Origin: an uncultured virus (IMG/VR IMGVR_UViG_3300027833_000038)
Lineage: Duplodnaviria; Heunggongvirae; Uroviricota; Caudoviricetes; Crassvirales
Strand: one strand, 5' to 3'
Length of the DNA: 64,000 bases
IMG/VR virus record: IMGVR_UViG_3300027833_000038
Shown: one piece after another, positions 1 through 64,000 of the stretch
Numbering within the stretch: position 1 is the first letter of the stretch
How the letters are laid out: each line of letters opens with the position of its first letter
Position numbers and translations under genes: made by a program
The notes under the pieces: generated by a model
The model's input: the letters and a program-made list of their open reading frames with translations, nothing else
Databases searched by the model: none
Told to the model about the DNA's origin: nothing

Positions 1-447
1 GTGCTCATAGTATCCCATTTCTCGTCTTCCTAATACCTTACCATCGCAAAAGCTTACATAACCTGCATTATTTTCTAATGGTTCTGAATATGATATCTTT
101 ACTGAAGCTTTATATCTAAGGGAAATAAGTTCAGCAAGTGCTATCGGTGGTGTATATGCACTGTCAAAATTAATCTTTAACAAGCTTGAATTCACACCTT
201 TGCTCATTATGTCAATCCATTTTGTTCCAAACAGGTACATGTAGTCAACATCACTAATGTTTTCCCTTTTTTCGTCCCACTCAATAAAGGTGAGTTGACT
301 CAAAGTAGAGAAGTTTCCTTTTGCTATGTGTTCCACACAAAAATCAGTAAACATGTCATAATCACTAAATGCTAGTAAATCATCTAGAACTTCTCCAAAA
401 GAAACGTTAGCACCGTATACGGTTAAATTGTTATTACAGATTGCCAT
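1..447 (-). CDS. Partial hypothetical protein, YubB/DUF1281 ferredoxin-like (runs off window)
   Basis: Own translation MAICNNNLTVYG...FGTKW...FDSAYTPP...YSEP matches the GTKW/F-x-T/SAW-x-PP/Y-x-EP pattern. Confidence 0.55.
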   Translation of the reverse strand, partial: MAICNNNLTVYGANVSFGEVLDDLLAFSDYDMFTDFCVEHIAKGNFSTLSQLTFIEWDEKRENISDVDYMYLFGTKWIDIMSKGVNSSLLKINFDSAYTPPIALAELISLRYKASVKISYSEPLENNAGYVSFCDGKVLGRREMGYYEH

Positions 448-448
448 G

Positions 449-1126
449 CTAGTTGTTGTTTTCTTCTAGTTCATAAATGATTTCAAAAAATACATAGTCC
501 GCATTATCACTATACTTGCTGTAGTCATTGTTTGTGAACTTTAACTCTGAATCAAAATCTTCTCTTGCATCGTCATAATAGCGTTTTACTATGAAGTTCT
601 TCATGTTCTCATATTCTCCAGCAAAAAAGGTTCTACCCATTACGAATTCTCCTTCAAGTGCATTATAAAACATTTCAATCTCTATAGTCCTTCCCTGAAC
701 CTTTCTCAAGTACTCAAATCTAGCCATATTAACCTTTCTCCTGATTCCAAACTGGTCATCATACCAATTTACCCAGTCTTCGTCTTCAAGCTCGTGATAG
801 CTCTTTAATTCAGCTTGTGAGCCTCCGAAGTCAAAAATAGCCCCTTCATCATAATAGTATTGAAATTCATTGAAAGTATTACATAGCATTAATTCGCAAT
901 GGTCTGAATCACTATCATCATCAAGGAGGTCGTCGTCATTTGTCCCTGATTGCGTAGCTGTATCTGACTGAGCCACAACGTCTTCGCTAGTTGTTGACGA
1001 TGAAATAGTCAAGTTGCCGTCAGTTCCATCAACGTTAATAAAAAGACTGTCGAGGTCTGATAAATCTGTTGCAACGCAACTTGCTGTAACAGTAATAAAA
1101 CTAAATAGTAATAGTAATTTTTTCAT
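449..1126 (-). CDS. Acidic lipoprotein
   Basis: MKK + hydrophobic stretch + TASC lipobox (Cys17). Confidence 0.7.
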   Translation of the reverse strand: MKKLLLLFSFITVTASCVATDLSDLDSLFINVDGTDGNLTISSSTTSEDVVAQSDTATQSGTNDDDLLDDDSDSDHCELMLCNTFNEFQYYYDEGAIFDFGGSQAELKSYHELEDEDWVNWYDDQFGIRRKVNMARFEYLRKVQGRTIEIEMFYNALEGEFVMGRTFFAGEYENMKNFIVKRYYDDAREDFDSELKFTNNDYSKYSDNADYVFFEIIYELEENNN

Positions 1127-1130
1127 TTGA

Positions 1131-1523
1131 TTAAATTTTATTTGTTTGATATTTGTCTTTCCAAAACTTAGACTTTTTTGTGTAAGGTCTACGCTCTGAT
1201 TCTTCTACGTATTTCGTCTCCTCTTTAATGTCTTGTTTTGAGGTCTCTTTAAAATACCCTAACCTGATAAGGTCCTCAGTTATTACGTGTGAATTTTCAT
1301 AAAATCCATCCCATAAATAACTTCTAATCGACTCTTCAATTTCGGACTTAAATGTCCTAGCTATTTTGTCGAGTGCATCCTGTAAATAATCTTCTGTCGC
1401 TTCGTTCTTATTTCCCTTAACAACATTAACCATCTTTCCAACAGGCAATTTTCTTGTGTTATCTGCGTACTCATTAAGCATACTCTCGAGCTCAACTGTT
1501 CCCCAATTAAAAATGCTCTTCAT
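1131..1523 (-). CDS. Hypothetical protein
   Basis: 130-aa ORF, tightly packed in operon. Confidence 0.7.
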   Translation of the reverse strand: MKSIFNWGTVELESMLNEYADNTRKLPVGKMVNVVKGNKNEATEDYLQDALDKIARTFKSEIEESIRSYLWDGFYENSHVITEDLIRLGYFKETSKQDIKEETKYVEESERRPYTKKSKFWKDKYQTNKI

Positions 1524-1705
1524 AATATATCCCCGTATTCTAAATTTTCATCCTCTTCAATGCTGTAAAACTCCATGTATGATGTTATAGTTCCTGAAGT
1601 TAAACAGGTTTCACAAACGTAAAATTCTTGAACGCATTGTTTGGAATGATTGAATTCATAATCCTCAATTATGATTGTATCTTCCTTACATCTAGGGCAA
1701 TTCAT
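1520..1705 (-). CDS. Small zinc-ribbon protein
   Basis: CPRC...CETC; 4-nt overlaps with both neighbours. Confidence 0.7.
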   Translation of the reverse strand: MNCPRCKEDTIIIEDYEFNHSKQCVQEFYVCETCLTSGTITSYMEFYSIEEDENLEYGDIL

Positions 1706-2577
1706 GATAACGATTTTTTTAGGTCATCAAAATCTTTGCCGTATCTATCCTGCAAAAAGCTTTCAAACTCTTCTTTGTCTTCTTCTCTAAATAGAATATC
1801 TGTAGCTGTAGAAAATACATTAGAGGTTTGTGTAGTTATAATCCACAACGGAAAGTCTAAAGTTTCGGTTTCTTGCTGCAAATCCTCTAAGAGTTCTAAA
1901 ACAAACCCCTTGTGTGGAATGGTGTCGTCTACCCAGCCTGTAATCCATCCATCGAATGTTAACCATCCATCCTGAAATTCAAGGTCATAATAGCCCCTCC
2001 AACCATCGGTGTTTTTCCACTCCATTTTTTTTACTGGAAATTCTCCCTCTTCTTTACCCCAAAGTTCCTCAAGGTGTGGGTTCAATGCGCCAAACAGGGG
2101 GCTAAAGGAATATCTCTCCCCTACGTCATAGTTATAATCTCCATAAGGTACGCAGCTTGCCGAACTCTCCATCTCTGAATGCTCACAACTCTCACAACAC
2201 AAAACGTCTTCCCCTTTGTGGGTCTTTCCGTATCTGTAAAAATCTTCATCCATGTTTATGTCTTCCTCGCAAATGTCACACTTGGAAGTTTTTTTAGGCT
2301 CCTCCTCAGATTTTATGTTAACCTGTTTACTGAAGTTTATTAGGTCAGCACTTGTATCAGGAAAAACGTTTATAGTCTTATTAATTAAAGTTTCTATTTC
2401 GTCATAAGCACCATTATAATAATCCTGCGCATCATCTGATAGAAATTCTCCATCTTTAACAAAAGTCTTGTTTTTAAATTTCACTTCTGTTTCTCTTATT
2501 GCAAGCTCATCTATTAACTCCATAAAGTTGCTGCTGTCTACTATATTTTTATTATCTACTATGCTATAATTTGCCAT
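1702..2577 (-). CDS. Hypothetical acidic protein with Zn-binding motif
   Basis: CDIC...CCESC; 291 aa. Confidence 0.7.
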   Translation of the reverse strand: MANYSIVDNKNIVDSSNFMELIDELAIRETEVKFKNKTFVKDGEFLSDDAQDYYNGAYDEIETLINKTINVFPDTSADLINFSKQVNIKSEEEPKKTSKCDICEEDINMDEDFYRYGKTHKGEDVLCCESCEHSEMESSASCVPYGDYNYDVGERYSFSPLFGALNPHLEELWGKEEGEFPVKKMEWKNTDGWRGYYDLEFQDGWLTFDGWITGWVDDTIPHKGFVLELLEDLQQETETLDFPLWIITTQTSNVFSTATDILFREEDKEEFESFLQDRYGKDFDDLKKSLS

Positions 2578-2580
2578 GAT

Positions 2581-2847
2581 TTAATTTTTATTTATTTCTT
2601 GTAATTCTTTTAAAAAATTTTCTGAATTCTTTAAGCACAATGAAAGCTGAGTCTTTAAAATTGTATTGTTATGCTCTAACTTACTGTATGCTGATTCACT
2701 ATCATCATTTTCGAGTCTAGAAATTAATTGATTAAGTCCCGAAACAATTCCTGCGTGTTCATGTGCGCTGTGGCTGTCATTTACCCACTCTTCGTTTTCA
2801 TCCATGATGTCTTGAACTATTGCTTTTATTTTGTCTAGTGTTATCAT
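2581..2847 (-). CDS. Hypothetical protein
   Basis: 88-aa ORF in operon. Confidence 0.65.
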   Translation of the reverse strand: MITLDKIKAIVQDIMDENEEWVNDSHSAHEHAGIVSGLNQLISRLENDDSESAYSKLEHNNTILKTQLSLCLKNSENFLKELQEINKN

Positions 2848-2849
2848 AA

Positions 2850-3338
2850 TTAATAAGCTGAAGTTAATTTGTTTTGATTCTGTTCAAATGATTCGTCTTC
2901 CCACTCGTTCCAATCATGTCTGGTAAGTTCGTGAAAATGTCTTGAAAGGTCTTCAGCTATGCTCTGCAATTCACTATCTTCATTCCAGTCGTCAACTGTG
3001 CAGTCATTCTGAATACGTCCTAACATTCCGCCTCCTAAATAGTTTTGATAAGCTGTCATTCTCTCCCCTTCGTAACCATAAGGCTCAAGGTCAATTTCAA
3101 CACCGCCTCCACGTGTAGAAATTTTCTGTCTTAATACAATAAAACTTGAGGCGATAATTCCTCCCACGCTATCAAAAGCTGCGGGATTGGTTAGTAGTTC
3201 AAATCCTATCCGTGCAATTCCTAGCCCTACTATGGCTGTTCCTACTGATTGGATTCCTAAGATTAAATAATCTGGAGCTGTGTCTTGGTCTGCCCATTTG
3301 TTGAATAGACCTAATAATTGATTGATTGTTTTTTTCAT
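2850..3338 (-). CDS. Hypothetical protein with N-terminal hydrophobic segment; first gene of early unit
   Basis: 162 aa, directly downstream of consensus promoter. Confidence 0.7.
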   Translation of the reverse strand: MKKTINQLLGLFNKWADQDTAPDYLILGIQSVGTAIVGLGIARIGFELLTNPAAFDSVGGIIASSFIVLRQKISTRGGGVEIDLEPYGYEGERMTAYQNYLGGGMLGRIQNDCTVDDWNEDSELQSIAEDLSRHFHELTRHDWNEWEDESFEQNQNKLTSAY

Positions 3339-3369
3339 TACGTGTAAATTTAAATTGTGATTGATGTTT

Positions 3370-3402
3370 CAAAGATATAAAAAAATGTTTAATAAAAACA
3401 AA
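3370..3402 (-). promoter_or_regulatory. Bacteroidota sigma70-type promoter (-33 TTTG, -7 TATCTTTG)
   Basis: Minus strand TTTG (3402-3399), 21 nt, TATCTTTG (3377-3370). Confidence 0.75.
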
Positions 3403-3418
3403 TTATTGTTAATAATAT

Positions 3419-3811
3419 TTAAATTAGTGTTGAGTCTCCTTTGTTTGCTGCGATTCTAGTTGCAAAAATTGCGACCATTGATTCAAAATCTATATTTGAA
3501 TTCTCCCAGTTATAGTCATGCGGATACTCTTTACAAAATTCCTGCGCAATATTATAGGCTGTATCAAATTGTTGAAATAGGGTGGCATTAAATACTTCCT
3601 GCTGTATTATCATTGCGGTAACCAATGCCAAATCCTTCGTTCTATCCGCTTGTCGCTTCCTGTCTTCGTTAAAATTATCGAGCGCATCTTGTTTGACTAT
3701 TTCAATAGACCTTGTACGTACAAATTCCCTTGCCGTTTTGTCTTCTCTTTCGGCTTCGTGCTGTCTCATAGCTTTTTTTAAATTATGATTAAAGTTTTCT
3801 TTTGCTCCCAT
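3419..3811 (-). CDS. Hypothetical protein
   Basis: 130-aa ORF. Confidence 0.7.
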   Translation of the reverse strand: MGAKENFNHNLKKAMRQHEAEREDKTAREFVRTRSIEIVKQDALDNFNEDRKRQADRTKDLALVTAMIIQQEVFNATLFQQFDTAYNIAQEFCKEYPHDYNWENSNIDFESMVAIFATRIAANKGDSTLI

Positions 3812-3812
3812 G

Positions 3813-5564
3813 TTATTTAGAATTTCTGATTAAAAATTTAAGTATTTTTTTCTCTAGAATAGCCCAATCTTCTGAGTCCCTGTTCACCTTTCTATCGGTT
3901 GAAAGTTCAAACCATTTCACAGTATTACCTAGGCTTTCGCTTATCGAGTTCTGGACCATTTCTTTGGACCAATCGTCAATATTTACTTGCTTGCTGTAAA
4001 CTACTTTTTCCTGTCTTTCTAATTTGAGCACTTCAATAACCTCCTGAACGCCATCTAAACAGGACTTTTCGTCATCGGTTAGGCTTAAGCTTTTAAGCTT
4101 GTGTGTTTCACTATCATAGATTATGCAACTATAACCCATCAATCGCCCGTCCCATACGCTTGGAGCATAACAAATGTGTTCCCCGTTCCCAATAGGCTCA
4201 ACATCAAAATGCTCTAGTTTCTGGTTAAAAAACTTTAAGCTTTCAGCATCAAAATAGTTGGACGTTTCAGCGGTATTCTCTGCTATTTCATAAATGGTAA
4301 CTTGCTTGCTGTTTAATTTATTTACAAGGGCATAGCCTATTGCTTTTTGCCCTGCAAATTCTGTTATATATATATTATAATCATTGCCCTGATTTCCTCC
4401 AATGTTTAGCACCTCGTAAACGTTCCAATTTTGCGCCTCTTGTGGACTGCTAAAAGTCATTTCACAAACCATGTCAGTATTAAATGATTTTTTAAGGTGT
4501 TTTCTTAAGTCCTCTTCGCCTCTTGCTTTTGTAAGTTCGCTATGATTAATAAATACTTGCTTAGAAGCCAATACAAGCTTCTCAGTTGCTTTTTTAGGCT
4601 TGGACGGGGTTTTGTCCCCGTCTTTACCTATAATCAATTCAACGCCCTTTAGAGCCTGACTCATTGCGTAAATTACTTCTTTTTCTTGCTCTTGTAGTTT
4701 CTTAACCCAGCCGTTAATATAAGCTTGTGAATTTACCATGCTATCTTTTGGGTCTAGGTTACAAAGTCCTGTTAAGTACCAAGCGCCTATTTCGGCAACT
4801 AATTCTTCTTTGCTGTAAAGTTCATCGCCTGAGCGCTTAATATCTACTAAGCTTTTTCTTTTTAATCTGCTGCTGTGTCCCGTGCTGTGAATTAGCTCGT
4901 GAAACAAAGTTTTGTAGTAGCTGTCAATATCGAAAAACTGATTAGCATTTGGCATCTGTACGTGGTCCCGAGCTGGTACGTAATGGGCTGAGCTGCCCCC
5001 GTGCTCAAGTGTTGGGCTGTTGGGATAATTCTTGTAAATGGCTTCCGCTGTTGGAATTAATTCTATTGGCTGAACCTCTACAGGTTCCACCGTGTTTCTA
5101 GGTGTAATATTGTCGGCTTGCTCAATATTAAACACTAAGTAGTATCTTAGGCTCCAAGACTCCCTAAGTTTACCGTTGATAACGTCAGTAGGTAGATTGA
5201 AAGATTTTCTAGCCTGTGCCTGTGTTATATATTTACCTGTTTCTTTTATTTCATAACTCAATACCCAAAGGGTAACGGCTGACGCCTTTTCGCCTTTGCG
5301 AATAGCACCGCCACACTCGGAAATATTTTTGAACGTGCCCCACTCATTGGACTTGTAGCCCTTTTCTCTAGCTACTGCACTTAGTAGTTGCTTATTAATA
5401 CCGTTGTAGGCTCTACCTGTGGCGTGATTGATTGGACCGTATAAGCTACCATCCTCGTTTTTCCACGGCATGAACCATTTTAAACCGTCTTTCTTTAAGC
5501 CCTCTAGAACTAGGGTGTTAATCTTTGTAAACGCTGTTACTTTAATAGTTGAATTGTTTTTCAT
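3813..5564 (-). CDS. ardC: ArdC-family ssDNA-binding/zincin metallopeptidase with C-terminal extension
   Basis: PW...N..TGRAYNGIN...WGTF...IRKGEK; HELIHSTGH (HExxH)...YSKEELVAEIGA. Confidence 0.8.
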   Translation of the reverse strand: MKNNSTIKVTAFTKINTLVLEGLKKDGLKWFMPWKNEDGSLYGPINHATGRAYNGINKQLLSAVAREKGYKSNEWGTFKNISECGGAIRKGEKASAVTLWVLSYEIKETGKYITQAQARKSFNLPTDVINGKLRESWSLRYYLVFNIEQADNITPRNTVEPVEVQPIELIPTAEAIYKNYPNSPTLEHGGSSAHYVPARDHVQMPNANQFFDIDSYYKTLFHELIHSTGHSSRLKRKSLVDIKRSGDELYSKEELVAEIGAWYLTGLCNLDPKDSMVNSQAYINGWVKKLQEQEKEVIYAMSQALKGVELIIGKDGDKTPSKPKKATEKLVLASKQVFINHSELTKARGEEDLRKHLKKSFNTDMVCEMTFSSPQEAQNWNVYEVLNIGGNQGNDYNIYITEFAGQKAIGYALVNKLNSKQVTIYEIAENTAETSNYFDAESLKFFNQKLEHFDVEPIGNGEHICYAPSVWDGRLMGYSCIIYDSETHKLKSLSLTDDEKSCLDGVQEVIEVLKLERQEKVVYSKQVNIDDWSKEMVQNSISESLGNTVKWFELSTDRKVNRDSEDWAILEKKILKFLIRNSK

Positions 5565-5632
5565 AATACGTGTTATTTAATTAGATTGATTTGATTGAAC
5601 AGGACAAACAACGGAATTATTAACGAGACTAC

Positions 5633-5640
5633 CAAATTTA
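5633..5640 (-). promoter_or_regulatory. Putative -7 element TAAATTTG upstream of ardC-like gene
   Basis: Matches TAnnTTTG. Confidence 0.5.
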
Positions 5641-6123
5641 TTAACAATCTTTTTTACTATGAATGTTGTAGATACCTTGACAGCCCCCGTCAATGCTCGC
5701 TTTACACGTGGAAAAAAAATATTCAATTGCACAACTTTACTATGCTTTTATTATAGTATATAGGAGGTTATTTCGAGGCTGTGAGTGTCTTATCGTGATA
5801 GTTTTTGAGGATAGGGGTAGGAAAACGTAAAATATAGCTGTGGGACCGCACCAATACTGATAACAAAAGGTAAAAAAACCATTCCAACCGCTCAAAAACC
5901 CAACCCCGTGGGTCAACTAGAAACGACTTTCCAAATCGACCCCTCGCCTCCAGTTTAATATATAACCCAGTTGCTCTTAGTATTTGATGTGTTACCAAAA
6001 GTGGACACCAACGCTGTATATATAGTGTACCCTTATTTGTCTAGTTATGGTATCACAAAGAGCTCTTATGTATATTTCCTATTCTTGTTGTTGCCTCTTA
6101 TTGTTTATAGGCATCTGAGGGAT

Positions 6124-6131
6124 TATATTTG
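6124..6131 (+). promoter_or_regulatory. Putative -7 element TATATTTG
   Basis: Upstream of first plus-strand ORF (6167). Confidence 0.45.
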
Positions 6132-6166
6132 TTGTATCTTTACGGTTCACAATTAAATCTATTAAA

Positions 6167-6328
6167 ATGGAAACAGGAGTATTGAAGAAAGTATTAGCAA
6201 GAATCGAAGAATGTCTTAAGGACGATAGTTTAGATTTAAAGCAGTTAGAGGTCTTAGGTCTATTGTATACTCAAATACAACAAGGAGCTATGATGAATAA
6301 CGCAGCCCCTGCGCAACGGGCTAGATAA
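6167..6328 (+). CDS. Small hypothetical protein (53 aa)
   Basis: Own translation METGVLKKVLARIEE...AQRAR; A-rich leader. Confidence 0.55.
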   Translation: METGVLKKVLARIEECLKDDSLDLKQLEVLGLLYTQIQQGAMMNNAAPAQRAR

Positions 6329-6337
6329 CAAAAAACC

Positions 6338-6484
6338 ATGGAGCTCACAATAACAAACCTGATACCTTTCCAGTTAATGGTTGGGATTGAATTTTATCCA
6401 GAAGAGTTTACTAAAGAAGGTAAGCATTATTGGAATGAATTTACGGTTTATTTGTTTATTGTAAGCATTAAGCTTGCGTGGTAA
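6338..6484 (+). CDS. Small hypothetical protein (48 aa)
   Basis: Own translation MELTITNLIPFQLMVGIEFYP...IKLAW. Confidence 0.55.
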   Translation: MELTITNLIPFQLMVGIEFYPEEFTKEGKHYWNEFTVYLFIVSIKLAW

Positions 6485-6504
6485 AACATTTTGGTGTACA
6501 TTTG
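6474..6504 (+). promoter_or_regulatory. Promoter for groEL operon (TTG-N20-TACATTTG)
   Basis: TACATTTG at 6497-6504, TTG at 6474-6476. Confidence 0.6.
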
Positions 6505-6534
6505 AGGCATTATTAATCAAATAAAATACACAAA

Positions 6535-6609
6535 ATGAAACTATTCAACTTTTTTTTAGGGTTAACCATAGGGTTATCCTTTTCTTTCGTCTTATTTTTT
6601 AACTCATGA
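6535..6609 (+). CDS. Hydrophobic micro-peptide (24 aa)
   Basis: MKLFNFFLGLTIGLSFSFVLFFNS; ATGA overlap with groEL start. Confidence 0.35.
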   Translation: MKLFNFFLGLTIGLSFSFVLFFNS

Positions 6610-8201
6610 TAGAAAAAGAAATTTCCTTAAACCCAAGAGACCGAGTATTAAAAGGCATCAAAGTGTTGAGAGACGCTGTTGGTTCAACGCTAGGACCTGG
6701 TGGCTCGACAGTATTATTAGAAGACGCAATTGGTAGACCTCATTCTACTAAAGATGGGGTTACAGTTGCTAGAGCTATAAACCTCAGCGACCCCGTAGAA
6801 CATTTAGCTATGTCGGTTGTCCGTCAGGCTTCCCTGAAAACTGGAGATAATGCAGGCGATGGGACGACAACTTCTGTGGTTATAGCTTATGAGATGATTG
6901 CAGTTGCAGATGAAATTCTTAAAGATAATCCAGAATTAAACGTACATACAGTTTGTCGTATACTAAAGGAGGAAGTGGAGTCTGCTATAGAATATATAGG
7001 TAGAAAAGTAATTAAGGCTGATTCTGAACTATTAGCTAATGTGGCTAAGATTTCTGCAAATAACGACCAAGAAATAGGAAAGCTTATCGCTGATGCTTAT
7101 TTAGAGCTAGGAGAAGGAGCTGTCTTTACTATAGAAGAGTCTCTCGACTCAAGAACCTATGTAGAAGCTATAGAGGGAACAAGACTTAAAAAAGGATACT
7201 CAAGTGCTTATTTAATAAATGACACCGACAAGTCTAGAGTTATTTATGATAATTCGCTTGTTTTAATATCTGACAAGCCTATAGAGACTATAGAGAGTAT
7301 TATGGAAATATTAAAGTTTTCTAATACAAACCAAAAACCACTTTTAATTGTAGCTGACGTTGAGGAGAAAGTACTGCAAGCCTTAAATGTAAACAAAGCT
7401 TCTGGGAAACTTAGAGTCAATGTAGTTGCTCCTGAAGGTTTTGGTAACAGTAGGTTTGAGTTGTTACAGGATTTATGCCTAATGACTGGGGCTGAACTTA
7501 TATCAGATGAGACAGGAGATAATTTCCTACACATAACACCAGATTTTTTAGGTAAGTGCAAAAAGGTTATATCGACCTCTACAGAGACAACTATTGTTTT
7601 ATCCAGCGGAACGGCTAAAGCCGTTAAAGGTAGATTAAAGGAAGTGAAAGATACCATGGCAAAAAACACCGAAAAGTCATTAAAGTATCATCTTAAAGAC
7701 CGTTTGTCTAGATTACACGGAGGAGTAGCTGCTTTTTACGTTGGCGCTCAAACTGAAGTAGAGATGAAGGAAAAAAAGGATAGAGTGGATGATGCAGTTC
7801 AAGCTACCAGAGCAGCCCTAGAAGAAGGAGTTGTAGCTGGTGGAGGTGTATCTTATTTAAATGCATCTAAACGAGCAGAAAGAAAAAGTAAAAGCTCTAA
7901 GGATAAGTTTGAAAAAGTAGTCAATAAGATTATATATCTAAGTTTACAAGAGCCTATTTTTAGGATATTAGAAAACAGTGGATGTGATACTCAAGATATA
8001 ATGTTAAATGTATATAAGTCTCCTAGAATAAACTACGGATATGATGCTAAAAACATGAGATACGGAGATTTAGTGTCAATGGGCATAGTAGACCCGTACA
8101 AGGTCGTGACAAATACACTTAGAAATGCAACTTCAGTTGCTGTAGAAATATTAACAACGCAATGTATTGTAACAAATAAAAGAGCAGATGGTAGGTCCTG
8201 A
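6606..8201 (+). CDS. groEL: Phage chaperonin GroEL
   Basis: TLGPGG, TKDGVTVA, AGDGTTTS, EEGVVAGGG, GIVDP motifs. Confidence 0.97.
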   Translation: MIEKEISLNPRDRVLKGIKVLRDAVGSTLGPGGSTVLLEDAIGRPHSTKDGVTVARAINLSDPVEHLAMSVVRQASLKTGDNAGDGTTTSVVIAYEMIAVADEILKDNPELNVHTVCRILKEEVESAIEYIGRKVIKADSELLANVAKISANNDQEIGKLIADAYLELGEGAVFTIEESLDSRTYVEAIEGTRLKKGYSSAYLINDTDKSRVIYDNSLVLISDKPIETIESIMEILKFSNTNQKPLLIVADVEEKVLQALNVNKASGKLRVNVVAPEGFGNSRFELLQDLCLMTGAELISDETGDNFLHITPDFLGKCKKVISTSTETTIVLSSGTAKAVKGRLKEVKDTMAKNTEKSLKYHLKDRLSRLHGGVAAFYVGAQTEVEMKEKKDRVDDAVQATRAALEEGVVAGGGVSYLNASKRAERKSKSSKDKFEKVVNKIIYLSLQEPIFRILENSGCDTQDIMLNVYKSPRINYGYDAKNMRYGDLVSMGIVDPYKVVTNTLRNATSVAVEILTTQCIVTNKRADGRS

Positions 8202-9015
8202 AAAATCAAAAGTAGTTAGTAAGAAAGATATACCGACTATACACTGGTGCATGAAAAAAGGTGACCCAGCTTATCAAGAGCAAGCTGATGGTAGCGCAGA
8301 ACCTACTATTGTTGCCTTTAAAGACAAGGTGAAACATGTAGATATTTCAGATATATTAGTTCCTGCAAACTCTCATCTACCTCAATGGTACAAGAGGCTA
8401 AATGTTAAAACAGATATAGAGAACGAAAACACATTAAGTGTAAAGACTTGCGTGTCTTTTATTAATCTTTTCAAAAATTCATACTTATTTTTATCTCCAA
8501 TTGATTTTTCAGTAGAAGTAGGTCGAAATGGATTTAGAGTTCACATAGAAAAAGACCAAAGGAATTATAACTTTGCTAGAATAGTTTCTCATACTCACGT
8601 TGATATGGACCAATATAAGGAAACGGGAATGCAGGGAGAAAGTCAATTAGGACCTTGGTTTGACAAAAACTATATGAACTTAAAACTAGACACGGCTTTG
8701 ACATTAAAATCCCCAAAGGGAAGAGTAGACTTAGTCCACATGCCTTGTTTTTGGTGGAATCCACAAAGTCCCTTGCAAGCTGTGCAGGGAATACTTCCAA
8801 TTATAGATACTTATGACGTTGGTCTAAATATTAATTTTTTAGTAAGAAGAGACGAAACTAGAACGATTACTGTAAAAAAAGGAACGCCACTTGCTATGTA
8901 CTATTCTCCTATAGGCGAGTTAAACTTTGAAGAGCATGATATAGCACAAACTCTTCCAGGAATAAGCAAATATCCAGCAGAAACTAAAAAATGCCCTTAT
9001 ACTTATAATTTATGA
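8188..9015 (+). CDS. Hypothetical protein (possible dUTPase-like beta fold)
   Basis: SVKTC...SPIDF...VKKGTPLAMYY pattern. Confidence 0.5.
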   Translation: MVGPEKSKVVSKKDIPTIHWCMKKGDPAYQEQADGSAEPTIVAFKDKVKHVDISDILVPANSHLPQWYKRLNVKTDIENENTLSVKTCVSFINLFKNSYLFLSPIDFSVEVGRNGFRVHIEKDQRNYNFARIVSHTHVDMDQYKETGMQGESQLGPWFDKNYMNLKLDTALTLKSPKGRVDLVHMPCFWWNPQSPLQAVQGILPIIDTYDVGLNINFLVRRDETRTITVKKGTPLAMYYSPIGELNFEEHDIAQTLPGISKYPAETKKCPYTYNL

Positions 9016-9272
9016 AAGCAATAGGTTTTAATATAGTTGTAGAAGAAATAAACGAAAAAATAATGTCAGGAGATATTATTATAACCTCGTCTGTAGATTC
9101 AGATGTTAGACACAAAAAAGGTAAGATTGTTACAATAGGAGACAAGGTTACTGAAGTAAAAGCAAACGATATTGTTTACTATGACGCCAGATACAGCAGT
9201 AATATGCGATTGTCAGATGGAAAAAAGATTGTTTTAGTTGAAGAAAGAGGAATCGTAATTAAAGAAGAATGA
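9012..9272 (+). CDS. groES: Co-chaperonin GroES
   Basis: 86 aa; GKIVTIG..V.EVK.NDIVYY pattern; in groEL operon. Confidence 0.85.
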   Translation: MKAIGFNIVVEEINEKIMSGDIIITSSVDSDVRHKKGKIVTIGDKVTEVKANDIVYYDARYSSNMRLSDGKKIVLVEERGIVIKEE

Positions 9273-9886
9273 AAATAGGACAGATACCAGTACCTTACCA
9301 CGTTGTAAAGTACCCAAGCCACAAGGAAAATAAAAAAGCGCTAATGGAGCTTATAGGCTCTGCCGAAGGTCAATCAGTAAAAGACAACTACAACGTATTG
9401 ACAATGACTGACTTAGGAATGGCTTGTAACAGAACCTACATGGATAAGATACTTCATGAAGAGTTTAGTCAATTATTTAAAAATTTTACCACTTGGTGGA
9501 ATTTGGAGCAAGGTCTTCCTGATTGGGCTCAGTTAACTTATGACTTCTGGTACATACAATATGAGCAAGGAGATTATGTAAAATGGCATAACCATCCATT
9601 AAGCACAATGTCTGCTGTTTATTATGTTGACCTACCAGAGACTAAGGATGTAATTTCCTTTAAATCATTTGATGGAGAGCATGTTTATCGACCAGAAGTG
9701 GAAGAAGGGGATGTATTATTCTTTCCTTCAACAATGCCACACTCGACTATCTGTACTTCTGAAAAAGGAAAGACATCTATAAATTTCAATCTAAAAGCTG
9801 GATTTGATGACAAGTATGCACAACAAGTTAAAAATTTCCAGGAAGACGCTGAGAAAAAAGATGATGTGACTCTTGAAACTATTTGA
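9269..9886 (+). CDS. 2OG-Fe(II) oxygenase-like protein
   Basis: WHNHP..MSAVYYV...FFPSTMPH...SINFN. Confidence 0.75.
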   Translation: MKIGQIPVPYHVVKYPSHKENKKALMELIGSAEGQSVKDNYNVLTMTDLGMACNRTYMDKILHEEFSQLFKNFTTWWNLEQGLPDWAQLTYDFWYIQYEQGDYVKWHNHPLSTMSAVYYVDLPETKDVISFKSFDGEHVYRPEVEEGDVLFFPSTMPHSTICTSEKGKTSINFNLKAGFDDKYAQQVKNFQEDAEKKDDVTLETI

Positions 9887-10616
9887 TTTAGATGAAAACG
9901 GAGATTATAGTCTTGAGGTTGAATTAGACTTTCAGGACTATGATTTTTTGTTTTTTGATGAACCCTTTTGTTATTACTCATTAAAAGGTATAACTTCTAA
10001 AATCAACAGCTTTCAGCAACTAACATACTATGCTGAGGTTTTTCTGTTTTTAAATCCTGATGTTGAACCAGACATGTTCTCAGGAATATTTAGAATTTTA
10101 GCGGACCGTGAGTGGGGTAAGACAATAAGGACTTATGGGAAGGCTCGGGTAAATCAAATGTGTGAAGAGGTGTATTTAGAGAAAAAACAGCCTTACTGTA
10201 ACAATTGGAGAAAGATAATCTTCAACCCAAGCAAGATTATAAGCTCAGAAGAAAAAATGGCTATATCAGGTTTTTTGTTTTCAAAGCACATATCAGTAAC
10301 AAAATTTGACATACAGAAAGCTGTACATCAGCTTAAATTAGCTAATATTGTTATTACAGACGACAAAATAGCAGAAGCCATAGAATGCAGCTCAAAAACA
10401 ATAAGTAGAGCTATGGACACACAAACTAGGACCGATATTAAAGTATCTAACGCTTTCATAAAACGAAAGTACAAGATAGATAAAATAATTGAATACATTG
10501 ATATACTTTCCGAGGGAGGTAATAATGTGAAAATAAGAGAACTTAAAAAATTCATAGCCGTAAAAGATTATAGTTTATATAAGGATGCCTTTTCTATTTA
10601 TAAAGACTCTCTTTAG
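9873..10616 (+). CDS. Hypothetical protein, possible HTH
   Basis: KIAEAIECSSKTISR resembles a helix-turn-helix. Confidence 0.55.
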   Translation: MKLFDLDENGDYSLEVELDFQDYDFLFFDEPFCYYSLKGITSKINSFQQLTYYAEVFLFLNPDVEPDMFSGIFRILADREWGKTIRTYGKARVNQMCEEVYLEKKQPYCNNWRKIIFNPSKIISSEEKMAISGFLFSKHISVTKFDIQKAVHQLKLANIVITDDKIAEAIECSSKTISRAMDTQTRTDIKVSNAFIKRKYKIDKIIEYIDILSEGGNNVKIRELKKFIAVKDYSLYKDAFSIYKDSL

Positions 10617-11085
10617 TCTTTTGATTCATTTTCTCTATTAGCTTTCGGTATATCTTATCTTGAAAGTTTTCTCCCTTAAATATAGTATTTTGGTATTTAT
10701 CTTCAGATATAACCTCTTCTCCTGTAAGTTTCTTATAAGTTTGATTGCAAATCATCTTAGCCTTCTTTGTAAGCTCATATAAGGCAGCTTCACGACCCTG
10801 TCGCTCCCTCCATTGTCTTATGTATCCAATTTCAATCATATCGGCAAACTTAGACTTCTGCCAGTTTATAGTGTTAGAAAACCTTATAAACTCTTTCTTT
10901 GTAAATATATCTGAGTCGTACAGATACAAAAGAAGCTCTAGCTCTGTAGAAGAGATGTCGTATTTGTGTTTAATATAATACCTTACTACCCTCCAGTTTT
11001 TCAGAAAATTATGTTTCTTCTCTCTTGAGAAATAGGTTTTCTTAGTCTTTCTAGTGTAAATTTTAGGCTTCTTATTATTTGACAA
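10594..11085 (-). CDS. Winged-helix (MarR-like) DNA-binding protein
   Basis: ISSTELELLLYLY...GYI...ALYELT.KAK pattern; lone antisense gene. Confidence 0.55.
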   Translation of the reverse strand: MSNNKKPKIYTRKTKKTYFSREKKHNFLKNWRVVRYYIKHKYDISSTELELLLYLYDSDIFTKKEFIRFSNTINWQKSKFADMIEIGYIRQWRERQGREAALYELTKKAKMICNQTYKKLTGEEVISEDKYQNTIFKGENFQDKIYRKLIEKMNQKTKESLYK

Positions 11086-11134
11086 TTGATTGTTTGTGTT
11101 AAAATACCCTCTAAAAATACACTTTTATTATTAT

Positions 11135-11142
11135 TATCTTTG
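11135..11142 (+). promoter_or_regulatory. -7 element TATCTTTG
   Basis: Upstream of small-protein/lysis operon. Confidence 0.6.
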
Positions 11143-11174
11143 TGCTATAAGTATTAATTTTCTTAAATTGTAAG

Positions 11175-11339
11175 ATGAGAGTAAATAAGCCTAAAGGTCT
11201 TGGAGACACAATTTACAACCTGACGGTAACTACTGGAATTAAAAAAGTGGTTAATGCTGTTAGCGATGCACTCGAAGTCGACTGCGGATGCGATAATCGA
11301 AGAAAATCTTTAAATAACCTATTTCCTTACAAAAAATAA
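11175..11339 (+). CDS. Small phage protein (54 aa)
   Basis: Own translation MRVNKPKGLGDTI...DCGCDNRRKSLNNLFPYKK. Confidence 0.7.
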   Translation: MRVNKPKGLGDTIYNLTVTTGIKKVVNAVSDALEVDCGCDNRRKSLNNLFPYKK

Positions 11340-11345
11340 AAAATC

Positions 11346-11852
11346 ATGGAAGACGAAGAAACTGGAGTAAATTATGAAGCAACTGGATTTAAAAACAAAT
11401 CCATTGACAAAATTAATAGTCAAGTACAGGCTATGAGTGGTGTAACAGGAACAGCTCCTACAAACACAACTTCAATGCATAAATCTGATGCAAAGTTTTA
11501 CCAAGGTATTTCTAAATTTACAGACTCAAGACCTTCTGCTGACTATGGTGGAAGACAGGGGTATGCAGTTAAACAAGCTATAAAGCAAGGAGACTATGGT
11601 GCTGCTGCATCAATAATGAAGCAGATGAAAAATAGTAAGGACCCTAAAGTTCAAGCAGGATTTAAGAGATTGAATGAAACAGGTATAAAATCTTCAGGAT
11701 TTGGAAGAGGTGGTCGTTTTTTAGACACAAAACAAACCTATCCAGGAGAAGTTCTAAAAAACAAAAGTGGTTCTGGTTCTTCAAGAACTGACCAAGTTTT
11801 TGACCCTGCAACCCAAATGACTACTCAAAAAAAATATACATTTGACAATTAA
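11346..11852 (+). CDS. Hypothetical basic/Gly-rich protein
   Basis: 168-aa ORF. Confidence 0.65.
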   Translation: MEDEETGVNYEATGFKNKSIDKINSQVQAMSGVTGTAPTNTTSMHKSDAKFYQGISKFTDSRPSADYGGRQGYAVKQAIKQGDYGAAASIMKQMKNSKDPKVQAGFKRLNETGIKSSGFGRGGRFLDTKQTYPGEVLKNKSGSGSSRTDQVFDPATQMTTQKKYTFDN

Positions 11853-11968
11853 TGGCTAAGAAAAAAACCAAAAACCCTTGCTGGAAAGGATACATGATGA
11901 GAGGCACTAAAACCAAAATGGGGAAAAAAGTGCCTAATTGTGTCCCTAAAGGAAAGTCTAAGAAATAA
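11852..11968 (+). CDS. Small basic protein (38 aa) with CWKGY...VPNCVP motif
   Basis: Own translation MAKKKTKNPCWKGYMMRGTKTKMGKKVPNCVPKGKSKK; TAATG coupling. Confidence 0.7.
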   Translation: MAKKKTKNPCWKGYMMRGTKTKMGKKVPNCVPKGKSKK

Positions 11969-11969
11969 C

Positions 11970-12191
11970 ATGGGAGATTGGGGTATTAGCGCAAGAGAAG
12001 ATGATATGAAAGAATGGGATTGGATGGATGTTGAAATGAGAAATAAATGGATATATGAATCTCCAGACGGAGGTAATACTGTAACTAGAAGAAAGTTTTT
12101 TGCTGAAAATTCAGAACGAGTAATTATAATGGAAAACGGAAAAGAACTTGAAAAAAAGGACCAGCGTCCTTTTTATGATTGGTCTAAATAA
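11970..12191 (+). CDS. Hypothetical protein
   Basis: ATG just after preceding stop; IYESPDGGNTV motif. Confidence 0.6.
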   Translation: MGDWGISAREDDMKEWDWMDVEMRNKWIYESPDGGNTVTRRKFFAENSERVIIMENGKELEKKDQRPFYDWSK

Positions 12192-12197
12192 TTAAAT

Positions 12198-12521
12198 ATG
12201 GAAAATATAATATTAATAGTTTTTGGTGTTGTTGTTTTTGTAACAGCAGTAATAGGTTTAGCCATGTTCTTAAATAAAAAAGGATGGTTAGCAGATAGTG
12301 ATAATGACTGGATTCCAGACGTTATAGAGAGTAAAGTTTCTGATGTGAAAACAGAGTTAGCTGAATTAAAAGCAGATTTAGAAGCTACAAAAGACAGATT
12401 GCATAAAGAAGTGCAAGATGTAGGTAAAGCTATTAAAGAAGTGGGAAATCAACTGGGAGACATTCCTGCCGCATTTTCAGGCAAGAAAAGACCAGGAAGA
12501 AAAACAAATGGGAAAAAGTAA
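12198..12521 (+). CDS. Membrane-anchored coiled-coil protein
   Basis: N-terminal TM then heptad-like region. Confidence 0.65.
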   Translation: MENIILIVFGVVVFVTAVIGLAMFLNKKGWLADSDNDWIPDVIESKVSDVKTELAELKADLEATKDRLHKEVQDVGKAIKEVGNQLGDIPAAFSGKKRPGRKTNGKK

Positions 12522-12759
12522 GAGCGCACAGTATTACGCAGAGAACCCAGAGGCTCGGAAAAAGAAGAATGCTTATAATAGGATTCATCAAAGAAGACCT
12601 GCCCAAGTAAAGAAAAGAGTTGAAGCAAATCGGTTTAATCGTCAAAATGGAACTTATGGTAATGGAGATAATAAAGACGCTTCCCACCAGCCTGATGGTA
12701 GTTTGAGACAAGAAGACCAATCTACTAACAGAGCTAGAGGAGGAGGACAAAGAAGATGA
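12508..12759 (+). CDS. Basic protein, degenerate HNH-like
   Basis: GDNKDASH...STNRAR. Confidence 0.5.
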   Translation: MGKSKSAQYYAENPEARKKKNAYNRIHQRRPAQVKKRVEANRFNRQNGTYGNGDNKDASHQPDGSLRQEDQSTNRARGGGQRR

Positions 12760-12929
12760 CTGAACACATGAACATAACTGATTTAAAGATTTGGGGTTTA
12801 TCCTCCTTTGCTATTACAATGAACCTAATGAATGTAGACACGGCTTTAAGCCTAACTTTAACCTGTATAGCTATAGGGTACACTGTCCACAAATGGATTC
12901 TTATGTATAAACGTAATAAAAAAAAATAG
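12756..12929 (+). CDS. Small membrane protein, holin-like (57 aa)
   Basis: Own translation: hydrophobic segments plus KRNKKK tail; near endolysin. Confidence 0.55.
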   Translation: MTEHMNITDLKIWGLSSFAITMNLMNVDTALSLTLTCIAIGYTVHKWILMYKRNKKK

Positions 12930-12930
12930 A

Positions 12931-13296
12931 ATGACTGGTAGAGAAAGAAAAGATTTAAGGGGTTATATTGGCTCAGGGATTGTTTTCCTATTTGTCATTG
13001 CACTTTTATTCTTTTTATCTGTAAAAGAAATCCCTGCATCAAACAACGATTCATTTAAACTTATTGTAGGTGCTTTAATTGCAACAATAGGTGCTGCAAT
13101 TTATGTCTTTATAGGAAAAGACCCTAACGAACTTCAGGAACTACAAAGAAGAAATGATTCTTTGGAAATGAAGATAAATCAACTGGTTGAACAGAAAGAC
13201 CAGCTAGAGGGTATGATTATAAAAATGCAGGAAGAAATGCTAGATAAAGTATTTTTAAAACTTGCTCTAGATTATGACGACAAAAAGCAAGCCTAA
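12931..13296 (+). CDS. 2-TM plus coiled-coil protein (lysis accessory/holin-like)
   Basis: Two TM helices; lysis region. Confidence 0.55.
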   Translation: MTGRERKDLRGYIGSGIVFLFVIALLFFLSVKEIPASNNDSFKLIVGALIATIGAAIYVFIGKDPNELQELQRRNDSLEMKINQLVEQKDQLEGMIIKMQEEMLDKVFLKLALDYDDKKQA

Positions 13297-13423
13297 AGAA
13301 GCTAATCAAAAAATGATTAAGTGCAGTCAATGCGAAGAAACATTTTCAGGAGGGTTTGACTATAGAATGCATTGGGAAGAGTTTCATTTAGATTATGCCA
13401 TGAGACAAGTAAAACTGACATAA
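13274..13423 (+). CDS. C2H2 zinc-finger micro-protein (49 aa)
   Basis: Own translation contains CSQC-x12-H-x4-H. Confidence 0.55.
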   Translation: MTTKSKPKEANQKMIKCSQCEETFSGGFDYRMHWEEFHLDYAMRQVKLT

Positions 13424-13475
13424 TATTGTGCTTTGCTATGTGTGATGATAGTGAATAATATTTAAATAAAATATC

Positions 13476-13934
13476 GTGAAAATAAGCAAGCATATTAGTT
13501 ACAAAGAGGCTATAAAATCAAACACAGCTTTAAGGTTGAATTTAGACAATACTCCTGGAGATTATGAAGTCTCTAATATGGTTGGTATTGCTACTCATCT
13601 TTTTGAACCTCTCAGGGAATATGTAGGAGGACCTATAAAAATCAACAGCATGTTCAGGTCTGTAGATTTAAATAGAGCTATTGGAGGAAGTAAGTCCAGC
13701 CAGCATTGTCAAGGCAGAGCAATTGATTTAGACGACACCTTTGGATATAAAACAAATGCTGATATGTTTAACTATATAAAAAACAATCTAAACTTTGACC
13801 AAATGATTTGGGAGTTTGGAAATGACAAGAACCCAGCTTGGGTTCACGTAAGTTATGTTTCAGTAGACCAAAACAGAAACCGTATTCTAATTGCGGAAAA
13901 AGTGAATGGTAAGACTAACTATAGAATTGAATAA
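13476..13934 (+). CDS. Endolysin, peptidase M15 family
   Basis: INSMFRS..LNRAIGG...SQHCQGRAID...WVHVS. Confidence 0.9.
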   Translation: MKISKHISYKEAIKSNTALRLNLDNTPGDYEVSNMVGIATHLFEPLREYVGGPIKINSMFRSVDLNRAIGGSKSSQHCQGRAIDLDDTFGYKTNADMFNYIKNNLNFDQMIWEFGNDKNPAWVHVSYVSVDQNRNRILIAEKVNGKTNYRIE

Positions 13935-13937
13935 GTT

Positions 13938-14402
13938 GTGAGCGATAAAAAAGAAAAAAAACCATTTAAAGAAACAGGATTAGGAAGGATACTACTTGGT
14001 GTTTTGCCAGGTGTAGTTAAGGGGGCTTCGAAGTTTTTGCCAGATTCAGGAATCACTGGGGTTATTAAAAACCTAATAAACAGTGACCCAGACATGACTG
14101 ACGAAGAAAAAGAGGCTGCTCATGACCAGCTTGTTCAATTGTACAAACTAGAAGTAGAAGATAGAGATTCTGCAAGGAAAAGAGAAGCTGCAATAGCTAA
14201 TGCTGGTGGCAGAGACTGGATGATGTCCTTAACAGGAATAATAGGTCTCGCTGCGTTTGGCTTTGTTGTTTACACTGTAGTGACTACAAATGTTCCAGCA
14301 GAAAACAAAGAGATATTTATTCACATGATTGGTATTGTAGAGGGCGTTGCTCTTAGCATTTTCGGATACTACTTTGGAAGCGCAGTTAAAAAGGAAAGCT
14401 AA
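13938..14402 (+). CDS. Holin-like membrane protein
   Basis: DRDSARKRE then 2 TMs ending YYFGS; follows endolysin. Confidence 0.65.
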   Translation: MSDKKEKKPFKETGLGRILLGVLPGVVKGASKFLPDSGITGVIKNLINSDPDMTDEEKEAAHDQLVQLYKLEVEDRDSARKREAAIANAGGRDWMMSLTGIIGLAAFGFVVYTVVTTNVPAENKEIFIHMIGIVEGVALSIFGYYFGSAVKKES

Positions 14403-14419
14403 ATAATACGGAGGTCAAG

Positions 14420-14453
14420 GCAAATAGCGTGTTTTTATTTTAAGTAAATTTGC
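14420..14453 (+). promoter_or_regulatory. Promoter for tail-fibre genes (TAAATTTG 14445-14452) with upstream GCAAATAGCGT
   Basis: TAnnTTTG; same architecture at 51027-51060. Confidence 0.6.
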
Positions 14454-14468
14454 ATTAAAGATATTACT

Positions 14469-16907
14469 ATGGCTAGATTATCGCAATACCCAAAAGACAC
14501 TACGCCCAATAAGCAGGACAGTTTTTTAACCCTAGATAGTTCGACAGGGAATACAACTCGAATTGACATGGTCGATATTGCTTCTGTTGTTGCGGACCAA
14601 AACCTTTTGGAGACTTCGGACTCTGCTTTATTTCAATATATTACGCCTAACGGCTTGGATTACACCGCAGCTCAATCTGGAGTTCTTGTAGTCAATCCTG
14701 TAGGAGTAAATGCAACTAGATTGTTTTCTGGACTAACTCAGATTATTTTAGCAAAATCTGGTGTTAATGGCAAAAACATAAGCACTTACATTAATGACCT
14801 TTTAGATTATCAAATAAAAATATCTCAATTAGGAGATTTAAATGTTTTTGGTATTTTTCAGGTAACTGCTGTTACAGATTACTCTGACCAATATATAAAG
14901 CTTTCTTTAACATATAAAGATAGAGGTAGTGGTAATCTTACTTATGGCGCAAAATATTACGTAAGTCACCACCAAACTTCTTTTGACCAAGACTTTAGTG
15001 ACGACTCTGTAACTGAATTTGGAGACGTTTACAATGCTGGTTCTGGATTTATCATTACACCAAATGAAAGAGCTAGAGTAGATGAAGTAACTTCAAAAAT
15101 ATTCTATAGTGATGTAGTAGACAACGTTACTTCAAACGTAGCAGACAGACCCCTGTCAGCGGCTCAAGGATTAATCCTAAAGCAGTATATAGACAACATA
15201 AACACACTATTGACTTCTGACGAGGTAAATTTAAATGAGCTTCAAGAAATTGTTGATTTTATAGAATTAAACAGAACAACCCTAGAGACTCTTACAATAG
15301 CAAGTGTTGCTGGACTTCAGACTGCTTTAAACTCTAAAGTAGATAAAGTTACTGGAAAGCAGCTTTCTGAAAATGATTTCACAAATGCGCTTATTTCTAA
15401 ATTAAACGCAATTGAGGCTGAAGCTGAAGTAAACGTTCAGGCTAACTATACAATGAATGATTCTACTGATGATTCATACATTCAGAACAAGCCAACTGAC
15501 ATTAGTGATTTAACAATACATTCAGCCGCAGAATTAAACGACATTTTCTCTGTTGGTTCTTCTAGTATTATTACAGATGATGAAAGAAGAAAAATAGACG
15601 GTTTATCAGGAACTTTCACTAATAACGTAGAAACAATTAGTGATTTAAATGTTGCTGAAACCCTTAGCTTTCTAAACTCACAAGACACAGAGCCAGCATA
15701 CTCTAATGCTATTTACTATAATCAAGAGGATGCAGTTGATGTTCTTCAGTTTAAAAGCAACAATCATCGTGTTTCTATGGATAACATAGTAAACAATATG
15801 TCTACTGGTATTCTTGATGGAGGTGTCCTTGGAATTTCAGGGACAAATTCTTTTACTATTACGGCAGGAGATGGTGTTGTATTAGACTTTAATAAAGAAA
15901 GCGCAGCAGCAAAACCTCATCCAGAATTAAAACACATATCTTGGGCAGCTCAAACTATCGTTGTTTCAGACTTAGATAACGTAAATGCAACAGACAAACA
16001 AACTTGGATTTACGTAGATGAACTAGGTGTTGTTAACCAACAAAGCGTTCCTTTTACAAATACACAATATAACTTTGCATTACCAATAGGAGCTGTTATT
16101 CATAACTTAGGAGTTGTTACTTTCGCTAAGTCATTCCCTAGAACAGCATACGGACAACAAAATCAATTTGGAGAATTTGCCAGATTATTTGGACCAATGA
16201 AGAAAAATGGTCTTGAAGTTCTTCCAATTGCTGGAACGGTTCAACTACAGAGAAGCGCTGGTACTGCTTACGCTCCTGGTAGGAATTATGATACCGACCC
16301 AAACAATCCTTCTTTTGTAACAGACTCAGCTCAAAACCCTTGTGCAATACACAGGTATTATCAAGATAGCGCAGGAGACTTCATTAGAGACACAAACGGA
16401 GGAGCTGGATATACAACAATAGACAACACTCTTTATGATGATGGTACTGGCACATTAGCTACCATAAGTAATAATAAATTTACAATACAGAGAGTTTACT
16501 ACTTCCCTAACAACCCTACGACTTTAATTGTTTATTATGGAAGAACAGTATATGACACGCTAGATGCTGCAAACACGAACTTAAGCTCAGAACCTTTTAC
16601 AGAATCTAAGAACACAGCAAATCAAGCTGTATTTTTAGGATATTTGTTAATGGAGAAAGGTGCCACGGATTTGGCAAGCACAACTAACGTAAGAATAATT
16701 CAAGCTGGTATCTTTAGAAGTGTAGCCTTTAGCTCTACTGGAGCGGCTGCTTCTGCTGCATCCATTTCTGATTTATCTGATACAACAATAACCGCTCCTT
16801 CACAAGGACAGCTTTTAGAATACGATGCAACAACACAAACATTTAAGAACTTTACACCACTCTTTGACCAAACCGCTTTAGCTTACGCTATTGCACTAGG
16901 GGGATAA
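14469..16907 (+). CDS. Tail fibre/adaptor-like virion protein
   Basis: LNELQEIVD, KVDKVTGKQLSENDFT, ISDLSDT motifs; ends AYAIALGG. Confidence 0.7.
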   Translation: MARLSQYPKDTTPNKQDSFLTLDSSTGNTTRIDMVDIASVVADQNLLETSDSALFQYITPNGLDYTAAQSGVLVVNPVGVNATRLFSGLTQIILAKSGVNGKNISTYINDLLDYQIKISQLGDLNVFGIFQVTAVTDYSDQYIKLSLTYKDRGSGNLTYGAKYYVSHHQTSFDQDFSDDSVTEFGDVYNAGSGFIITPNERARVDEVTSKIFYSDVVDNVTSNVADRPLSAAQGLILKQYIDNINTLLTSDEVNLNELQEIVDFIELNRTTLETLTIASVAGLQTALNSKVDKVTGKQLSENDFTNALISKLNAIEAEAEVNVQANYTMNDSTDDSYIQNKPTDISDLTIHSAAELNDIFSVGSSSIITDDERRKIDGLSGTFTNNVETISDLNVAETLSFLNSQDTEPAYSNAIYYNQEDAVDVLQFKSNNHRVSMDNIVNNMSTGILDGGVLGISGTNSFTITAGDGVVLDFNKESAAAKPHPELKHISWAAQTIVVSDLDNVNATDKQTWIYVDELGVVNQQSVPFTNTQYNFALPIGAVIHNLGVVTFAKSFPRTAYGQQNQFGEFARLFGPMKKNGLEVLPIAGTVQLQRSAGTAYAPGRNYDTDPNNPSFVTDSAQNPCAIHRYYQDSAGDFIRDTNGGAGYTTIDNTLYDDGTGTLATISNNKFTIQRVYYFPNNPTTLIVYYGRTVYDTLDAANTNLSSEPFTESKNTANQAVFLGYLLMEKGATDLASTTNVRIIQAGIFRSVAFSSTGAAASAASISDLSDTTITAPSQGQLLEYDATTQTFKNFTPLFDQTALAYAIALGG

Positions 16908-16922
16908 TTAAACTAAAAAAAA

Positions 16923-19900
16923 ATGGCAAAAACGCTTTTACATTCATCAAAATATACTGTATCCAAGGATTCAAATATCATTGATTACAACGGTAATATT
17001 GGACTCGAAAGACTTCTTTTAATTACAAACGTAACTGCCAATAAGGTAGTTTACCAGTTTAATGACCCAACTAAAGGCGGAGAAGTTTCTTTCTTAAACC
17101 AAGACGATTCATCTAGTTTATCATTAACATACGATTTAACTAATGACACTGATATAACTCAAGGAGATGTTTATCAGTTTTTCTACGATTCAAGCGAAGT
17201 TCATTTTACTCCTGACGAAAGTCTTTTAGACCCTGTAAGTAAGCTAAGAGTATCAAATCCAGAAAACCTTGTAGATACAGATTTCGAATACGGATTACAG
17301 TCTACTAAATGGGAGACCATTCAGACTGTAAACAATATTCCTACTGTATATTCTAGCTCTGGAGACTCTCCTATCGAGGGAGTTGTTTCTGTAGATTCTA
17401 TACAAGGTTCTAAACAAGTAAAAGTTGTTTGTACTACTCCGCACAATTTAACTATTGGAGACCCTGTTTCGTCTCAAGGTGTTTTAGATTATCAAGCGGA
17501 AGGTTTCTTCGTTGTGTCTGGTGTGGCAAGTCCTCTTATTTTCTTTTTTGAGATTGACGTACCTTCTACTACTACTGGAGATATTTCTGGTTCATACACT
17601 AGCATTGTTCCTGCTAAGTTTTTTGAAGGAGCTCCTTTAAATATAAACATATCTTACGGTGCGACTACAGATGAAACAACTTTAAGTAAAATAAAAGTTG
17701 AGACGGAAGCTACTCACGGATTTACTGCTGGAACTAAATTATATTTAAGAAACACAATAGGTCCTAAAAAATTAGTTGTAGATGACCCATCTGCTACGGC
17801 TCCCGATGGAAGACCTTTTGTTGACACAGATTCTTTTTTCACTATAAATAATGTTTTTGATTCAACAGTGTCTACAGGTAGACCTTCTTATCAGGAGCCT
17901 GTTGTTATTGCCTATGACTGGGAATCAACTCATACAACATATATTCAGGCTATTGACGCTGATGTTGCCAATAATAGAATTAACTGGATTAATCACGGAA
18001 TGTCAAATTCCTTTGCTGTTCTTTTTAATACTCCAAGAAATGGAGATGTTAATATGGGGCTTACAGACGGAACAACTTTTTTCGTTAAGGCTATCGACTC
18101 AAACACTCTAGAACTTTACACCGATGAGGCTTTAACAACTCTTCAGCCTTTATCAACTTACACAACTGATTTTGGATTTTCTAGATTAGGTTTGGTTTAC
18201 TTAATTACAAAAAATAGTAACAGATTCCGTTACACTAGATATTATACAGAATCATTATTTACGGCAACCACACCTTACCTTTATACACCAACACGTTACT
18301 ATGGTACCTACTATAGCTACATGAGAGTTGACGACTCGTTAGGGTTTGTTCCAGACTCTGTTACTGTATTTAACATTCAGGTTTATGGACAAGGTATTTA
18401 TTACTACTACTACTACTTATACATCCGATTTGACAACGGAAACGCATATAATGCCTTAAATTATAGATGGTCGAGCAATTACCAATGGGTAAGTGCAGGA
18501 GTTCCTAATCAGACACTCACACAAGCACAACTCTATAATGATGGGGTTGGTTATTACGTTAGAATCTATGAAGGATTAAGAAGTGGTTATGGATACCATT
18601 ACTGGAGAATGCAAGTTGAAGCTCAGGCTCAAGTGGACCCAGGACTAAACTATTCTGGCTCCGATTTACTTGTTGATGATTATGGGTTAGGAAATTCCAA
18701 TCCTGATATTGTTATGGCTTATCAAGGTAAGAATCCTGGCTCTTGGTTAAATTCGTCAGACCAATTTTCTTATTTAGCAAATCAAAGACAAAATTCTAGA
18801 TGGGGAACAATTGAGAACCAGTATGAAAACACAGTTGTTACTACTCCTTTGAATGGTAGCTTTGACATTGATTATGGTTCTAACTCTAGTTTTAACGCTC
18901 CAACTAATACTGAAAACTTCTACATTTTTGCTAGAAAAATGACTAGTGATAGAAACACTTTATACAAAGTGAATCACGGAATACCTTCAGGACAAGAAGC
19001 AACTTGTGTTGTTGCAAATTACTCTGCTGGAACCGAAGAGTTTCTTTTTTCAGACTCAGCAGGGACATCAATTTCGATGCCTGCAACTTTTGATGTTATA
19101 GTAAACGTTGTAAGTGATGATATAATTAGAATACAGGCTAACATTGCTCCTTTTACTGATGATATTCAAAAGTTCCCAACGGACTTTACTATTACGTATA
19201 GAGTTGACAATACGCTTTATAACACTCTTTATATTAACAACCACAAAATAACAGGTACTTCTGAAGCAACTTTAATTGTTGAAGGGCAAGACGAAAGTAA
19301 TCCTGAAGTTTATAACTTAAAAAGCTCTTCAGACGGGTGGCTAGTTACTAACTCAAGGTTAGGTACAGATAACATAAATTTACCAATAAGAGTATATAAT
19401 GTAAGCCCAACTAGAACTTACAACTTTGTTCTTGATGCGGCTTATAGTGATACTTTCTACTTTACAACAGAACCTGTTGCAAATTGGGTTACTGGAACTT
19501 ATGCTGGAGAATACACTACTGGTGTAACAAACACAAGAGGAACTGGTGGCGCTACAGTAAGTATTGTTGTAGACGGAACCACTCCTGCTACCTTGTACTA
19601 CGCTTCAGGAACTGATTCTACTTTGTTCGGTGAAATAACACTTAGAACTGAGGGAGTTGCTATTGGAGGAACAGCGCATAATACTCTTTACAACTTAAAC
19701 AGAATCAATGATTCTAGAGTAACTCTTCAGCAGACTTCTAACACGGAAGCGGAGGGAATTACAAATGTAATTGGGTATGCTAATTCTAACCCAGGAAGTG
19801 CAAATATAAATGCATGGACTCCATTAGGATTAACGCCAACAAACGTTTCCATTACTGGAATTGAATATAGAGGAGATTTTGCTTCTTCAAACGAGTACGT

Positions 19901-22697
19901 TGTACTTACGTTTGCTGACGGAGACACCTACTTTATAGGTCAACAAGGAGGTTTGGATTCAAACGTATTTAGAAAAGAAAGTTTCTTTGGTACTAAAAAC
20001 ATCACTAGCTTAGTAGATGGTTCTGGTAACTTTACAGTATCATACGCTCCAACATCTAGAGTAAACTATAGAGTGGGAGGAATGACAAACTTCTGGGAAA
20101 TCAGATTTATTGTAACTGGTGGTACTGGAGTTGTTACTTTATCTGGAGGAGGTACTGGAAACCAAACTTTAAACGTAAAAAGTTTAAAAGGTGCTTATGA
20201 CGGTGTGTTCTCAATGGTAGATGTTGATTCTCCAAATACATTTAAAGTACAAACAGATTTCCAAATACCTGCAAGAGAATATCCTTTTGATAGAACGATG
20301 TGTGATTTTACAAACCACAAGATTACTTTTGTAGATGCTCATAATTTTGTAACAGGAGAGCAAATAACTTATGATAACGGAGGAAACACAAATATGATTG
20401 TTTTTGACGAATCAAACTATACTGGATTCCTTTACGTTGTTGTAATTGATGAATTTATAATAAAACTTTCTACAAGCGAATCAGGAGCAAAAGAGGGTAG
20501 AACTACAGCCTTGTTTGATTCTGGAGTTGGAGACCACAAGATAATTTCAAAAAGCGTACTTAAACTTGTTAAGGGTGGAGGTACAATAGACATTGAAACA
20601 GGAAGCAATAAAATAATTGGTTCTGGAACAACGTTTTTAAACCAATTCAAAAGATTTGATAAAATATTCTTAACTCAAGGAGATTACACAAAAGAATACC
20701 AAATTGACAAGGTTACAACAAACCAGAACATGCAGTTGTTTGAAAACGTAACTAGTGGAATCTTGGCTACAAGCTACTTCTTTATTACTGAAATGGTATT
20801 AAGACCTGACGGATACGGTATCCACTTGCCTTTTGATGGTGGGGTAAATATTACAGCAGGAACTTCTCCTGATAGTAAAATTGTAAGACAGTCACGTAAA
20901 TACTTCCGTTACCAATCTGGTAAGGGTATTCAAAACTCTTTTGCAATTAACTTTAATCCTCCTAAAATAGTAAGAGATTTAATTAAAGCAACTGGTACTA
21001 CTGCAAAAATAAACACTCAAGAAGCTCACAACTTAGCTGTTGACGATATTATTGTTATTGAAGGAGCAGAAGTTTCAAATGGAAACAATACCTTTAATGG
21101 AGACTTTGCTGTTAGCCAGATAAACTCAGCATTTCAATTTCAATATGAAATGGCAGAAGTACCTCTTCAGTCTAAAGCGTCTGGATTCCCAACATATCAC
21201 AGAAAGAACTGGACAGACTCTTACATTAGAGCAGGTATGTTTGATGACCAAAATGGATTCTTTTATGAGTACGATGGTCAAAAACTTTATGCCGTAAGAC
21301 GTTCTTCTACTAAGCAATTAGCAGGAAGTGTAAATGTTTCTAGACAGTCTCAAATTGTGACGGGTAATGATACTTCTTTTACAACTCAGTTAATTAAAAA
21401 CCAATTTGTTGTAATTAGAGGTCAATCTTATAAAGTTGTTGAAATTTCTTCCGACTCAAGAATAGTTATTCAGCCTTCTTACAAAGGTGTTAGTGCAGCT
21501 AGAGTTAAATTAACTGTAACCGTAGATGCTAGAGTTGAGCAAGAAAGATGGAATATTGACAAATGTGACGGAACTGGAGTTCACGGGTACTATTTAGATA
21601 TAAATAGAATCCAAATGGCTTACGCTGATTACTCATGGTATGGAGCAGGTAAAATTAGGTTTGGCTTTAAAGACCAAAACGGACATGTTAAGTACGTTCA
21701 CGAATTTAAGCACAACAACATTTTAAATGAATCTTACTTCCGTTCTGGAAACTTACCAGGTCGTTATGAAATATCAAACGGACCTCAAGCTTCTACAGCG
21801 CCAACGTTGTTTCACTTTGGTACGTCTATTATAATGGATGGAAGGTTTGATAATGATAAAGCTTATTTGTTTACAGCAAACTCTAAACCTTTTGCATTCA
21901 CAAATGGTGGTAACTTCACGTTCAGCACTACAGACCAATCTAGCTTTGAGCAGATTACTTTAAACGGAAATAGAGTTTGGGTATATGCATTCCAAGTTAC
22001 AGAGGCAAATGCTCGTACAGTAACAACAGGCTTACTTGTTAACGATACAAACGGAACTTCCTTAGAGGATGGAACATATGTTTCTCAAGTAAAAATAGAT
22101 GGAGCTCAAACTAAAATATTCACATCTTACCCTGCAACATCTACTTTGCCTCCAACAAGTATATATCCTACAATACCTAATGGTTCAGCTCTTACTTTAG
22201 GAGAGGTTGAAGTTGTAGATTTAACTAGACCAATCCCATTGATTTCTGTAAGATTAGCAGCTTCTGTTGATTCTTCTTTAACTGGGGTTGTTGGAGAAAG
22301 AGAAATTATAAACAGAATGCAGCTTACATTAAAACAAGCAGGTGTAACTGCAAATCAAGATATTGAGGTATTCTTAATATTAAATTCTCAGCCATCAAAC
22401 ATGGACTTTAAGAAAGTTACTGCTCCATCTTTATCGGAGCTTATTGAGCACAAGTCGTCTGACTCACTAGAAAGTGGGACTGTTGTTTACGCATTAAAAG
22501 CGTCAGCAGGTTCTTCTGAAATTGATTTGAGCGAATTACTGGAGTTAGGTAACTCAATCCTCGGAGGAGATAGCATCTTCCCTGCTGGACCAGATTTACT
22601 TACTATTGCAGTTCAGCCTCAAAACACTTCAGATATTTCTTCTGACAAACCGTTCAACGTTTCAGGAAAAGTTTCATGGTCTGAATCACAAGCCTAA
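16923..22697 (+). CDS. Giant (1924 aa) tail fibre/receptor-binding-like protein
   Basis: LLLITNVT, DPVSKLRVSNP, RQSRKYFRYQSGKG; repeated H(N/G)-(L/F)-x-x-G beta modules. Confidence 0.7.
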   Translation: MAKTLLHSSKYTVSKDSNIIDYNGNIGLERLLLITNVTANKVVYQFNDPTKGGEVSFLNQDDSSSLSLTYDLTNDTDITQGDVYQFFYDSSEVHFTPDESLLDPVSKLRVSNPENLVDTDFEYGLQSTKWETIQTVNNIPTVYSSSGDSPIEGVVSVDSIQGSKQVKVVCTTPHNLTIGDPVSSQGVLDYQAEGFFVVSGVASPLIFFFEIDVPSTTTGDISGSYTSIVPAKFFEGAPLNINISYGATTDETTLSKIKVETEATHGFTAGTKLYLRNTIGPKKLVVDDPSATAPDGRPFVDTDSFFTINNVFDSTVSTGRPSYQEPVVIAYDWESTHTTYIQAIDADVANNRINWINHGMSNSFAVLFNTPRNGDVNMGLTDGTTFFVKAIDSNTLELYTDEALTTLQPLSTYTTDFGFSRLGLVYLITKNSNRFRYTRYYTESLFTATTPYLYTPTRYYGTYYSYMRVDDSLGFVPDSVTVFNIQVYGQGIYYYYYYLYIRFDNGNAYNALNYRWSSNYQWVSAGVPNQTLTQAQLYNDGVGYYVRIYEGLRSGYGYHYWRMQVEAQAQVDPGLNYSGSDLLVDDYGLGNSNPDIVMAYQGKNPGSWLNSSDQFSYLANQRQNSRWGTIENQYENTVVTTPLNGSFDIDYGSNSSFNAPTNTENFYIFARKMTSDRNTLYKVNHGIPSGQEATCVVANYSAGTEEFLFSDSAGTSISMPATFDVIVNVVSDDIIRIQANIAPFTDDIQKFPTDFTITYRVDNTLYNTLYINNHKITGTSEATLIVEGQDESNPEVYNLKSSSDGWLVTNSRLGTDNINLPIRVYNVSPTRTYNFVLDAAYSDTFYFTTEPVANWVTGTYAGEYTTGVTNTRGTGGATVSIVVDGTTPATLYYASGTDSTLFGEITLRTEGVAIGGTAHNTLYNLNRINDSRVTLQQTSNTEAEGITNVIGYANSNPGSANINAWTPLGLTPTNVSITGIEYRGDFASSNEYVVLTFADGDTYFIGQQGGLDSNVFRKESFFGTKNITSLVDGSGNFTVSYAPTSRVNYRVGGMTNFWEIRFIVTGGTGVVTLSGGGTGNQTLNVKSLKGAYDGVFSMVDVDSPNTFKVQTDFQIPAREYPFDRTMCDFTNHKITFVDAHNFVTGEQITYDNGGNTNMIVFDESNYTGFLYVVVIDEFIIKLSTSESGAKEGRTTALFDSGVGDHKIISKSVLKLVKGGGTIDIETGSNKIIGSGTTFLNQFKRFDKIFLTQGDYTKEYQIDKVTTNQNMQLFENVTSGILATSYFFITEMVLRPDGYGIHLPFDGGVNITAGTSPDSKIVRQSRKYFRYQSGKGIQNSFAINFNPPKIVRDLIKATGTTAKINTQEAHNLAVDDIIVIEGAEVSNGNNTFNGDFAVSQINSAFQFQYEMAEVPLQSKASGFPTYHRKNWTDSYIRAGMFDDQNGFFYEYDGQKLYAVRRSSTKQLAGSVNVSRQSQIVTGNDTSFTTQLIKNQFVVIRGQSYKVVEISSDSRIVIQPSYKGVSAARVKLTVTVDARVEQERWNIDKCDGTGVHGYYLDINRIQMAYADYSWYGAGKIRFGFKDQNGHVKYVHEFKHNNILNESYFRSGNLPGRYEISNGPQASTAPTLFHFGTSIIMDGRFDNDKAYLFTANSKPFAFTNGGNFTFSTTDQSSFEQITLNGNRVWVYAFQVTEANARTVTTGLLVNDTNGTSLEDGTYVSQVKIDGAQTKIFTSYPATSTLPPTSIYPTIPNGSALTLGEVEVVDLTRPIPLISVRLAASVDSSLTGVVGEREIINRMQLTLKQAGVTANQDIEVFLILNSQPSNMDFKKVTAPSLSELIEHKSSDSLESGTVVYALKASAGSSEIDLSELLELGNSILGGDSIFPAGPDLLTIAVQPQNTSDISSDKPFNVSGKVSWSESQA

Positions 22698-22698
22698 T

Positions 22699-22920
22699 AT
22701 GAATGAAATAAGAAAAATAGCAGTAGGACCCGACTATAAAAATGCAATGCATTACGAAGTCGGGCAAACTGTTATAAAGGGTCATTATAAAATACACTCC
22801 ATTCACGAATCCGAAGGATGTTATATTGTACGAATTGTTAAGGATAGTATCGTTGTTGACTGGAAAAAAGTTAACTTGCAGATGCCTGTGCATGTTGAGT
22901 TCAATATAAATTATGATTAA
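22699..22920 (+). CDS. Hypothetical phage protein
   Basis: Likely start MNEIRKIAVGPDYKNAMHY 2 nt after upstream stop. Confidence 0.65.
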   Translation: MNEIRKIAVGPDYKNAMHYEVGQTVIKGHYKIHSIHESEGCYIVRIVKDSIVVDWKKVNLQMPVHVEFNINYD

Positions 22921-23458
22921 ACCGATTAGGGATTATTTAATAAAACCACTTGGAGCCGAATATATTAAAGAGAAAGACGGAATTATAGTCAGCTCTGGTA
23001 TTGAAGATTACAAGGGAGTAAATCGTTATGGAGTTTTAGTATCCAAACCTGACAATGATGATAGTGAACTTTCCATTGGAGATGTTTGTGTTGTTCATCA
23101 CAATTGTTTTAGAACGTATTACAATATGAAGGGAAAGGAAACAAAGTCTAATGAGCACTTTAGAGACAACCTTTATTTGATTCCAACAGATAAGGTGTAT
23201 CTTTATAAGAGTGAAAAAAAATGGAAGCCTATCAAGGATTATTGCTTTGTTGAACCAATGGTTTATCAGCAAGACTCTGAACTTTATGTTCCAAAAGAAA
23301 AAGAAGAGCATGTGGGACTTATAAAGTATAGTAATTCCGCTACCCTTAATGAAGGAGATAAAGTAGGATTTAAGCCCAACAGAGAATACGAATTTAGTGT
23401 AGACGACAAAAAAGTTTACAGAATGAAAAATAGTGATATTTTAATTAAATTAGATTAA
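22913..23458 (+). CDS. Tandem two-domain GroES-like co-chaperonin
   Basis: Two repeats: KPIRDYLIKP...IGDV and KPIKDYCFVEP...EGDKVGF...YRMKNSDIL. Confidence 0.6.
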   Translation: MIKPIRDYLIKPLGAEYIKEKDGIIVSSGIEDYKGVNRYGVLVSKPDNDDSELSIGDVCVVHHNCFRTYYNMKGKETKSNEHFRDNLYLIPTDKVYLYKSEKKWKPIKDYCFVEPMVYQQDSELYVPKEKEEHVGLIKYSNSATLNEGDKVGFKPNREYEFSVDDKKVYRMKNSDILIKLD

Positions 23459-23519
23459 ATGGATAAGAACAACTACTGGACAACGACACAGACCTTCCCA
23501 AACTCATTTGTATACACTT

Positions 23520-23813
23520 ATGACAAATGATATTAGAGATACTATAGAAAGAGTTATAATGGCAGCAGAAAGAGCTGTAGAGGAGCTTATTAAAGTTGCT
23601 GAAGAAAAGATTATAACAGGAAGCAAGGATGATGATTTAGCTGCTGATAGACTTAAAAACGCAGCAGCAACCAAGAGACTTGCAATTGAAGATGCCTTTA
23701 TCATAATACAAAGGATAGAGTCTGAAAGAAGTAAACTCAACGGGGAAGATGACAACACAAGAACAGAAGCGAAATTCCAAAGTTTCGCAGAGAATAGAGG
23801 ACGAAAGTCTTGA
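23520..23813 (+). CDS. Putative terminase small subunit
   Basis: Helical ~97-aa protein directly upstream of TerL. Confidence 0.5.
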   Translation: MTNDIRDTIERVIMAAERAVEELIKVAEEKIITGSKDDDLAADRLKNAAATKRLAIEDAFIIIQRIESERSKLNGEDDNTRTEAKFQSFAENRGRKS

Positions 23814-26043
23814 CCTGCAAATTTGCAGAGTTACTAATAGCCACGTTTCAAAAAAAACAATAGCTCAACTTAATAAAAAAGAAAGTTGGAAGTACGGCTA
23901 TAGTCATAAGCATGACGTTGTAGTTATAAGCAAAAGTGGTAAAATAGGAGACATTGTTGAGATACAAGGACTAAAAATTGCATTACCTTTGCAGCCAGAA
24001 AAAATAACGCAAAGAAGTAAAAAGCAAAATGAACAATACTGGCAACCAGAAGAATACCCTAAAGAACTACAAAAAATCAAGACCATTTTCCAGTGGAATG
24101 AGTACCCGAATGCATTCAAAGAGTCATGGGTTGATTACATTGAAAATGAGTTTGAAAGAAGAGATGGTGGTTATTGGTTTAAAAATAATGGTGTTTCTAC
24201 TTATATCACTGGGACTCATTACATGTATTTACAGTGGACCAAAATAGATGTAGGTAAGCCAGAGTATAGAGAGTCAAACCGAGTCTTTTTTATTTTTTGG
24301 GAAGCTTGCAAGGCTGACGAAAGAAGTTACGGAATGTGTTATTTAAAAAACAGACGTTCAGGGTTTTCTTTTATGTCCTCAGCAGAAACTGTAAACTTAG
24401 CTACTATTACACCAGATTCAAGATTCGGAATACTTTCAAAGACTGGAGCTGATGCTAAAAAGATGTTTACAGATAAAGTTGTTCCTATTTCGACAAACTA
24501 TCCGTTTTTCTTTAAACCCATACAAGATGGTATGGATAAGCCTAAAACTGAGCTAGCATATAGAGTTCCTGCGTCTAAGCTTACAAGAAAAAACATATCA
24601 ATTACAGATAATGACGAAACTCTAACTGGTCTTGATACCTCTATTGACTGGAAAAATACTGGAGACAACAGTTATGATGGGGAAAAACTATTCTTACTTG
24701 TTCATGATGAATCAGGTAAATGGGAAAGACCAGATAATATACTGAATAACTGGCGTGTAACTAAAACAACTTTAAGATTAGGTAGAAAAATAGTAGGGAA
24801 ATGCATGATGGGTTCTACTTCAAATGCACTTAGCAAGGGAGGGGATAATTTTAAAAAGCTCTATGAGGATTCTAATGCGCTAGAGAGAAATTCTAACGGA
24901 CAAACAAAAAGCGGAATGTATTCTCTTTTTATTCCTATGGAATGGAACATGGAAGGTTTTATAGATAGACATGGTATGCCTGTTTTTAGGACTCCAGAAA
25001 ATCCAGTTAAAGATATTCAAAACGAACTCATATATCAAGGAGTATTAAATTATTGGGAAAATGAAGTTGAAGCCTTAAAGTCAGACGCAGATTCTTTAAA
25101 TGAATTTTACAGACAGTTTCCTAGAACAGAGAACCATGCTTTTAGAGATGAGGCTGAGAATAGTTTATTTAACCTAACTAAGATATATCAGCAGATTGAT
25201 TTTAATGATTCTGTTGACATAAAAAGAACTGTTAGAACTGGTAACTTTGTTTGGAAAGATGGAATTAGAGATACTGAGGTTGTTTGGATGCCTAGCGTAA
25301 GTGGTAAAATGAGAGTTTCTTGGATACCCGAGCCAGGATTAAGAAATAATATAGAAATAATAAATGGCAGAAAATATCCAGGAAATAAACATATTGGTGC
25401 TTTTGGGTGTGACTCTTATGATATATCTGGAGTCGTTGGAGGCAATGGTTCTAAAGGTAGTCTACACGGGTTGACTACTATGACTTTTGACAATGCTCCA
25501 TCAAACCAGTTTTTTTTAGAGTATGTTGCTAGACCTCAAACTTCTGAGATGTTTTATGAAAATGTATTAATGGCTTTAGTTTTTTACGGTATGCCTGTAC
25601 TAGTTGAAAACAATAAACCTAGGCTTTTGTATTATCTAAAAAATAGAGGTTACAGGAATTTCTCTGTAAACAGACCAGATAAACATAAAAACGACCTCTC
25701 AAAAGCAGAAAAAGAAATTGGAGGTATACCTTCATCTACATCTGTTATATCTATACATGCAGAAGCAATAGAGTCTTATATTGAAAGACATGTTGGATAT
25801 GACTATGTTGGAGAGTTTAGAGACTCAGATTCTCCAGGAAAAATGTTTTTTAATAGAACATTACTTGACTGGGCTAACTACGATATTAACAAGAGGACTA
25901 AATTTGATGCAACCGTTAGTTCAGGTTTTGCAATCATGGCAACAAATAAATACGTTATGAAACCCGAACAAAAACGCAATGAAATAAACCTTAAATTTGC
26001 AAGGTATAGTAACAATGGCAATACTAGTACATTATTAAAGTAG
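23749..26043 (+). CDS. terL: Terminase large subunit
   Basis: LKNRRSGFS (Walker A variant), LLVHDESGKW (Walker B), MGST, GCDSYD nuclease motif. Confidence 0.9.
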   Translation: MTTQEQKRNSKVSQRIEDESLDLQICRVTNSHVSKKTIAQLNKKESWKYGYSHKHDVVVISKSGKIGDIVEIQGLKIALPLQPEKITQRSKKQNEQYWQPEEYPKELQKIKTIFQWNEYPNAFKESWVDYIENEFERRDGGYWFKNNGVSTYITGTHYMYLQWTKIDVGKPEYRESNRVFFIFWEACKADERSYGMCYLKNRRSGFSFMSSAETVNLATITPDSRFGILSKTGADAKKMFTDKVVPISTNYPFFFKPIQDGMDKPKTELAYRVPASKLTRKNISITDNDETLTGLDTSIDWKNTGDNSYDGEKLFLLVHDESGKWERPDNILNNWRVTKTTLRLGRKIVGKCMMGSTSNALSKGGDNFKKLYEDSNALERNSNGQTKSGMYSLFIPMEWNMEGFIDRHGMPVFRTPENPVKDIQNELIYQGVLNYWENEVEALKSDADSLNEFYRQFPRTENHAFRDEAENSLFNLTKIYQQIDFNDSVDIKRTVRTGNFVWKDGIRDTEVVWMPSVSGKMRVSWIPEPGLRNNIEIINGRKYPGNKHIGAFGCDSYDISGVVGGNGSKGSLHGLTTMTFDNAPSNQFFLEYVARPQTSEMFYENVLMALVFYGMPVLVENNKPRLLYYLKNRGYRNFSVNRPDKHKNDLSKAEKEIGGIPSSTSVISIHAEAIESYIERHVGYDYVGEFRDSDSPGKMFFNRTLLDWANYDINKRTKFDATVSSGFAIMATNKYVMKPEQKRNEINLKFARYSNNGNTSTLLK

Positions 26044-26046
26044 GAT

Positions 26047-28467
26047 ATGAGCAATACCCCTTATACACACGTTTCTGGTTTTCCAGACCAATTGGCTTTA
26101 GACGAAGAGAAAGTAACCTCTAAATACGGCTTAAACGTTGGAAAAGCAATAGAAGCAGAGTGGTTTAAAAAGGAAGGAGGAACTTCCAAATACTACAGTA
26201 ACAGAAGCACCTTTCATAAATTAAGAACTTATGCTTTAGGAGAGCAATCTGTTCAAAAGTATAAAGATGAACTTGCCGTAAATGGAGACATTTCCTATCT
26301 AAATCTCGACTGGACACCTGTCCCAATTATACCCAAAATGTGCGACATTGTTGTCAACGGGATGACTAACCGATTATTCAGTGTGAAGGCTGAAGCTGTA
26401 GACCCTGTTTCTTCAAGTAAAAAAGCTCTATATAAAAATGACGTAGAGACTCAAATGAAGAATAAGGATAATTATGAGGAGCTTGAAAAGATGTTTGGTA
26501 ACAAGATGTTTTCAATGAACCCCGATGAATTGCCTGAAAATGATGACGAGTTAAATTTGCACATGTCTTTAAATTATAAAGACGAAATAGAAATTGGAGC
26601 TGAAAAAGCTGTTACTAATGTTTTCAAAATAAATGAGTATGATTTATTAAAACAACAGTTAGCTGAAGATGCGACTACTCTAGGTATATCTGTCTCAAAG
26701 CACACTTTTAATATTCATGATGGTATTAAACTAGATTACGTAGACCCATCAAATTTTATTCACAGTCCAACAGAAGACCCTCATTTTAAAGATTGCTACT
26801 ACTTTGGCGAAGTTAAAAATGTAAATATTACAGAGCTAAAAAAAATAAATCCATCTCTTACTCAAGATGATATTAAAGAAATCTCAAAACTTTCTAGTAA
26901 ATGGGATTCATATCAAGGAGTTCGTGGAGGAACTAGAACAGATAACTTTGATAAAAATACAGCGACTCTTCTTTATTTCTGTTACAAATCAGATATGGAG
27001 ATTGTCTATAAGAAAAAGAAAAATGCTTTTGGAGGGGATAAAGTATTAGAAAAAAACGGAAGTTTTAATCCTCCTAAAACTGAAACAGCACGATTTGAAA
27101 AACTATCTAAAAGAATTGACGTATGGTACGAAGGTGTACTTGTTCTAGGAACAAACTATATACTGAAGTGGGACTTAATGAAGAACATGGTAAGACCGAA
27201 ATCGGCAATCCAAAAAGTCCTTGCTCCCTTCGTTGTGAGTGCGCCAAAAATGTACAGGGGGAACATAGACTCCCTAGTGAAGAGGATGATTCCCTTTGCT
27301 GACCAAATACAACTAATACACTTAAAACTACAACAAATAACTTCTAGAATGATTCCTGATGGGGTATATCTAGACGTAGATGGTCTTGCTTCTGTTAACT
27401 TGGGTAATGGTAATTCATACGACCCTCAAGAAGCACTAAATTTATATTTTCAAACAGGTTCTGTTATTGGAAGAAGTTCTACAGAAGATGGAGAGTATAA
27501 TCATGGCAAGATACCAGTTCAGGAGCTCACTTCTTCTGGTGCAAACGCTAAGATTTCTTCTCTTATCAATATGTACAACTATAACTTAAACATGGTAAGA
27601 GCTGCTACAGGTTTAAACGAAGCTAGAGATGCTTCTAGTCCTGACGACAGAGCTTTAGTAGGTGTTCAAAAGTTAGCTGCTTTAAATTCAAACACAGCAA
27701 CAAGACACGTACTCAACTCTACTTTGTATATGACCACTAAAATGGCTCAGTGTGTTTACTATAGATTATCTGACGCTTTACAGTATTCAGATATGGCAGA
27801 AGACTTAGCTAAAGGAATTGGCAAATATTCAATAGATATATTAGACCAAATAAAACATTTACATCTACATGATTTTTCTATTTACATAGAACTACATCCT
27901 GATGCAGAAGAAAAAGCTGTTTTAGAGCAAAACATTCAAGCGTCTTTAGCCGCAGGTAAGATTGATATAGATGACGCAATTGATGTTAGAGGAGTTCCAA
28001 ATGTTAAGATAGCATCTCAACTATTGAAAGTTCGCAAGAAAAGAAAAGAGAAGCTCGACATGAAAAAACAACAGTCACTTATAGAGCAGCAATCTCAATC
28101 TAATGCTAAAGCTGCACAAGTTGCAGAACAAGCAAAGCAAAAAACACTTACAGTTGAATCTCAGGCAGACGCACAAATTGAACAATTAAAAGCTCAGTTA
28201 GAAATGCAGCGCATGGAAAAAGAGTTTGAGCTTAAAAAGAAACTTATTGAAATGCAGAACTCAATGGAATCTCAATCTAAACAAGAACAAAGAGAATTTG
28301 AGTTAGGTAAAGAAGGTAAGCGTGAAGATAGAAAAGATAAAAGAACAGAAAAACAAGCTTCACAACAATCGGTATTAATAAAACAAAGACAACAAGATTT
28401 AGACCCTGTTGATTTTGACGGACAAGATTCATTAGGCTCTGGAATTCAGGGAATGATTGGTTCTTAG
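26047..28467 (+). CDS. Portal protein
   Basis: Follows TerL; YLNLDWTPVPIIPK..DIVVNG; C-terminal coiled coil. Confidence 0.85.
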   Translation: MSNTPYTHVSGFPDQLALDEEKVTSKYGLNVGKAIEAEWFKKEGGTSKYYSNRSTFHKLRTYALGEQSVQKYKDELAVNGDISYLNLDWTPVPIIPKMCDIVVNGMTNRLFSVKAEAVDPVSSSKKALYKNDVETQMKNKDNYEELEKMFGNKMFSMNPDELPENDDELNLHMSLNYKDEIEIGAEKAVTNVFKINEYDLLKQQLAEDATTLGISVSKHTFNIHDGIKLDYVDPSNFIHSPTEDPHFKDCYYFGEVKNVNITELKKINPSLTQDDIKEISKLSSKWDSYQGVRGGTRTDNFDKNTATLLYFCYKSDMEIVYKKKKNAFGGDKVLEKNGSFNPPKTETARFEKLSKRIDVWYEGVLVLGTNYILKWDLMKNMVRPKSAIQKVLAPFVVSAPKMYRGNIDSLVKRMIPFADQIQLIHLKLQQITSRMIPDGVYLDVDGLASVNLGNGNSYDPQEALNLYFQTGSVIGRSSTEDGEYNHGKIPVQELTSSGANAKISSLINMYNYNLNMVRAATGLNEARDASSPDDRALVGVQKLAALNSNTATRHVLNSTLYMTTKMAQCVYYRLSDALQYSDMAEDLAKGIGKYSIDILDQIKHLHLHDFSIYIELHPDAEEKAVLEQNIQASLAAGKIDIDDAIDVRGVPNVKIASQLLKVRKKRKEKLDMKKQQSLIEQQSQSNAKAAQVAEQAKQKTLTVESQADAQIEQLKAQLEMQRMEKEFELKKKLIEMQNSMESQSKQEQREFELGKEGKREDRKDKRTEKQASQQSVLIKQRQQDLDPVDFDGQDSLGSGIQGMIGS

Positions 28468-28498
28468 TATTTTAATATAATAAATTAAATTTAATAAA

Positions 28499-29674
28499 AT
28501 GGCAGAAGTAAAATTTCGAGTGATGAACGATGAGGGCGAATTTGTGCCTCTTAAGTCACAACAAGAAGCGGTTTCTGAAGAAGCTGCAAATGAAGTAAAC
28601 GAGGTTCAACCCGTTGATGTTGAAGCGACAAATGACGCAGTTGAAGAGACAACTGACGTAGCTGAAGCGACAACTGACGTAGTTGAAACTGAAAAAATTA
28701 TAGAAGAACAACCAAAAGAAGCATCAGAAGTGGCTGAAGAGCCTGCTGCGCAGATTGATGAGTCAAGTATTCTAAAACATCTAAAGGAAAGATATAATGC
28801 TCAATTCGAGTCTTTAGATGAAGTTCTTAAACATAATGAGCAAGAGCAGGTTGTTTTACCAGAAGATGTTTCCAAGTTTATGGAATACAAAAAAGAAACT
28901 GGTAGAGGTTTAGAGGATTTTATGCGTGTGCAGCAAGACCTAGACAAAGTTGACGAGAATACTTTACTCCATGAATATTATAAGGAGACAAAGCCATATT
29001 TAGGAGCTACAGACGTTCCTGATTATATCGAGGAAAACTTTGGATTATCTGAAGACGCTGAAGACGTATCTAATAAACGAAAACAGCTTGCCTATAAAGA
29101 AGAATTATATAATGCTAAGAAGCATTTTGATACTCTGAAAGAGAAATACAAAACTCCCCTTGAGTCAAGTAAGGAGAATATTCCTGAAGAATATCAAGAA
29201 GCCTACGAGGGTTACAATAATTATATAAATGAGTTAGAAAAAACTAAAAAAAGTACAGAAGAAAGAGCTGCTATTTTTAGCGACAAAACAAACAAGTTGT
29301 TCAAGGAAAATTTCAAAGGTTTTGAATATAATGTCGGGGACAAAAGTGTAGTTTTTAAGCCTAAAAATGTCGATGAGGTACACCAAACTCAGTCAAATCT
29401 TAACAATTATATTGATAAGTTTTTGGATGATTCGGGATACTTAAACGATGCAGATGGATTTCATCGTTCTTTAAACTTGGCGTTAAACCCAGACAACGTG
29501 GCAAAGTTTTTTTACGAGCAAGGAGTTGCTGACGCAACAGAAGGTTTGGTTAAAAAGACTAAAAATATTGACATGGATGTTCGGTCCAATACAGACACTG
29601 AGAATAAGGGAGGATTACAGTACCGTGTTTTAGATGATTCTGACTTCACAGATTTTAAAATAAGAAAAAAATAA
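28499..29674 (+). CDS. Scaffolding protein
   Basis: Very acidic N-terminus; lies between portal and capsid. Confidence 0.7.
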   Translation: MAEVKFRVMNDEGEFVPLKSQQEAVSEEAANEVNEVQPVDVEATNDAVEETTDVAEATTDVVETEKIIEEQPKEASEVAEEPAAQIDESSILKHLKERYNAQFESLDEVLKHNEQEQVVLPEDVSKFMEYKKETGRGLEDFMRVQQDLDKVDENTLLHEYYKETKPYLGATDVPDYIEENFGLSEDAEDVSNKRKQLAYKEELYNAKKHFDTLKEKYKTPLESSKENIPEEYQEAYEGYNNYINELEKTKKSTEERAAIFSDKTNKLFKENFKGFEYNVGDKSVVFKPKNVDEVHQTQSNLNNYIDKFLDDSGYLNDADGFHRSLNLALNPDNVAKFFYEQGVADATEGLVKKTKNIDMDVRSNTDTENKGGLQYRVLDDSDFTDFKIRKK

Positions 29675-29694
29675 TCTTTTAAAAAAACACAAAA

Positions 29695-31041
29695 ATGGCA
29701 GTAACAATGACTGGAGTACAAGGTGCATTAACACCAGCTCCAAAAAAACAAACACTATCTACCAACTATTTGGGGGCAGATATAGAATTCACTTCACAAA
29801 ATCTTCCAGATATATACGAAGCGGAATTTGAAAAATATGGAAACCGTACGGTATCTTCTTTCTTGCGTCTTGTAGGAGCTGAAATTCCTTTCGCATCTGA
29901 TTTAATTCAGTGGTCAGAGCAAAGCAGACTTCATATCGCAGTGACAGGAGCAACTCGTGCAGCAGATGTTATTACATCTACAGCTCACGGATTCCGTAAA
30001 AACCAAACAGTAATCGTGTCTGATGGTACTAACCAAGACAAGGCTATTGTACTTGATGATGCTGATTTTACAGCAGATACTTTTGCTTTAGGTTCTTATA
30101 CAGGAGCTAACCTTAACTCTTCTTTAGGAACTACAGGTTTAAAGATTTTTGTATACGGTTCTGAATTTAAAAAAGGAACAGGTGGAATGGACGGTGCTAT
30201 CGAAGCTCCTGTTGATATTCAATCAACTAGTCCTATCATTATCAAAGACAAATACGAAGTTAATGGTTCTGATATGGCTCAAATTGGTTGGGTTGAAATA
30301 ACTACTGAGAATGGAGCTGCTGGATACTACTGGTATCTTAAATCTGAGCACGAAACTCGCCTACGTTTTGAAGATTACCTAGAGTTATCTTTAATCGAAG
30401 GAGTTGAGGCTACTGCTGGTTCTGGAGCTGCTGCTGCTGGTGCTAAAGGAACTTCTGGTATGTTCGATACTATCGAAACTAGAGGTAACATTGCAACTGG
30501 TGCAATTGCAGGTAAAGATGATTTAGAGCAATTAGTTCTTACTTTAGATAAAGAAGGAGCTATTCAAGAAAACGTAATGTTTGTAAACAGAGCGAAGTCA
30601 TTTGAAATTGACAACGTACTAGCTGGATTAAACACTTACGGTACTGCTGGAGCTGCTTCTTTCGGTTTATTCGATAACGATGCAGATATGGCTTTAAACC
30701 TTGGATTCTCTGGATTCAACTTAGGGTATGATTTTTACAAAACAGACTGGAAATATCTTAATGATGCTTCTACAGGAGGATTAACTTCTGGAGTTGACGG
30801 AGTTGTAGTTCCTGCTGGAACAATGACTGTATACGACCAAGTACTTGGGAAGAACGCAAAACGTCCTTTCTTACATGTTCGTTACAGAAAATCAGAATCT
30901 GAAGACAGACGTTATAAGTCTTGGGTTGTAGGTTCTGCTGGAGGTGCCGCTAATAGCGACCTTGATGCAATGCAAGTACACATGCTTTCTGAAAGAGCGC
31001 TATGTGTGATGGGTGCAAACAACTTCATCATAATGAAGTAA
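29695..31041 (+). CDS. Major capsid protein
   Basis: 448 aa, position, optimised codons, followed by terminator. Confidence 0.85.
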   Translation: MAVTMTGVQGALTPAPKKQTLSTNYLGADIEFTSQNLPDIYEAEFEKYGNRTVSSFLRLVGAEIPFASDLIQWSEQSRLHIAVTGATRAADVITSTAHGFRKNQTVIVSDGTNQDKAIVLDDADFTADTFALGSYTGANLNSSLGTTGLKIFVYGSEFKKGTGGMDGAIEAPVDIQSTSPIIIKDKYEVNGSDMAQIGWVEITTENGAAGYYWYLKSEHETRLRFEDYLELSLIEGVEATAGSGAAAAGAKGTSGMFDTIETRGNIATGAIAGKDDLEQLVLTLDKEGAIQENVMFVNRAKSFEIDNVLAGLNTYGTAGAASFGLFDNDADMALNLGFSGFNLGYDFYKTDWKYLNDASTGGLTSGVDGVVVPAGTMTVYDQVLGKNAKRPFLHVRYRKSESEDRRYKSWVVGSAGGAANSDLDAMQVHMLSERALCVMGANNFIIMK

Positions 31042-31054
31042 TTTATTGTAGGAA

Positions 31055-31094
31055 TTACCCTCGTTATATTAACGGGGGTAAATCTTACTTTTTT
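31055..31094 (+). terminator. Intrinsic terminator after capsid gene
   Basis: TTACCCTCGTTA/TAACGGGGGTAA stem, downstream T run. Confidence 0.7.
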
Positions 31095-31117
31095 AATTTA
31101 ATTAAATATTTAATAAA

Positions 31118-31927
31118 ATGTCTACAAAAGTATCAGTAAAAAGAACGGTTACTAAAACCAAACCAACTGTAAGAGAAATTGATTCAGTTGAAAAAAAAGA
31201 TGACTGGGAATACAGAGATAGAATGTATATTATCGCAAAAGGAAGCCCTGTAAGCTATCAATTGAGAACACAACACTCCCCCAGAAAACCACTACAATTT
31301 AACGATGGAACAAGACTAAGGGCTTTGCGCTATGCTCAAAATCACGACAGTCCTTTCATTGATGAGCAAGAAGGAGAAGTAATGCTCGGTAGAATTAGAT
31401 TTGAGAATGGAAGTTTATTCGTAAAAAAAGAAGACGTTAATCTTCAGAAGTTTCTCAGCATATACCACTCAGACTTTAATACAGAGTACTATGAGTTAGA
31501 CCTAGAGAAAGATGCTCAGGATGACTTAGTATTCATACAGAAAGAATCTGAAGCTACTCAATTAGCCTTAAGCATGGATATAAATGACTTAGAGGGAATT
31601 GCAAGAGCTGTATTTAGAAGCAATGTAAACAACATGCGTTCTTCGGAAATAAGAAGAGACACGGTTATGTTCGCAAAAAACAACCCAAGTGAATTTATAA
31701 AGTTAGCTAATGACGAAAACATAAAAAACAGAAACTTAGCAATAAAGTCAGTTGAAATGGGTATATTGCATGTGTTGTCCGATAACGCTACAGTTTGCTG
31801 GAATGACAAAGAAAAAACAAAAATAATGACAGCTCCTTTTGGAGAGAATGTGTATTCAGCATTATCAAGATTCTTTAAAACAGATGAAGGATTAGAAGTA
31901 ATGCAGGGTATTATAAATAGACTTTAG
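31118..31927 (+). CDS. Hypothetical virion/assembly protein
   Basis: 269 aa in morphogenesis block. Confidence 0.65.
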   Translation: MSTKVSVKRTVTKTKPTVREIDSVEKKDDWEYRDRMYIIAKGSPVSYQLRTQHSPRKPLQFNDGTRLRALRYAQNHDSPFIDEQEGEVMLGRIRFENGSLFVKKEDVNLQKFLSIYHSDFNTEYYELDLEKDAQDDLVFIQKESEATQLALSMDINDLEGIARAVFRSNVNNMRSSEIRRDTVMFAKNNPSEFIKLANDENIKNRNLAIKSVEMGILHVLSDNATVCWNDKEKTKIMTAPFGENVYSALSRFFKTDEGLEVMQGIINRL

Positions 31928-31961
31928 TAGTTTTTATATAGTTAGTTAGTTAATTTGTTTC

Positions 31962-31997
31962 AGAAGAGCCCCTCCTAAAAAGGGGCTTTTCTTTTTT
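31962..31997 (+). terminator. Intrinsic terminator
   Basis: AGAAGAGCCCCT/AGGGGCTTTTCT stem plus T tract. Confidence 0.8.
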
Positions 31998-32021
31998 GTA
32001 TTTTTGTATAAAAGAGAAGCA

Positions 32022-32714
32022 ATGATAAACTTTGTACGAAATATTGTAATGTTCGTGCTGAATAAAGAAAACAGAGGGTACTTAACTCCTGTTCAATTTA
32101 ATTCATACGCAAAGCTTGCACAACAAACAGTCTTTGATTCTTTGTTTGTTAAGTACAGAAATTACTCTGTCAACAAAGACAGGAGAATGGCTGCCATGGA
32201 TTTCGGTGACGACAAAAAAAAGCTTAGAGAAGATATAGAAAGATTTGTAAAACAAGAACAGCTTTTTGAGCTTGATGGTTACTTCTTGATGCCTGAAGAT
32301 TGTTATTACACTCTGCAATTAATCTGGAATGATAGTATTGAAATAGAGGAGTCTGAGAAGCATAAGATGTTAACCTACATTACAAACTCAACTCTTGCTG
32401 GTCCTTCTAGATGCTATCCTGTTTACTCTAAATATTACGACAAATATTTGATAAAGCCAGAAACAATAATTGACTGCGTAACTTCTGTTTATGTAAGAAA
32501 CTTACAAGACCCTAAGTGGACTTATCAAAGTATTCAAAGAAATCCAATTTTTAATCCTTCTGATGTTTCTTTTCAAGATTTTGAACTTCATGATGATTAT
32601 GCAAATGATATTGTTGCTGAGATATTAAAATTAGCTGGACTTCAAATGCAAGACAGTCAAATTTTACAGGCATCTCTTGCTTACGAGCAAAATAATATTG
32701 CAAAAGAAAAATAA
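32022..32714 (+). CDS. Head-tail adaptor/tail ring protein
   Basis: LNKENRGYLTP.QFN..AKLAQ; position; TATTTTTG at 31999-32006 upstream. Confidence 0.6.
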   Translation: MINFVRNIVMFVLNKENRGYLTPVQFNSYAKLAQQTVFDSLFVKYRNYSVNKDRRMAAMDFGDDKKKLREDIERFVKQEQLFELDGYFLMPEDCYYTLQLIWNDSIEIEESEKHKMLTYITNSTLAGPSRCYPVYSKYYDKYLIKPETIIDCVTSVYVRNLQDPKWTYQSIQRNPIFNPSDVSFQDFELHDDYANDIVAEILKLAGLQMQDSQILQASLAYEQNNIAKEK

Positions 32715-32717
32715 GAC

Positions 32718-33578
32718 ATGGCTATAACTCAAGAACAATACTACGAGAATAACGCTTTATGGGGTGGTGGTCAATACACTAAACTAAAAGATATAATTAA
32801 CAACTTCTACGCTTTCTATGTTGGGGATGATAAAGTTATTGATAGAGCAAAAAGATATGATGTTGTGTTTCATGCTAAAAGAGCGCTTCAAGAATTACAT
32901 TACGATGCTTTAAAAGAAATAAACGCAATAGAAATAGAAGTCCCTCCAACCTTACAAATGATTTTACCTAAAGATTTTGTTAGTTTAGTTAGGCTTTCTT
33001 GGGTAGACGCTAAGGGTTTTTTTCACCCAATAACTATAAATAGAGAAACTGCTATTGGAGTTGCTTATTTACAGAATGACGATTCAACTTATTCTTATCA
33101 ATTTGATGCAGAAGGAAATATTGAAGTAGGAACTACCCTAACAAGAAAAAGAGCTAAAGAAGTAAGACCAGTGGATAATGCTGAGACTTCTATTATGGAT
33201 GGTCATTTTGGAGGTAGATTTGGGATGCACACAAACAAATCAAACATTAATGGAACTTACCAAATAAACAAAAAATTAGGAACAGTTGAATTTAGCACTG
33301 AATTAACTGACAAATTAATTATGATTGAATACGTTTCTGACGGTTTAACAGACCTTGATGATAGTGAGATTCAGGTTCATAAATTTGCAGAACAATATGT
33401 CTTTAAGCAAATTGCTTTTTCTATATTATCCACTAAGTTTGGGGTGCAAGAATACATTGTTAGAAGATTTCAAAAAGAAGCTTCTGCTGCTTTGAGAAAC
33501 GCTAAAATAAGATTAAATGCTATCAACCCTGTCGACCTAGCCAAATCAATGGCAGGAAGAAATAAGTGGATTAAATAA
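32718..33578 (+). CDS. Tail ring/tubular protein
   Basis: Position between adaptor and hub; TAATG coupled to next gene. Confidence 0.6.
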
Positions 33579-36500
33579 TGAGATTAAGAAAGACTTTTGT
33601 AAATGGCAAAATGGACAAGGATGTTGATGAACGTCTTTTGCCTGACGGTGTATATCGAGATGCAAAGAATGTTCGTGTTTCAATTTCTAACGGCTCTGAC
33701 GTAGGTTCTTTAGAAAATGTTCTGTCTAATGAACAAAAATCTTTTTTTGCTTTAGGAACTAATCCTGTGGTTATAGGTAGCACATCTGTTGAATACACAA
33801 ATTGTGTTTACTGGTTTGTTGTTTCTGATTATGCAAGCTATGTTTTAGAATATAATATAACTACCGATTTACAAAGAAAAATACTTGAAGACTCAAGACC
33901 CGAAGGAGAAAACGTATTAAACTTTAAGTCGTACAATAGAATAAATGATGTAGACTCTGTTATAGATACAGATGGCAAAAGAGTTTTTCTATATTGGACA
34001 GACAACGTTAATCCACCTAGGAAAATAGAAATAGAAAGAGCTGCTTCATACGGATTGAATGGATTTTACGAAGAAGACATACAGGTTATTGTAAAGCCAC
34101 CTCTTCAAAGACCTTATATTTATTTATCCAAATCCAATAGTACTGATGAAAATTTTATAAAAGATAAGTTTTTACAATTTTCTTATAGATACAAATATGT
34201 AGATAACGAGTATTCCGCTATAGCGCCTTTTAGTAACGTTGCTTTTACGCCTTACGGATTTCAATACAACTACGGACTCAATACAAATGAGTCTATGGTT
34301 AACAGGTTCAACATAGTTAACATAACCATAAATGCTGGTTCAAGATTAGTTAAAGAAATTGAGGTCCTTTACAAAGAATCTGGAAAGCAAGAGCTTTACG
34401 TTGTAGATAGTTATAACAAAGAAAAGTTTCAATGGGCAGACAATTTAGAATATGTTGTTCCTTTTCAAAATAAAAAAATATCAAAAATACTTCCAGAGGC
34501 TCAGATAAAAAGAATATTTGATGCAGTACCTCTTAAAGCTAAAACCCAAACCTTTATTGGGAATAGATTAATTTACGGAGGATACACAGAAAACTGGGAC
34601 TTAAAAGATGATTTAGGTGCTTTAATAACGCCAACGTTTTCGGCTTCTGTTGTTACAGACGAAACGCCATCTACTCCTTATCAAAGTTTAAAATCTGGAA
34701 GAGACTACGAGGTAGGTATAGTTTACCTTGACGAATATGGAAGAACTACTACAGTTCTTACTAGTCCTGAAAATAGTGTTTTTATTCCAAATGAAAATGC
34801 TCTTTATCAGTCAACACTACAAGTTGAAATATCAAATAAAGCTCCTTACTGGGCATCTTATTTTAGGTTCTTTGTAAAAGAAAGCAAAGGGGATTATGAT
34901 GTTGTTGTTCCTACAAGATTTTATCAAGATGGAGCCTATGTTTGGATTGAGCTACTAGGTAGTGATGTAAATAAAGTAAAACAAGGCACTAGGCTTGTAG
35001 TTAAAGCAGATACTGGCGGTCCAGTTAAAGGGTATGTGGAGACAGAGGTTTTAGAGCTTGAGCAACAGCCTGTAAATTTCTTAGAAGCAGACCCAACAGT
35101 TCCTGACTTATTACAAAAAAAAGGTACTTATTATAAAATACGTCCCAAAGGTTTTGTTTTTAGTACATCAGACGTAACAATATATGATTGGATTGCAAAC
35201 GATAATACTAGAGATAAGTATGAGGATGTAGTTACTTCTACGATGAAGTACATTGCTAATAGTGTTCCTTACCTAAGTCAAGAGACAATTTTATTAGGAG
35301 CTCAATGTAACTCTAGTGGAACTTTTACAGGGAGCGAAGATATTAGATTTAGAATTGAAATAGATTCTCTTGGCGATGGTTTAACGACTTATGACGAGTT
35401 TATTGTAACTTATAGACAAGGAGGAAGCACTCAAGCATCTGCTTCTACAGCCATAACGGGGGCTGTGCAAAACTTACCTTTTGGTGTCAAGGTTGACTTT
35501 AACAATCGTTCTGGTCATTCTATAGGGGATTACTGGATAGTTAGCGCTAAAGCTAAATCGAATGGTGTTTTTGGAAGTGATAGAGAAACATCTTACGCAT
35601 TTTTCAAACAAGAAGGAGAGAGCGTACTAACCAATAAAATAGGTGCAGGTGCGGTCATTGAGATTGAATATTACGAATCTCAAGAAAGCTCGGACTATAA
35701 TTATTCATTTACCGAATCCTATGTTGCTAGTAGAGAGTATTACAATCTTGAGGAGTGGTATTATGGAGACAATATAAGTGGTTTTGGGGATGGAGTACCT
35801 GATGATAGGGTACTTTTTAGACATGCAACTCTAGGTGGAAACAATACGGCAGACACTTATAAAATGACTGTTGACCCTAATGGGACAATGGTCATGGTTA
35901 TAATGAGTAAAAAAAGGCAATCAAGTGAAGTTTGGGCAAAAAGAAGAGTATATACTACAGCATTATTAGAGATAAGAGAATCCGAAAATTTACCAATATT
36001 TGAAACTAAATCAGTTGAAAAGGATTCTGATATATTTTATGAGGTAGGAGATACCTATAAGGTTACTGGTCCTTATCACGAAGGAAATAGTGGAGACGTT
36101 AATCAATCTTTCACTCAAAATGCTGTAATCAATTTAGACGCTTATAATTGTTGGGGATGGGCTAATGGGTATGAATCTATTAAAATCAAAGATTTATTTA
36201 ACAACCCTTCTTTTAAATTTGACACTAGACCCTCTAGTTTTATAGAAAACTATAGAGAAAACAGACGAGTCTCTTCTTTGACTTATTCTGGTGTTTATGA
36301 GCAAAGTACAAATTACAACGGATTAAATGAATTTAATTTAGCTACAGCTCCCTTTAAAGATATAGATGACTCGCTAGGAGATATACAAAAAATAATTTCA
36401 AGAGATAATGATATTATTGTATTTCAGCAAAACAAAGTATCTAAACTTCTTTTTAATAAAAATATTTTATTTAACGCAGACGGGACAGGAAACGTTTCTC

Positions 36501-37996
36501 AAACCAGTAATGTATTAGGAACTATTGTGCCTTATGCTGGGGATTTTGGTGTTGGAAATAGTCCTGAAAGTATAGTTAAATATGGCAATACAATTTATTT
36601 TGCCGATACAAGTAGAGGTTTTGTTTTTAGACTATCAGCCGATGGTTTAACTCCTATATCTCAGTACGGAATGGCAAACTACTTTAGAACAGAATTAAGT
36701 TCTAGGGGAGAAAACAATGTTTTAGGTGGGTTTGACCCAATGCATAATGAATACTTACTAACTCTTAAGGGACAGATTGATGAAGTTCATCAGCTTACTT
36801 GGGTTGGAGATGAGTACTATTGTGAGCAAACTTACGTTGATGATGTAGTAGAATGGAGAGGAGCGGAAGCTGTTTGTCTTATCTCTTGCAAAGGAGACTG
36901 GAAACCTTCAGAAATTTTAGCAGGTTCTCAGGATTGGAGAATTGATGAGTACTACTGTGAGCAAGAAAGCCAAGTGCCTTCTCCGTCTCCTGTACCGACA
37001 CCTGTTCCAAATCCAACACCTGTGCCAGTTCAATCGCCTACTCCGAGTCCTACGCCAGCACCAGCAGCTACACCAACTGCTCCTGTAGGTCCAGCTCCGA
37101 GCCCTGCGCCAACACCTGCGCCAGGACCAGCGCCAACGCCTAGTCCAAGTCCAAGTCCAACGCCTAGCCCAACACCTAGTCCTGTACCGAGCCCGACACC
37201 TAGTCCAACGCCTTCGCCAACGCCTGCTCCAGGACCAACACCTAGTCCTGTGCCAGCACCCGTGAGTTATGGTACTTGGGATTTAGAGCTTTGTGGTCTT
37301 TTTGGTGGAACAACACCAACAAATGAGAGAATAGCTTATGACAGTGCTTTACAAACAGGAGCTGTAATCAAGGGAAGTGACGGAGAGTGCTACGTTATAA
37401 AAACTCCTAGTCTTTTCTTACCAACAATTACATCAGTAGGAGTCTTTAGTACTTGCTCTACTTGTGCAGCGGCACTTGGTGAAACACCTGCGCCAATATC
37501 TGCACAATCTTTTCTTGTTGTTAGCCAGCAAACTTTTACCAGTCAATACGCAACCTACGACTCTAACTACGCAATTAACGATGAAGTATCATTAAGTGGA
37601 TTTGGAACAAGTGAGTGCTGGACAATAACTGGTTTAAGCAACAATTTCCCTAGTTATAGCATAATTGGAGTATGTGGTGCTTCAAGTCCAACGCCTAGCC
37701 CAACACCTAGTCCTGTGCCAATAGCAGTCACATATACAAACATAGCTTTGTCACAAGTAGGAAATAGCGTCTGGCAATCGTCACCAGCAGCCATAAACTA
37801 CTTTTGCTCTGCTCCTACTTATCTTTCTTTATATAAGCATAACGGAACAGGAGCTTACCCTGCTATTGGAGATGAAATTTTTATGAGAAACGGTGCACCT
37901 CTTCCTTCTTTCTTAGGTCAAAGGAGAGTTCAAGGAGGTCCTATCATATATATTGACAATTCTACAGGCATTGTAACACAAGTAGTAAACTGTTAA
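33578..37996 (+). CDS. Tail hub/stabilisation protein N-terminal part fused to Pro-rich and Cys-rich modules
   Basis: [38 protein letters not shown]; after GGFDP..NEYLLT switches to (PT/PS)n. Confidence 0.75.
36977..37261 (+). repeat. (Pro-X)n tract, X=S/T/A/V
   Basis: [15 protein letters not shown]...PSPVPAP. Confidence 0.95.
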
Positions 37997-38006
37997 AGAA
38001 AAACAA

Positions 38007-40502
38007 ATGGCAAATACAGGAAAGAAAATAGTAACTAGATTAAGACTTTTTAAAGAAGGTCTAGCTACTAGCAAAACAAAGCCAAATGTAGACGGAGACA
38101 AATATTATGTTTCTCCTTTTGACGATGTTGTAGATTGTCCAGAATTTGGAGCACCAACACCTACACCTTCTCCTACACCTGCACCTGCTCCAGCAGCATT
38201 TGCAGTGCCTTCTCCAGCGGTAGCGCCTGTTTTTGTTCCTACGCCCACACCAACGCCTACACCTACGCCTAGCCCTATTCCTACGCCTAGTCCTAGCCCA
38301 ACACCTAGCCCTACGCCTAGTCCTAGCCCTACGCCTAGTCCAACGCCTGCGCCAGCACCGACTCCGAGTCCGTCTCCATCACCAATACCAACGCCTGCAC
38401 CTGCAATAGCACCAGTGCCTGCTCCTATAATGCCAACACCTAGTCCTGTGCCAACGCCTCCAATACCAACGCCTGCACCTGCAATAGCACCAGTGCCTGC
38501 GGTTGTACCAGTAGCGGCGCCAGCGGTAACGGTGTTTAATTGGAAGTTATCAGCAGGTCCACAAGGCGGAAGCGGTTCTTTCCCAGGAAGTTGTGCATAC
38601 ACCTGTACGGATGTTTATACTACAGTAGACACTTGGGCTAATTATCAATTCACAGGAAAATCAGGGACAGTTTTTTACACTGACTCAGCTCTAACTACTA
38701 TATTTAATGGAAACGCTTTATATTATACAGCTCAAGAGCCAGGTCAATGTAACATTGGAACAAGAATAGTAAAACTATCAAGTGATGGAGTCGCTATGGA
38801 ATTATACCAATGTCCTGGACAGCCAACGCCTAACCCTACGCCAGCGCCTATTCCTATCCCTGCTCCTGCAACAGCTCCAGCAATAACTACTTATACTGCT
38901 GATAATCCTTTCTTTGTAGGAGCTCCTCAGTTTGCTATAATGTCTGGAACTAGAAGGCTAAGATGGTTAAGAAATCAAGATGTTGATGCTTTCCCAACAC
39001 TACCTCAATCAGAAGGACCTACTGCTACAGGTACAGCCGTATTTGTTTTAACAGGAGATATAACTTTAAATGCTGACGGTACTGATGTAATTACGGCTGG
39101 AACATATAATGTTGATATACTTGCTGGAGTTAGCGGAGGAGTTTGGAATGTGGTTGAATTGTATTTCTCCGCATCAGACTGGCTGCAAGCTTCTGGAGTA
39201 ACTGGCAACGTGTCTTATGCTAATAGCGGAGCTGTATCTTCTCTTATCATGACCCTTGGAGGGACGCCAGCACCAGTGCCTGCGGTTGCACCTATTCCTA
39301 CGCCAGCACCTATTCCTACGCCAGCACCTAGTCCAGTACCAGTGCCAAGTCCAGTACCAGTGCCTGCTCCTATATCAAGCACAACTACTAGATATAGAGT
39401 AAATTCACATACTGCGTCTAACAGAATCTATAAAGTGTTTGGTCAAAACAATGAAGAATTTTTCTTTGGAGGTAGAAACTTTGATGTAATGTATTCTTAT
39501 GCTCAACCAGAAATTGTTAGAAAACAAAGCACTGATACGGGTACAGTTACATGGCAACAGTATAGTGATTCTAGTCAAAGACTTGGACCTAGTAACGACT
39601 GGACTTCTAACGTATCTCAAATAAAAGGATACCCAACTTTAACAGATTTAGATGCAGACACAAACTCATGGACCTTTACCAACTTTAAACATTGGGGTAT
39701 TAATCCTGGATTCGCTAGTGGACATGGACCTGAGAACTTAGGTGCATTCTGGTCTCGTGGAGATGGAATTCCTTATGCAGATACAGAAACAGCCATAAGA
39801 TTAAGTAAATTAGATGGAATAGCAAATACAAATTATTTGCCAGATGGTTATTATGATGGCACAAGTGGTAATTATGAGTTTGTAGATGGTTATGTATACT
39901 TATTAGTAAGTGGACAAGTTCAATCTGTATTCTTAAGAAGCTCTGTTACAAATGTTGAAGCATGCTTAATAGACAACCAAAGTGTTGACGTTACTATAAC
40001 AGGCTCAGGTCCTCGTTACTGGAATTTCGATGGCAATGCATTAAATGGCATTACTTACGGAATGAAAGAAGGAGCTTCTGTCACATTTAAAGGAGTACCT
40101 ACTGCCCACCCAATAGCTTTCCATACTAAAACATCTGGAGGAACTTCTTTCGCAACTGTTACAGGAACAGTTCTTGAGGGAACTAAAACAGGACTTGATG
40201 GTAATAGCTACAGCTTCTATTCTGGAGACGTTACGTTAGAAATAACATCTAGCTCTATTTGGAACGCATCTAGTGGTCAAACGATAAGCGCAGAGTGTTA
40301 CTACCACGGATACATGGGAGGTCAAGATGCAATAGTATACGAAAACGCTTGTGATTCTTATGACTGGGGAAGTAGCGTGACAACTCCTGCACCTGCTCCT
40401 GCATCACAACCAATTGCTTCGCCTACGCCAAACCCAGCTCCAACACCAATACCGACTGTACCAGTAGCACCTAACCCTGCTCCATACGGCGGAGGGTTTT
40501 AA
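38007..40502 (+). CDS. Extensin/mucin-like protein: MANTG module, Pro-rich linkers, C-terminal cupredoxin-like module
   Basis: Four (PX)n tracts; HPIAF...CYYHGYMGG. Confidence 0.8.
38151..38526 (+). repeat. (Pro-X)n tract with 41-nt exact direct repeat
   Basis: Identical 41-mers at 38382-38422 and 38460-38500. Confidence 0.9.
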
Positions 40503-40540
40503 TATATAATCATGAGATAAAAACACAACGCTAAATTAAT

Positions 40541-40548
40541 TATCTTTG
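40541..40548 (+). promoter_or_regulatory. -7 element TATCTTTG
   Basis: 11 nt upstream of ATG 40560. Confidence 0.6.
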
Positions 40549-40559
40549 TGTAACTTATT

Positions 40560-41366
40560 ATGGCGAATACAGGAAGAAAAGTATATACAACTATACGTCA
40601 ATATTTAAATGGCGTTTATACAGGAGCTGAAGCACTTAATGATGCTTCTGCACCAGAGTACGTTATGCCAGAATATGACTCAGAAGAGTGTCCTTTATCT
40701 CCTCCTCCATCGCCAATACCTAACCCTACGCCAGCGCCTATTCCTAATCCAGCACCTGCGCCAATTTATGTGCCAGTGTTTATACCCACTCCTAATCCGA
40801 CACCTGCGCCAGGTCCTAACCCAGCACCCATACCGAATCCAACACCTGCGCCAGCGGTAAATCCAAACCCTGCACCTGTACCAACGCCTAGTCCTATACC
40901 AAATCCTAGTCCTAGTCCTGTGCCTGCTGTGGAACCTGCACCAACGCCTAGTCCAACGCCTGCGCCAGTGTTTAATCCTACTCCAAGTCCAACACCTAGT
41001 CCAACACCTTCACCTTCGCCTACGCCTAGTCCTACTCCTAGCCCAGCGCCTGTTGTTAGTTGTACTGGTACAAACACGTTCTACCTTAGTTCTGGTCAAA
41101 GGGGTTCTGGCAGTTTCTGCGGTTCATCTTGGTCGGTAACTACTCAGGTAGTATCCACGGTTTCAACAATGGAATTGCTTTTAGGTCAATATGTTTGTAA
41201 AGACGGAGATACCTTTAAGGGAAGAGGGTTTACATATATTGTTAACGAAAGCCCATACTCATATCAAGGTAGCGGATATGCTAGATATGTTAAGATAGAT
41301 GATAATGGATTAGTTACAACTAACTTCTATTCGCAATGTGATGGTAGTGGAGACCAAATTTTATAA
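40560..41366 (+). CDS. Extensin-like protein: MANTG module, (PNPT/PSPT)n, small Cys-containing domain
   Basis: Pro-rich tract 40701-41050. Confidence 0.8.
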
Positions 41367-41371
41367 TTATA

Positions 41372-42043
41372 ATGGCAAACACAGGAAGTAAAATATACAG
41401 AACATTAAGACTCTATAAGGATGGGGTTAGGACTGAACACGTTAAACCTAACGATTCAAGAGACCCTAATCATATTCCTCCTTTTACAGATATTGTGTCT
41501 TGTTTTACAGATGCACCTACACCTACACCTGCGCCTGTACCTACACCTACTCCTGTTCCAGTAGTAGCGCCTAACCCTACACCAGCGCCTATAACACCAA
41601 CACCTACTCCAACACCTGTCCCAGGAGTTATTGTGCTGCCACCAGCGGTAGTAGTTAAGCCTCCAGTATCACCAGCACCAGTTGGAGGAACAGGTATATT
41701 CTTGAGTAGTCCAGACAAAAATTACATTAGACTGTGTCAAAACAATTACATAATGTCTTCTCCTGCATCTATTGCTGGTAACCTTTCAACAGGATTAGAC
41801 AGAATGGTTTCTCAAAATGGACAAGCATTTGACGGAAGAGGACTCTGGTACGCAGCGACTACAGAATCCAATAGACCTACAACTCAAACTGATAATGGTT
41901 GGTACGCTATACAAATTATGCAAGATGGAACTATAGGTAATATTACTTTAGGGAAGTTGGCATGTAGAGGCGGAATGGTGGATGACGATTGGGACACGGA
42001 TGATAATGGCGATGGAGACGAAAGATTCCTTGGATTACTATAA
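41372..42043 (+). CDS. Extensin-like protein: MANTG module, (PT)n, C-terminal domain
   Basis: Pro-rich tract about 41513-41680. Confidence 0.8.
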   Translation: MANTGSKIYRTLRLYKDGVRTEHVKPNDSRDPNHIPPFTDIVSCFTDAPTPTPAPVPTPTPVPVVAPNPTPAPITPTPTPTPVPGVIVLPPAVVVKPPVSPAPVGGTGIFLSSPDKNYIRLCQNNYIMSSPASIAGNLSTGLDRMVSQNGQAFDGRGLWYAATTESNRPTTQTDNGWYAIQIMQDGTIGNITLGKLACRGGMVDDDWDTDDNGDGDERFLGLL

Positions 42044-42055
42044 AATATAAAGAAA

Positions 42056-42202
42056 ATGGCATATACAGGATTGAGATATTATACTAAATTAAGAAGGTTT
42101 GTTAATGGCAAACCTACTAAAACCGTAAAAGAAAACATCATATCTGATAATGACTACATTAAGCCATTTAAAGATGAAAATTCATGCCCTAAAGGAGCGT
42201 AA
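42056..42202 (+). CDS. Stand-alone MANTG-type module (48 aa)
   Basis: Own translation [53 protein letters not shown] coupled. Confidence 0.75.
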
Positions 42203-44790
42203 TGAACGAGAAGTATACACAAATAAGAAAATATGTTAATGGTTTTCCCACTAGGGAAGAATCATCTAACTCTACGTCTGACCCAAACTACATCCCTCCT
42301 GTATTTGATGCAGGACCTTGTGTTAATTGCGAGCCAGACAACTCTGGAGATATAATAGAGTGGAGAGGACATAAATTTTATTGTGAACAAGAAGATGCAA
42401 TCGTACCTAACCCTACACCATCTCCTTCTCCAACACCAAGTCCGAGCCCGTCTCCGACTCCAGTGCCTACGCCTAGTCCAGTGCCTAGCCCTACGCCAAC
42501 GCCTAGCCCTAGCCCGTCCCCTAGCCCTAGTCCTGTACCAAATCCAACACCTAGTCCTGCTCCAGTAGTAGGTTATATATACTACAATTCTGTAAATTGC
42601 GACAACAATGTTAATATTGTTTTAAGAAGCAGTTCTGCATTAAGCAGTGGAACTATTGTTAGTGTTTCAGGATATTCAGATTGTTTTTCAGTTGGCACTG
42701 CTACCGTTGCTAGCGGAACAAATGACGTTACTGGTATTTATGCAAATTGTACCGAATGTGGAGACACACCTCCAACACCAACGCCTAGTCCAACGCCAAG
42801 TCCTATTCCTGCACCTGTACCAGCACCAAATCCTACTCCGAGCCCAGTACCAAATCCTACACCTATACCAACACCTGCTCCTGTAGGTTCGCCTGTACCA
42901 CCTGCCCCTAGTCCTAGTCCAGTGCCTAGTCCTACGCCTGCACCTACAACTAGTCCAGTAGTCGCACCCACGCCTAGCCCTATACCTGCACCTATACCAG
43001 CACCTAGCCCTATTCCTACGCCAGTAGCGGCTGCTGCTTATTCTTGTGGCGATGGAACAAGACAAGAGCTTACGTCTGACTATAACTACGGAAGTTATAC
43101 AGCAGTTACTATTTCTGGCTCAGACGGAGCTGACAATATCCTTAACTGGTCAGTTCTTGATAGACCAAATAGAATAAACGTAAACCAAGGAGGAAATATA
43201 ATATATACTACAGGATGGGTAGGAAGTGCTAATTATTCAGGTCCTTGGGGAGCTAGTTTAAGCACTGCTTCTTCAGGTAGCCAAAACTTTTCTTGGACAC
43301 AAACTAATAATAGAGAAATTAGAGTTGAATATGGACCTGCTGACTATCAAAATCAAATCGGAGATGCAGTAGAGTGGAGCATATCATGTAACACGGTTAC
43401 ACCAACACCTAGCCCTGTACCTGTAGCACCTAGCCCTAATCCAACGCCTAGCCCTACACCTGCACCTTCTTCTGTTTACATGGGAGATGGCACATGTTAT
43501 CAGTATAGAGCGCTTCCTGGTGCTGGAGGAGCTGCCGTTACTTACACGTTGAGTAGATGTTCTGATGGTGTTCTTTTTGACACTGTTGTTCAGTCTCCTG
43601 TAGTTCAATCGTATATATGTGGAAGAGAAATGAGCGCATCCGAAATTACTTTCACGGCTGGAGGTTCTATATCTCTTAGCGACTGGGGTAATTCAAATGG
43701 TGACTATGGATGTGGCAGTGGTTATAGTACTTCTCCATCACCAATACCAACACCTGCACCTGCGGTTACACCAACAGCGCCATCGGTTTCTCCGACAGCG
43801 CCAGCGGTTGCACCAACAGCGCCATCGCCAATACCAACGCCTAGTCCAGTTCCTAGCCCTACGCCAACGCCTGTGGTTCCTAGTTATAATTACTACGCCA
43901 TGAGAAGTTGTCCAGGAGGAACTCAGTATGATAGAATAGTGAGAACTACAGGAACCTATACTACGGCTTCCAATTCTGAGTCTACAGTTAGCATTAACGG
44001 AACCTGTTTCTATACGTACAATACTTCTTCTGAATTTAATTACAACAACCCTCTAAGTGGCGATTTAAGTTCTATGGACACTTCTTCACTTACAGTAATT
44101 GCAGGATGTACGGCTTGCCAAGGACCAGCACCTAGTCCGACACCTAGTCCGACACCTGCACCTGCTCCAGCAGTGGCTGCTTGTTATGAGTATAACTTAG
44201 CATCAGACGGAGGACAAAGTGTTCAGTTTTCTTATACTAGATGTGATGGAACTTCAATGAGTAGTTTTGTTCCTAACGGAGATTCAATACCCGTTTGTGC
44301 TCAAATCAACACTGTTACAATGACGCCTAATTCAGGAACGATAACAGCAGGTTCTTCATGTACAGCTAGCCCTAATCCAACACCTGTAGCGCCTAGCCCT
44401 ACCCCTGTAGCACCTAGCCCTAATCCTGTACCAAATCCAACACCTGTAGCACCTACGCCCAATCCAACGCCTACAGCGCCTAGCCCAGTACCAACAGCAC
44501 CTAGTCCTGTGTATACCCCTGTAGCGCCCACGCCTAATCCAGCGCCTACAGCTCCGAGTCCTGCGCCTGTAGCACCAACACCTAATCCAACACCTGTAGC
44601 GCCTAGTCCAGTGCCAACAGCGCCTTCTCCTGTATATACTCCAGAGCCTGTACCTGCTTCGCCAGTACCAGTGCCTTCTGCAAGTACGGCTGGATATAGT
44701 TGTATTGGAGGTGGATGTGTTTATGTTAGTTCTGGTGCTGGTTATGTAGGTTTAAAAGAGTGTAACCTAAATTGTGGAGGACAAGCATAA
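42202..44790 (+). CDS. Extensin-like multi-module protein: six Pro-rich tracts alternating with Cys-rich domains
   Basis: N-terminal [22 protein letters not shown] module; ends YSCIGGGC...ECNLNC. Confidence 0.8.
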
Positions 44791-44823
44791 TTGATGATAG
44801 TGATTTGAATGTAAAATTTTAAT

Positions 44824-45333
44824 ATGGGATACTTAAGCAACACAGAAAATATAGTAAATTCAAATGGAAGAAACTGGTCTATTGAAAAGATAGATGGTGA
44901 TATTAAGTTTACATGCTGGAGAGAAGAGGGTGTTCCTAGTAGTTACAAAGATAGCAACTACATAGACTTCATGACTAGAAGCCTCACAAAAACCGAGTAT
45001 CCAAAGGTGCTTATGTCTGGACTAGGAATTGGAGTCGTGCCACAATGGCTTTGCGAAACTAAAAACTCCTCAGTAGATGTAGTAGAAATAGATACAGAGT
45101 TAATTAATTCTGTAAATTCCATGAATTATCTACACGATAATATAAACATTATAAACGCAAGCATCTATAGTTATACTACACAACTAAATTATGACTTAAT
45201 ATACTTTGACCATTGGTTTTTTGTTAATGAAGATAACTTTGGATTTGAAAAAAACGCACTAGTTGATAGGTTTGTTGGTAATAAAAATGAAGAATCTGTT
45301 ATTGTTTTCCCCGTACATAACGAAATTTTTTAA
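44824..45333 (+). CDS. Class I SAM-dependent methyltransferase (spermidine-synthase-like fold)
   Basis: VLMSGLGIG, VDVVEID, YDLIYFD. Confidence 0.75.
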   Translation: MGYLSNTENIVNSNGRNWSIEKIDGDIKFTCWREEGVPSSYKDSNYIDFMTRSLTKTEYPKVLMSGLGIGVVPQWLCETKNSSVDVVEIDTELINSVNSMNYLHDNINIINASIYSYTTQLNYDLIYFDHWFFVNEDNFGFEKNALVDRFVGNKNEESVIVFPVHNEIF

Positions 45334-45370
45334 TAACTTTATGGTAAAATTTTAATTTAAATCAAATACA

Positions 45371-46660
45371 ATGCTTAATGAAATTCCAAACTTCTTATCA
45401 CACCAAGAGTGTGACATGCTTGTTCAGTTAATCGAAAGCAACAATCAACGCTCTCAAGTTGCAGGTGCTGGTGCAGAAAATGCAAAAGTAGAAGACAGTA
45501 GAACTTCCTCTACTTGCAACTTTGGAGAAGACATGTTATTCGGTAATGCCCTTAAAGATAAAGCGGCAAAAGAGCTTAACTTAAACTTCAATAAAGGAGA
45601 GACCCTTCAGGGTCAAAAGTACGAGCCAGGTCAATATTTTAGACCTCACTTAGACTGGTTTCAAGGAGACTCGTTTTACAACCATTGCTTACATTCAGGA
45701 AACAGAACTCATACTCTTATGATTTATCTAAATGATGAATTTGAAGGAGGAGGAACTGATTTTCCAAATTTAGGAATTACTGTAAAACCAGAAAAAGGAA
45801 AAGCCGTTTGGTGGAGAAACCTAGATGATAACATGCAAGGCATACAAGACGTTATGCATGAGGGTCAAGATGTTACATCGGGAACTAAATACATTGTAAC
45901 AAGTTGGTGGAGGGAAAATGAATTTAACGGAGCAGAAAACCAAAGACTAGGTACTGAGCACTGGAAAAATAAAAAAATTTTAGAGTCTGAAATTAAAAAC
46001 GACAGACCAGAAGTTTCAACAGAATCTTTAGATAGCAACATAAAAACTTTTAAAACCGTAGATGAAATTCCTAGATTTACAGAGAATGGATTTATGAAGA
46101 TGAAAGTTCCGCCAGATATTTGGGGACTAATACAAGACTCTTACTTCTTACTACAAGACAAGGAAATTGTCGAAGAGTTTGAGGGGAAGGCTGGAATTAT
46201 TGAGACTAACCAAGAAGGAGCTGCAAGTAGCACAATACTAAGTTTTGAACATATTCCAAACATAAGAACAAAAATACACGAAATGTTGCTGCCTTATCAT
46301 GAAGAATGGGCTAAAACTAGGTTAACTCCTTCATTTGTTTATGGCATACGCTCTTATCAAAGAGGAGCTACATTGGCTTCACACGTAGACAGAATTGCAA
46401 CACACCACATATCAACTATTATTATTGTAGATAAAGACCTAAAATGCGGATGTGTTAATAGAGAATTTGGAGACGACTGGGCTCTTGAAATTAAAGGTCA
46501 CGATGGAGAACAGTATGAAGTTTTTGCAGAGCCAGGAGAAATGATTCTTTATGAATCTGCTGTTTGTGAACACGGAAGAAGTAAACCCTTTCAGGGAACA
46601 AATTTTAAAAACTTTTATACTCATTACCAACTTGTAGACTGGAAATATGACGGAAACTAA
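45371..46660 (+). CDS. Prolyl 4-hydroxylase fused to a second 2OG-Fe(II) oxygenase domain
   Basis: RTSS..YEPGQYFRPHLD..IYLND.FEGGGTDFP..HEG..V.SGTKY; second domain YGIRSY..HVDR..EHGR. Confidence 0.85.
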   Translation: MLNEIPNFLSHQECDMLVQLIESNNQRSQVAGAGAENAKVEDSRTSSTCNFGEDMLFGNALKDKAAKELNLNFNKGETLQGQKYEPGQYFRPHLDWFQGDSFYNHCLHSGNRTHTLMIYLNDEFEGGGTDFPNLGITVKPEKGKAVWWRNLDDNMQGIQDVMHEGQDVTSGTKYIVTSWWRENEFNGAENQRLGTEHWKNKKILESEIKNDRPEVSTESLDSNIKTFKTVDEIPRFTENGFMKMKVPPDIWGLIQDSYFLLQDKEIVEEFEGKAGIIETNQEGAASSTILSFEHIPNIRTKIHEMLLPYHEEWAKTRLTPSFVYGIRSYQRGATLASHVDRIATHHISTIIIVDKDLKCGCVNREFGDDWALEIKGHDGEQYEVFAEPGEMILYESAVCEHGRSKPFQGTNFKNFYTHYQLVDWKYDGN

Positions 46661-49211
46661 ATACATATCATTTGACCCGTGGTGGGGAGGTTTCTCCAAC
46701 ATTAGAATGACGTATGAATTAATAGGAGCACTATCTGTAATTACAGGTAGAAAGATTATTTTGCCTCATAGAATATATTGTTTATTTCTATCAGAGTGGC
46801 AAAATAAAGAGTCATGGTTTGACATGTTTGATGCTTTAGACAAATCTAAGTTTAAAGAGCATTTTGATTGCGTAGAATATTTTGATATACCCGATTATGA
46901 AAATCTTGAAAATGATAAACAATATTTCGAAAACATATCGTCTATTGCGAAAAGTATTACTTTTGGCGACCAAGACACCCACCTAGGTCCTCAGAACGGT
47001 CCAGGAAACGATTATGTACTTCATTGCGGCATAGAAGACCAAGAAGAGTTTGAGGCTTTTAGAGACAACAGAAAGCCCATTGATTTAGATGTAGAAGATA
47101 AGTACATTCATTTCCCTAGAAATCTTTTTGGACATTTTTATTATCACGTGTATGGGAAAACTCCAATACTAAGAAATAAAATAAAAGAAAAAGTTAACAA
47201 AGGAATACAATACAGAAATGAATTTTTTGATGCTTCTCAAGTAATAGCAGACAAATTAGGTCCTTTTAATGCTATACACGTAAGAAGAGGAGACTTCTTG
47301 TCTGTAAGAAAAGATGTTGCTGAGGCTCAGACAGAAAATTTGTTTCAAGATATATCTGAAAGAATACCAAACGACAAACCTTTATTTATAGCGACAGATG
47401 AGCAAGATAAATCTGTGTTCTTGCCCTTAAAGAATCGTTATAATATTTTTTATTTAACGGATTTTCAACACGACACAAGGGACCACGCTGAGTTGCTTAT
47501 TGACCAAATAATATGTGCTAAAGCAGATATATTTTTAGGAAGCTTTTTGTCTACTTTTTCTGATTACTCAAACATAATTAGAGGTCAGGAAGGTAAAGAA
47601 GATTTTCATAGAGAAGGAACAAACTTTAAAAGAGAGCCTCTTGTATACGACAGGTTTCCTTGGGAGGTTGAAGAATACTCTTGGGATAAGACATGGGACT
47701 TTCAATGGAAGTACGAAAAGTCTTTTTTCAATATAGGCGTATATGGCTCTCACAACTCTAGTGTTGCATTATCACACAAGGGGGATGTAGTTGAGGTTGT
47801 AGAGCTTGAAAGATGGGTAGGAAAAAAGAATGCTGCTTTTTATTTTCATTTTCCAGAAAGCAATCCAGACGAACTTTTAGTTGAAATACACGAATACTTT
47901 AAAGACAAGTATGGGGTTTATGTTTATGACAATTGTATGTACAATAGCTGTCTTACTAATATAAATAAAATTCCTGCATTAAACTACGAATGGGTTTCTC
48001 ATCATTTAGCTCATGTAACAAACACCATATACCAATCTCCAGCAACTAAGAGTCTAAATATTTCATTTGATGGCGGTTCTGATGAGGGGCACTTTAATAT
48101 TTACGTTACAGAAAATAGAATACCTACAAAAATATATAGCACAAAACAAGATGTTTGTGTTCCTTACGCATCAGTAGGGCACTACTTGTCTCCAATAAAA
48201 CAAGAAGAGAATTGGTGGTGGGGCAACTTAACTTATGCTGGTAAACTTATGGGACTATCTGCTTATGGCAAGGTAAATCCTGACGACTACAGCAAGATGA
48301 CGGAATATTTTAAACTTCAACAAACAGACGATGTTAATATTGCTCATGAAAACTTTCAAAGAATATTTCAGGTTACGCCTGGAGATAGATTTGATGAAGA
48401 GCGTTCTTATGATATAGCCGCTTGTACACAAAAGGTATTTGAAGATATATTTAGTGAAATAATAACTCCTTATGTTGAGCAGCACAAAGGTTATCAACTT
48501 CAATTTAGTGGTGGAGGAGCCTTAAACGTTATTAATAATGCAAAATGGAATGCATTTGTAAGCCCTAATCCAGACGACAGAGGTTTATCTTTAGGGATGA
48601 TACTTCATAAAATAAAGCCAGGAGGTGTAATTAATTCTAAATTTATTGGACCTGAAATGTGGGATACTTATGAGAATTACCAGCCTTATCCACTAGACGA
48701 TTTAATTTATGATTTAACAACTGAAAAAATAATTGGTCTTTGTCAGGGTCGTTCAGAGTATGGAGCTAGAGCTCTGTGTAACAGAACTTTACTTTGTTCC
48801 CCTAGAAAAGGAATGAAAGACAAGCTGAATAGAGACGTAAAAAAAAGAGAGTCTTTTAGACCCTTTGCTCCTGTGTGCAGAAAAGAAGACGCACACATTT
48901 GGTTTGAACACGGAGAATATACTGACTACATGAGTCACAATGCAACCGTACATAATGTTGTGGATGATATAGCTTCTGTTATACATGAAGACTATACAGC
49001 AAGACTACAAACAGTAACTTCTGAATCTAATCCCTTCATGTACTTACTACTTACTAGAATGAAAGAGCTAGGACACCCTCCTGTACTTATAAACACTTCG
49101 TTTAATTTAATGGGAAAACCAATTTTAAATAGCTGGAAAGAAGCATTTGAGCTAAGGGATGGTGGTGGAATTCACTCTATAACCGATGGAACAAATAGAA
49201 TATTATCATGA
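46647..49211 (+). CDS. O-fucosyltransferase-like domain fused to NodU/CmcH carbamoyltransferase
   Basis: GGFSNIR, AIHVRRGDF, FIATDE, DQIIC..A..FLGS..STFS; HHLAH, GKLMGLSAYG, SGGGALN, RESFRPFAP, INTSFN. Confidence 0.85.
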   Translation: MTETKYISFDPWWGGFSNIRMTYELIGALSVITGRKIILPHRIYCLFLSEWQNKESWFDMFDALDKSKFKEHFDCVEYFDIPDYENLENDKQYFENISSIAKSITFGDQDTHLGPQNGPGNDYVLHCGIEDQEEFEAFRDNRKPIDLDVEDKYIHFPRNLFGHFYYHVYGKTPILRNKIKEKVNKGIQYRNEFFDASQVIADKLGPFNAIHVRRGDFLSVRKDVAEAQTENLFQDISERIPNDKPLFIATDEQDKSVFLPLKNRYNIFYLTDFQHDTRDHAELLIDQIICAKADIFLGSFLSTFSDYSNIIRGQEGKEDFHREGTNFKREPLVYDRFPWEVEEYSWDKTWDFQWKYEKSFFNIGVYGSHNSSVALSHKGDVVEVVELERWVGKKNAAFYFHFPESNPDELLVEIHEYFKDKYGVYVYDNCMYNSCLTNINKIPALNYEWVSHHLAHVTNTIYQSPATKSLNISFDGGSDEGHFNIYVTENRIPTKIYSTKQDVCVPYASVGHYLSPIKQEENWWWGNLTYAGKLMGLSAYGKVNPDDYSKMTEYFKLQQTDDVNIAHENFQRIFQVTPGDRFDEERSYDIAACTQKVFEDIFSEIITPYVEQHKGYQLQFSGGGALNVINNAKWNAFVSPNPDDRGLSLGMILHKIKPGGVINSKFIGPEMWDTYENYQPYPLDDLIYDLTTEKIIGLCQGRSEYGARALCNRTLLCSPRKGMKDKLNRDVKKRESFRPFAPVCRKEDAHIWFEHGEYTDYMSHNATVHNVVDDIASVIHEDYTARLQTVTSESNPFMYLLLTRMKELGHPPVLINTSFNLMGKPILNSWKEAFELRDGGGIHSITDGTNRILS

Positions 49212-50062
49212 AAAGAATATTTATAAGCATATCCTCATATAGGGACCCAGACCTTATTAATACAATAGACGATGCACTAATGAAAGCATCCATTCCCGAA
49301 AGAATTGGCTTTGGAGTTGTTTTTCAGGGAACTAGAAACGAGTTCTTAGAGTTCCTGCCAAAAACTAATAACAAATTAGTATATATAAAACACGTTGAGA
49401 TTGAAGATTCAAAGGGAACAGGATGGGCTAGAAACCTCATAACTAAAACTATGTTAGAGACTGAAGACTATTTTCTTCAAATAGATTCCCACACTAGATT
49501 TAAAAAAAACTGGGATGTTGAACTAATATCTTTTTATGAATCAATCGGAGAAGAGTGTATGGTTTCTGCGTACCCTCCTCACTTTGGAAGAAATGAAACG
49601 TATGAAGTTTACTCAAAAAGAAACTTAAATAATCATGCTATAGTTGTAGGCTTTACAGAAATGTACTCATTTAAAGACACTAAGGGTCGTATTCCAGAAG
49701 AAGACTATGAAGATTCTATAACTGCTGCTGGAGCTTTTCAGTTTTGCTCAAACGAGGTGGCTAAGTCATTGACCTTTGAAGAATACTTTAATCCATGGAT
49801 GGACCAAGAAATTTCTTCTTGCCTTGCATATATGGGTGGTTACAATATATATGCTCCTAAAGATGCTTTTGTTTGGCATTGTTATGCAGATAATCATATA
49901 GGTTCAGACGAAAAATGGAGACCTCTTATTGCTGATGACAGAATTATATCAGATTTTGACAGGTATCCTTTTGAAACAATAAAGACTTGGAAAAGAAATA
50001 GGTCTTTTGAAGATTGGAAAAATAGAGTTCAAGAGGATATTAATTTAATTAAAGATTGGTAA
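49208..50062 (+). CDS. GT60 (Gnt1-like) GlcNAc transferase
   Basis: IFISISSYRDP, SKGTGWAR, FLQIDSHTRF..NWD. Confidence 0.8.
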   Translation: MKRIFISISSYRDPDLINTIDDALMKASIPERIGFGVVFQGTRNEFLEFLPKTNNKLVYIKHVEIEDSKGTGWARNLITKTMLETEDYFLQIDSHTRFKKNWDVELISFYESIGEECMVSAYPPHFGRNETYEVYSKRNLNNHAIVVGFTEMYSFKDTKGRIPEEDYEDSITAAGAFQFCSNEVAKSLTFEEYFNPWMDQEISSCLAYMGGYNIYAPKDAFVWHCYADNHIGSDEKWRPLIADDRIISDFDRYPFETIKTWKRNRSFEDWKNRVQEDINLIKDW

Positions 50063-51042
50063 TGATAAAAACAGCTTTAGTATTAGGAGGAGGAGGATTT
50101 ATAGGTTCTCATTTAGTTAAAAGATTAAAAGAAGAGGGCTACTTTGTTAGGGCAGTAGATTTAAAAAAACCCGAATTTTGGAAAAGTTATGCTGACGAAT
50201 TTATTGTAGGAGACTTAAGAAATCCTCAAATAACTAATTCAGCATTTTCTCATTTAGAGGAAAAAACTTATTTCGATGAAGTTTACCAACTTGCTGCTGA
50301 CATGGGAGGAGCTGGATATTTATTTACAGGAGACAGTGATGCAGATATAATGCACAACTCTGGTTTGATAAATCTAAACGTTCTTCATGCTGCTAATGAA
50401 AAAGGATGCGGAAAGCTTTTTTACGCAAGTAGTGCTTGTGTATATCCTGAGTACAATCAAATAGACCCCGAAAGCCCCAAGTGTACAGAAGACAGTGTTT
50501 ATCCAGCAGAACCAGATTCTGAGTATGGATGGGAGAAACTGTTTAGTGAAAGAATGTACATGGCTTTTGCAAGAAACAAAGAAATAAACGTAAGAATAGC
50601 TAGATTTCACGGCATATTTGGTCCTTACGGAACTTGGAATGACGGAAAAGAAAAAGCTCCTGCTGCAATATGCAGAAAAGTTGCAGAATCAAAAGACAGT
50701 ATTGAAATCTGGGGAGACGGAGAACAGACTCGTTCTTTTATGTATATAGATGATGCTGTAGAAACAATTAGAAGATTTATGATGAACGATGACTTTCAAG
50801 GTCCAATGAACATAGGCTCTGAAGAGATGGTTACTATCAATCAATATGCGGACATGGTAATGTCTGTAGCTGATAAATATTTAGATATAGTTCATATAGA
50901 AGGACCCCAAGGAGTTAGAGGAAGAAACTCAGATAACACCTTAATGGAAGAGAAACTTGGATGGACTCCAGACGGTTCTTTAATAGACGGAATACATAAA
51001 ACTTATCAGTGGATTGAGAAGCAAGTGCAAAAAACGTCCTAA
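50056..51042 (+). CDS. GDP-mannose 3,5-epimerase-like NAD-dependent epimerase
   Basis: GGGGFIG, LAADMGG, SSACVYP, YGWEK, EKAPAAICRK, GVRGRNSDN. Confidence 0.85.
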   Translation: MVMIKTALVLGGGGFIGSHLVKRLKEEGYFVRAVDLKKPEFWKSYADEFIVGDLRNPQITNSAFSHLEEKTYFDEVYQLAADMGGAGYLFTGDSDADIMHNSGLINLNVLHAANEKGCGKLFYASSACVYPEYNQIDPESPKCTEDSVYPAEPDSEYGWEKLFSERMYMAFARNKEINVRIARFHGIFGPYGTWNDGKEKAPAAICRKVAESKDSIEIWGDGEQTRSFMYIDDAVETIRRFMMNDDFQGPMNIGSEEMVTINQYADMVMSVADKYLDIVHIEGPQGVRGRNSDNTLMEEKLGWTPDGSLIDGIHKTYQWIEKQVQKTS

Positions 51043-51060
51043 ATAATATTGTAAATTTGC
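51027..51060 (+). promoter_or_regulatory. Promoter (TAAATTTG 51052-51059), near-leaderless
   Basis: TAnnTTTG 4 nt before ATG; upstream GCAAAAAACGT. Confidence 0.6.
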
Positions 51061-51063
51061 TGT

Positions 51064-51804
51064 ATGGCACAAAATAGCAATGAAACATTAGGGTTCAGTG
51101 AACTAAATAAAGGCTGGACATCATTTTATTCTTTTATTCCTGAAGAAATGGTTAATATTAAATCAGACTTCTTTACATTTAAGAACGGTAATGTGTACAA
51201 ACACAACATAAAAGGCGCCAGCAGAAACACTTTTTATGGGCAAGTGTACCCTAGCATAATCGAAACTTTAATAAATCAAGACCCAGAAACCGTAAAAAAC
51301 TTTAGAACACTCAACTTAGAGGGTTCTTCTGGATTTTGGAGGGTAGAAATGACTACTGATTTAGATAAGGGTGGAGCAACTCACGCAGATTTTGAGGAAA
51401 GAGAAAGGTTATTTAAAGCTCACATAAGAACAGATAGAGACGATTCTTTAAATACAGACAGACTTACAGTTCAAGGATTAGGTACTTTAATATCTAGACA
51501 GGATACTAGTTTGTTTTTTAGGTTTATAGATAATGCTATTGAACAAGGGGATTTAGTTTACCAAATATATGCAGATAAATACGAGTTTCTTGGAGAGATA
51601 AAATCGGTTTTTGATAACTACATTTTACTTGATGGAATAAGAAAAGACGTGAAGCTAGGTCAATTTTGCTTTGTTAGCAAAGACCCTGTTATTGAAAGTT
51701 ATGGATTAAAAGGATATTTTAGTAGTGTTGTATTAACTAGCTATGAGTCTACAGATATGGAGTTGTTTGCTGTTAGTACGGAAGTAACCCAAAGTAGTAT
51801 TTAA
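51064..51804 (+). CDS. Probable C-terminal part of tail hub/stabilisation protein
   Basis: TLGFSE..KGWTSFYSFIPE, NTFYG, KNFRTLNLEG, GLKGYF. Confidence 0.65.
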   Translation: MAQNSNETLGFSELNKGWTSFYSFIPEEMVNIKSDFFTFKNGNVYKHNIKGASRNTFYGQVYPSIIETLINQDPETVKNFRTLNLEGSSGFWRVEMTTDLDKGGATHADFEERERLFKAHIRTDRDDSLNTDRLTVQGLGTLISRQDTSLFFRFIDNAIEQGDLVYQIYADKYEFLGEIKSVFDNYILLDGIRKDVKLGQFCFVSKDPVIESYGLKGYFSSVVLTSYESTDMELFAVSTEVTQSSI

Positions 51805-51813
51805 TAAAATTAA

Positions 51814-52233
51814 ATGAAATTAAAATTAAGAAGATTAGAGGAGTCTGATTACGACACCTTAGTTACTTGGTGGAAAGATTGGAAGTGGGAAGCCCCACCT
51901 AGAGACTTTTTACCAGAAAACGGAACTGGAGGCTTTATGGTCTCTAACAATGATAGTGATATTTGTGCAGGTTTTATATATCTTACAAATTCAAAAATTG
52001 CTTGGATTGAGTTTATAATTTCTGATAAGCAATACAAAGAAGAGGATAGGAATGAAGCTATTCAATTCTTAATAAACAGTTTGTCTAGTGTAGCCGAAGA
52101 AACGGGTGCTAAATATGGATACGCTATTTTAAAAAATAAAAGTCTCATGAAGTATTATGAGGAAGCTAATTTTACAGTAACAAGTGATAAAAACACTGAA
52201 ATGATAACAATATGGCAGCAGCAACAACAGTAG
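51814..52233 (+). CDS. GNAT-like protein preceding ejection proteins
   Basis: LRRLEESDY..L..WW, ICAGFIY, AWIEFI. Confidence 0.55.
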   Translation: MKLKLRRLEESDYDTLVTWWKDWKWEAPPRDFLPENGTGGFMVSNNDSDICAGFIYLTNSKIAWIEFIISDKQYKEEDRNEAIQFLINSLSSVAEETGAKYGYAILKNKSLMKYYEEANFTVTSDKNTEMITIWQQQQQ

Positions 52234-52790
52234 CTTTAGTAGGCGCAGGAGTAGGACTTTTAGCAGGAGGAGCGCAAGCAGTCTCTGGTGCAGTTCGTTC
52301 TAAAAGAGCAAAAAGAGATTTAGAAAATTACGAAAGACAAGAGGTTACCGACTTGGCAGACAACTTGCGTGTATCTACCCTAGGGGCAGAGCAGCAACAA
52401 GAAGGTCTTGCTCAAAGCGAGTCTACAGCAATAGAAGCCTTACAATCTTCTGGAGCTCGTGGAGTTATAGGGGGTGTTTCTAAAGTTCAGAAGAACAGAG
52501 CTCAAGCTGAACAAGGAATTGCAGCAGGATTAGACCAGCAAATGACTAATATACAGCAAATACAATATCAAGATAAGGTAAGACAGTTTAACACTACCGA
52601 AGGCAGACAAAACCAAGAAATAGCTGGAATGGCTGCTGAGATGCAGGCAGGAAGAGCTGCTGTACAGAACGGGCTAGGAACAATGGCTGGTGCTGTTACT
52701 TCTGGAGCTTCGTCTTATGCTTCAGCAGCAGGAGTTAAAGGAGCAGCCAAGCCGTTTACGGGAGGTAACACACTTTTTAAAGATTCATAA
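52212..52790 (+). CDS. Internal virion/ejection protein (small)
   Basis: Gly/Ala-rich hydrophobic N-terminus, Gln-rich helices. Confidence 0.65.
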   Translation: MAAATTVALVGAGVGLLAGGAQAVSGAVRSKRAKRDLENYERQEVTDLADNLRVSTLGAEQQQEGLAQSESTAIEALQSSGARGVIGGVSKVQKNRAQAEQGIAAGLDQQMTNIQQIQYQDKVRQFNTTEGRQNQEIAGMAAEMQAGRAAVQNGLGTMAGAVTSGASSYASAAGVKGAAKPFTGGNTLFKDS

Positions 52791-52799
52791 ACAATAATT

Positions 52800-54224
52800 A
52801 TGGCAAAAGGAGCATACTATGCAGGAATGGCTACAGCGCCTCAAGTAAAGCCAGCGGATTTTTTAACTCCACTGACAAACATGTTTGAGAGGCTTACCCA
52901 GCAAAGCATAAACAGGAGAAAAGAACAACAGGCTGCTGAAAAGGAAAACGCTAAGTTTTCTTTAAGTCAGCAAGGACGATTAGAGGATGTAGTTAATTCT
53001 ACTAGCTTTAAAGGTTTTGGTATAGACCAGCTTGATATGGCTTCAAAGTCATACACTGGATATGTAGACGAGAATTTTAAAAAAGCAAACGCTGATTTCA
53101 ATGCAGGTCTTATAAGTAAAAGCCAGTTAAGCTCTATTACTGCTAACCTAATGAACTCATCAAGGTCAGTTCAGAATTTAGGAAACAGTATTAATGGGTT
53201 TATGCAAACAAACTCAAAGCTTGAAATGGAGGGAAAGGATTCTCACTATAACGATTTAGTTATGAGTTTTATAGGAGACCTAGGAAACAATGTAAGGTTT
53301 GACACAAATTCTTCTGGAGGCATTTCTTTAATTACAGTTGGAGAAGATGGCGTAGAAAAAAAACTTCCAGCAAATCAAATTAAAAACTTTCTACAACCTA
53401 GAGCAGCTACAGATATGGATGCAGTTTTAGAAGACATTGTTACACAATCAAAGCCAAATCAATATGATTTAGGTGGTTCTATAGGTTTTAGATATTTAGA
53501 AAATGGAAGCATAACTCAAAATCAATCAAACCAATTAACCAAAAGACTTTTAAATTTTTCTCCCGAAGAAATATACGATGCATCTGTAAGAGCAGGAATA
53601 GTGGGAGACAATGAAGGTCAAATTAATGTGTTAACTGATTTTGCAAATGAAGGAGAAATAACAGAAGCAAATCTCGATTCAATGAGACAAAGGCTTGGAC
53701 TTTATGCTGCCGAAAGTTTAACTGAAAAATTCCAAAATGCAGAGTCTAATGTAGCTAAAAAGGTATCAGTTACAAAGCCCACTTCTTATGCTAATTTTGA
53801 TAACAATACAGGAACGTATTCTTACAAAAAAGGAGCACAAACTTCTGTTTTAATTCGGTCTGGATTTACAGGAAATGATATGGTAAATGATTCTCCTACG
53901 GGAAAGACAAACGATGTTCCTCCAAATTCTTATGTTTCTGACGTTAGACTAACTCCTTATGGTTTAGAAGTATGGGGTGTTCAGATAGTAAACAAAAAAA
54001 CTGGAAACATTATGGATTTAATGAATGCTTCTAGTCTTTCTGATTTAGAGGTAGAATCTGCTGGAGGAACTAGAAAAAACTTTCACAAAGTAATAGACCC
54101 TAATAGCAATGGAGTGGCTATTTCTCAATTACAAAGAGTATTTGGATTTAGCACCGATGACTATAAAAACACCTTAGATTTAGATATTACAACAGCACCC
54201 CCTAAAGGGAAATACGACAAATAG
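52800..54224 (+). CDS. Internal virion/ejection protein
   Basis: Position in ejection triad. Confidence 0.55.
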   Translation: MAKGAYYAGMATAPQVKPADFLTPLTNMFERLTQQSINRRKEQQAAEKENAKFSLSQQGRLEDVVNSTSFKGFGIDQLDMASKSYTGYVDENFKKANADFNAGLISKSQLSSITANLMNSSRSVQNLGNSINGFMQTNSKLEMEGKDSHYNDLVMSFIGDLGNNVRFDTNSSGGISLITVGEDGVEKKLPANQIKNFLQPRAATDMDAVLEDIVTQSKPNQYDLGGSIGFRYLENGSITQNQSNQLTKRLLNFSPEEIYDASVRAGIVGDNEGQINVLTDFANEGEITEANLDSMRQRLGLYAAESLTEKFQNAESNVAKKVSVTKPTSYANFDNNTGTYSYKKGAQTSVLIRSGFTGNDMVNDSPTGKTNDVPPNSYVSDVRLTPYGLEVWGVQIVNKKTGNIMDLMNASSLSDLEVESAGGTRKNFHKVIDPNSNGVAISQLQRVFGFSTDDYKNTLDLDITTAPPKGKYDK

Positions 54225-54225
54225 T

Positions 54226-57200
54226 ATGGATAATGTTGAAGAGTTATATAACGGTCTGATAGAAGACGGAAGTCTAACAGCAGAAAATACTTCTTTAGAA
54301 AAATTTAGAGTAGACTTACAAGATGAGGGGTATGCTGAAGAGCTATATAATGGACTTTATGACTCTAAGGATTACACTTTAGATTACGGTAGTTTTGTTG
54401 AGACTTATTCTACACCAAAAAACATAGACCCTCTTGATACTAAAGCCGATACTGGAGATAAGCCTAATATAATGTTGCAGGATTTCTCTTTATCTGATGA
54501 ACTTTTTAATGATAGTGAGGAAGTTAAGTCTCAGTTTAGAACTTTTTATAACTGGCAAGGTAAACTTGAAGTTGAAGAGGATAAAGATGGTCAGTTTTTA
54601 AAAGGAGCCTTTGGCGAGTTTATCAACATGATGCCTATGGGCGATTGGATTGACGACCAAGCTAGAGCTTTTAGTTCTGGAAGGGAAGATGTTGATGTGC
54701 AGGAAACTGGAAATGAAATAATGAATCAGCATTTTGCAGGAAACAAAATAAGCGTTGACCAAGCAAACGAAATGCTTAAACAGCTATATGAAAGTCAAAG
54801 TACTCCTCGCTCTCAGGAAGTTGAAAACTTTGAAAATATTTTGGTTGAAAATGGTATGGACGGTTTTGCTGCTGTAAAAGCTATATATGAAGAGCCTAGC
54901 GCTGCAATGGAATATGTTACTCGAAGCATATCATCCATGATTAACTGGGATAATGCTGGAGTTGCGGCAGCTACTATGGGCACTATGACTGCTGGAGGTG
55001 CAATGATAGGGGGTCCTGTTGGAGCTTTATCTGGATTTTTAACATCAATACCTGCTGCTATGGCTGCTGCTGGAGCCAATACCGATATGGGTATGTCTTA
55101 CGCTAATTTTTTTGCAGAAGAACTTGGAGAAGACTATACTAGAGAAGATTTAAAAGCTCTTATAGAAGACCAAGACAGAATGGATAACATAGAGAACAAG
55201 GCGTTAGCTAGAGGTGTTTCGATTGCTGCTGTTTCAGCTTTTACAGCAGGCATAGGGGCTAATGTAGCTGCTAATGTTTTTAGAAACGGAAGAAGAGGTA
55301 TTAGAGCAAGTGCAGAAGCTTTTGCTAGAGTAACTCCTTTATCTATGGCTGGCGGAGCTACTGGAGAAGCTTTAGCTCAAACTACTTCAGGTCAAGATTT
55401 TAGCGGAGCAGAGGTTGTTTTAGAGGGACTTTTAGACCCTATCGGAAGCATTGGAACTACTATAGGTGGTTTTGGACAAGCTATAGCTTCTGCACCATCT
55501 TACAAAATAAACGGAGGTGGTACTACAAAAGCAGAGTTCATTAGGAGATTTAATTCAATGACTGACGAGCAAGCTAAAAGAGCTTCGTTTGAAGTAAACA
55601 ATGATGAGGACACTTTCAGCGTAATAGATGACAGGTTAGGTTCTTTAAAAGTTAGAGAAGAAATTAAAAAAGTCTATGGAGACATGGACGAAGAGCAAAT
55701 AACAAGATTAAGTAGCTTAGAAGCAGAAAAGAAAAAAGTTTCAAAGCTTAATTCTGAGACAGCTAAAAAAAGAGCAGCAGAAATAAACCAGGAAATTGAT
55801 GAGGTTGTAAACATTTATAAAACAAAAAGAGATGTTATTGGTGTTTTATCTGCTCCTTATTATGATTTAAATATAACGAGTGTTGAGGATGCTCAATCTA
55901 AAAGAAAAACTAAAGAATACAAGTCATACATAAACAAGGCTAAAAGATTAGCTGAAACAATGAACCTAACGGTTTCAGATGTAAACGATGGCATTGGAGG
56001 TTACTTCCTAGATGATGGAACCTATCTTCAGGAATTATCTTCAGAGGTTTATTTAGAAGGCGCTACCTATGAGCAAGCTATCGAATATGCTTCTATTTTA
56101 GGAGCTATAACTCCTGAAACTCAAGAAAGCACTATAGCAGGTATGATAGTGGGTCCTGGAGAGGGAGATGCAGGTAAATTTACTTTTGCAATAGAAGATA
56201 ATAGTGTACTAGAAGACGTTAGAAGTGCTCTTGATGAGCTTAAAATTGAGTATTCAATGAATACTGATACAGGGGAGATAGGAATTATTGACTTTTCTAA
56301 TGGAGATGATGTTGAACTTAACGAAAAACTTGGTATCTTTGTAGAGGTACTGGAAAAAAACCAAATAAATCATGAGCAAAAATCTGAGAGAATCCGTTCA
56401 AAGTATATTGGCGCAAAAGACAGGGCTGACAACTTACAACAAATTAAAGAATCTTCCGATAAGTACGGAAAGAATGGGGAAAGCATTCGTTACATCGCCG
56501 AAAAAGCAGAGCAAAGGAACGAAGAATACTTAGGAAATAAGACTCCTCCTCCTCCTGAAGAAACTCCAAGCCTAGAGCCAGTAGTTGTAAGAACTAATGT
56601 CAGAAAAATATATGACGCTTTAGGACAAAAGAAAGCCATCAAAAAAGTAAGAAGGTTTTTCTTAGAAACTTTTTATAGCGGTGGCGGATTAGATTCTAAA
56701 TCCGAAGAAATAATAAGAGCCTTTAGAAGAAAAGGAACTGCAACGCAAAATTTCTTAAAAACAGAGTCAGCTATATTTGAGGCTCAATTTGAGTTGGACA
56801 CAAAAAAAATGTCTACTTCAGATGCTATGCTTTACAAGACAGCAATAAACGACTATCTATCAGGAAAAACAGACATTGAACTTTCTCCAGAAATGAAACC
56901 AGTTCTTGATGAGATGCGTTCACAGATTGACCAAAGAACAAACATACTGTTAGGATTGCTAAAGGAAAAGGGTAGACCTGGACCTGAGCTTGACCAGTTA
57001 ATAGAAACTTTAGAAAACAACAAAGGTTCTTATTTACATAGAGCATATTCTGCTTTTAAAGATTTAAGCTACATGGAAGAGCTTCTTTCTGACCCATCAA
57101 TGGCTCGTTCTGAAATAAATGAAACTTATGATTTGCTAGTTGCTGAGACAGCAATGGACCAAGGAATTACTGTTGATGAAGCAAAAGATTTAGTTGACCA

Positions 57201-59700
57201 ATATATTGCGGACACCTTTAGTTCCCCAGACAGAGGAACTCATATAGCATCTTTGGCTGATGGAAAAATATCTTCTCCATTTTTAAAAAAGAAAAATAAA
57301 AATCTTTCTGATACTTTTAGAAAATTCTTAGGGGAAATAGATGACCCTTTATTTAATTATGTAAACACAATTGAGAAAGTTTCTGGATATGTTGCTTCTG
57401 TTGAATACCAATCAAAGCTTTCAGATTTTTTAAAAGAAAGTGGTATTGCTACAACCAAACCTAACAGAGACTCGGGAAGAACAAATCAACTTCAACTAGG
57501 AGCAAAAGGTCTTAATGTATTAGATAAGCTTTACGTGGACCTAGACTTTATAGAAGCTTTTGAATCAATTCAAAGACTAGCTCCTATTGAGGGCTCTTTA
57601 AAATATTTAGTTGCAGCTCAAGGAATAACTAAATATGGTAAAACAATTTTGTCTCCTACTACAACGGCAAGAAACTACATTTCAGGTTCTTTAATAACCC
57701 TGATGAATGGAGAAAACATATTAAATCCAGCAAATTGGAAAAAGGCTTCTAGAGCAGCTAAGTTAGCTTGGAACAGTCCTAAGAATCCTAAAGAAATTAA
57801 AGCCGAAGTACAAAGACTTATAGAACATGGAGTCTTACAGGATGGAGGTAGAGCTCAGGAGGTAATGATGATTCTTAATGATATATATGCACTAGAATCA
57901 AAAAGAAGAACAGACGGTTTAAGCACTGAGGGAATGAGAAAGTTTAATGATGCCGTGACTAAGATATATCAGTTCGGAGATGATTACTTTAAAACATTTG
58001 CTTTTTATGAAAAGAGAGATGCCTTTATGAGAGAGGGTATGTCTCTTGAAGAAGCCGAAGAAATAGCTGCCTACAGAGTAAGAAAAGGTCAACCAACTTA
58101 CTCCGAGCTTCCAAAAAACATGAGGAGCTTGAGAAGATTTCCCCTTACAGGAACGTTTGTTTCATTCCCTTATTTAATTACAAAAGCACATAAAGAAAAC
58201 TTAATGTTTATTGCTGAAGATTTTAAAGCAGGAAGAACAAAAATGGCTGCAAAAAGTTTAGCTAATTATGCTGCATCTGTCGCTATACCATACGGAATTG
58301 CTGAGGGAATGAAATCGGCACTTGGAGTTTCTGACGAAGAGGATAAAGCTTTGAAAGACATGGCTCCAAAATATTATAAAGATGCGCAGTTTATATATAC
58401 ATCAAAAGACGAAGAGACCAACGAGTTAACTTATTTTGATGTAAACTCAATAGCACCTTCAGCTCAAATAGTACAGGGATTAACTATATTGGCTCAAGAC
58501 AGACATGGAAGAAATCTTTCAGACAAAATAGGAGAGTCAGTTATGTCTCAATTAAAGCCATACGTTAGTTTAGATTTATTAGTAAATACTGGAACTGCTG
58601 TTATGTCTGGTAAAGACCCTAACAGTGGTAAAAATATTGGAGAAGATACTTACGACAGATTAAAGTGGGGTGTAAATAACATATCTCCTGGAGTAGTAAG
58701 AAATTTAGCGAACATAGCACGTTCTCAAGGATGGTTCGAGTTAGATGAAATAAATAAATTTACAGGAAAGAAATATACTTTAGAAGATGAACTTGCAGCA
58801 TTGCTTGGTCTTAGGTTTCAAACAACAAACTGGAATTTACAACTTCAGAGCTACGCAAAAGGTCAAAGCATTGATTTTGCTAATGATGTTAAAGGTCAGC
58901 TCAGAGACGTAAAATCACAACAAAAAATTCCACTACAAGAGGTTAGTATGATTGTTTCTGATATGTACGAAAAAGATGCAGAGTACAGTGGTAATTTATT
59001 ACATCAAATTGAAGTAGCTAGAAAACAAAATTTAACTGAATCTGAAATAGTTGACGCTTTGTCTGCTGCTGGAATAAGAGCTAATGATATAAACTCACTA
59101 ATGAAGGGAGAGTTTATGGAGCTTAAAGGAATAGGAACTGAAGTATACAAGAAAGAGATAGAATCTTTAAGCAGTAGACCAGACCTAGCCGACAACATGA
59201 AAAGAAATTTAGATACTTATCAGTATTTAGTTGGAGAAAGAAATGCTGACGGTAGAGCAAAAACTGACTTATATAAGCTATATGTTTCTGGAGCTGATGA
59301 TACAGTTGTTTTAGATAGAATCAAAAAAGCTTCTAAAAACATTTACAAAAGAAGTAAAACTCAAATAGGTTTTGATGAAAATGCGTTTACTCAAAAAGAT
59401 ATTGCTGATGCGGAAAATGTCTCTGTAAAAAGATATTTTAATATATACAAAGGATATAAAACTTTAGGTGAGAGTCCTAAACTTAGCAACCTTCCCATAA
59501 GCGCTAAAGCTACTATTGATATGATTTATGAAAAAGACCCTGAAATACAGTCGTTTTTATTTCATAAATTTTTAGATGGAAAAACTGATGATAAATCTAT
59601 AAACGGCTTAAACACATTGTACAAGTCTATAACAGGAAAAAATATGTCTAAGACAGTTCTTGAGTTACTTGTGTATAGAATCAAACAGGATAAAAAATAA
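54226..59700 (+). CDS. Large internal virion/ejection protein (1824 aa)
   Basis: Size, Gly/Ala hydrophobic segments, last gene of virion block. Confidence 0.65.
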   Translation: MDNVEELYNGLIEDGSLTAENTSLEKFRVDLQDEGYAEELYNGLYDSKDYTLDYGSFVETYSTPKNIDPLDTKADTGDKPNIMLQDFSLSDELFNDSEEVKSQFRTFYNWQGKLEVEEDKDGQFLKGAFGEFINMMPMGDWIDDQARAFSSGREDVDVQETGNEIMNQHFAGNKISVDQANEMLKQLYESQSTPRSQEVENFENILVENGMDGFAAVKAIYEEPSAAMEYVTRSISSMINWDNAGVAAATMGTMTAGGAMIGGPVGALSGFLTSIPAAMAAAGANTDMGMSYANFFAEELGEDYTREDLKALIEDQDRMDNIENKALARGVSIAAVSAFTAGIGANVAANVFRNGRRGIRASAEAFARVTPLSMAGGATGEALAQTTSGQDFSGAEVVLEGLLDPIGSIGTTIGGFGQAIASAPSYKINGGGTTKAEFIRRFNSMTDEQAKRASFEVNNDEDTFSVIDDRLGSLKVREEIKKVYGDMDEEQITRLSSLEAEKKKVSKLNSETAKKRAAEINQEIDEVVNIYKTKRDVIGVLSAPYYDLNITSVEDAQSKRKTKEYKSYINKAKRLAETMNLTVSDVNDGIGGYFLDDGTYLQELSSEVYLEGATYEQAIEYASILGAITPETQESTIAGMIVGPGEGDAGKFTFAIEDNSVLEDVRSALDELKIEYSMNTDTGEIGIIDFSNGDDVELNEKLGIFVEVLEKNQINHEQKSERIRSKYIGAKDRADNLQQIKESSDKYGKNGESIRYIAEKAEQRNEEYLGNKTPPPPEETPSLEPVVVRTNVRKIYDALGQKKAIKKVRRFFLETFYSGGGLDSKSEEIIRAFRRKGTATQNFLKTESAIFEAQFELDTKKMSTSDAMLYKTAINDYLSGKTDIELSPEMKPVLDEMRSQIDQRTNILLGLLKEKGRPGPELDQLIETLENNKGSYLHRAYSAFKDLSYMEELLSDPSMARSEINETYDLLVAETAMDQGITVDEAKDLVDQYIADTFSSPDRGTHIASLADGKISSPFLKKKNKNLSDTFRKFLGEIDDPLFNYVNTIEKVSGYVASVEYQSKLSDFLKESGIATTKPNRDSGRTNQLQLGAKGLNVLDKLYVDLDFIEAFESIQRLAPIEGSLKYLVAAQGITKYGKTILSPTTTARNYISGSLITLMNGENILNPANWKKASRAAKLAWNSPKNPKEIKAEVQRLIEHGVLQDGGRAQEVMMILNDIYALESKRRTDGLSTEGMRKFNDAVTKIYQFGDDYFKTFAFYEKRDAFMREGMSLEEAEEIAAYRVRKGQPTYSELPKNMRSLRRFPLTGTFVSFPYLITKAHKENLMFIAEDFKAGRTKMAAKSLANYAASVAIPYGIAEGMKSALGVSDEEDKALKDMAPKYYKDAQFIYTSKDEETNELTYFDVNSIAPSAQIVQGLTILAQDRHGRNLSDKIGESVMSQLKPYVSLDLLVNTGTAVMSGKDPNSGKNIGEDTYDRLKWGVNNISPGVVRNLANIARSQGWFELDEINKFTGKKYTLEDELAALLGLRFQTTNWNLQLQSYAKGQSIDFANDVKGQLRDVKSQQKIPLQEVSMIVSDMYEKDAEYSGNLLHQIEVARKQNLTESEIVDALSAAGIRANDINSLMKGEFMELKGIGTEVYKKEIESLSSRPDLADNMKRNLDTYQYLVGERNADGRAKTDLYKLYVSGADDTVVLDRIKKASKNIYKRSKTQIGFDENAFTQKDIADAENVSVKRYFNIYKGYKTLGESPKLSNLPISAKATIDMIYEKDPEIQSFLFHKFLDGKTDDKSINGLNTLYKSITGKNMSKTVLELLVYRIKQDKK

Positions 59701-59733
59701 AAAAGCCTCACGGTGTTACGAATGAGGCTTTTT
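59697..59733. terminator. Bidirectional intrinsic terminator
   Basis: AAAAAGCCTCA-12nt-TGAGGCTTTTT between convergent units. Confidence 0.8.
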
Positions 59734-59785
59734 ACACGTAATGAAAAAAATTAATAAAGGTTTATTAAAGTTCCACTTGTCAATC
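59697..59785 (-). ncRNA. Candidate trans-acting antisense sRNA (~90 nt)
   Basis: TAGTTTTG -7 at 59797-59790; ends at terminator; contains 20-nt complement of start region of gene 2850-3338. Confidence 0.5.
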
Positions 59786-59794
59786 AATACAAAA

Positions 59795-60247
59795 CTACAA
59801 CTTATTTTTGATTAATTCTACAGTCTTGTCACAATCTTTTTGATTTCTTGGCATATATAGGTCTGCATGTATTTCACTATCATGCAAAAACTTCTTAAAC
59901 AACTTCCATCTTAAAGGAAAAGCTTCGTTTGGATTGCCCTTTGTTTCTATTATATATCTGGGAGGATACTCTTTGTCTACAAAATCTGGCGTATACTTAA
60001 TTGGTAGTATTTTTTTATTTCCCCTATTGTTTAATTCTTTCTGAGCTTTTGTCTTTTCATAAGAAATATTGTCTGAAAAAAACCCGTCCACAACAACATA
60101 AGTTTGACCTTCATACACAAAAGGTATTTTAGCTTTCTTAAGGGCTCTGTACATATATAATTCAAGTTTACTAGCAAACGACACCCCATCCTCGGTAACC
60201 TTCTTAGACCTCGTTATTTGCCTTTTACCCTTCTTTCTTTTAATCAT
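59795..60247 (-). CDS. PD-(D/E)XK endonuclease (T7 endonuclease I/DUF1064-like resolvase)
   Basis: FASKLE, YTPDF, IIETKG. Confidence 0.8.
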   Translation of the reverse strand: MIKRKKGKRQITRSKKVTEDGVSFASKLELYMYRALKKAKIPFVYEGQTYVVVDGFFSDNISYEKTKAQKELNNRGNKKILPIKYTPDFVDKEYPPRYIIETKGNPNEAFPLRWKLFKKFLHDSEIHADLYMPRNQKDCDKTVELIKNKL

Positions 60248-60686
60248 CTACATCTTCTATTTTATGTACAACAAAACCAAGCATTGTAAACTCTTCATGA
60301 GCTTTTTCTTTGCTCTGGCTATACAGTGTAGCCTCGTGATAAATTAACTCTTTGTTTTGATTAAACGTTTTTGTGGTTACAATGTACTTACGATATCCAT
60401 CTATATCATTCCAGTACAACATTTCCCTTAAATCATTAGCAAATCCTGGAAAGTTTCCACAACACCAAAGAGCCTCTTCATTTGTGCACTCAAGTATTTT
60501 AGCTAATGCAAAAACTGATTCTTCTGGATATCTTATAATTTCTACTGCACCATCTGAAGCGTCTAATTCTACATAGAAAAAATGCTGTTGCAAGTCAAAG
60601 CCTTGAGCCATCATTTCCTCCACATACTCTTTAATTATTTCTTTCTCCCAATCATCGGGACTTCTACTATATAGCAATCTAGACAT
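60240..60686 (-). CDS. Hypothetical protein
   Basis: 148 aa; TATATTTG at 60699-60692 directly upstream. Confidence 0.65.
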   Translation of the reverse strand: MSRLLYSRSPDDWEKEIIKEYVEEMMAQGFDLQQHFFYVELDASDGAVEIIRYPEESVFALAKILECTNEEALWCCGNFPGFANDLREMLYWNDIDGYRKYIVTTKTFNQNKELIYHEATLYSQSKEKAHEEFTMLGFVVHKIEDVDD

Positions 60687-60717
60687 AATACCAAATATAC
60701 AAAATACAAGTATTATG

Positions 60718-61113
60718 TTAGTGTAGGCAACTCTTAAGTTTCTCTATATTATGTTTGTCTGCTATCTGAATAAGAAACTCTTTAACTGACGCTTCATGGT
60801 TATGAGTTTTTGACTTCCTATAGATACTTGTTGTGCTGCAATTAATCATATTAATTATTTCAGAAGCATTCGTATTGTGCTCACAGTAAGCTACCCAACA
60901 GGGTCCATTAGTCTTTTCCCAAGAATCAGCTATTCTTTCAAACAAAAGTTTTTGACCTATAGGAACTGCAACACCTTTCTTTTTTACCTCAAAGATTATA
61001 AGATATTTATTATCAAATTCAAGCAAAGCATCTAGGTCGCTAGGATGTATTTTTTCATTCCCAACTCCGCTAAAGTCTATAACCTGACTGATTCTGTTTT
61101 TATATTTTATCAA
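60718..61113 (-). CDS. PD-(D/E)XK-like protein (likely TTG start)
   Basis: PSDLDALLE...IIFEVK...GQK; TTGA overlap with upstream stop. Confidence 0.55.
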   Translation of the reverse strand: MIKYKNRISQVIDFSGVGNEKIHPSDLDALLEFDNKYLIIFEVKKKGVAVPIGQKLLFERIADSWEKTNGPCWVAYCEHNTNASEIINMINCSTTSIYRKSKTHNHEASVKEFLIQIADKHNIEKLKSCLH

Positions 61114-62270
61114 AATGTGTGAGTTAATCTTGCAATCTGACCAAATTCGCTGTGATGTAAAAATCCTTCTATAGCTCTTGGAGAATGTTGGTATCCTTTT
61201 ATATGATGCCAACTGTCTGAAGAACTTGGAGACCTTAAGGATTCTAAAGTTACACCTGCGTAATCTTTTGAAGTCTTGTGGTGTACATGATGCGTATAAA
61301 TGTATCTGTGCTTTGTGTCAGCCCACATATTTTTAGCCTCTGTAGCCATCAAAAGAGGTAAATCATTGTTCTTTGCACCATCTCCGTGAGTGGTTCCTAT
61401 GAGGTTGTTGTTCCACTGATAATATTTTCTATGAGCAATACTATTATCAAACGTTATATTCTTACAGTCCTTGTACCAAGACTCTATGTTGTGAGCTAAG
61501 AAAAAACCATTTGTGTAATCATGGTTCGACGGGTTAAAAACAAAATGAACGTCTGCTTCAAGCAGCAATCTATCTATGACAGTGATATACATTTCTTTTG
61601 CTTTTAGAAAGTTGTCGTACCACATTCCGTCTGTATCTTGACTGGTTCCTTTTCTTGTTTTTCTATCAGGAGTGTCAATATGAAGAACATCATTACCTGC
61701 AACAAATAATATTTTTTCTACATGAAAACCTTTAACCTTTTCAAGTATACCTGCAACGCCTTCATGTACTCTTTTGATGGCTATCTCCGTGTTATACTCT
61801 TCCCCCGTTTCATACGCTCTCGCAAGCTTCCCCACATGAATGTCAGCAGGGTCAACAACAAGAAGATGACGGTCTTCACTTTTTTCTTTATTTCTTTTAA
61901 TTTCATATTTAAATGTATGTTTTTTTACAGAGTCGATATGGTCTTTTAACATGTCCTCAAACTTTGGACCTTTGTCGCTAGGAGAAAATGATATTGACCA
62001 GTTTTTACCCTTGTACCATGCCATTCTTATATCTTCAGGAGCAATACCTACTGTCTTTGCTTCCTCGTAAAGAGCAGGATTCTCTTCAGCAAGAATATTT
62101 TTTTGTATTTTTTTAGACAAATTTCTTCTAGCTGATTCTATTGTAAGTCCTTCTGGATTTCCTAATTCATCCAAAACCTTTCTAGCTATTTCGGTTTTAT
62201 TCATGCCCTGCTTGTTCTTAGGAAAGTGCTTTTTTGCTCTTTCTAAGAAATCGTTCCAATCAATATTCAT
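61110..62270 (-). CDS. Calcineurin-like metallophosphoesterase with N-terminal HTH-like region
   Basis: DIHVG, GND..H, SNHD, HGD, HHVHH. Confidence 0.8.
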   Translation of the reverse strand: MNIDWNDFLERAKKHFPKNKQGMNKTEIARKVLDELGNPEGLTIESARRNLSKKIQKNILAEENPALYEEAKTVGIAPEDIRMAWYKGKNWSISFSPSDKGPKFEDMLKDHIDSVKKHTFKYEIKRNKEKSEDRHLLVVDPADIHVGKLARAYETGEEYNTEIAIKRVHEGVAGILEKVKGFHVEKILFVAGNDVLHIDTPDRKTRKGTSQDTDGMWYDNFLKAKEMYITVIDRLLLEADVHFVFNPSNHDYTNGFFLAHNIESWYKDCKNITFDNSIAHRKYYQWNNNLIGTTHGDGAKNNDLPLLMATEAKNMWADTKHRYIYTHHVHHKTSKDYAGVTLESLRSPSSSDSWHHIKGYQHSPRAIEGFLHHSEFGQIARLTHTF

Positions 62271-62439
62271 TGTTTTCGTGTATTAGGTTACTAAGGCGCT
62301 CGACTGATATAAGAAGTTTGCGGACTCCCACCCTTGCCTCTTCATTGTTTACATCTAGTAAACCTTCACAAGCATTTGCAACGTTGTTGTGGATTTCTTC
62401 ACAAAAATCTACAATGTATTTTTCCCTTGGTGTTAACAT
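62260..62439 (-). CDS. Small hypothetical protein (59 aa)
   Basis: Own translation MLTPREKYIVDFCEE...HENNEY fills the gap in the operon. Confidence 0.6.
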   Translation of the reverse strand: MLTPREKYIVDFCEEIHNNVANACEGLLDVNNEEARVGVRKLLISVERLSNLIHENNEY

Positions 62440-62444
62440 TTATT

Positions 62445-62735
62445 TTAATCATCGTCCTGAAAAATAAGGAATGTTTCCCCCAGTTTTTTGTCAAGTCTTT
62501 TAATACCTCTGTAAATAATTCTAGACTTTACCATGATTTTTTTCTTATCATGTACAGTGTGGTCTACGTCAAGTTCTCCGTGCAATGTGTGGTCAAAAAG
62601 TAAAAGCCTATCTATTTTTTGTGTAATAGAAAGAGATTTCCTTGATAACACATTTTCAATGATATCATTTAAGCTGTCTTTTGATGCGTTCATCTTTAAC
62701 GCTTTTCTCTGTTTAGCTGTTGGTTCCACATGCAT
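62445..62735 (-). CDS. Hypothetical protein
   Basis: 96-aa ORF. Confidence 0.6.
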   Translation of the reverse strand: MHVEPTAKQRKALKMNASKDSLNDIIENVLSRKSLSITQKIDRLLLFDHTLHGELDVDHTVHDKKKIMVKSRIIYRGIKRLDKKLGETFLIFQDDD

Positions 62736-62767
62736 CTCACATAAAGTTAAAGTTAATTATTGACAAT

Positions 62768-63013
62768 TTACGATTTAATTTGATATTTTTCTCTGAGCTT
62801 CACGTAAATGTCCCATATTTTTTGTTGAGCCTCACAGTTTTCGTAGGTTTCTGGAGACACAGTTGAGCGTTTTTTTACACAAATTTCTAAACGAACTCCA
62901 GTAGGAGTAGGAAATGGTTTAACAAATATTTTATTTCTCATACACCAAAGCATAGAGTCATAATGTTCTTTTGTTGTATTAATATCGCAGGGTACCTTCC
63001 TTTGTCTTGGCAT
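62768..63013 (-). CDS. Hypothetical protein
   Basis: 81 aa; TAATG coupling to helicase. Confidence 0.6.
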   Translation of the reverse strand: MPRQRKVPCDINTTKEHYDSMLWCMRNKIFVKPFPTPTGVRLEICVKKRSTVSPETYENCEAQQKIWDIYVKLREKYQIKS

Positions 63014-63999
63014 TAAAACAAATCTAAATCATCTTCTTTATCTTCTTTCCAAGGGTTTGAACCTTGAGGTATAGTTGCGTATGGATTTTTAGATTCAAAG
63101 GGTTCTGAATAATATTCTTTTGAAATCATGCTTTGAGTATTTACTTTTTTGCCTACTGCATAATATCTTCCGCTAGGCAAATCATATCTAAACACTTCCT
63201 CTTCCAGGGTGTCTCCCTGAAATTTCATTTTTTGTTTTAACGACTTAACAACAACATCGTCTTTTCGGTAATCCATGTAATCTTTAAAGTATCTATAAAC
63301 TAGAAGTCCATCATGGCAAACGTTTTTAAAATCAGCACTACCACTAACGCTATATAAATCTGGTTGTTTGTAGTATCCTAAGTCATCCTTTTGCATCTTT
63401 GTTGGGTGTGCTACTAGAAATATCATTACATCGTTTTGCTGTGCAAAATTAGTAAGCTTTGTTAGGGTTGTTCTTATTTCAGCAAGCTCACTTTTATTGC
63501 CTCCCATTTCAACTTTATTAAAAGCATCTATAACAAAAATATCAACTCCATAAGAATAAACCTGCTCTTTAAATGTTTCTAAAAGCCATTTCCATGTAGG
63601 TCTTTTGTCCTCTTCAGGATAAGTTATATATATTTTTTCTTTTGACCACTCAATGTAATCTTTGATATCATCCTTTGAAACTTTTGGTCTGTCGTTGTTT
63701 TCCATGAAAAAATTCTTTCCCATAACTTTTTCAATAAAAGTGGATTGATGCAAAGCCATTGGATGATGCTCAGGAGAATAAAAAGAAGCTTTCATTTTGT
63801 AGTCTTGAAGTAAATTTAAAACATACCATTCAACAAAATTTGATTTACCGTGAGAGGGTATTCCTGTAATGACAGTTAAATGTCCTCTCATTGTCGAAAA
63901 AGCACCCTTAAGCTCTCCAAAAGCATAGTTCTTTGGATATATTGTCTTAGGCTTACCGTGTGCATGAAGCTTATAAATGTCATCAGCAATGTCTTCTGC
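63013..63999 (-). CDS. Primase-helicase, SF4 helicase domain (partial; frame open to window end)
   Basis: VITGIPSHGKS Walker A, FVIDAFN, LVAHPTK, SVSGSADF. Confidence 0.9.
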   Translation of the reverse strand, partial: AEDIADDIYKLHAHGKPKTIYPKNYAFGELKGAFSTMRGHLTVITGIPSHGKSNFVEWYVLNLLQDYKMKASFYSPEHHPMALHQSTFIEKVMGKNFFMENNDRPKVSKDDIKDYIEWSKEKIYITYPEEDKRPTWKWLLETFKEQVYSYGVDIFVIDAFNKVEMGGNKSELAEIRTTLTKLTNFAQQNDVMIFLVAHPTKMQKDDLGYYKQPDLYSVSGSADFKNVCHDGLLVYRYFKDYMDYRKDDVVVKSLKQKMKFQGDTLEEEVFRYDLPSGRYYAVGKKVNTQSMISKEYYSEPFESKNPYATIPQGSNPWKEDKEDDLDLF

Positions 64000-64000
64000 T

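What the first reader, a model, noticed from the sequence alone, without database searches (positions are those of the whole stretch)
36965..51042. Candidate phage-encoded hydroxyproline O-glycosylation system for extensin-like virion appendages
Seen: five proteins with long (Pro-Ser/Thr/Ala/Val/Asn)n tracts are followed on the same strand by a methyltransferase, a prolyl 4-hydroxylase, an O-FucT/carbamoyltransferase fusion, a GT60 transferase and a GDP-mannose epimerase; the last four genes overlap. Known: P4H then GT60 Gnt1 is the Dictyostelium/Toxoplasma Skp1 Hyp-GlcNAc pathway; (SP)n/(AP)n tracts are P4H substrates in algal and plant hydroxyproline-rich glycoproteins; chloroviruses encode a P4H. 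Inference: substrates and the full modifying pathway are co-encoded. Pro becomes Hyp, then GlcNAc, then Fuc/L-Gal, with carbamoyl/methyl caps, giving a glycan bottle-brush on the tail. This could mimic algal glycans that a Flavobacteriia host binds, aid particle adhesion, or shield against proteases. I know of no such system described in a bacteriophage.
Basis: partly seen in the sequence, partly recalled or inferred. Interest (0 to 1): 0.95.

Follow-up and report, generated by a model that had tools for sequence, protein, structure and literature searches.

The report
Phage proline-tract proteins with hydroxylase-glycosyltransferase cassette
A marine phage carries, inside its tail-tip gene, five proteins with long proline-alternating stretches next to enzymes that probably hydroxylate and sugar-coat them, a modification not yet shown for any bacterial virus.

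Summary
Five co-directional ORFs (36977-44790) hold about 849 residues of uncharged (Pro-Thr/Ala/Ser/Val)n tracts. They are followed by a small methyltransferase-like gene, a two-domain 2OG oxygenase (collagen/algal-type P4H plus a second active-looking oxygenase domain), an O-FucT-like/carbamoyltransferase fusion, a GT60 transferase and a GDP-mannose 3,5-epimerase.

New here:
- The roughly 14.3-kb module is inserted at a fixed site inside the crAss-type muzzle (tail-tip) gene. The first tract protein is the muzzle's own C-terminal extension.
- The enzyme set recurs in many uncultured viral contigs on unrelated backbones, with swapped domain fusions (FucT-CT or FucT-GT60).
- Neutral Pro-tract genes accompany the enzymes in 8-9 of 12 oxygenase-containing clusters, against 2 of 19 clusters with a lone GT60.
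- Two Bacteroidota genome bins place the same oxygenase beside T9SS-secreted PT-repeat proteins.

I put about 0.6 on the enzymes tailoring these tract proteins. Hydroxyproline linkage and Thr/Ser linkage are about equally likely. No chemistry is shown.

"Extensin-like" is imprecise, since there are no SPPPP motifs. The P4H is not of the Skp1 PhyA type.

Seven literature searches aimed at phage or virus protein modification found no description in a bacteriophage. This scan has noted similar cassettes on other DNA (eight unchecked notes).

The parts
33578..36772 (+). Muzzle protein, N-terminal part (residues 1-1065), equivalent to residues 2-1076 of the single 1324-aa muzzle protein gp097 of Cellulophaga phage phi38:1
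   Evidence: Pfam crAss_MUZ 5.4e-11; phrog_14478 3.4e-270; BLASTP 40% over 1092 aa
36773..37996 (+). C-terminal extension of the muzzle N-part (residues 1066-1472): EWRG..YCEQ mini-modules, a 95-residue (PX)n tract (36977-37261), two Cys-containing globular modules and a short second tract
   Evidence: No counterpart in phi38:1 gp097; tract map; its modules are shared with L016/L017/L004 Pro-rich ORFs
38007..40502 (+). PR2, 831 aa: shared 44-aa N-terminal module, four (PX)n tracts (128, 22, 35 and 33 residues), and globular modules including a 338-aa one
   Evidence: residues 694-778 are 39% identical to a module that sits N-terminal to MUZ_C in L019; no Pfam family for the modules
40560..41366 (+). 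PR3, 268 aa: N-terminal module, a 120-residue tract and a 104-aa C-terminal Cys module
41372..42043 (+). PR4, 223 aa: N-terminal module, a 55-residue tract and a 120-aa C-terminal module
   Evidence: C-module 45% identical to an L008 ORF
42202..44790 (+). PR5, 862 aa: divergent N-terminal module, six tracts (53-102 residues) alternating with about 65-125-aa Cys modules, several of which end in C-x-x-C
   Evidence: only 83% identical to L003 with tract indels, while the flanking enzymes are 98-99% identical
44824..45333 (+). Small class-I methyltransferase-like protein (169 aa). The assignment is weak and the gene is an accessory member of the cassette
   Evidence: RrnaAD 3e-3; phrog_15480 methyltransferase 1e-4; ksgA 4.5e-4; present in L003/4/7/8, with no match in L015-L018
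45371..46660 (+). Two-domain 2OG/Fe(II) oxygenase. The N-domain (residues 1-187) is a collagen/algal-type prolyl 4-hydroxylase. The C-domain (residues 234-429) is a PhyH-like DSBH with its own HxD...H triad
   Evidence: PDB sequence hits: B. anthracis P4H 4e-23, PBCV-1 4.3e-16. Invariant H93, D95, H163, K173 and H338, D340 (90%), H401 in 29 sequences. AF2 pLDDT 91.4. VIA: CrP4H-1 Z 22.3, vCPH 21.0, human C-P4H-II 20.1; C-domain HalB 14.7, AviO1 12.9. Foldseek top hit 3gze, CrP4H-1 with (Ser-Pro)5
46647..49211 (+). Fusion of an O-FucT-superfamily glycosyltransferase (residues 6-307; IHVRRGDF and STFS motifs) with a NodU/TobZ-type O-carbamoyltransferase (residues about 366-838)
   Evidence: PF10250 6.3e-14, PF02543 5.3e-14, PF16861 8.2e-49; PDB carbamoyltransferases 1.4e-34 and below, POFUT2 2e-7; NodU 1.1e-32, below cutoff; invariant H211, R213, R214, S302, T303, S305
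49208..50062 (+). GT60-family (PF11397) GT-A glycosyltransferase, 284 aa, with an invariant D93-S94-H95
   Evidence: PF11397 3.8e-31, 109 bits against a cutoff of 21; invariants; AF2 pLDDT 88.7; VIA: mGalNAc-T1 Z 19.9, TgGalNAc-T3 18.4, SpsA 17.0; Foldseek: COLGALT1 first, 4.8e-10
50056..51042 (+). GDP-mannose 3,5-epimerase (would make GDP-L-galactose or GDP-L-gulose)
   Evidence: PDB 2c59 1.1e-92, against 5.5e-27 for the next SDR family; SSAC, YxxxK and EKAPAA segments conserved in the alignment
51064..51804 (+). Muzzle protein, C-terminal part (246 aa), equivalent to residues 1079-1321 of phi38:1 gp097
   Evidence: PF25729 crAss_MUZ_C 2.8e-10; BLASTP 7e-23; the downstream genes 51814-59700 are syntenic with gp098-gp101

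Best explanation
The window is an uncultured marine podophage related to the Cellulophaga, Maribacter and Tenacibaculum phages. Its crAss-type muzzle (tail-tip) gene is split at a fixed site. A module of about 14.3 kb (about 36773-51084) sits in the gap.

The module encodes two things. The first is a set of five modular proteins built from uncharged (Pro-Thr/Ser/Ala/Val)n rods and small Cys-containing globular modules. One of the five is the muzzle's own extension, and four share a 44-aa N-terminal module. The second is a signal-less, hence cytoplasmic, tailoring pathway.

Proposed order of events, all inferred:
1. The N-domain of the oxygenase hydroxylates tract prolines to 4-Hyp.
2. The GT60 enzyme starts an O-glycan with a HexNAc on Hyp.
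3. The fucosyltransferase-superfamily domain extends the glycan with L-galactose, made from host GDP-mannose by the phage epimerase, or with L-fucose.
4. The carbamoyltransferase fused to that domain caps a sugar hydroxyl. The small methyltransferase may add a methyl group.
5. The second oxygenase domain acts on a second residue or on the sugar.

The result would be stiff, protease-resistant, AGP- or mucin-like glycoprotein rods that hold variable binding modules out from the tail tip.

What is shown: gene content, family and fold assignments, conserved catalytic residues, the insertion inside the muzzle gene, and co-occurrence across viruses.

Likelihoods: about 0.6 that these enzymes tailor these tract proteins at all, and 0.35 for the full chain with a hydroxyproline linkage.
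For: Enzyme identities
- The P4H N-domain has sequence hits to solved P4Hs.
- It has an invariant HxD...H+K signature in 29 homologues.
- Its best folds are CrP4H-1 (Z 22.3, rmsd 1.7 over 169 residues), PBCV-1 vCPH (21.0) and human C-P4H-II (20.1). The Foldseek top hit is CrP4H-1 bound to (Ser-Pro)5.
- GT60 scores 109 bits on PF11397. It is a GT-A fold with an invariant DSH, and its nearest solved folds are protein O-glycosyltransferases.
- GME scores 1e-92, with catalytic segments conserved.
- The FucT and CT domains are confirmed.

Physical link to the virion
- phi38:1 gp097 residues 2-1076 match the N-part and residues 1079-1321 match ORF 51064-51804.
- The first tract protein is therefore a muzzle extension.
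- The same split site carries cassettes in L016 and L019. In L019 the C-part also bears tracts.

Co-occurrence
- The 80 viral loci with GT60 relatives fall into 31 clusters.
- The two-domain oxygenase abuts the FucT-containing ORF in 11 of 12 oxygenase-positive clusters.
- Neutral Pro-tract ORFs occur in 8 of 12 such clusters, against 2 of 19 lone-GT60 clusters (Fisher p = 0.002, definition chosen post hoc).
- With the first, a-priori definition the counts are 7 of 12 against 4 of 19 (p = 0.056).
- L034 adds a ninth cluster through a truncated homologue. L010 shows the same protein after a FucT_CT.

Independence from backbone
- The tract gene travels with the enzymes on unrelated backbones: next to RNR/DnaB in L050, next to a sheath gene in L029, next to PolB in L020.
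- The fusions swap between FucT-CT and FucT-GT60.

Cellular parallels
- Two Bacteroidota bins place the oxygenase directly after RR-signal/T9SS PT-repeat proteins, alongside fucose-pathway genes, a GT10 and sulfotransferases.
- A Woeseiaceae bin places it before a PMT protein O-mannosyltransferase.

Variation and expression
- Tract genes are hypervariable (83% identity with indels), while the flanking enzymes are 98-99% identical.
- Indel variants in the DNA runs lie only in the tract region.
- RNA-library contigs cover 28 of 30 and 27 of 30 bins of the module.
Against: - No chemistry is shown: no hydroxylation or glycosylation was or could be observed here.
- Three of 12 oxygenase-positive clusters (L022, the L023 group, L030) show no tract ORF or homologue in the DNA held, and there the cassette lies among replication genes. 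Those contigs are only 13-20% complete.
- The stronger co-occurrence statistic uses a definition chosen after seeing the sequences. The a-priori one gives p = 0.056.
- The nearest solved folds of the GT60 model act on Ser/Thr (GT27) or hydroxylysine. GT60 includes a Thr-directed enzyme (passage). Every tract is rich in Thr/Ser, so a Hyp linkage is not favoured by sequence.
- P4H-fold enzymes also hydroxylate non-repeat targets such as EF-Tu (4iw3, Z 18.2).
- None of the 23 cellular two-domain oxygenase loci has a GT60 or FucT neighbour, and only 2 have an examined, adjacent tract gene.
- For the chlorovirus precedent, a reference-list entry in PMC7019647 records that no hydroxyproline was detected in purified PBCV-1 particles.
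- The RNA-library contigs may be DNA carry-over, and they give no strand.
Confidence: 0.35

Rival explanations
1. The substrates and enzymes are the same, but the glycan is mucin-type. GT60 and/or the POFUT-like domain glycosylate Thr/Ser of the tracts, or Ser/Thr within the Cys modules. The P4H acts separately, for example to stiffen the polyproline-II rods, or on another target.
For: - The best structural neighbours of the GT60 model are mucin-type polypeptide GalNAc-transferases (Z 19.9 and 18.4).
- GT60 contains the T. cruzi Thr-directed polypeptide alpha-GlcNAc-transferase (passage).
- The tracts hold 197 Ser/Thr in 849 residues.
- Tracts in relatives are (APTT)n, (AAPTT)n and (APTV)n.
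- PF10250 and POFUT2 similarity, together with the Cys modules that end in C-[ST]-x-C, recall POFUT acceptors.
Against: - The oxygenase is the constant partner and directly abuts the GT gene in 11 of 12 clusters.
- Lone GT60 genes without the oxygenase are not accompanied by neutral tracts: 2 of 19, one of which is an antisense shadow.
- In aligned homologous tracts Pro is kept at 532 of 553 positions, while Ser/Thr is kept as Ser/Thr only 62-85% of the time. This argument is weak, because period-2 repeats self-align.
Confidence: 0.27
2. The tracts are ordinary unmodified flexible linkers of hypervariable tail-tip proteins. The enzyme cassette is an auxiliary island that landed in the same hot spot and modifies something else: other phage proteins, host envelope glycoproteins such as T9SS PT-repeat proteins, or host surface polysaccharide.
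For: - PT linkers are common and need no dedicated enzymes (general knowledge, recalled).
- The cassette sits among replication genes, with no tract ORF in view, in L022 and L023.
- Cultured Synechococcus phage S-SCSM1 has a looser island of 2OG oxygenases, an O-FucT, a CT, epimerases and GTs with no neutral tract gene next to it.
- Bacteroidota hosts have their own PT-repeat T9SS proteins next to this oxygenase, so host proteins are conceivable targets.
Against: - The tract genes move with the enzymes onto four unrelated backbones, including replication modules. A shared structural hot spot does not explain that.
- The enrichment is 8-9 of 12 against 2 of 19.
- All three transferase or oxygenase families have characterised members that act on polypeptides.
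- The enzymes have no signal peptides or membrane segments visible in their N-termini (read by eye, not tested with a predictor).
Confidence: 0.22
3. The cassette hypermodifies phage DNA: an oxygenase, glycosyltransferases, a carbamoyl- and a methyltransferase acting on a base, as in TET/JBP-type systems.
For: - The cassette is frequently placed next to RNR, DnaB, ThyX, polymerases and GTP cyclohydrolase I.
- Phage GTs are known to build diverse glycans on DNA (citation seen in a passage).
Against: - The oxygenase N-domain matches P4Hs at Z 19.6-22.3, against Z 11.9 for NgTET1 and 12-15 for AlkB-type enzymes.
- GT60 and PF10250 have no known DNA-directed members (recalled).
- In this window the cassette lies inside a structural gene, flanked by tract proteins.
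- A GDP-L-galactose donor is atypical for DNA glycosylation (recalled).
Confidence: 0.04

Closest known systems
Skp1 prolyl-hydroxylation/glycosylation pathway of Dictyostelium and Toxoplasma (PhyA P4H, Gnt1 = CAZy GT60, PgtA and others)
   Same: The pathway is cytoplasmic. A 2OG prolyl 4-hydroxylase is followed by a GT60 enzyme that puts alpha-GlcNAc on Hyp, and a fucose-type sugar is added later (passage of PMC6939170). The GT60 family assignment is met here.
   Different: The P4H here is of the collagen/algal type (Z 22.3), not the PhyA/PHD type (Z 15.3), and it carries a second oxygenase domain. The candidate substrate is hundreds of prolines in repeats, not one Pro of Skp1. Extension would be by a PF10250 domain, not a GT2/GT74 PgtA. 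The Skp1 pathway has no carbamoyltransferase or GME counterpart.
Chlorovirus PBCV-1 prolyl 4-hydroxylase (vCPH, PDB 5c5t) and that virus's Pro-rich repeat ORFs (Eriksson et al. 1999; seen only as a reference-list entry, content recalled)
   Same: It is a virus-encoded collagen-type P4H (Z 21.0 to this model), with (PX)n-type candidate substrates encoded by the same genome.
   Different: The host is eukaryotic. There is no adjacent GT60, FucT, CT or GME set. The same reference list notes that no Hyp was detected in purified particles.
Plant and green-algal hydroxyproline-rich glycoproteins (arabinogalactan-protein type)
   Same: They have non-contiguous AP/SP/TP/VP motifs. The P4H belongs to the same structural subgroup: CrP4H-1 crystallised with (Ser-Pro)5 is the top Foldseek hit.
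   Different: Those proteins are made in the secretory pathway and use GT31/GT95 Hyp-glycosyltransferases (recalled). The extensin SPPPP motif is absent here (PP 0-2 per tract).
Mycobacteriophage virion glycosylation (Freeman et al. 2023; seen only as cited in a passage of PMC12619734; the paper itself was not held)
   Same: Phage-encoded glycosyltransferases decorate the phage's own virion proteins.
   Different: There the capsid and tail-tube C-termini are modified, and no hydroxylase is described in the passage seen. Other details were not seen.
Mimivirus collagen-like proteins with the bifunctional lysyl hydroxylase/glycosyltransferase L230 (recalled; the related PDB 6ax6 appears at Z 13.8)
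   Same: The virus encodes both a repetitive substrate and a hydroxylase plus glycosyltransferase that tailor it.
   Different: The chemistry is lysine/hydroxylysine on Gly-X-Y collagen repeats, and it is a giant virus of amoebae. Two related loci here (L029, L023) do carry a PLOD-type GT domain.
Mucin-type O-glycosylation (GT27 polypeptide GalNAc-transferases) and T. cruzi GT60 Thr-GlcNAc
   Same: GT27 enzymes are the nearest solved folds to the GT60 model (Z 19.9 and 18.4). Their acceptors are Thr/Pro-rich repeats.
   Different: There is no lectin domain. No sequence-level PDB match was found. A hydroxylase is tightly coupled here.

Membership tests
Collagen/algal-type prolyl 4-hydroxylase (2OG-Fe(II) oxygenase, PF13640) | HxD...H iron triad and a 2OG-binding Lys | tested here: met
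   H93, D95, H163 and K173 are invariant in 29 homologues and align to the triad of B. anthracis P4H
Collagen/algal-type prolyl 4-hydroxylase (2OG-Fe(II) oxygenase, PF13640) | DSBH fold closest to bona fide peptidyl-prolyl 4-hydroxylases | tested here: met
   2jij Z 22.3 (rmsd 1.7 over 169), 5c5t 21.0, 7zsc 20.1, 6tp5 19.7, 5iax 19.6. Other oxygenases score 15.4 or less, apart from PHD types at 17.8-18.2
Collagen/algal-type prolyl 4-hydroxylase (2OG-Fe(II) oxygenase, PF13640) | Hydroxylates peptidyl proline at C4 | not testable with these tools
   Needs an enzyme assay or mass spectrometry
CAZy GT60 / Pfam PF11397 (GlcNAc) | Sequence match above Pfam's gathering score | tested here: met
   109.3 bits against a cutoff of 21, E 3.8e-31
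CAZy GT60 / Pfam PF11397 (GlcNAc) | GT-A fold with a DxD/DxH metal motif | tested here: met
   D93-S94-H95 is invariant in 17 sequences. The model (pLDDT 88.7) aligns to GT-A enzymes, best GT27 at Z 19.9
CAZy GT60 / Pfam PF11397 (GlcNAc) | Transfers alpha-GlcNAc from UDP-GlcNAc to Hyp or Thr of a polypeptide | not testable with these tools
   Donor and acceptor cannot be read from the sequence
Skp1 hydroxyproline-glycosylation pathway | PhyA/PHD-type prolyl hydroxylase | tested here: not met
   D. discoideum PhyA (6t8m) scores Z 15.3, against 19.6-22.3 for collagen/algal P4Hs
Skp1 hydroxyproline-glycosylation pathway | Skp1 as acceptor; PgtA (GT2/GT74) as second enzyme | tested here: not met
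   No GT2/GT74 or Skp1-like ORF lies between 36965 and 51804. The ORFs there have the Pfam families listed
Extensin-type HRGP | Contiguous Ser-Pro3-5 motifs | tested here: not met
   PP dipeptides number 0-2 per tract, and the tracts are alternating P-x
GDP-mannose 3,5-epimerase | Close full-length similarity to characterised GME, separate from other SDRs, with catalytic residues kept | tested here: met
   2c59 E 1.1e-92 over residues 9-326, next family 5.5e-27. SSAC, YxxxK and EKAPAA are conserved (residue roles recalled)
NodU/CmcH/TobZ O-carbamoyltransferase | Carbam_trans_N plus Carbam_trans_C domains | tested here: met
   PF02543 5.3e-14 and PF16861 8.2e-49. PDB 7xb6 1.4e-34, TobZ 6.8e-24. 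The NodU equivalog score is far below its cutoff, so this is family membership only
Fucosyltransferase superfamily, PF10250 (O-FucT) | Pfam match above cutoff and the conserved HxRRxD / STFS motifs | tested here: met
   52.7 bits against 31.5. H211, R213, R214, S302, T303 and S305 are invariant in 13 sequences (motif meaning recalled). Whether it acts on protein or extends a glycan is open
Crassvirus muzzle protein (PF25731 / PF25729) | N-terminal and C-terminal muzzle domains, normally in one polypeptide | tested here: met
   PF25731 5.4e-11 in ORF 33578 and PF25729 2.8e-10 in ORF 51064. Both halves align to the single gp097 of phi38:1. Here they are split into two genes

The most novel reading that the evidence does not exclude
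A mobile, virus-borne, cytoplasmic hydroxyproline O-glycosylation system is widespread in marine and freshwater phages. It turns co-encoded (Pro-Thr/Ser/Ala)n rods into AGP-like glycoprotein fibres on the tail tip, with a glycan chemistry not described anywhere: HexNAc-Hyp extended by L-galactose and capped by carbamoyl. It has a cellular counterpart acting on T9SS-secreted PT-repeat proteins of Bacteroidota. That would be the first Hyp-linked protein glycosylation in bacteria or their viruses. It would also assign a function to the many unexplained phage 'prolyl 4-hydroxylase / 2OG oxygenase' and 'Nol-like carbamoyltransferase' genes.
Probability: 0.3. Interest if true: 0.92.

Novelty: new variant of a known kind. 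Interest (0 to 1): 0.8.

Why it matters
Phage genomes are full of unexplained prolyl-hydroxylase-like 2OG oxygenases and Nol-like carbamoyltransferases. Here they come with a concrete, testable substrate encoded next door.

The two-domain oxygenase alone has 340 clusters at 90% identity in the large protein collection. GT60 relatives occur on 289 viral stretches.

If the tracts are hydroxylated and glycosylated, several things would follow:
- Hyp- or mucin-type protein glycosylation would extend to bacterial viruses, and probably to Bacteroidota secreted proteins.
- It would show how phages build long, protease-resistant spacers for hypervariable tail-tip modules.
- It would provide a compact cytoplasmic enzyme set for making AGP- or mucin-like glycoproteins in bacteria.

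The fixed insertion site inside the muzzle gene also marks a natural display position on a crAss-type tail.

Tried and rejected
- Complex prediction. I folded muzzle N-part residues 800-1133, MUZ_C and the shared 48-aa PR N-terminal module together (collected). The verdict was 'no answer' (score 0.07, mark 0.32). It says nothing either way, so docking of PR2-PR5 on the muzzle remains inference.
- Function of the globular modules. Pfam at E up to 1 on 13 segments gave nothing credible. The two atlas searches gave only unnamed viral clusters.
- GT60 against solved structures by sequence or profile gave nothing significant (best E 0.35).
- The N-terminal 296 aa of the L050 FucT-GT60 fusion has no PDB match.
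- NCBIfam added no names beyond a sub-threshold NodU match.
- Terminator and promoter scans were at shuffle level: 12 found against 12.9 expected, and 59 against 52. The scan does not cover Bacteroidota promoters.
- Tandem-repeat analysis found only imperfect repeats with 70-100% matches, most between 70 and 88%.
- No whole genome is held for the window.
- Cultured phages: none has the full cassette. S-SCSM1 has only basic (PR/PQ)n tracts and one short PT tract elsewhere in its genome. The contigs behind L026, L022 and L020 had no strict alternating-Pro match, but they are 13-20% complete.
- Pro versus Ser/Thr conservation in aligned tracts is not decisive, because period-2 repeats align in phase by construction.
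- Tree of 47 oxygenases. I dropped 5 of the 23 cellular rows (L106, L109, L115, L117, L122) without checking them. Only the quick search finished. The viral/metagenomic rows separate from the cellular rows on one branch (SH-aLRT 100). The fork placing the Bacteroidota pair nearest the viral clade has support of only 64, so no origin is claimed.
- One alignment call failed on my wrong coordinates and was replaced by a script.

Full report
OBSERVATION

The window is a phage genome fragment. It encodes terminase, portal, GroEL/ES-like proteins, an endolysin and many virion proteins. Its muzzle protein is 36-40% identical to those of cultured phages of Cellulophaga, Maribacter, Tenacibaculum and Flavobacterium, so a marine Flavobacteriia host is a reasonable inference.

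The five Pro-rich proteins together hold 849 tract residues: P 385, T 108, A 99, S 89, V 77, I 29, N 28. The tracts are almost free of charge and almost strictly alternating, with 0-2 PP dipeptides per tract. An eight-fold alternating CCN pattern matches 112 times, always on the + strand between 36977 and 44168, against 0.00 expected from 100 shuffles. At DNA level the tracts are imperfect repeats, most with 70-88% matches. The pattern is therefore maintained at protein level and is not a recent slippage product.

ENZYMES

Oxygenase (ORF 45371-46660)
- It is a two-domain 2OG oxygenase.
- Residues 5-185 hit solved prolyl 4-hydroxylases by sequence: B. anthracis 4e-23, PBCV-1 4.3e-16, human C-P4H alpha-2 1e-14, Chlamydomonas 4e-12.
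- In a 29-sequence alignment, H93, D95, H163 and K173 are invariant in the N-domain. H338 and H401 are invariant in the C-domain, and D340 is kept in 90% of sequences.
- The AlphaFold model is confident, with mean pLDDT 91.4.
- The N-domain's best structural matches are CrP4H-1 (Z 22.3, rmsd 1.7 A over 169 residues), PBCV-1 vCPH (21.0), human C-P4H-II (20.1), P4H-TM (19.7) and BaP4H (19.6). These score above the PHD types (18.2 and 17.8; Dictyostelium PhyA 15.3) and far above NgTET1 (11.9).
- The Foldseek top hit is CrP4H-1 crystallised with a (Ser-Pro)5 substrate.
- The C-domain (residues 234-429) is a separate PhyH-like DSBH. Its nearest folds are small-molecule or sugar oxygenases (HalB 14.7, AviO1 12.9, SnoK 12.9, EvdMO1 12.8). 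Its substrate is open.

FucT_CT fusion (ORF 46647-49211)
- It fuses a PF10250 fucosyltransferase-superfamily domain to a NodU/TobZ-type O-carbamoyltransferase.
- HxRRxD and STFS motifs are invariant in 13 sequences.

GT60 (ORF 49208-50062)
- It is a PF11397/GT60 protein scoring 109 bits against a cutoff of 21.
- It has an invariant D-S-H motif.
- Its model (pLDDT 88.7) is a GT-A fold. By VIA it is nearest to mucin-type polypeptide GalNAc-transferases (Z 19.9 and 18.4), with generic GT2 enzymes at 17.0 or below. By Foldseek it is nearest to collagen hydroxylysine galactosyltransferase.

Epimerase and methyltransferase
- ORF 50056-51042 is a GDP-mannose 3,5-epimerase: E 1e-92 to the Arabidopsis enzyme, against 5.5e-27 for the next SDR family, with catalytic segments conserved.
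- The methyltransferase assignment of ORF 44824-45333 is weak.

None of these proteins shows an N-terminal signal or membrane segment by eye. I ran no predictor.

In Cellulophaga phage phi38:1 the muzzle protein gp097 is one 1324-aa polypeptide, followed by gp098-gp101. In the window, gp097 residues 2-1076 align to residues 1-1065 of ORF 33578-37996. Residues 1079-1321 align to residues 8-244 of ORF 51064-51804. The downstream genes are syntenic.

The roughly 14.3 kb between nucleotides 36773 and 51084 is therefore an insertion at one point of a tail-tip structural gene. The first 'Pro-rich protein' is the 407-residue C-terminal extension of the muzzle N-part.

The same split point is used in two further lineages:
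- L016/L017, at 60% GT60 identity, have the same gene order but no methyltransferase match.
- L019/L028 lack FucT, CT and GME and have a radical-SAM/SPASM gene in their place. There the C-part also carries tracts, in a 608-aa protein with crAss_MUZ_C at residues 391-461.

Maribacter phage Panino splits the gene elsewhere (between gp097 residues 951 and 996) and has no cassette.

PR2-PR5 share a 44-residue N-terminal module (8 invariant columns). It recurs at 43-82% identity in paralogues of L016-L018, including a stand-alone 60-aa ORF. A PR2 module (residues 694-778) also occurs N-terminal to MUZ_C in L019. That these four proteins dock on the muzzle is an inference, and the one complex prediction gave no answer.

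DISTRIBUTION AND CO-OCCURRENCE

No cultured phage has the full cassette.

In IMG/VR, a GT60 profile found 289 stretches, of which the best 80 loci were kept. I annotated all 80 with a script and dereplicated them at 80% GT60 identity into 31 clusters.

Gene arrangement
- Twelve clusters have the two-domain oxygenase.
- In 11 of those 12 it directly abuts, or overlaps, the ORF that contains the FucT domain (coordinates).
- In the window-type clusters and in L010, FucT is fused to CT.
- In eight other clusters (L020, L021, L022, the L023 group, L029, L030, the L032 group, L034 and L042/43, counting L021, which lacks a visible oxygenase at its contig start) FucT is fused to GT60, and CT is a separate gene.
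- Such swapped fusions argue that these activities belong to one pathway.

Tract genes
- With my first definition of a Pro tract, 7 of 12 oxygenase clusters and 4 of 19 lone-GT60 clusters had a tract ORF (p = 0.056).
- Reading the sequences showed that the four in the control group are charged EP/KP tracts of a different kind. It also showed that L020 has a 257-residue (AAPTT)n protein that the threshold had missed.
- With a composition-aware definition, chosen post hoc, the counts are 8 of 12 and 2 of 19 (p = 0.002).
- One of the two controls is the antisense shadow of a collagen-like ORF in L021. The other is a 120-aa low-complexity ORF.
- L034 ends 61 residues into a homologue of the L050-type tract protein. 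L010, from a separate cluster found through the oxygenase, has that protein's N-domain directly after its FucT_CT.
- Three clusters (L022, the L023 group, L030) show neither a tract ORF nor a homologue in the DNA held.

Backbones
- The tract gene travels with the enzymes on unrelated backbones.
- In L050, L032, L038 and L071 it lies after RNR/DnaB.
- In L029 it lies beside a tail-sheath gene, in a cassette that also has DUF5672 and a PLOD-type GT domain.
- In L020 it lies beside PolB.

CELLULAR COUNTERPARTS

An oxygenase profile found 557 stretches in species-representative genomes. Of the 80 loci kept, 23 match both domains at 29-40% identity.

- None of the 23 has a GT60 or FucT neighbour.
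- In the two Bacteroidota bins (L103, L104; short contigs) the ORF directly upstream has a twin-arginine-like signal, an (SPTA)n or (APTV)n tract, and a T9SS C-terminal sorting domain (PF18962, 6e-12 and 2.7e-11). Its neighbours are two sulfotransferases and a GT10 fucosyltransferase in L103, and a GME (3e-129 to the window's) and a GMD-like gene in L104.
- In a Woeseiaceae bin the oxygenase is followed by a PMT-family protein O-mannosyltransferase and a GT2/GtrA gene.
- Four other cellular loci had ORFs that met the tract definition, but I did not examine them.
- In a quick tree, the viral/metagenomic oxygenases separate from the cellular ones on one branch (SH-aLRT 100). The fork placing the Bacteroidota pair next to the viral clade is weak, at 64.

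POPULATION AND EXPRESSION HINTS

Near-identical DNA is held by 20 runs from 9 studies of marine metagenomes. Two of those rows may be the source of the window.

Laid contigs of two DNA runs show indel variants only in the tract and methyltransferase region: skips of 396 and 300 bases, and one 189-letter replacement. A 4147-base contig over the enzymes differs at only 13 places. Likewise, PR5 is 83% identical to L003 with tract indels, while the flanking enzymes are 98-99% identical.

Contigs from two RNA-library runs of one sample cover 28 and 27 of 30 bins of the module, tract genes and enzymes alike. DNA carry-over cannot be excluded, and contigs give no strand.

INTERPRETATION

The most economical reading is that the phage tailors its own tract proteins in the cytoplasm before assembly.
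- The oxygenase N-domain hydroxylates tract prolines. Collagen/algal-type P4Hs act on exactly such repeats.
- GT60 starts an O-glycan.
- The fucosyltransferase-like domain extends it, plausibly with L-galactose, which is the 6-hydroxy analogue of L-fucose and the product of the co-encoded epimerase.
- The fused carbamoyltransferase caps a sugar hydroxyl.

None of these steps is shown.

I put about 0.6 on 'these enzymes modify these proteins'. I split that roughly evenly between a Hyp linkage and a Thr/Ser linkage. The Hyp linkage is favoured by the invariable, abutting oxygenase and by the absence of neutral tracts beside lone GT60 genes. The Thr/Ser linkage is favoured by the GT27-like fold, by the Thr-directed GT60 precedent and by the Thr/Ser-rich tracts.

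'Other target' keeps about 0.22, because a quarter of the clusters show no tract gene and the cassette often sits among replication genes. DNA modification is unlikely given the P4H fold.

Function is inference from architecture and from recalled knowledge of glycosylated PT linkers: long, stiff, protease-resistant spacers that display hypervariable modules at the tail tip.

COMPARISON AND NOVELTY

The system works like the Skp1 PhyA/Gnt1 pathway (P4H then GT60, cytoplasmic). It fails that pathway's membership test on P4H type, acceptor and second enzyme.

It resembles PBCV-1 (viral P4H plus Pro-rich ORFs), mimivirus collagen tailoring, plant AGPs (motif type, P4H subgroup) and mycobacteriophage virion glycosylation. 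No single one of these combines all its parts.

Seven full-text searches aimed at phage or virus protein modification found no description of such a system in a bacteriophage. An eighth search retrieved the Skp1/GT60 background. The held library lacks most subscription papers.

A cautionary precedent is a reference-list entry in the Chloroviruses review, which records that no hydroxyproline was detected in purified PBCV-1 particles.

This scan's own notebook lists eight earlier, unchecked notes of similar P4H/GT60/Pro-rich sets in other phage and bacterial DNA. I did not test them. They indicate recurrence, not proof.

I rate this a new variant of a known kind (virus-encoded tailoring of its own structural proteins) and of high interest because it is widespread and directly testable.

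Noticed in passing
window 33578-37996 and 51064-51804; L016, L019, L002: The muzzle gene is split at the same residue (phi38:1 gp097 about 1077/1078) in three cassette-bearing lineages. Maribacter phage Panino splits it elsewhere (951|996) with no cassette. The site looks like a permissive display or insertion point of the crAss-type tail tip.
   Followed up: yes
window 9269-9886: A second, separate 2OG-Fe(II) oxygenase (phrog_81 1e-26; TIGR02466-like 8e-8) lies far from the cassette. Its role is unknown.
   Followed up: partly
window 6606-8201 and 22913-23458: The phage encodes a GroEL-like chaperonin (phrog_5725 3e-131) and a GroES-like co-chaperonin (phrog_13932 7e-14).
   Followed up: no
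window 3813-5564 (- strand): A 583-aa protein matches an anti-restriction family (phrog_7245 3.7e-59).
   Followed up: no
L019 9097-9999 (also L028): In this muzzle-inserted variant a radical-SAM/SPASM enzyme sits between the oxygenase and GT60. The adjacent tract proteins are very Cys-rich (26 and 16 Cys). This hints at additional peptide cross-linking of the modules.
   Followed up: no
L029 14539-15243; L023 13915-14628 and 15634-16713: Divergent cassettes add a PLOD-type (collagen lysyl-hydroxylase) GT domain and DUF5672. L023 also has a UDP-galactopyranose mutase. The glycans built probably differ between phages.
   Followed up: partly
L103 328-1512 and L104 1370-2401: These are cellular Bacteroidota proteins with an RR-type signal, an (SPTA)n or (APTV)n tract and a T9SS sorting domain. 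They lie directly upstream of a two-domain oxygenase homologue, with sulfotransferases, a GT10 FucT and GME/GMD nearby. This may be a cellular version of the system.
   Followed up: partly
L110 9710-13697: In a Woeseiaceae bin the two-domain oxygenase is followed by a PMT-family protein O-mannosyltransferase and a GT2/GtrA gene.
   Followed up: partly
window PR5 residues 183-186 and 636-639; L008, L016, L019, L004, L042 Pro-rich ORFs: Many Cys modules end in C-x-x-C immediately before a tract: 19 motifs, 12 directly before a tract, and 13 with Ser/Thr inside. They could be a structural disulfide or metal site, or an acceptor motif.
   Followed up: partly
L021 8740-9588: A collagen-like (G-P-T/S)n ORF lies 5 kb downstream of a FucT-GT60 fusion whose upstream region is cut by the contig end.
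   Followed up: no
L091/W01 (Synechococcus phage S-SCSM1) 102203-115362 and 28463-28788: This cultured cyanophage has a looser island of several 2OG oxygenases, an O-FucT, a carbamoyltransferase, MPI, three epimerases and four GTs next to RNR. It also has a basic (PR/PQ)n tract of about 110 residues elsewhere in the genome.
   Followed up: partly
L092 (Xanthomonas phage XacN1) ORF333-334 and ORF325: A GT60-like GT and a carbamoyltransferase are adjacent in jumbo phages of Xanthomonas and Stenotrophomonas. A 3313-aa ORF about 7 kb away contains a short [13 protein letters not shown] stretch.
   Followed up: no

Follow-up and report, generated by a model that had tools for sequence, protein, structure and literature searches.

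A probable trans-acting antisense RNA or 3′UTR complementary to a distant start codon in a marine Bacteroidota phage

The locus between two convergent genes

The stretch of DNA analyzed here (the window, 64,000 nucleotides) comes from a marine phage of Bacteroidota with a genome of ~69 kb. Its closest cultured relatives, of the Pervagoviridae type and Flavobacterium podophages, are Cellulophaga phage phi38:1 (Pervagoviridae) and the Flavobacterium phages vB_FspP_elemo, all with Flavobacteriia hosts; amino-acid identity to them is 43.9% for the DUF1064 protein and 42.8% for TerL. The label “crAss-like” rests only on a weak muzzle-domain match (PF25731, 5.4e-11), and the DFDxD polymerase motif was not found in the six largest ORFs. 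The locus of interest sits between convergent genes; its overlap with coding sequence is limited to the final codons of the late gene on one side and the DUF1064 stop codon on the other. The DUF1064 gene closes the minus-strand replication block, and the candidate RNA would lie in or just after its 3′UTR. The features are:

59795..60247, minus strand: DUF1064 / resolvase-like gene (PF06356, 9.3e-07; phrog_190, 1.9e-09)
59797-59790, minus strand: orphan -7 promoter box TAGTTTTG (TAnnTTTG), overlapping the TAG stop of the DUF1064 ORF
59780..59788, minus strand: 5′ segment of the candidate RNA, predicted to pair with +14..+22 of gene 2850-3338
59751..59768, minus strand: hairpin 1, a predicted fold with an 8-bp stem and a 2-nt loop, between the two pairing segments
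59731..59750, minus strand: putative seed, the complement of a 20-mer, directly 5′ of the terminator
59692..59733, both strands: two-way intrinsic terminator with a 6-bp G+C stem, a 12-nt loop and U runs
59741..59815, plus strand: 24-codon ORF whose start coincides with the plus-strand motif copy; not considered a gene

The first-pass annotation had proposed a minus-strand RNA that runs from a -7 element to a terminator. The element TAGTTTTG is present at 59797-59790 on the minus strand as claimed, and it matches the TAnnTTTG of the Bacteroidota primary sigma factor. Such sites are about three times as dense in intergenic DNA (2.21 vs 0.74 per kb per strand). For nine of the 13 intergenic sites in the window, a called gene lies no more than 80 nt downstream; the box at 59790..59797 has no downstream gene and is thus an orphan, with homologous orphans in the related genomes G003 and G004. 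In 17 of 20 related sequences the box at the same place is perfect, though it lies beyond the stop codon. A -33 element (TTTG) was not present within ~20–30 nt upstream of the box on the minus strand. PMC7366714 gives TAnnTTTG as the -7 consensus of Bacteroidota, describes Shine-Dalgarno sequences as absent, and likewise reports no -33 TTTG in Flavobacterium johnsoniae.

At the other end, the terminator claimed for the minus-strand RNA is a hairpin at 59705-59728 with T/A runs on both sides. Its stem arms (59705-59710 and 59723-59728) are extended by A-U pairs, and its U tail is longer on the minus strand (U6-A-U6) than on the plus strand (U5). The loop of 12 nt exceeds the short-loop range of 3–8 nt, and a consensus terminator scan of 59300-60300 returned nothing because its loop limit was 8 nt. 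Promoter and terminator, ~90 nt apart, delimit a non-coding unit of their own. Between them, the internal hairpin TTAATAAA/TTTATTAA is found at 59751-59768, and the seed is mostly unpaired in centroid folds, and therefore predicted to be accessible. The terminator loop was also considered as a pairing partner, but its word occurs on either strand of the window at the frequency of chance only (2 found vs 1.85 expected). No Rfam family matched anywhere in the window; at the locus the best score, to BTnc231, was 16.8 bits (E 0.77), below the gathering cut-off of 80.4.

We also searched sequencing runs for the surrounding region. At least half of the sampled words of 56000-63999 were present in 18 DNA entries, and fractions of 0.19 and 0.12 in two RNA entries from one sample. 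The RNA contigs cover parts of 45.2–53.6 kb and 59.8–62.7 kb, including 59776-60466. None covers 59700-59775 in these two metatranscriptome runs, whose contigs give neither strand nor ends.

Complementarity to gene starts

The plus-strand sequence of the seed had been reported as identical to the start region of a gene at the other side of the window. The regions concerned are:

3329..3348, minus strand: main putative target, an exact 20-mer spanning -10..+10 at the translation start of gene 2850-3338
3317..3325, minus strand: second putative target site, codons 5–8 of gene 2850-3338, a 9-nt match
2850..3338, minus strand: gene for a 162-aa protein, family unassigned, first gene after an 80-nt gap
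5557..5573, minus strand: weaker putative target at the ArdC-like gene start, pairing over 7 + 8 nt interrupted by a 2-nt bulge
3813..5564, minus strand: gene for an ArdC-N + zincin metallopeptidase (PF08401, 8.7e-20; PF18818, 6.9e-30; phrog_7245, 3.7e-59)

A renewed search of the window recovered exact copies of the 20-mer at 59731-59750 (plus) and 3329-3348 (minus). The minus-strand copy spans -10 to +10 of the ATG of gene 2850-3338, so that the 20-nt pairing across the AUG is available as claimed. The target start lies 56,382 nt from the locus, and a cis-antisense RNA of the sar or OOP type was rejected on account of this distance. A third, imperfect copy with 3 mismatches occurs at 12906-12925 and there are no further matches in the window; shuffle controls gave a mean of 0.04 matches, and three were reached in 0 of 100. 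The 20-mer pair is the longest of the window's 65 inverted repeats (37 nt at 78%). With k=18, three of 116 repeated words come from the pair and the other 113 from coding repeats at 37152-44589; with k=20, it is one of 82 repeated words. Outside the coding-repeat block it is the sole repeat of at least 18 nt in the window. A repeat of at least 20 nt of any kind arose in 1 of 100 order-3 Markov sequences, and shuffled seeds reached a 20-nt complement to the start region in 0 of 300 and 0 of 200 trials. The complementarity to the start of gene 2850-3338 is thus beyond chance. A GenBank phage DNA search with both loci gave no match, and a gapped seed-plus-loop pattern found 36 loci in viral contigs, of which one is related (the G003 record) and the rest are attributable to chance.

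The product of gene 2850-3338 has no match in Pfam or PHROG. A homologue was present in one of five related genomes searched (G003, 61% identity), and a pattern scan of viral contigs yielded no relatives. The 80-nt gap in front of the gene carries its own -7 box (3370-3377). Like the other putative target starts of the candidate RNA, its start region is unstructured (-2.5 kcal/mol fold), and the predicted energy of the duplex with the seed is -23.7 kcal/mol.

A second pairing had been proposed with the start of the ArdC-like gene, the first gene of the leftward block. This match is real at 5573-5557 on the minus strand, including the 2-nt bulge, but the order of the paired stretches is 7 + 8 and not 8 + 7. 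Its duplex energy of -14.4 kcal/mol is no better than that of four control starts in the window (-13.1 to -16.5 kcal/mol). In the RNA-RNA duplex check, the start of gene 2850-3338 stood out whereas the ArdC start fell within the control range; the ranking is noisy, as long loops were allowed, and it singled out only the main target of the window. Since the ArdC pairing in the window is at control level, the proposal that the starts of both early units are targeted draws mainly on relatives, in which ArdC is the best target. As far as can be read from the sequence, the target of the seed is a start-codon motif common to several operon-first genes, which the first-pass annotation had missed.

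A second pairing segment had also been overlooked. The 5′ segment of the putative RNA matches early codons of the best target of each clade in co-linear order, over 9 nt in the window (16 of 5000 shuffles), 10 nt in G003 (1 of 5000) and 9 nt in G004 (16 of 5000). An RNA started at the promoter would hold only part of this second site, because the site begins 2 nt after the -7 box.

Conservation, covariation and alternative explanations

We compared the locus with that of the relative L073. The neighboring DUF1064 gene is identical at 385 of 453 positions, with 100 of 151 third codon positions alike (66%), and the late gene on the other side matches at 166 of 291 letters. L073 has the same seed except for differences in homopolymer length, 20 of the 21 nt after the -7 box are unchanged, and the 12-nt loop is kept; purifying selection on the seed is supported by this comparison of sequences. 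The hairpins changed in a different manner. Hairpin 1 is replaced in L073 by another hairpin, hairpins of unrelated sequence occupy the same place in L073 and L003/L004, and the L073 terminator stem is altered by one compensatory pair. Between clades the terminator stem covaries and its loop is nearly invariant. G.U pairs in the L073 hairpin and the L003 terminator, together with two invariant pairs of the G005 clade, can form only on the minus strand, which is that of DUF1064. Folds of four relatives all reproduced the tail, hairpin, open seed and terminator, with z-scores of -2.7 to -4.4. Thus, the minus-strand anatomy of -7 box, hairpin, seed and terminator was borne out and is kept in relatives. 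In phi38:1, the DUF1064 gene lies in mid-operon with the next gene following immediately and with neither terminator nor orphan promoter, which indicates that the RNA locus is special to the subgroup of the window.

Seed and target also appear to change together between clades. In G003 one 9-mer occurs five times: four copies adjoin the start codons (ATG) of genes that lead operons, ArdC among them, and the remaining copy is antisense and lies at the candidate RNA locus. The letters flanking the shared core differ from those of the window in seed and targets alike, and cognate pairs reach 12 nt, or 14 nt with the G of AUG as G.U (8 of 300 shuffles). In G005 the first leftward gene has a leader with which the locus can form a different 21-nt pairing, containing 1 mismatch and 1 U.G (3 of 300 shuffles); this start entered the test only after the pairing had been noticed. 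The best target differs by clade, being gene 2850-3338 in the window and ArdC in G003 and G004. The covariation that had been suggested as a check is apparent in G003 and G005, but in G004, G001 and G002 comparable pairing was common in shuffles, which equaled the wobble-aware score in 111, 116 and 55 of 200 cases, respectively. In the wobble-aware ranking of G003 the top start belongs to another gene, with the motif genes ranked 2, 3 and 5. The pairings in relatives are individually marginal and the sequence is A+T-rich; as G003 and G004 are sister genomes, the independent clades number only three. What we observed is the sequence match, the anatomy, their conservation and an apparent joint variation of seed and target among clades.

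Two explanations other than a base-pairing RNA deserve weighing, and we regard each as unlikely. According to one, the motif is a protein site, bound by a DNA operator-binding repressor or a RegA-like RNA-binding repressor, and the terminator-side copy is one more such site. The motif is found at several gene starts, where its spacing from the -7 box varies (in G003 between 11 and 31 nt), and is thus a regulon-like element. ACACGT-like words are also found at 5702-5710 in the divergent region and in terminator loops of the L002/L077 clade, and a protein co-evolving with its site would also change all copies together. However, the motif is tied to the ATG rather than to the promoter. In RNA, the locus copy occurs only as antisense, upstream of the minus-strand terminator, and the plus-strand copy comes after the terminator stem. 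A protein site fails to predict the co-linear second match, the G.U-compatible differences, the orphan promoter and the hairpin, and we identified no candidate regulator. The divergent region itself (5690-6130) folds no better than shuffles (z +0.48).

The other, similarly improbable, holds that an inverted partial copy of a gene start was left at a module boundary by a duplication or a gene conversion event, in a 3′UTR that serves termination only. Such a relic should decay, yet the seed and the 5′ segment are kept where third codon positions are 66% identical, and 17 of 20 sequences retain the orphan -7 box. Since the best target differs by clade, repeated conversions at one spot would be needed. 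What speaks for a relic is that the locus, read as its reverse complement, runs co-linear with the target start and first codons, with a hairpin inserted between them, as the footprint of an inverted duplication would be; phage genomes are also mosaic, and the adjoining late gene is completely different in L073 (166/291).

The remaining three explanations are far less credible still. The plus-strand copy would be a working start if read-through of the late operon, plausible given the short plus-strand U run (5 U), led to translation of the 24-codon ORF 59741-59815; the motif, ATG and open frame are all present in the window, but the frame in L073 gives an unrelated peptide, the ATG is absent in G003, G004 and L076, and the plus strand has no -7 box upstream, all of which makes this reading very hard to sustain. 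Equally remote is the idea that the 20-mers, located at the head and just past the tail of the minus-strand block, are inverted recombination sites that could flip this block of ~13 kb, which extends from gene 2850-3338 to DUF1064: neither copy was seen to have a recombinase nearby, the repeat is only 11–12 nt in relatives and occurs there at four or more sites, and the DNA contig of run X3 is unbroken over 52789-64000, with none of the seven joints listed touching 59731-59750. Finally, a chance match in A+T-rich DNA is scarcely believable. In its favor, start-region matches of 10–14 nt are common in shuffles (means 9–11, maximum 16), and the 9-mer core, with one mismatch allowed, occurs in the window about as often as expected (15 found vs 13.8 expected). 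Against it, none of 300 shuffles and one of 100 Markov windows reached 20 nt, and chance leaves the L073 conservation and the second-site matches unexplained.

Proposed mechanism and comparison with known systems

We therefore return to the base-pairing RNA. With moderate confidence, we consider the minus-strand locus to be a probable trans-acting antisense RNA or 3′UTR. The minus strand of 59692-59797 would encode a structured RNA of ~90 nt. This could be an sRNA with a start of its own at the orphan -7 box, which overlaps the DUF1064 stop codon, or else the 3′-terminal part of the DUF1064 operon mRNA, and either form would end at the common terminator. Its two single-stranded segments, with the small hairpin between them, could pair antiparallel and co-linear with the mRNA of gene 2850-3338, over 20 nt at -10..+10 and up to 9 nt at +14..+22, and the seed would pair more weakly with other genes that have the same start-codon motif, such as ArdC. 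On leaders without Shine-Dalgarno sequences, pairing at the start codon would block ribosome binding and shut off translation, and it might also trigger mRNA decay. We infer the synthesis of the candidate RNA, its timing and repression by pairing from these features.

A broader reading is more doubtful. The phage may possess its own riboregulatory regulon, in which several operon-first genes including ArdC share the start-codon motif and one anti-motif RNA from the 3′ terminus of the replication operon, with a target-specific second arm, acts on them and co-evolves with them between clades. Such a system would be the RNA equivalent of T4 RegA and would time early shut-off in hosts without Hfq or Shine-Dalgarno sequences. 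Bacteroidota hosts translate without Shine-Dalgarno sequences and lack Hfq. To our knowledge, phage base-pairing RNAs that act on the phage's own genes are known mainly from temperate coliphages, and almost nothing is known of such RNAs in Bacteroidota phages. If real, the candidate would be a small and experimentally tractable example of how phages of an abundant marine group time gene expression after transcription. Compensatory tests could draw on naturally occurring seed and target variants in three clades, and the RNA would provide a clue to what limits anti-restriction (ArdC) expression once the phage has entered. Gene-start annotation in related genomes can also benefit from the start-codon motif.

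An RNA of this kind was not found described in the parts of the literature on crAss-like or Flavobacteriia phages available to us; long non-coding RNAs at other positions of the phi14:2 genome are described in the preprint on that phage. The nearest parallel in Bacteroidota is GibS of Bacteroides thetaiotaomicron, described as having long seeds that pair over start codons without Hfq (PMC7366714). GibS and the candidate RNA are alike in the TAnnTTTG -7 element, in the lack of Shine-Dalgarno sequences and Hfq and in being A+U-rich, and the two long single-stranded seed regions of GibS, R1 and R2, repress over start codons as proposed here; GibS differs in being chromosomal, about twice as long and with its seed at the 5′ end (PMC7366714). 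The candidate RNA, in turn, is phage-encoded, lies at an operon 3′ end and would have the phage's own genes as targets. No sequence or Rfam relation between GibS and the locus was found.

Three further systems share parts of this design. The c4 RNA of phages P1 and P7 is an antisense RNA that acts in trans, pairing through two short segments with the ribosome-binding region of a phage mRNA. It is processed from the transcript of its own target in the immunity region of temperate phages, whereas the candidate lies 56 kb from its putative target, would address a family of starts and belongs to another phage group. MicL and DapZ of enterobacteria are sRNAs derived from 3′UTRs that have an internal promoter and use the terminator of the mRNA in common with it. 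Similarly, the promoter of the candidate lies in or at the end of the upstream gene and its seed right before the terminator hairpin; RNAs of the MicL/DapZ type depend on Hfq and have host genes as targets, and the candidate is a prediction from sequence. Finally, the RegA protein of T4 is a repressor that recognizes a loose RNA motif and blocks many earlier phage mRNAs at their start regions. The logic of shut-off by a later product would be the same here, with a base-pairing RNA as the proposed effector in place of a protein.

Layout of the phage genome and of the candidate RNA locus

Most of a phage genome, ~69 kb in full, lies in the window. Its structural block lies on the plus strand (6606–59700), with terminase, portal, muzzle-domain protein and tail-fibre protein genes, and is flanked by two minus-strand blocks. 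The block at 1–5564 begins with an ArdC-N/metallopeptidase gene (ArdC), and the one at 59795–64000 contains primase/helicase, exonuclease and a DUF1064 resolvase-like gene. Since complete related records are 68.8–69.3 kb long with direct terminal repeats, the two minus-strand blocks probably form a single block when the map is closed into a circle. Among cultured phages, the closest relatives are the vB_FspP_elemo group of Flavobacterium phages (TerL 42.8% identity) and, in the Pervagoviridae, Cellulophaga phage phi38:1 (DUF1064 43.9%); the label 'crAss-like' has one weak muzzle-domain match as its sole basis. The public sequencing runs containing the phage DNA are marine.

A 1-kb divergent control region (5565–6605) has a G+C-richer, ORF-poor middle part; it folded no better than shuffles and gave no Rfam or tRNA matches. 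A small hydrophobic ORF of ~23 codons (6535–6606, plus strand), overlooked by length-based ORF calling, opens the rightward block ahead of a GroEL-like gene and is kept in the related genomes G003 and G004. At 36900–44700, a run of large ORFs shows G+C raised to 0.40–0.45 as well as dozens of imperfect repeats, with periods of 6, 12 and 18 nt, common to adjacent genes; these may encode repeat-rich tail or fibre proteins diversifying by recombination.

The first-pass annotation had proposed a minus-strand RNA, reaching from a -7 box behind DUF1064 to a terminator, that would pair across the start codon of gene 2850–3338 (minus strand) and also with the ArdC start. Every element of this description was found at the locus and at the targets. 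The 20-mer is exact at 59731–59750 (plus strand) and 3348–3329 (minus strand), where it runs from -10 to +10 relative to the ATG that opens ORF 2850–3338; as many matches were seen in 0 of 100 shuffles. The ArdC start pairs as 7 + 8 letters with a 2-nt bulge between. The window's longest inverted repeat has the 20-mer at its core, and outside the coding repeats (37.1–44.6 kb) the 20-mer is the only repeat of at least 18 nt; any 20-nt repeat occurred in 1 of 100 order-3 Markov sequences. The two convergent genes end in stop codons at 59700 and 59795, with 94 nt between them.

Elements of the candidate RNA locus, in the order of the minus strand
59797–59790, minus strand: -7 box TAGTTTTG, the first element, containing TAG, the DUF1064 stop codon
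After the -7 box, minus strand: conserved segment of ~12 nt
59768–59751, minus strand, after the conserved segment: 8-bp hairpin 1
59750–59731, minus strand, after hairpin 1: seed of 20 nt
After the seed, minus strand: terminator hairpin with a 6-bp G+C stem and a 12-nt loop, then U6-A-U6

On the plus strand, the U run past the terminator hairpin is U5 only. A consensus terminator scan missed this hairpin because loops longer than 8 nt were disallowed, and Rfam gave no match at the locus.

PMC7366714 gives TAnnTTTG as the -7 consensus for the Bacteroidota primary sigma factor. Its intergenic density in this phage is ~3 times the overall density; among the 13 intergenic copies, 9 are followed within 80 nt by a called gene, and one more precedes a small uncalled ORF. 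The copy at 59797–59790 is an orphan with no gene to serve, and a homologous orphan is present in G003 and G004. At late promoters the ATG lies 3–5 nt past the -7 box, which suggests that transcripts start 4–6 nt downstream of the box. Many -7 boxes are found 3–13 nt before an ATG (window 40541, 51052 and 60692; homologous sites in G003–G005), at 51052 and 60692 with the ATG 4–5 nt away. This short spacing suggests leaderless or near-leaderless mRNAs for late and replication genes.

Conservation of the locus in related phages

DUF1064 homologues were gathered at 16 loci in viral contigs and at 80 loci in metagenome contigs. A convergent ending with a terminator was shared by 19 of the collected loci, so that 20 sequences including the window were compared. 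A perfect TAnnTTTG lies on the stop codon in 17 of the 20, although four of its letters fall beyond the coding sequence; the other three, which differ by one change, are a single lineage. In phi38:1 and in relatives further away, DUF1064 is followed immediately by another gene and such a -7 box is absent.

The most informative relative is locus L073. Its DUF1064 gene is 85% identical to that of the window in DNA and 66% at third codon positions, and the seed of L073 is that of the window except for the lengths of the U and A runs. In loci L071 and L072, one seed change was seen. L073 has one difference in the 21 nt after the -7 box, an identical terminator loop, and one compensatory pair in the terminator stem. 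Hairpin 1 is replaced by a different hairpin, containing a G.U pair possible only on the minus (DUF1064) strand. Loci L003, L004 and L076 have again a different hairpin 1 and a terminator with a U.G pair on the DUF1064 strand, and two invariant G.U pairs on that strand are found in the terminator of the clade of genome G005. The layout is the same in all four folded sequences, with z-scores of -2.7 to -4.4. In these comparisons, the features follow the pattern of a structured RNA transcribed from the minus strand, its seed under constraint.

The 12-nt terminator loop (59711–59722) is near-invariant over three clades, with a covarying stem (L003, L004, L005, L006, L073, L081–L083). One word in the loop is similar to the start-codon motif in its sense form; a search of the window gave no partner for it. 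Another clade (L001, L002, L074, L077–L080) has a different terminator ~90–130 nt after the DUF1064 stop, with a CACGTG palindrome in the loop. As the segment before this terminator has its complement at gene starts in different reading frames, it is conserved at the nucleotide level; the pairing statistics of this clade were not significant. Among the variants listed, single-base insertions at window positions 59698 and 59768 are strain variants in two DNA runs, both outside the seed.

Pairing with gene starts and alternative explanations

The best explanation, in which we place moderate confidence, is an antisense RNA from the minus strand, which may stand alone or form the 3′ end of the replication operon mRNA. 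It would occlude the start region of 2850–3338 and, more weakly, other motif-bearing gene starts. The target leaders are unstructured and without Shine-Dalgarno sequences. According to PMC7366714, an sRNA with long A+U-rich seeds in the host phylum represses by pairing across start codons, Hfq-free. Expression later than that of ArdC, which we only infer, would be consistent with the site behind the replication genes and the host-type promoter.

In G003, the local seed complement has a central 9-mer that was found five times. Four copies directly adjoin the ATG of operon-first genes (ArdC, the 2850–3338 homologue, the hydrophobic ORF opening the rightward block and a gene upstream of DUF1064), and the remaining copy, in antisense, belongs to the RNA locus. 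That this is a protein-binding motif with one extra copy at the locus seems unlikely to us. As the distance of the 9-mer from the -7 box varies (11, 22, 22 and 31 nt), the motif belongs to the start codon and not to the promoter. In the window, the shared core is followed by other letters than in G003, at gene starts (3347, 5575) and in the seed alike. Cognate pairing continues past the shared 7-nt core, reaching 20 nt in the window; in G003 it reaches 12 nt (14 with the G of AUG to U), and crossed seed and target combinations of the two gave no extension past it. At the G005 locus, a different conserved single-stranded segment is enclosed by a helix covarying among four sequences; its match to the leader of the first leftward gene spans 21 nt, including one mismatch and one U.G, and two other starts in that block are matched over 12–14 nt. 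As far as sequence can tell, the target of the antisense RNA is a motif, not a single gene. Several operons in the phage group have first genes marked by a TTTACAC-type core immediately ahead of the ATG (window 3347, 5575, 6526–6537; G003 7652, 11158, 12081, 66324; G004 1893, 2818, 56945), a feature that could aid gene-start calling.

Between the -7 box and hairpin 1 lies a segment complementary to the opening codons of the best seed target, and the order of the two arms is as expected of one antiparallel interaction with hairpin 1 bulged out. This second arm covers 9 nt at +14..+22 of 2850–3338 in the window (16/5000 shuffles), 10 nt at +9..+18 of ArdC in G003 (1/5000) and 9 nt in G004 (16/5000). 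Thus, the best target differs among clades, both arms following. Such a co-linear match is also exactly the footprint of an inverted partial duplication, but a relic of this kind, which we consider improbable, would leave unexplained the seed constraint, the orphan promoter and the clade-to-clade switch in best target. A mini-ORF on the plus strand, a site of inversion and chance are each very improbable. For the antisense RNA, the point of origin matters to the second arm, which in the window begins 2 nt after the -7 box: with starts 4–6 nt past the box, a promoter-made RNA would retain only 5–7 of the 9 nt, and a read-through 3′UTR would retain all nine.

Overall, the pairing case is weaker than it first appears. 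Shuffled RNAs frequently gave 10–14-nt matches among 60–70 start regions, and the independent clades number only three. Seed complementarity is beyond doubt only in the window (0/300 and 0/200 shuffles). It is marginal in G003 (8/300), where another start outscored the motif genes, and in G005 (3/300), where the tested start was added after being noticed, and it is not significant against shuffles in G004, G001 and G002. ArdC pairing in the window was within the control range. In one marine sample, RNA contigs extend over DUF1064 as far as 59776 and leave the remainder of the locus uncovered, which is neutral either way. Marine metatranscriptome RNA contigs cover parts of 45.2–53.6 kb and 59.8–62.7 kb, with almost no cover of the 1824-aa gene at 54000–59300, and coverage by the DNA runs is complete; such a picture hints at transcription that is real and uneven, not at DNA carry-over.

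Comparison with known antisense RNAs

Phage RNAs in antisense control of phage genes are of a known kind, for example P1 c4 and P22 sar. The parts of the literature searched held no description of an RNA like the one proposed here. If it is real, the host group, the position at the 3′ end of an operon and the two-arm design would be new, and above all the common start-codon motif, which puts several operon heads under one RNA.
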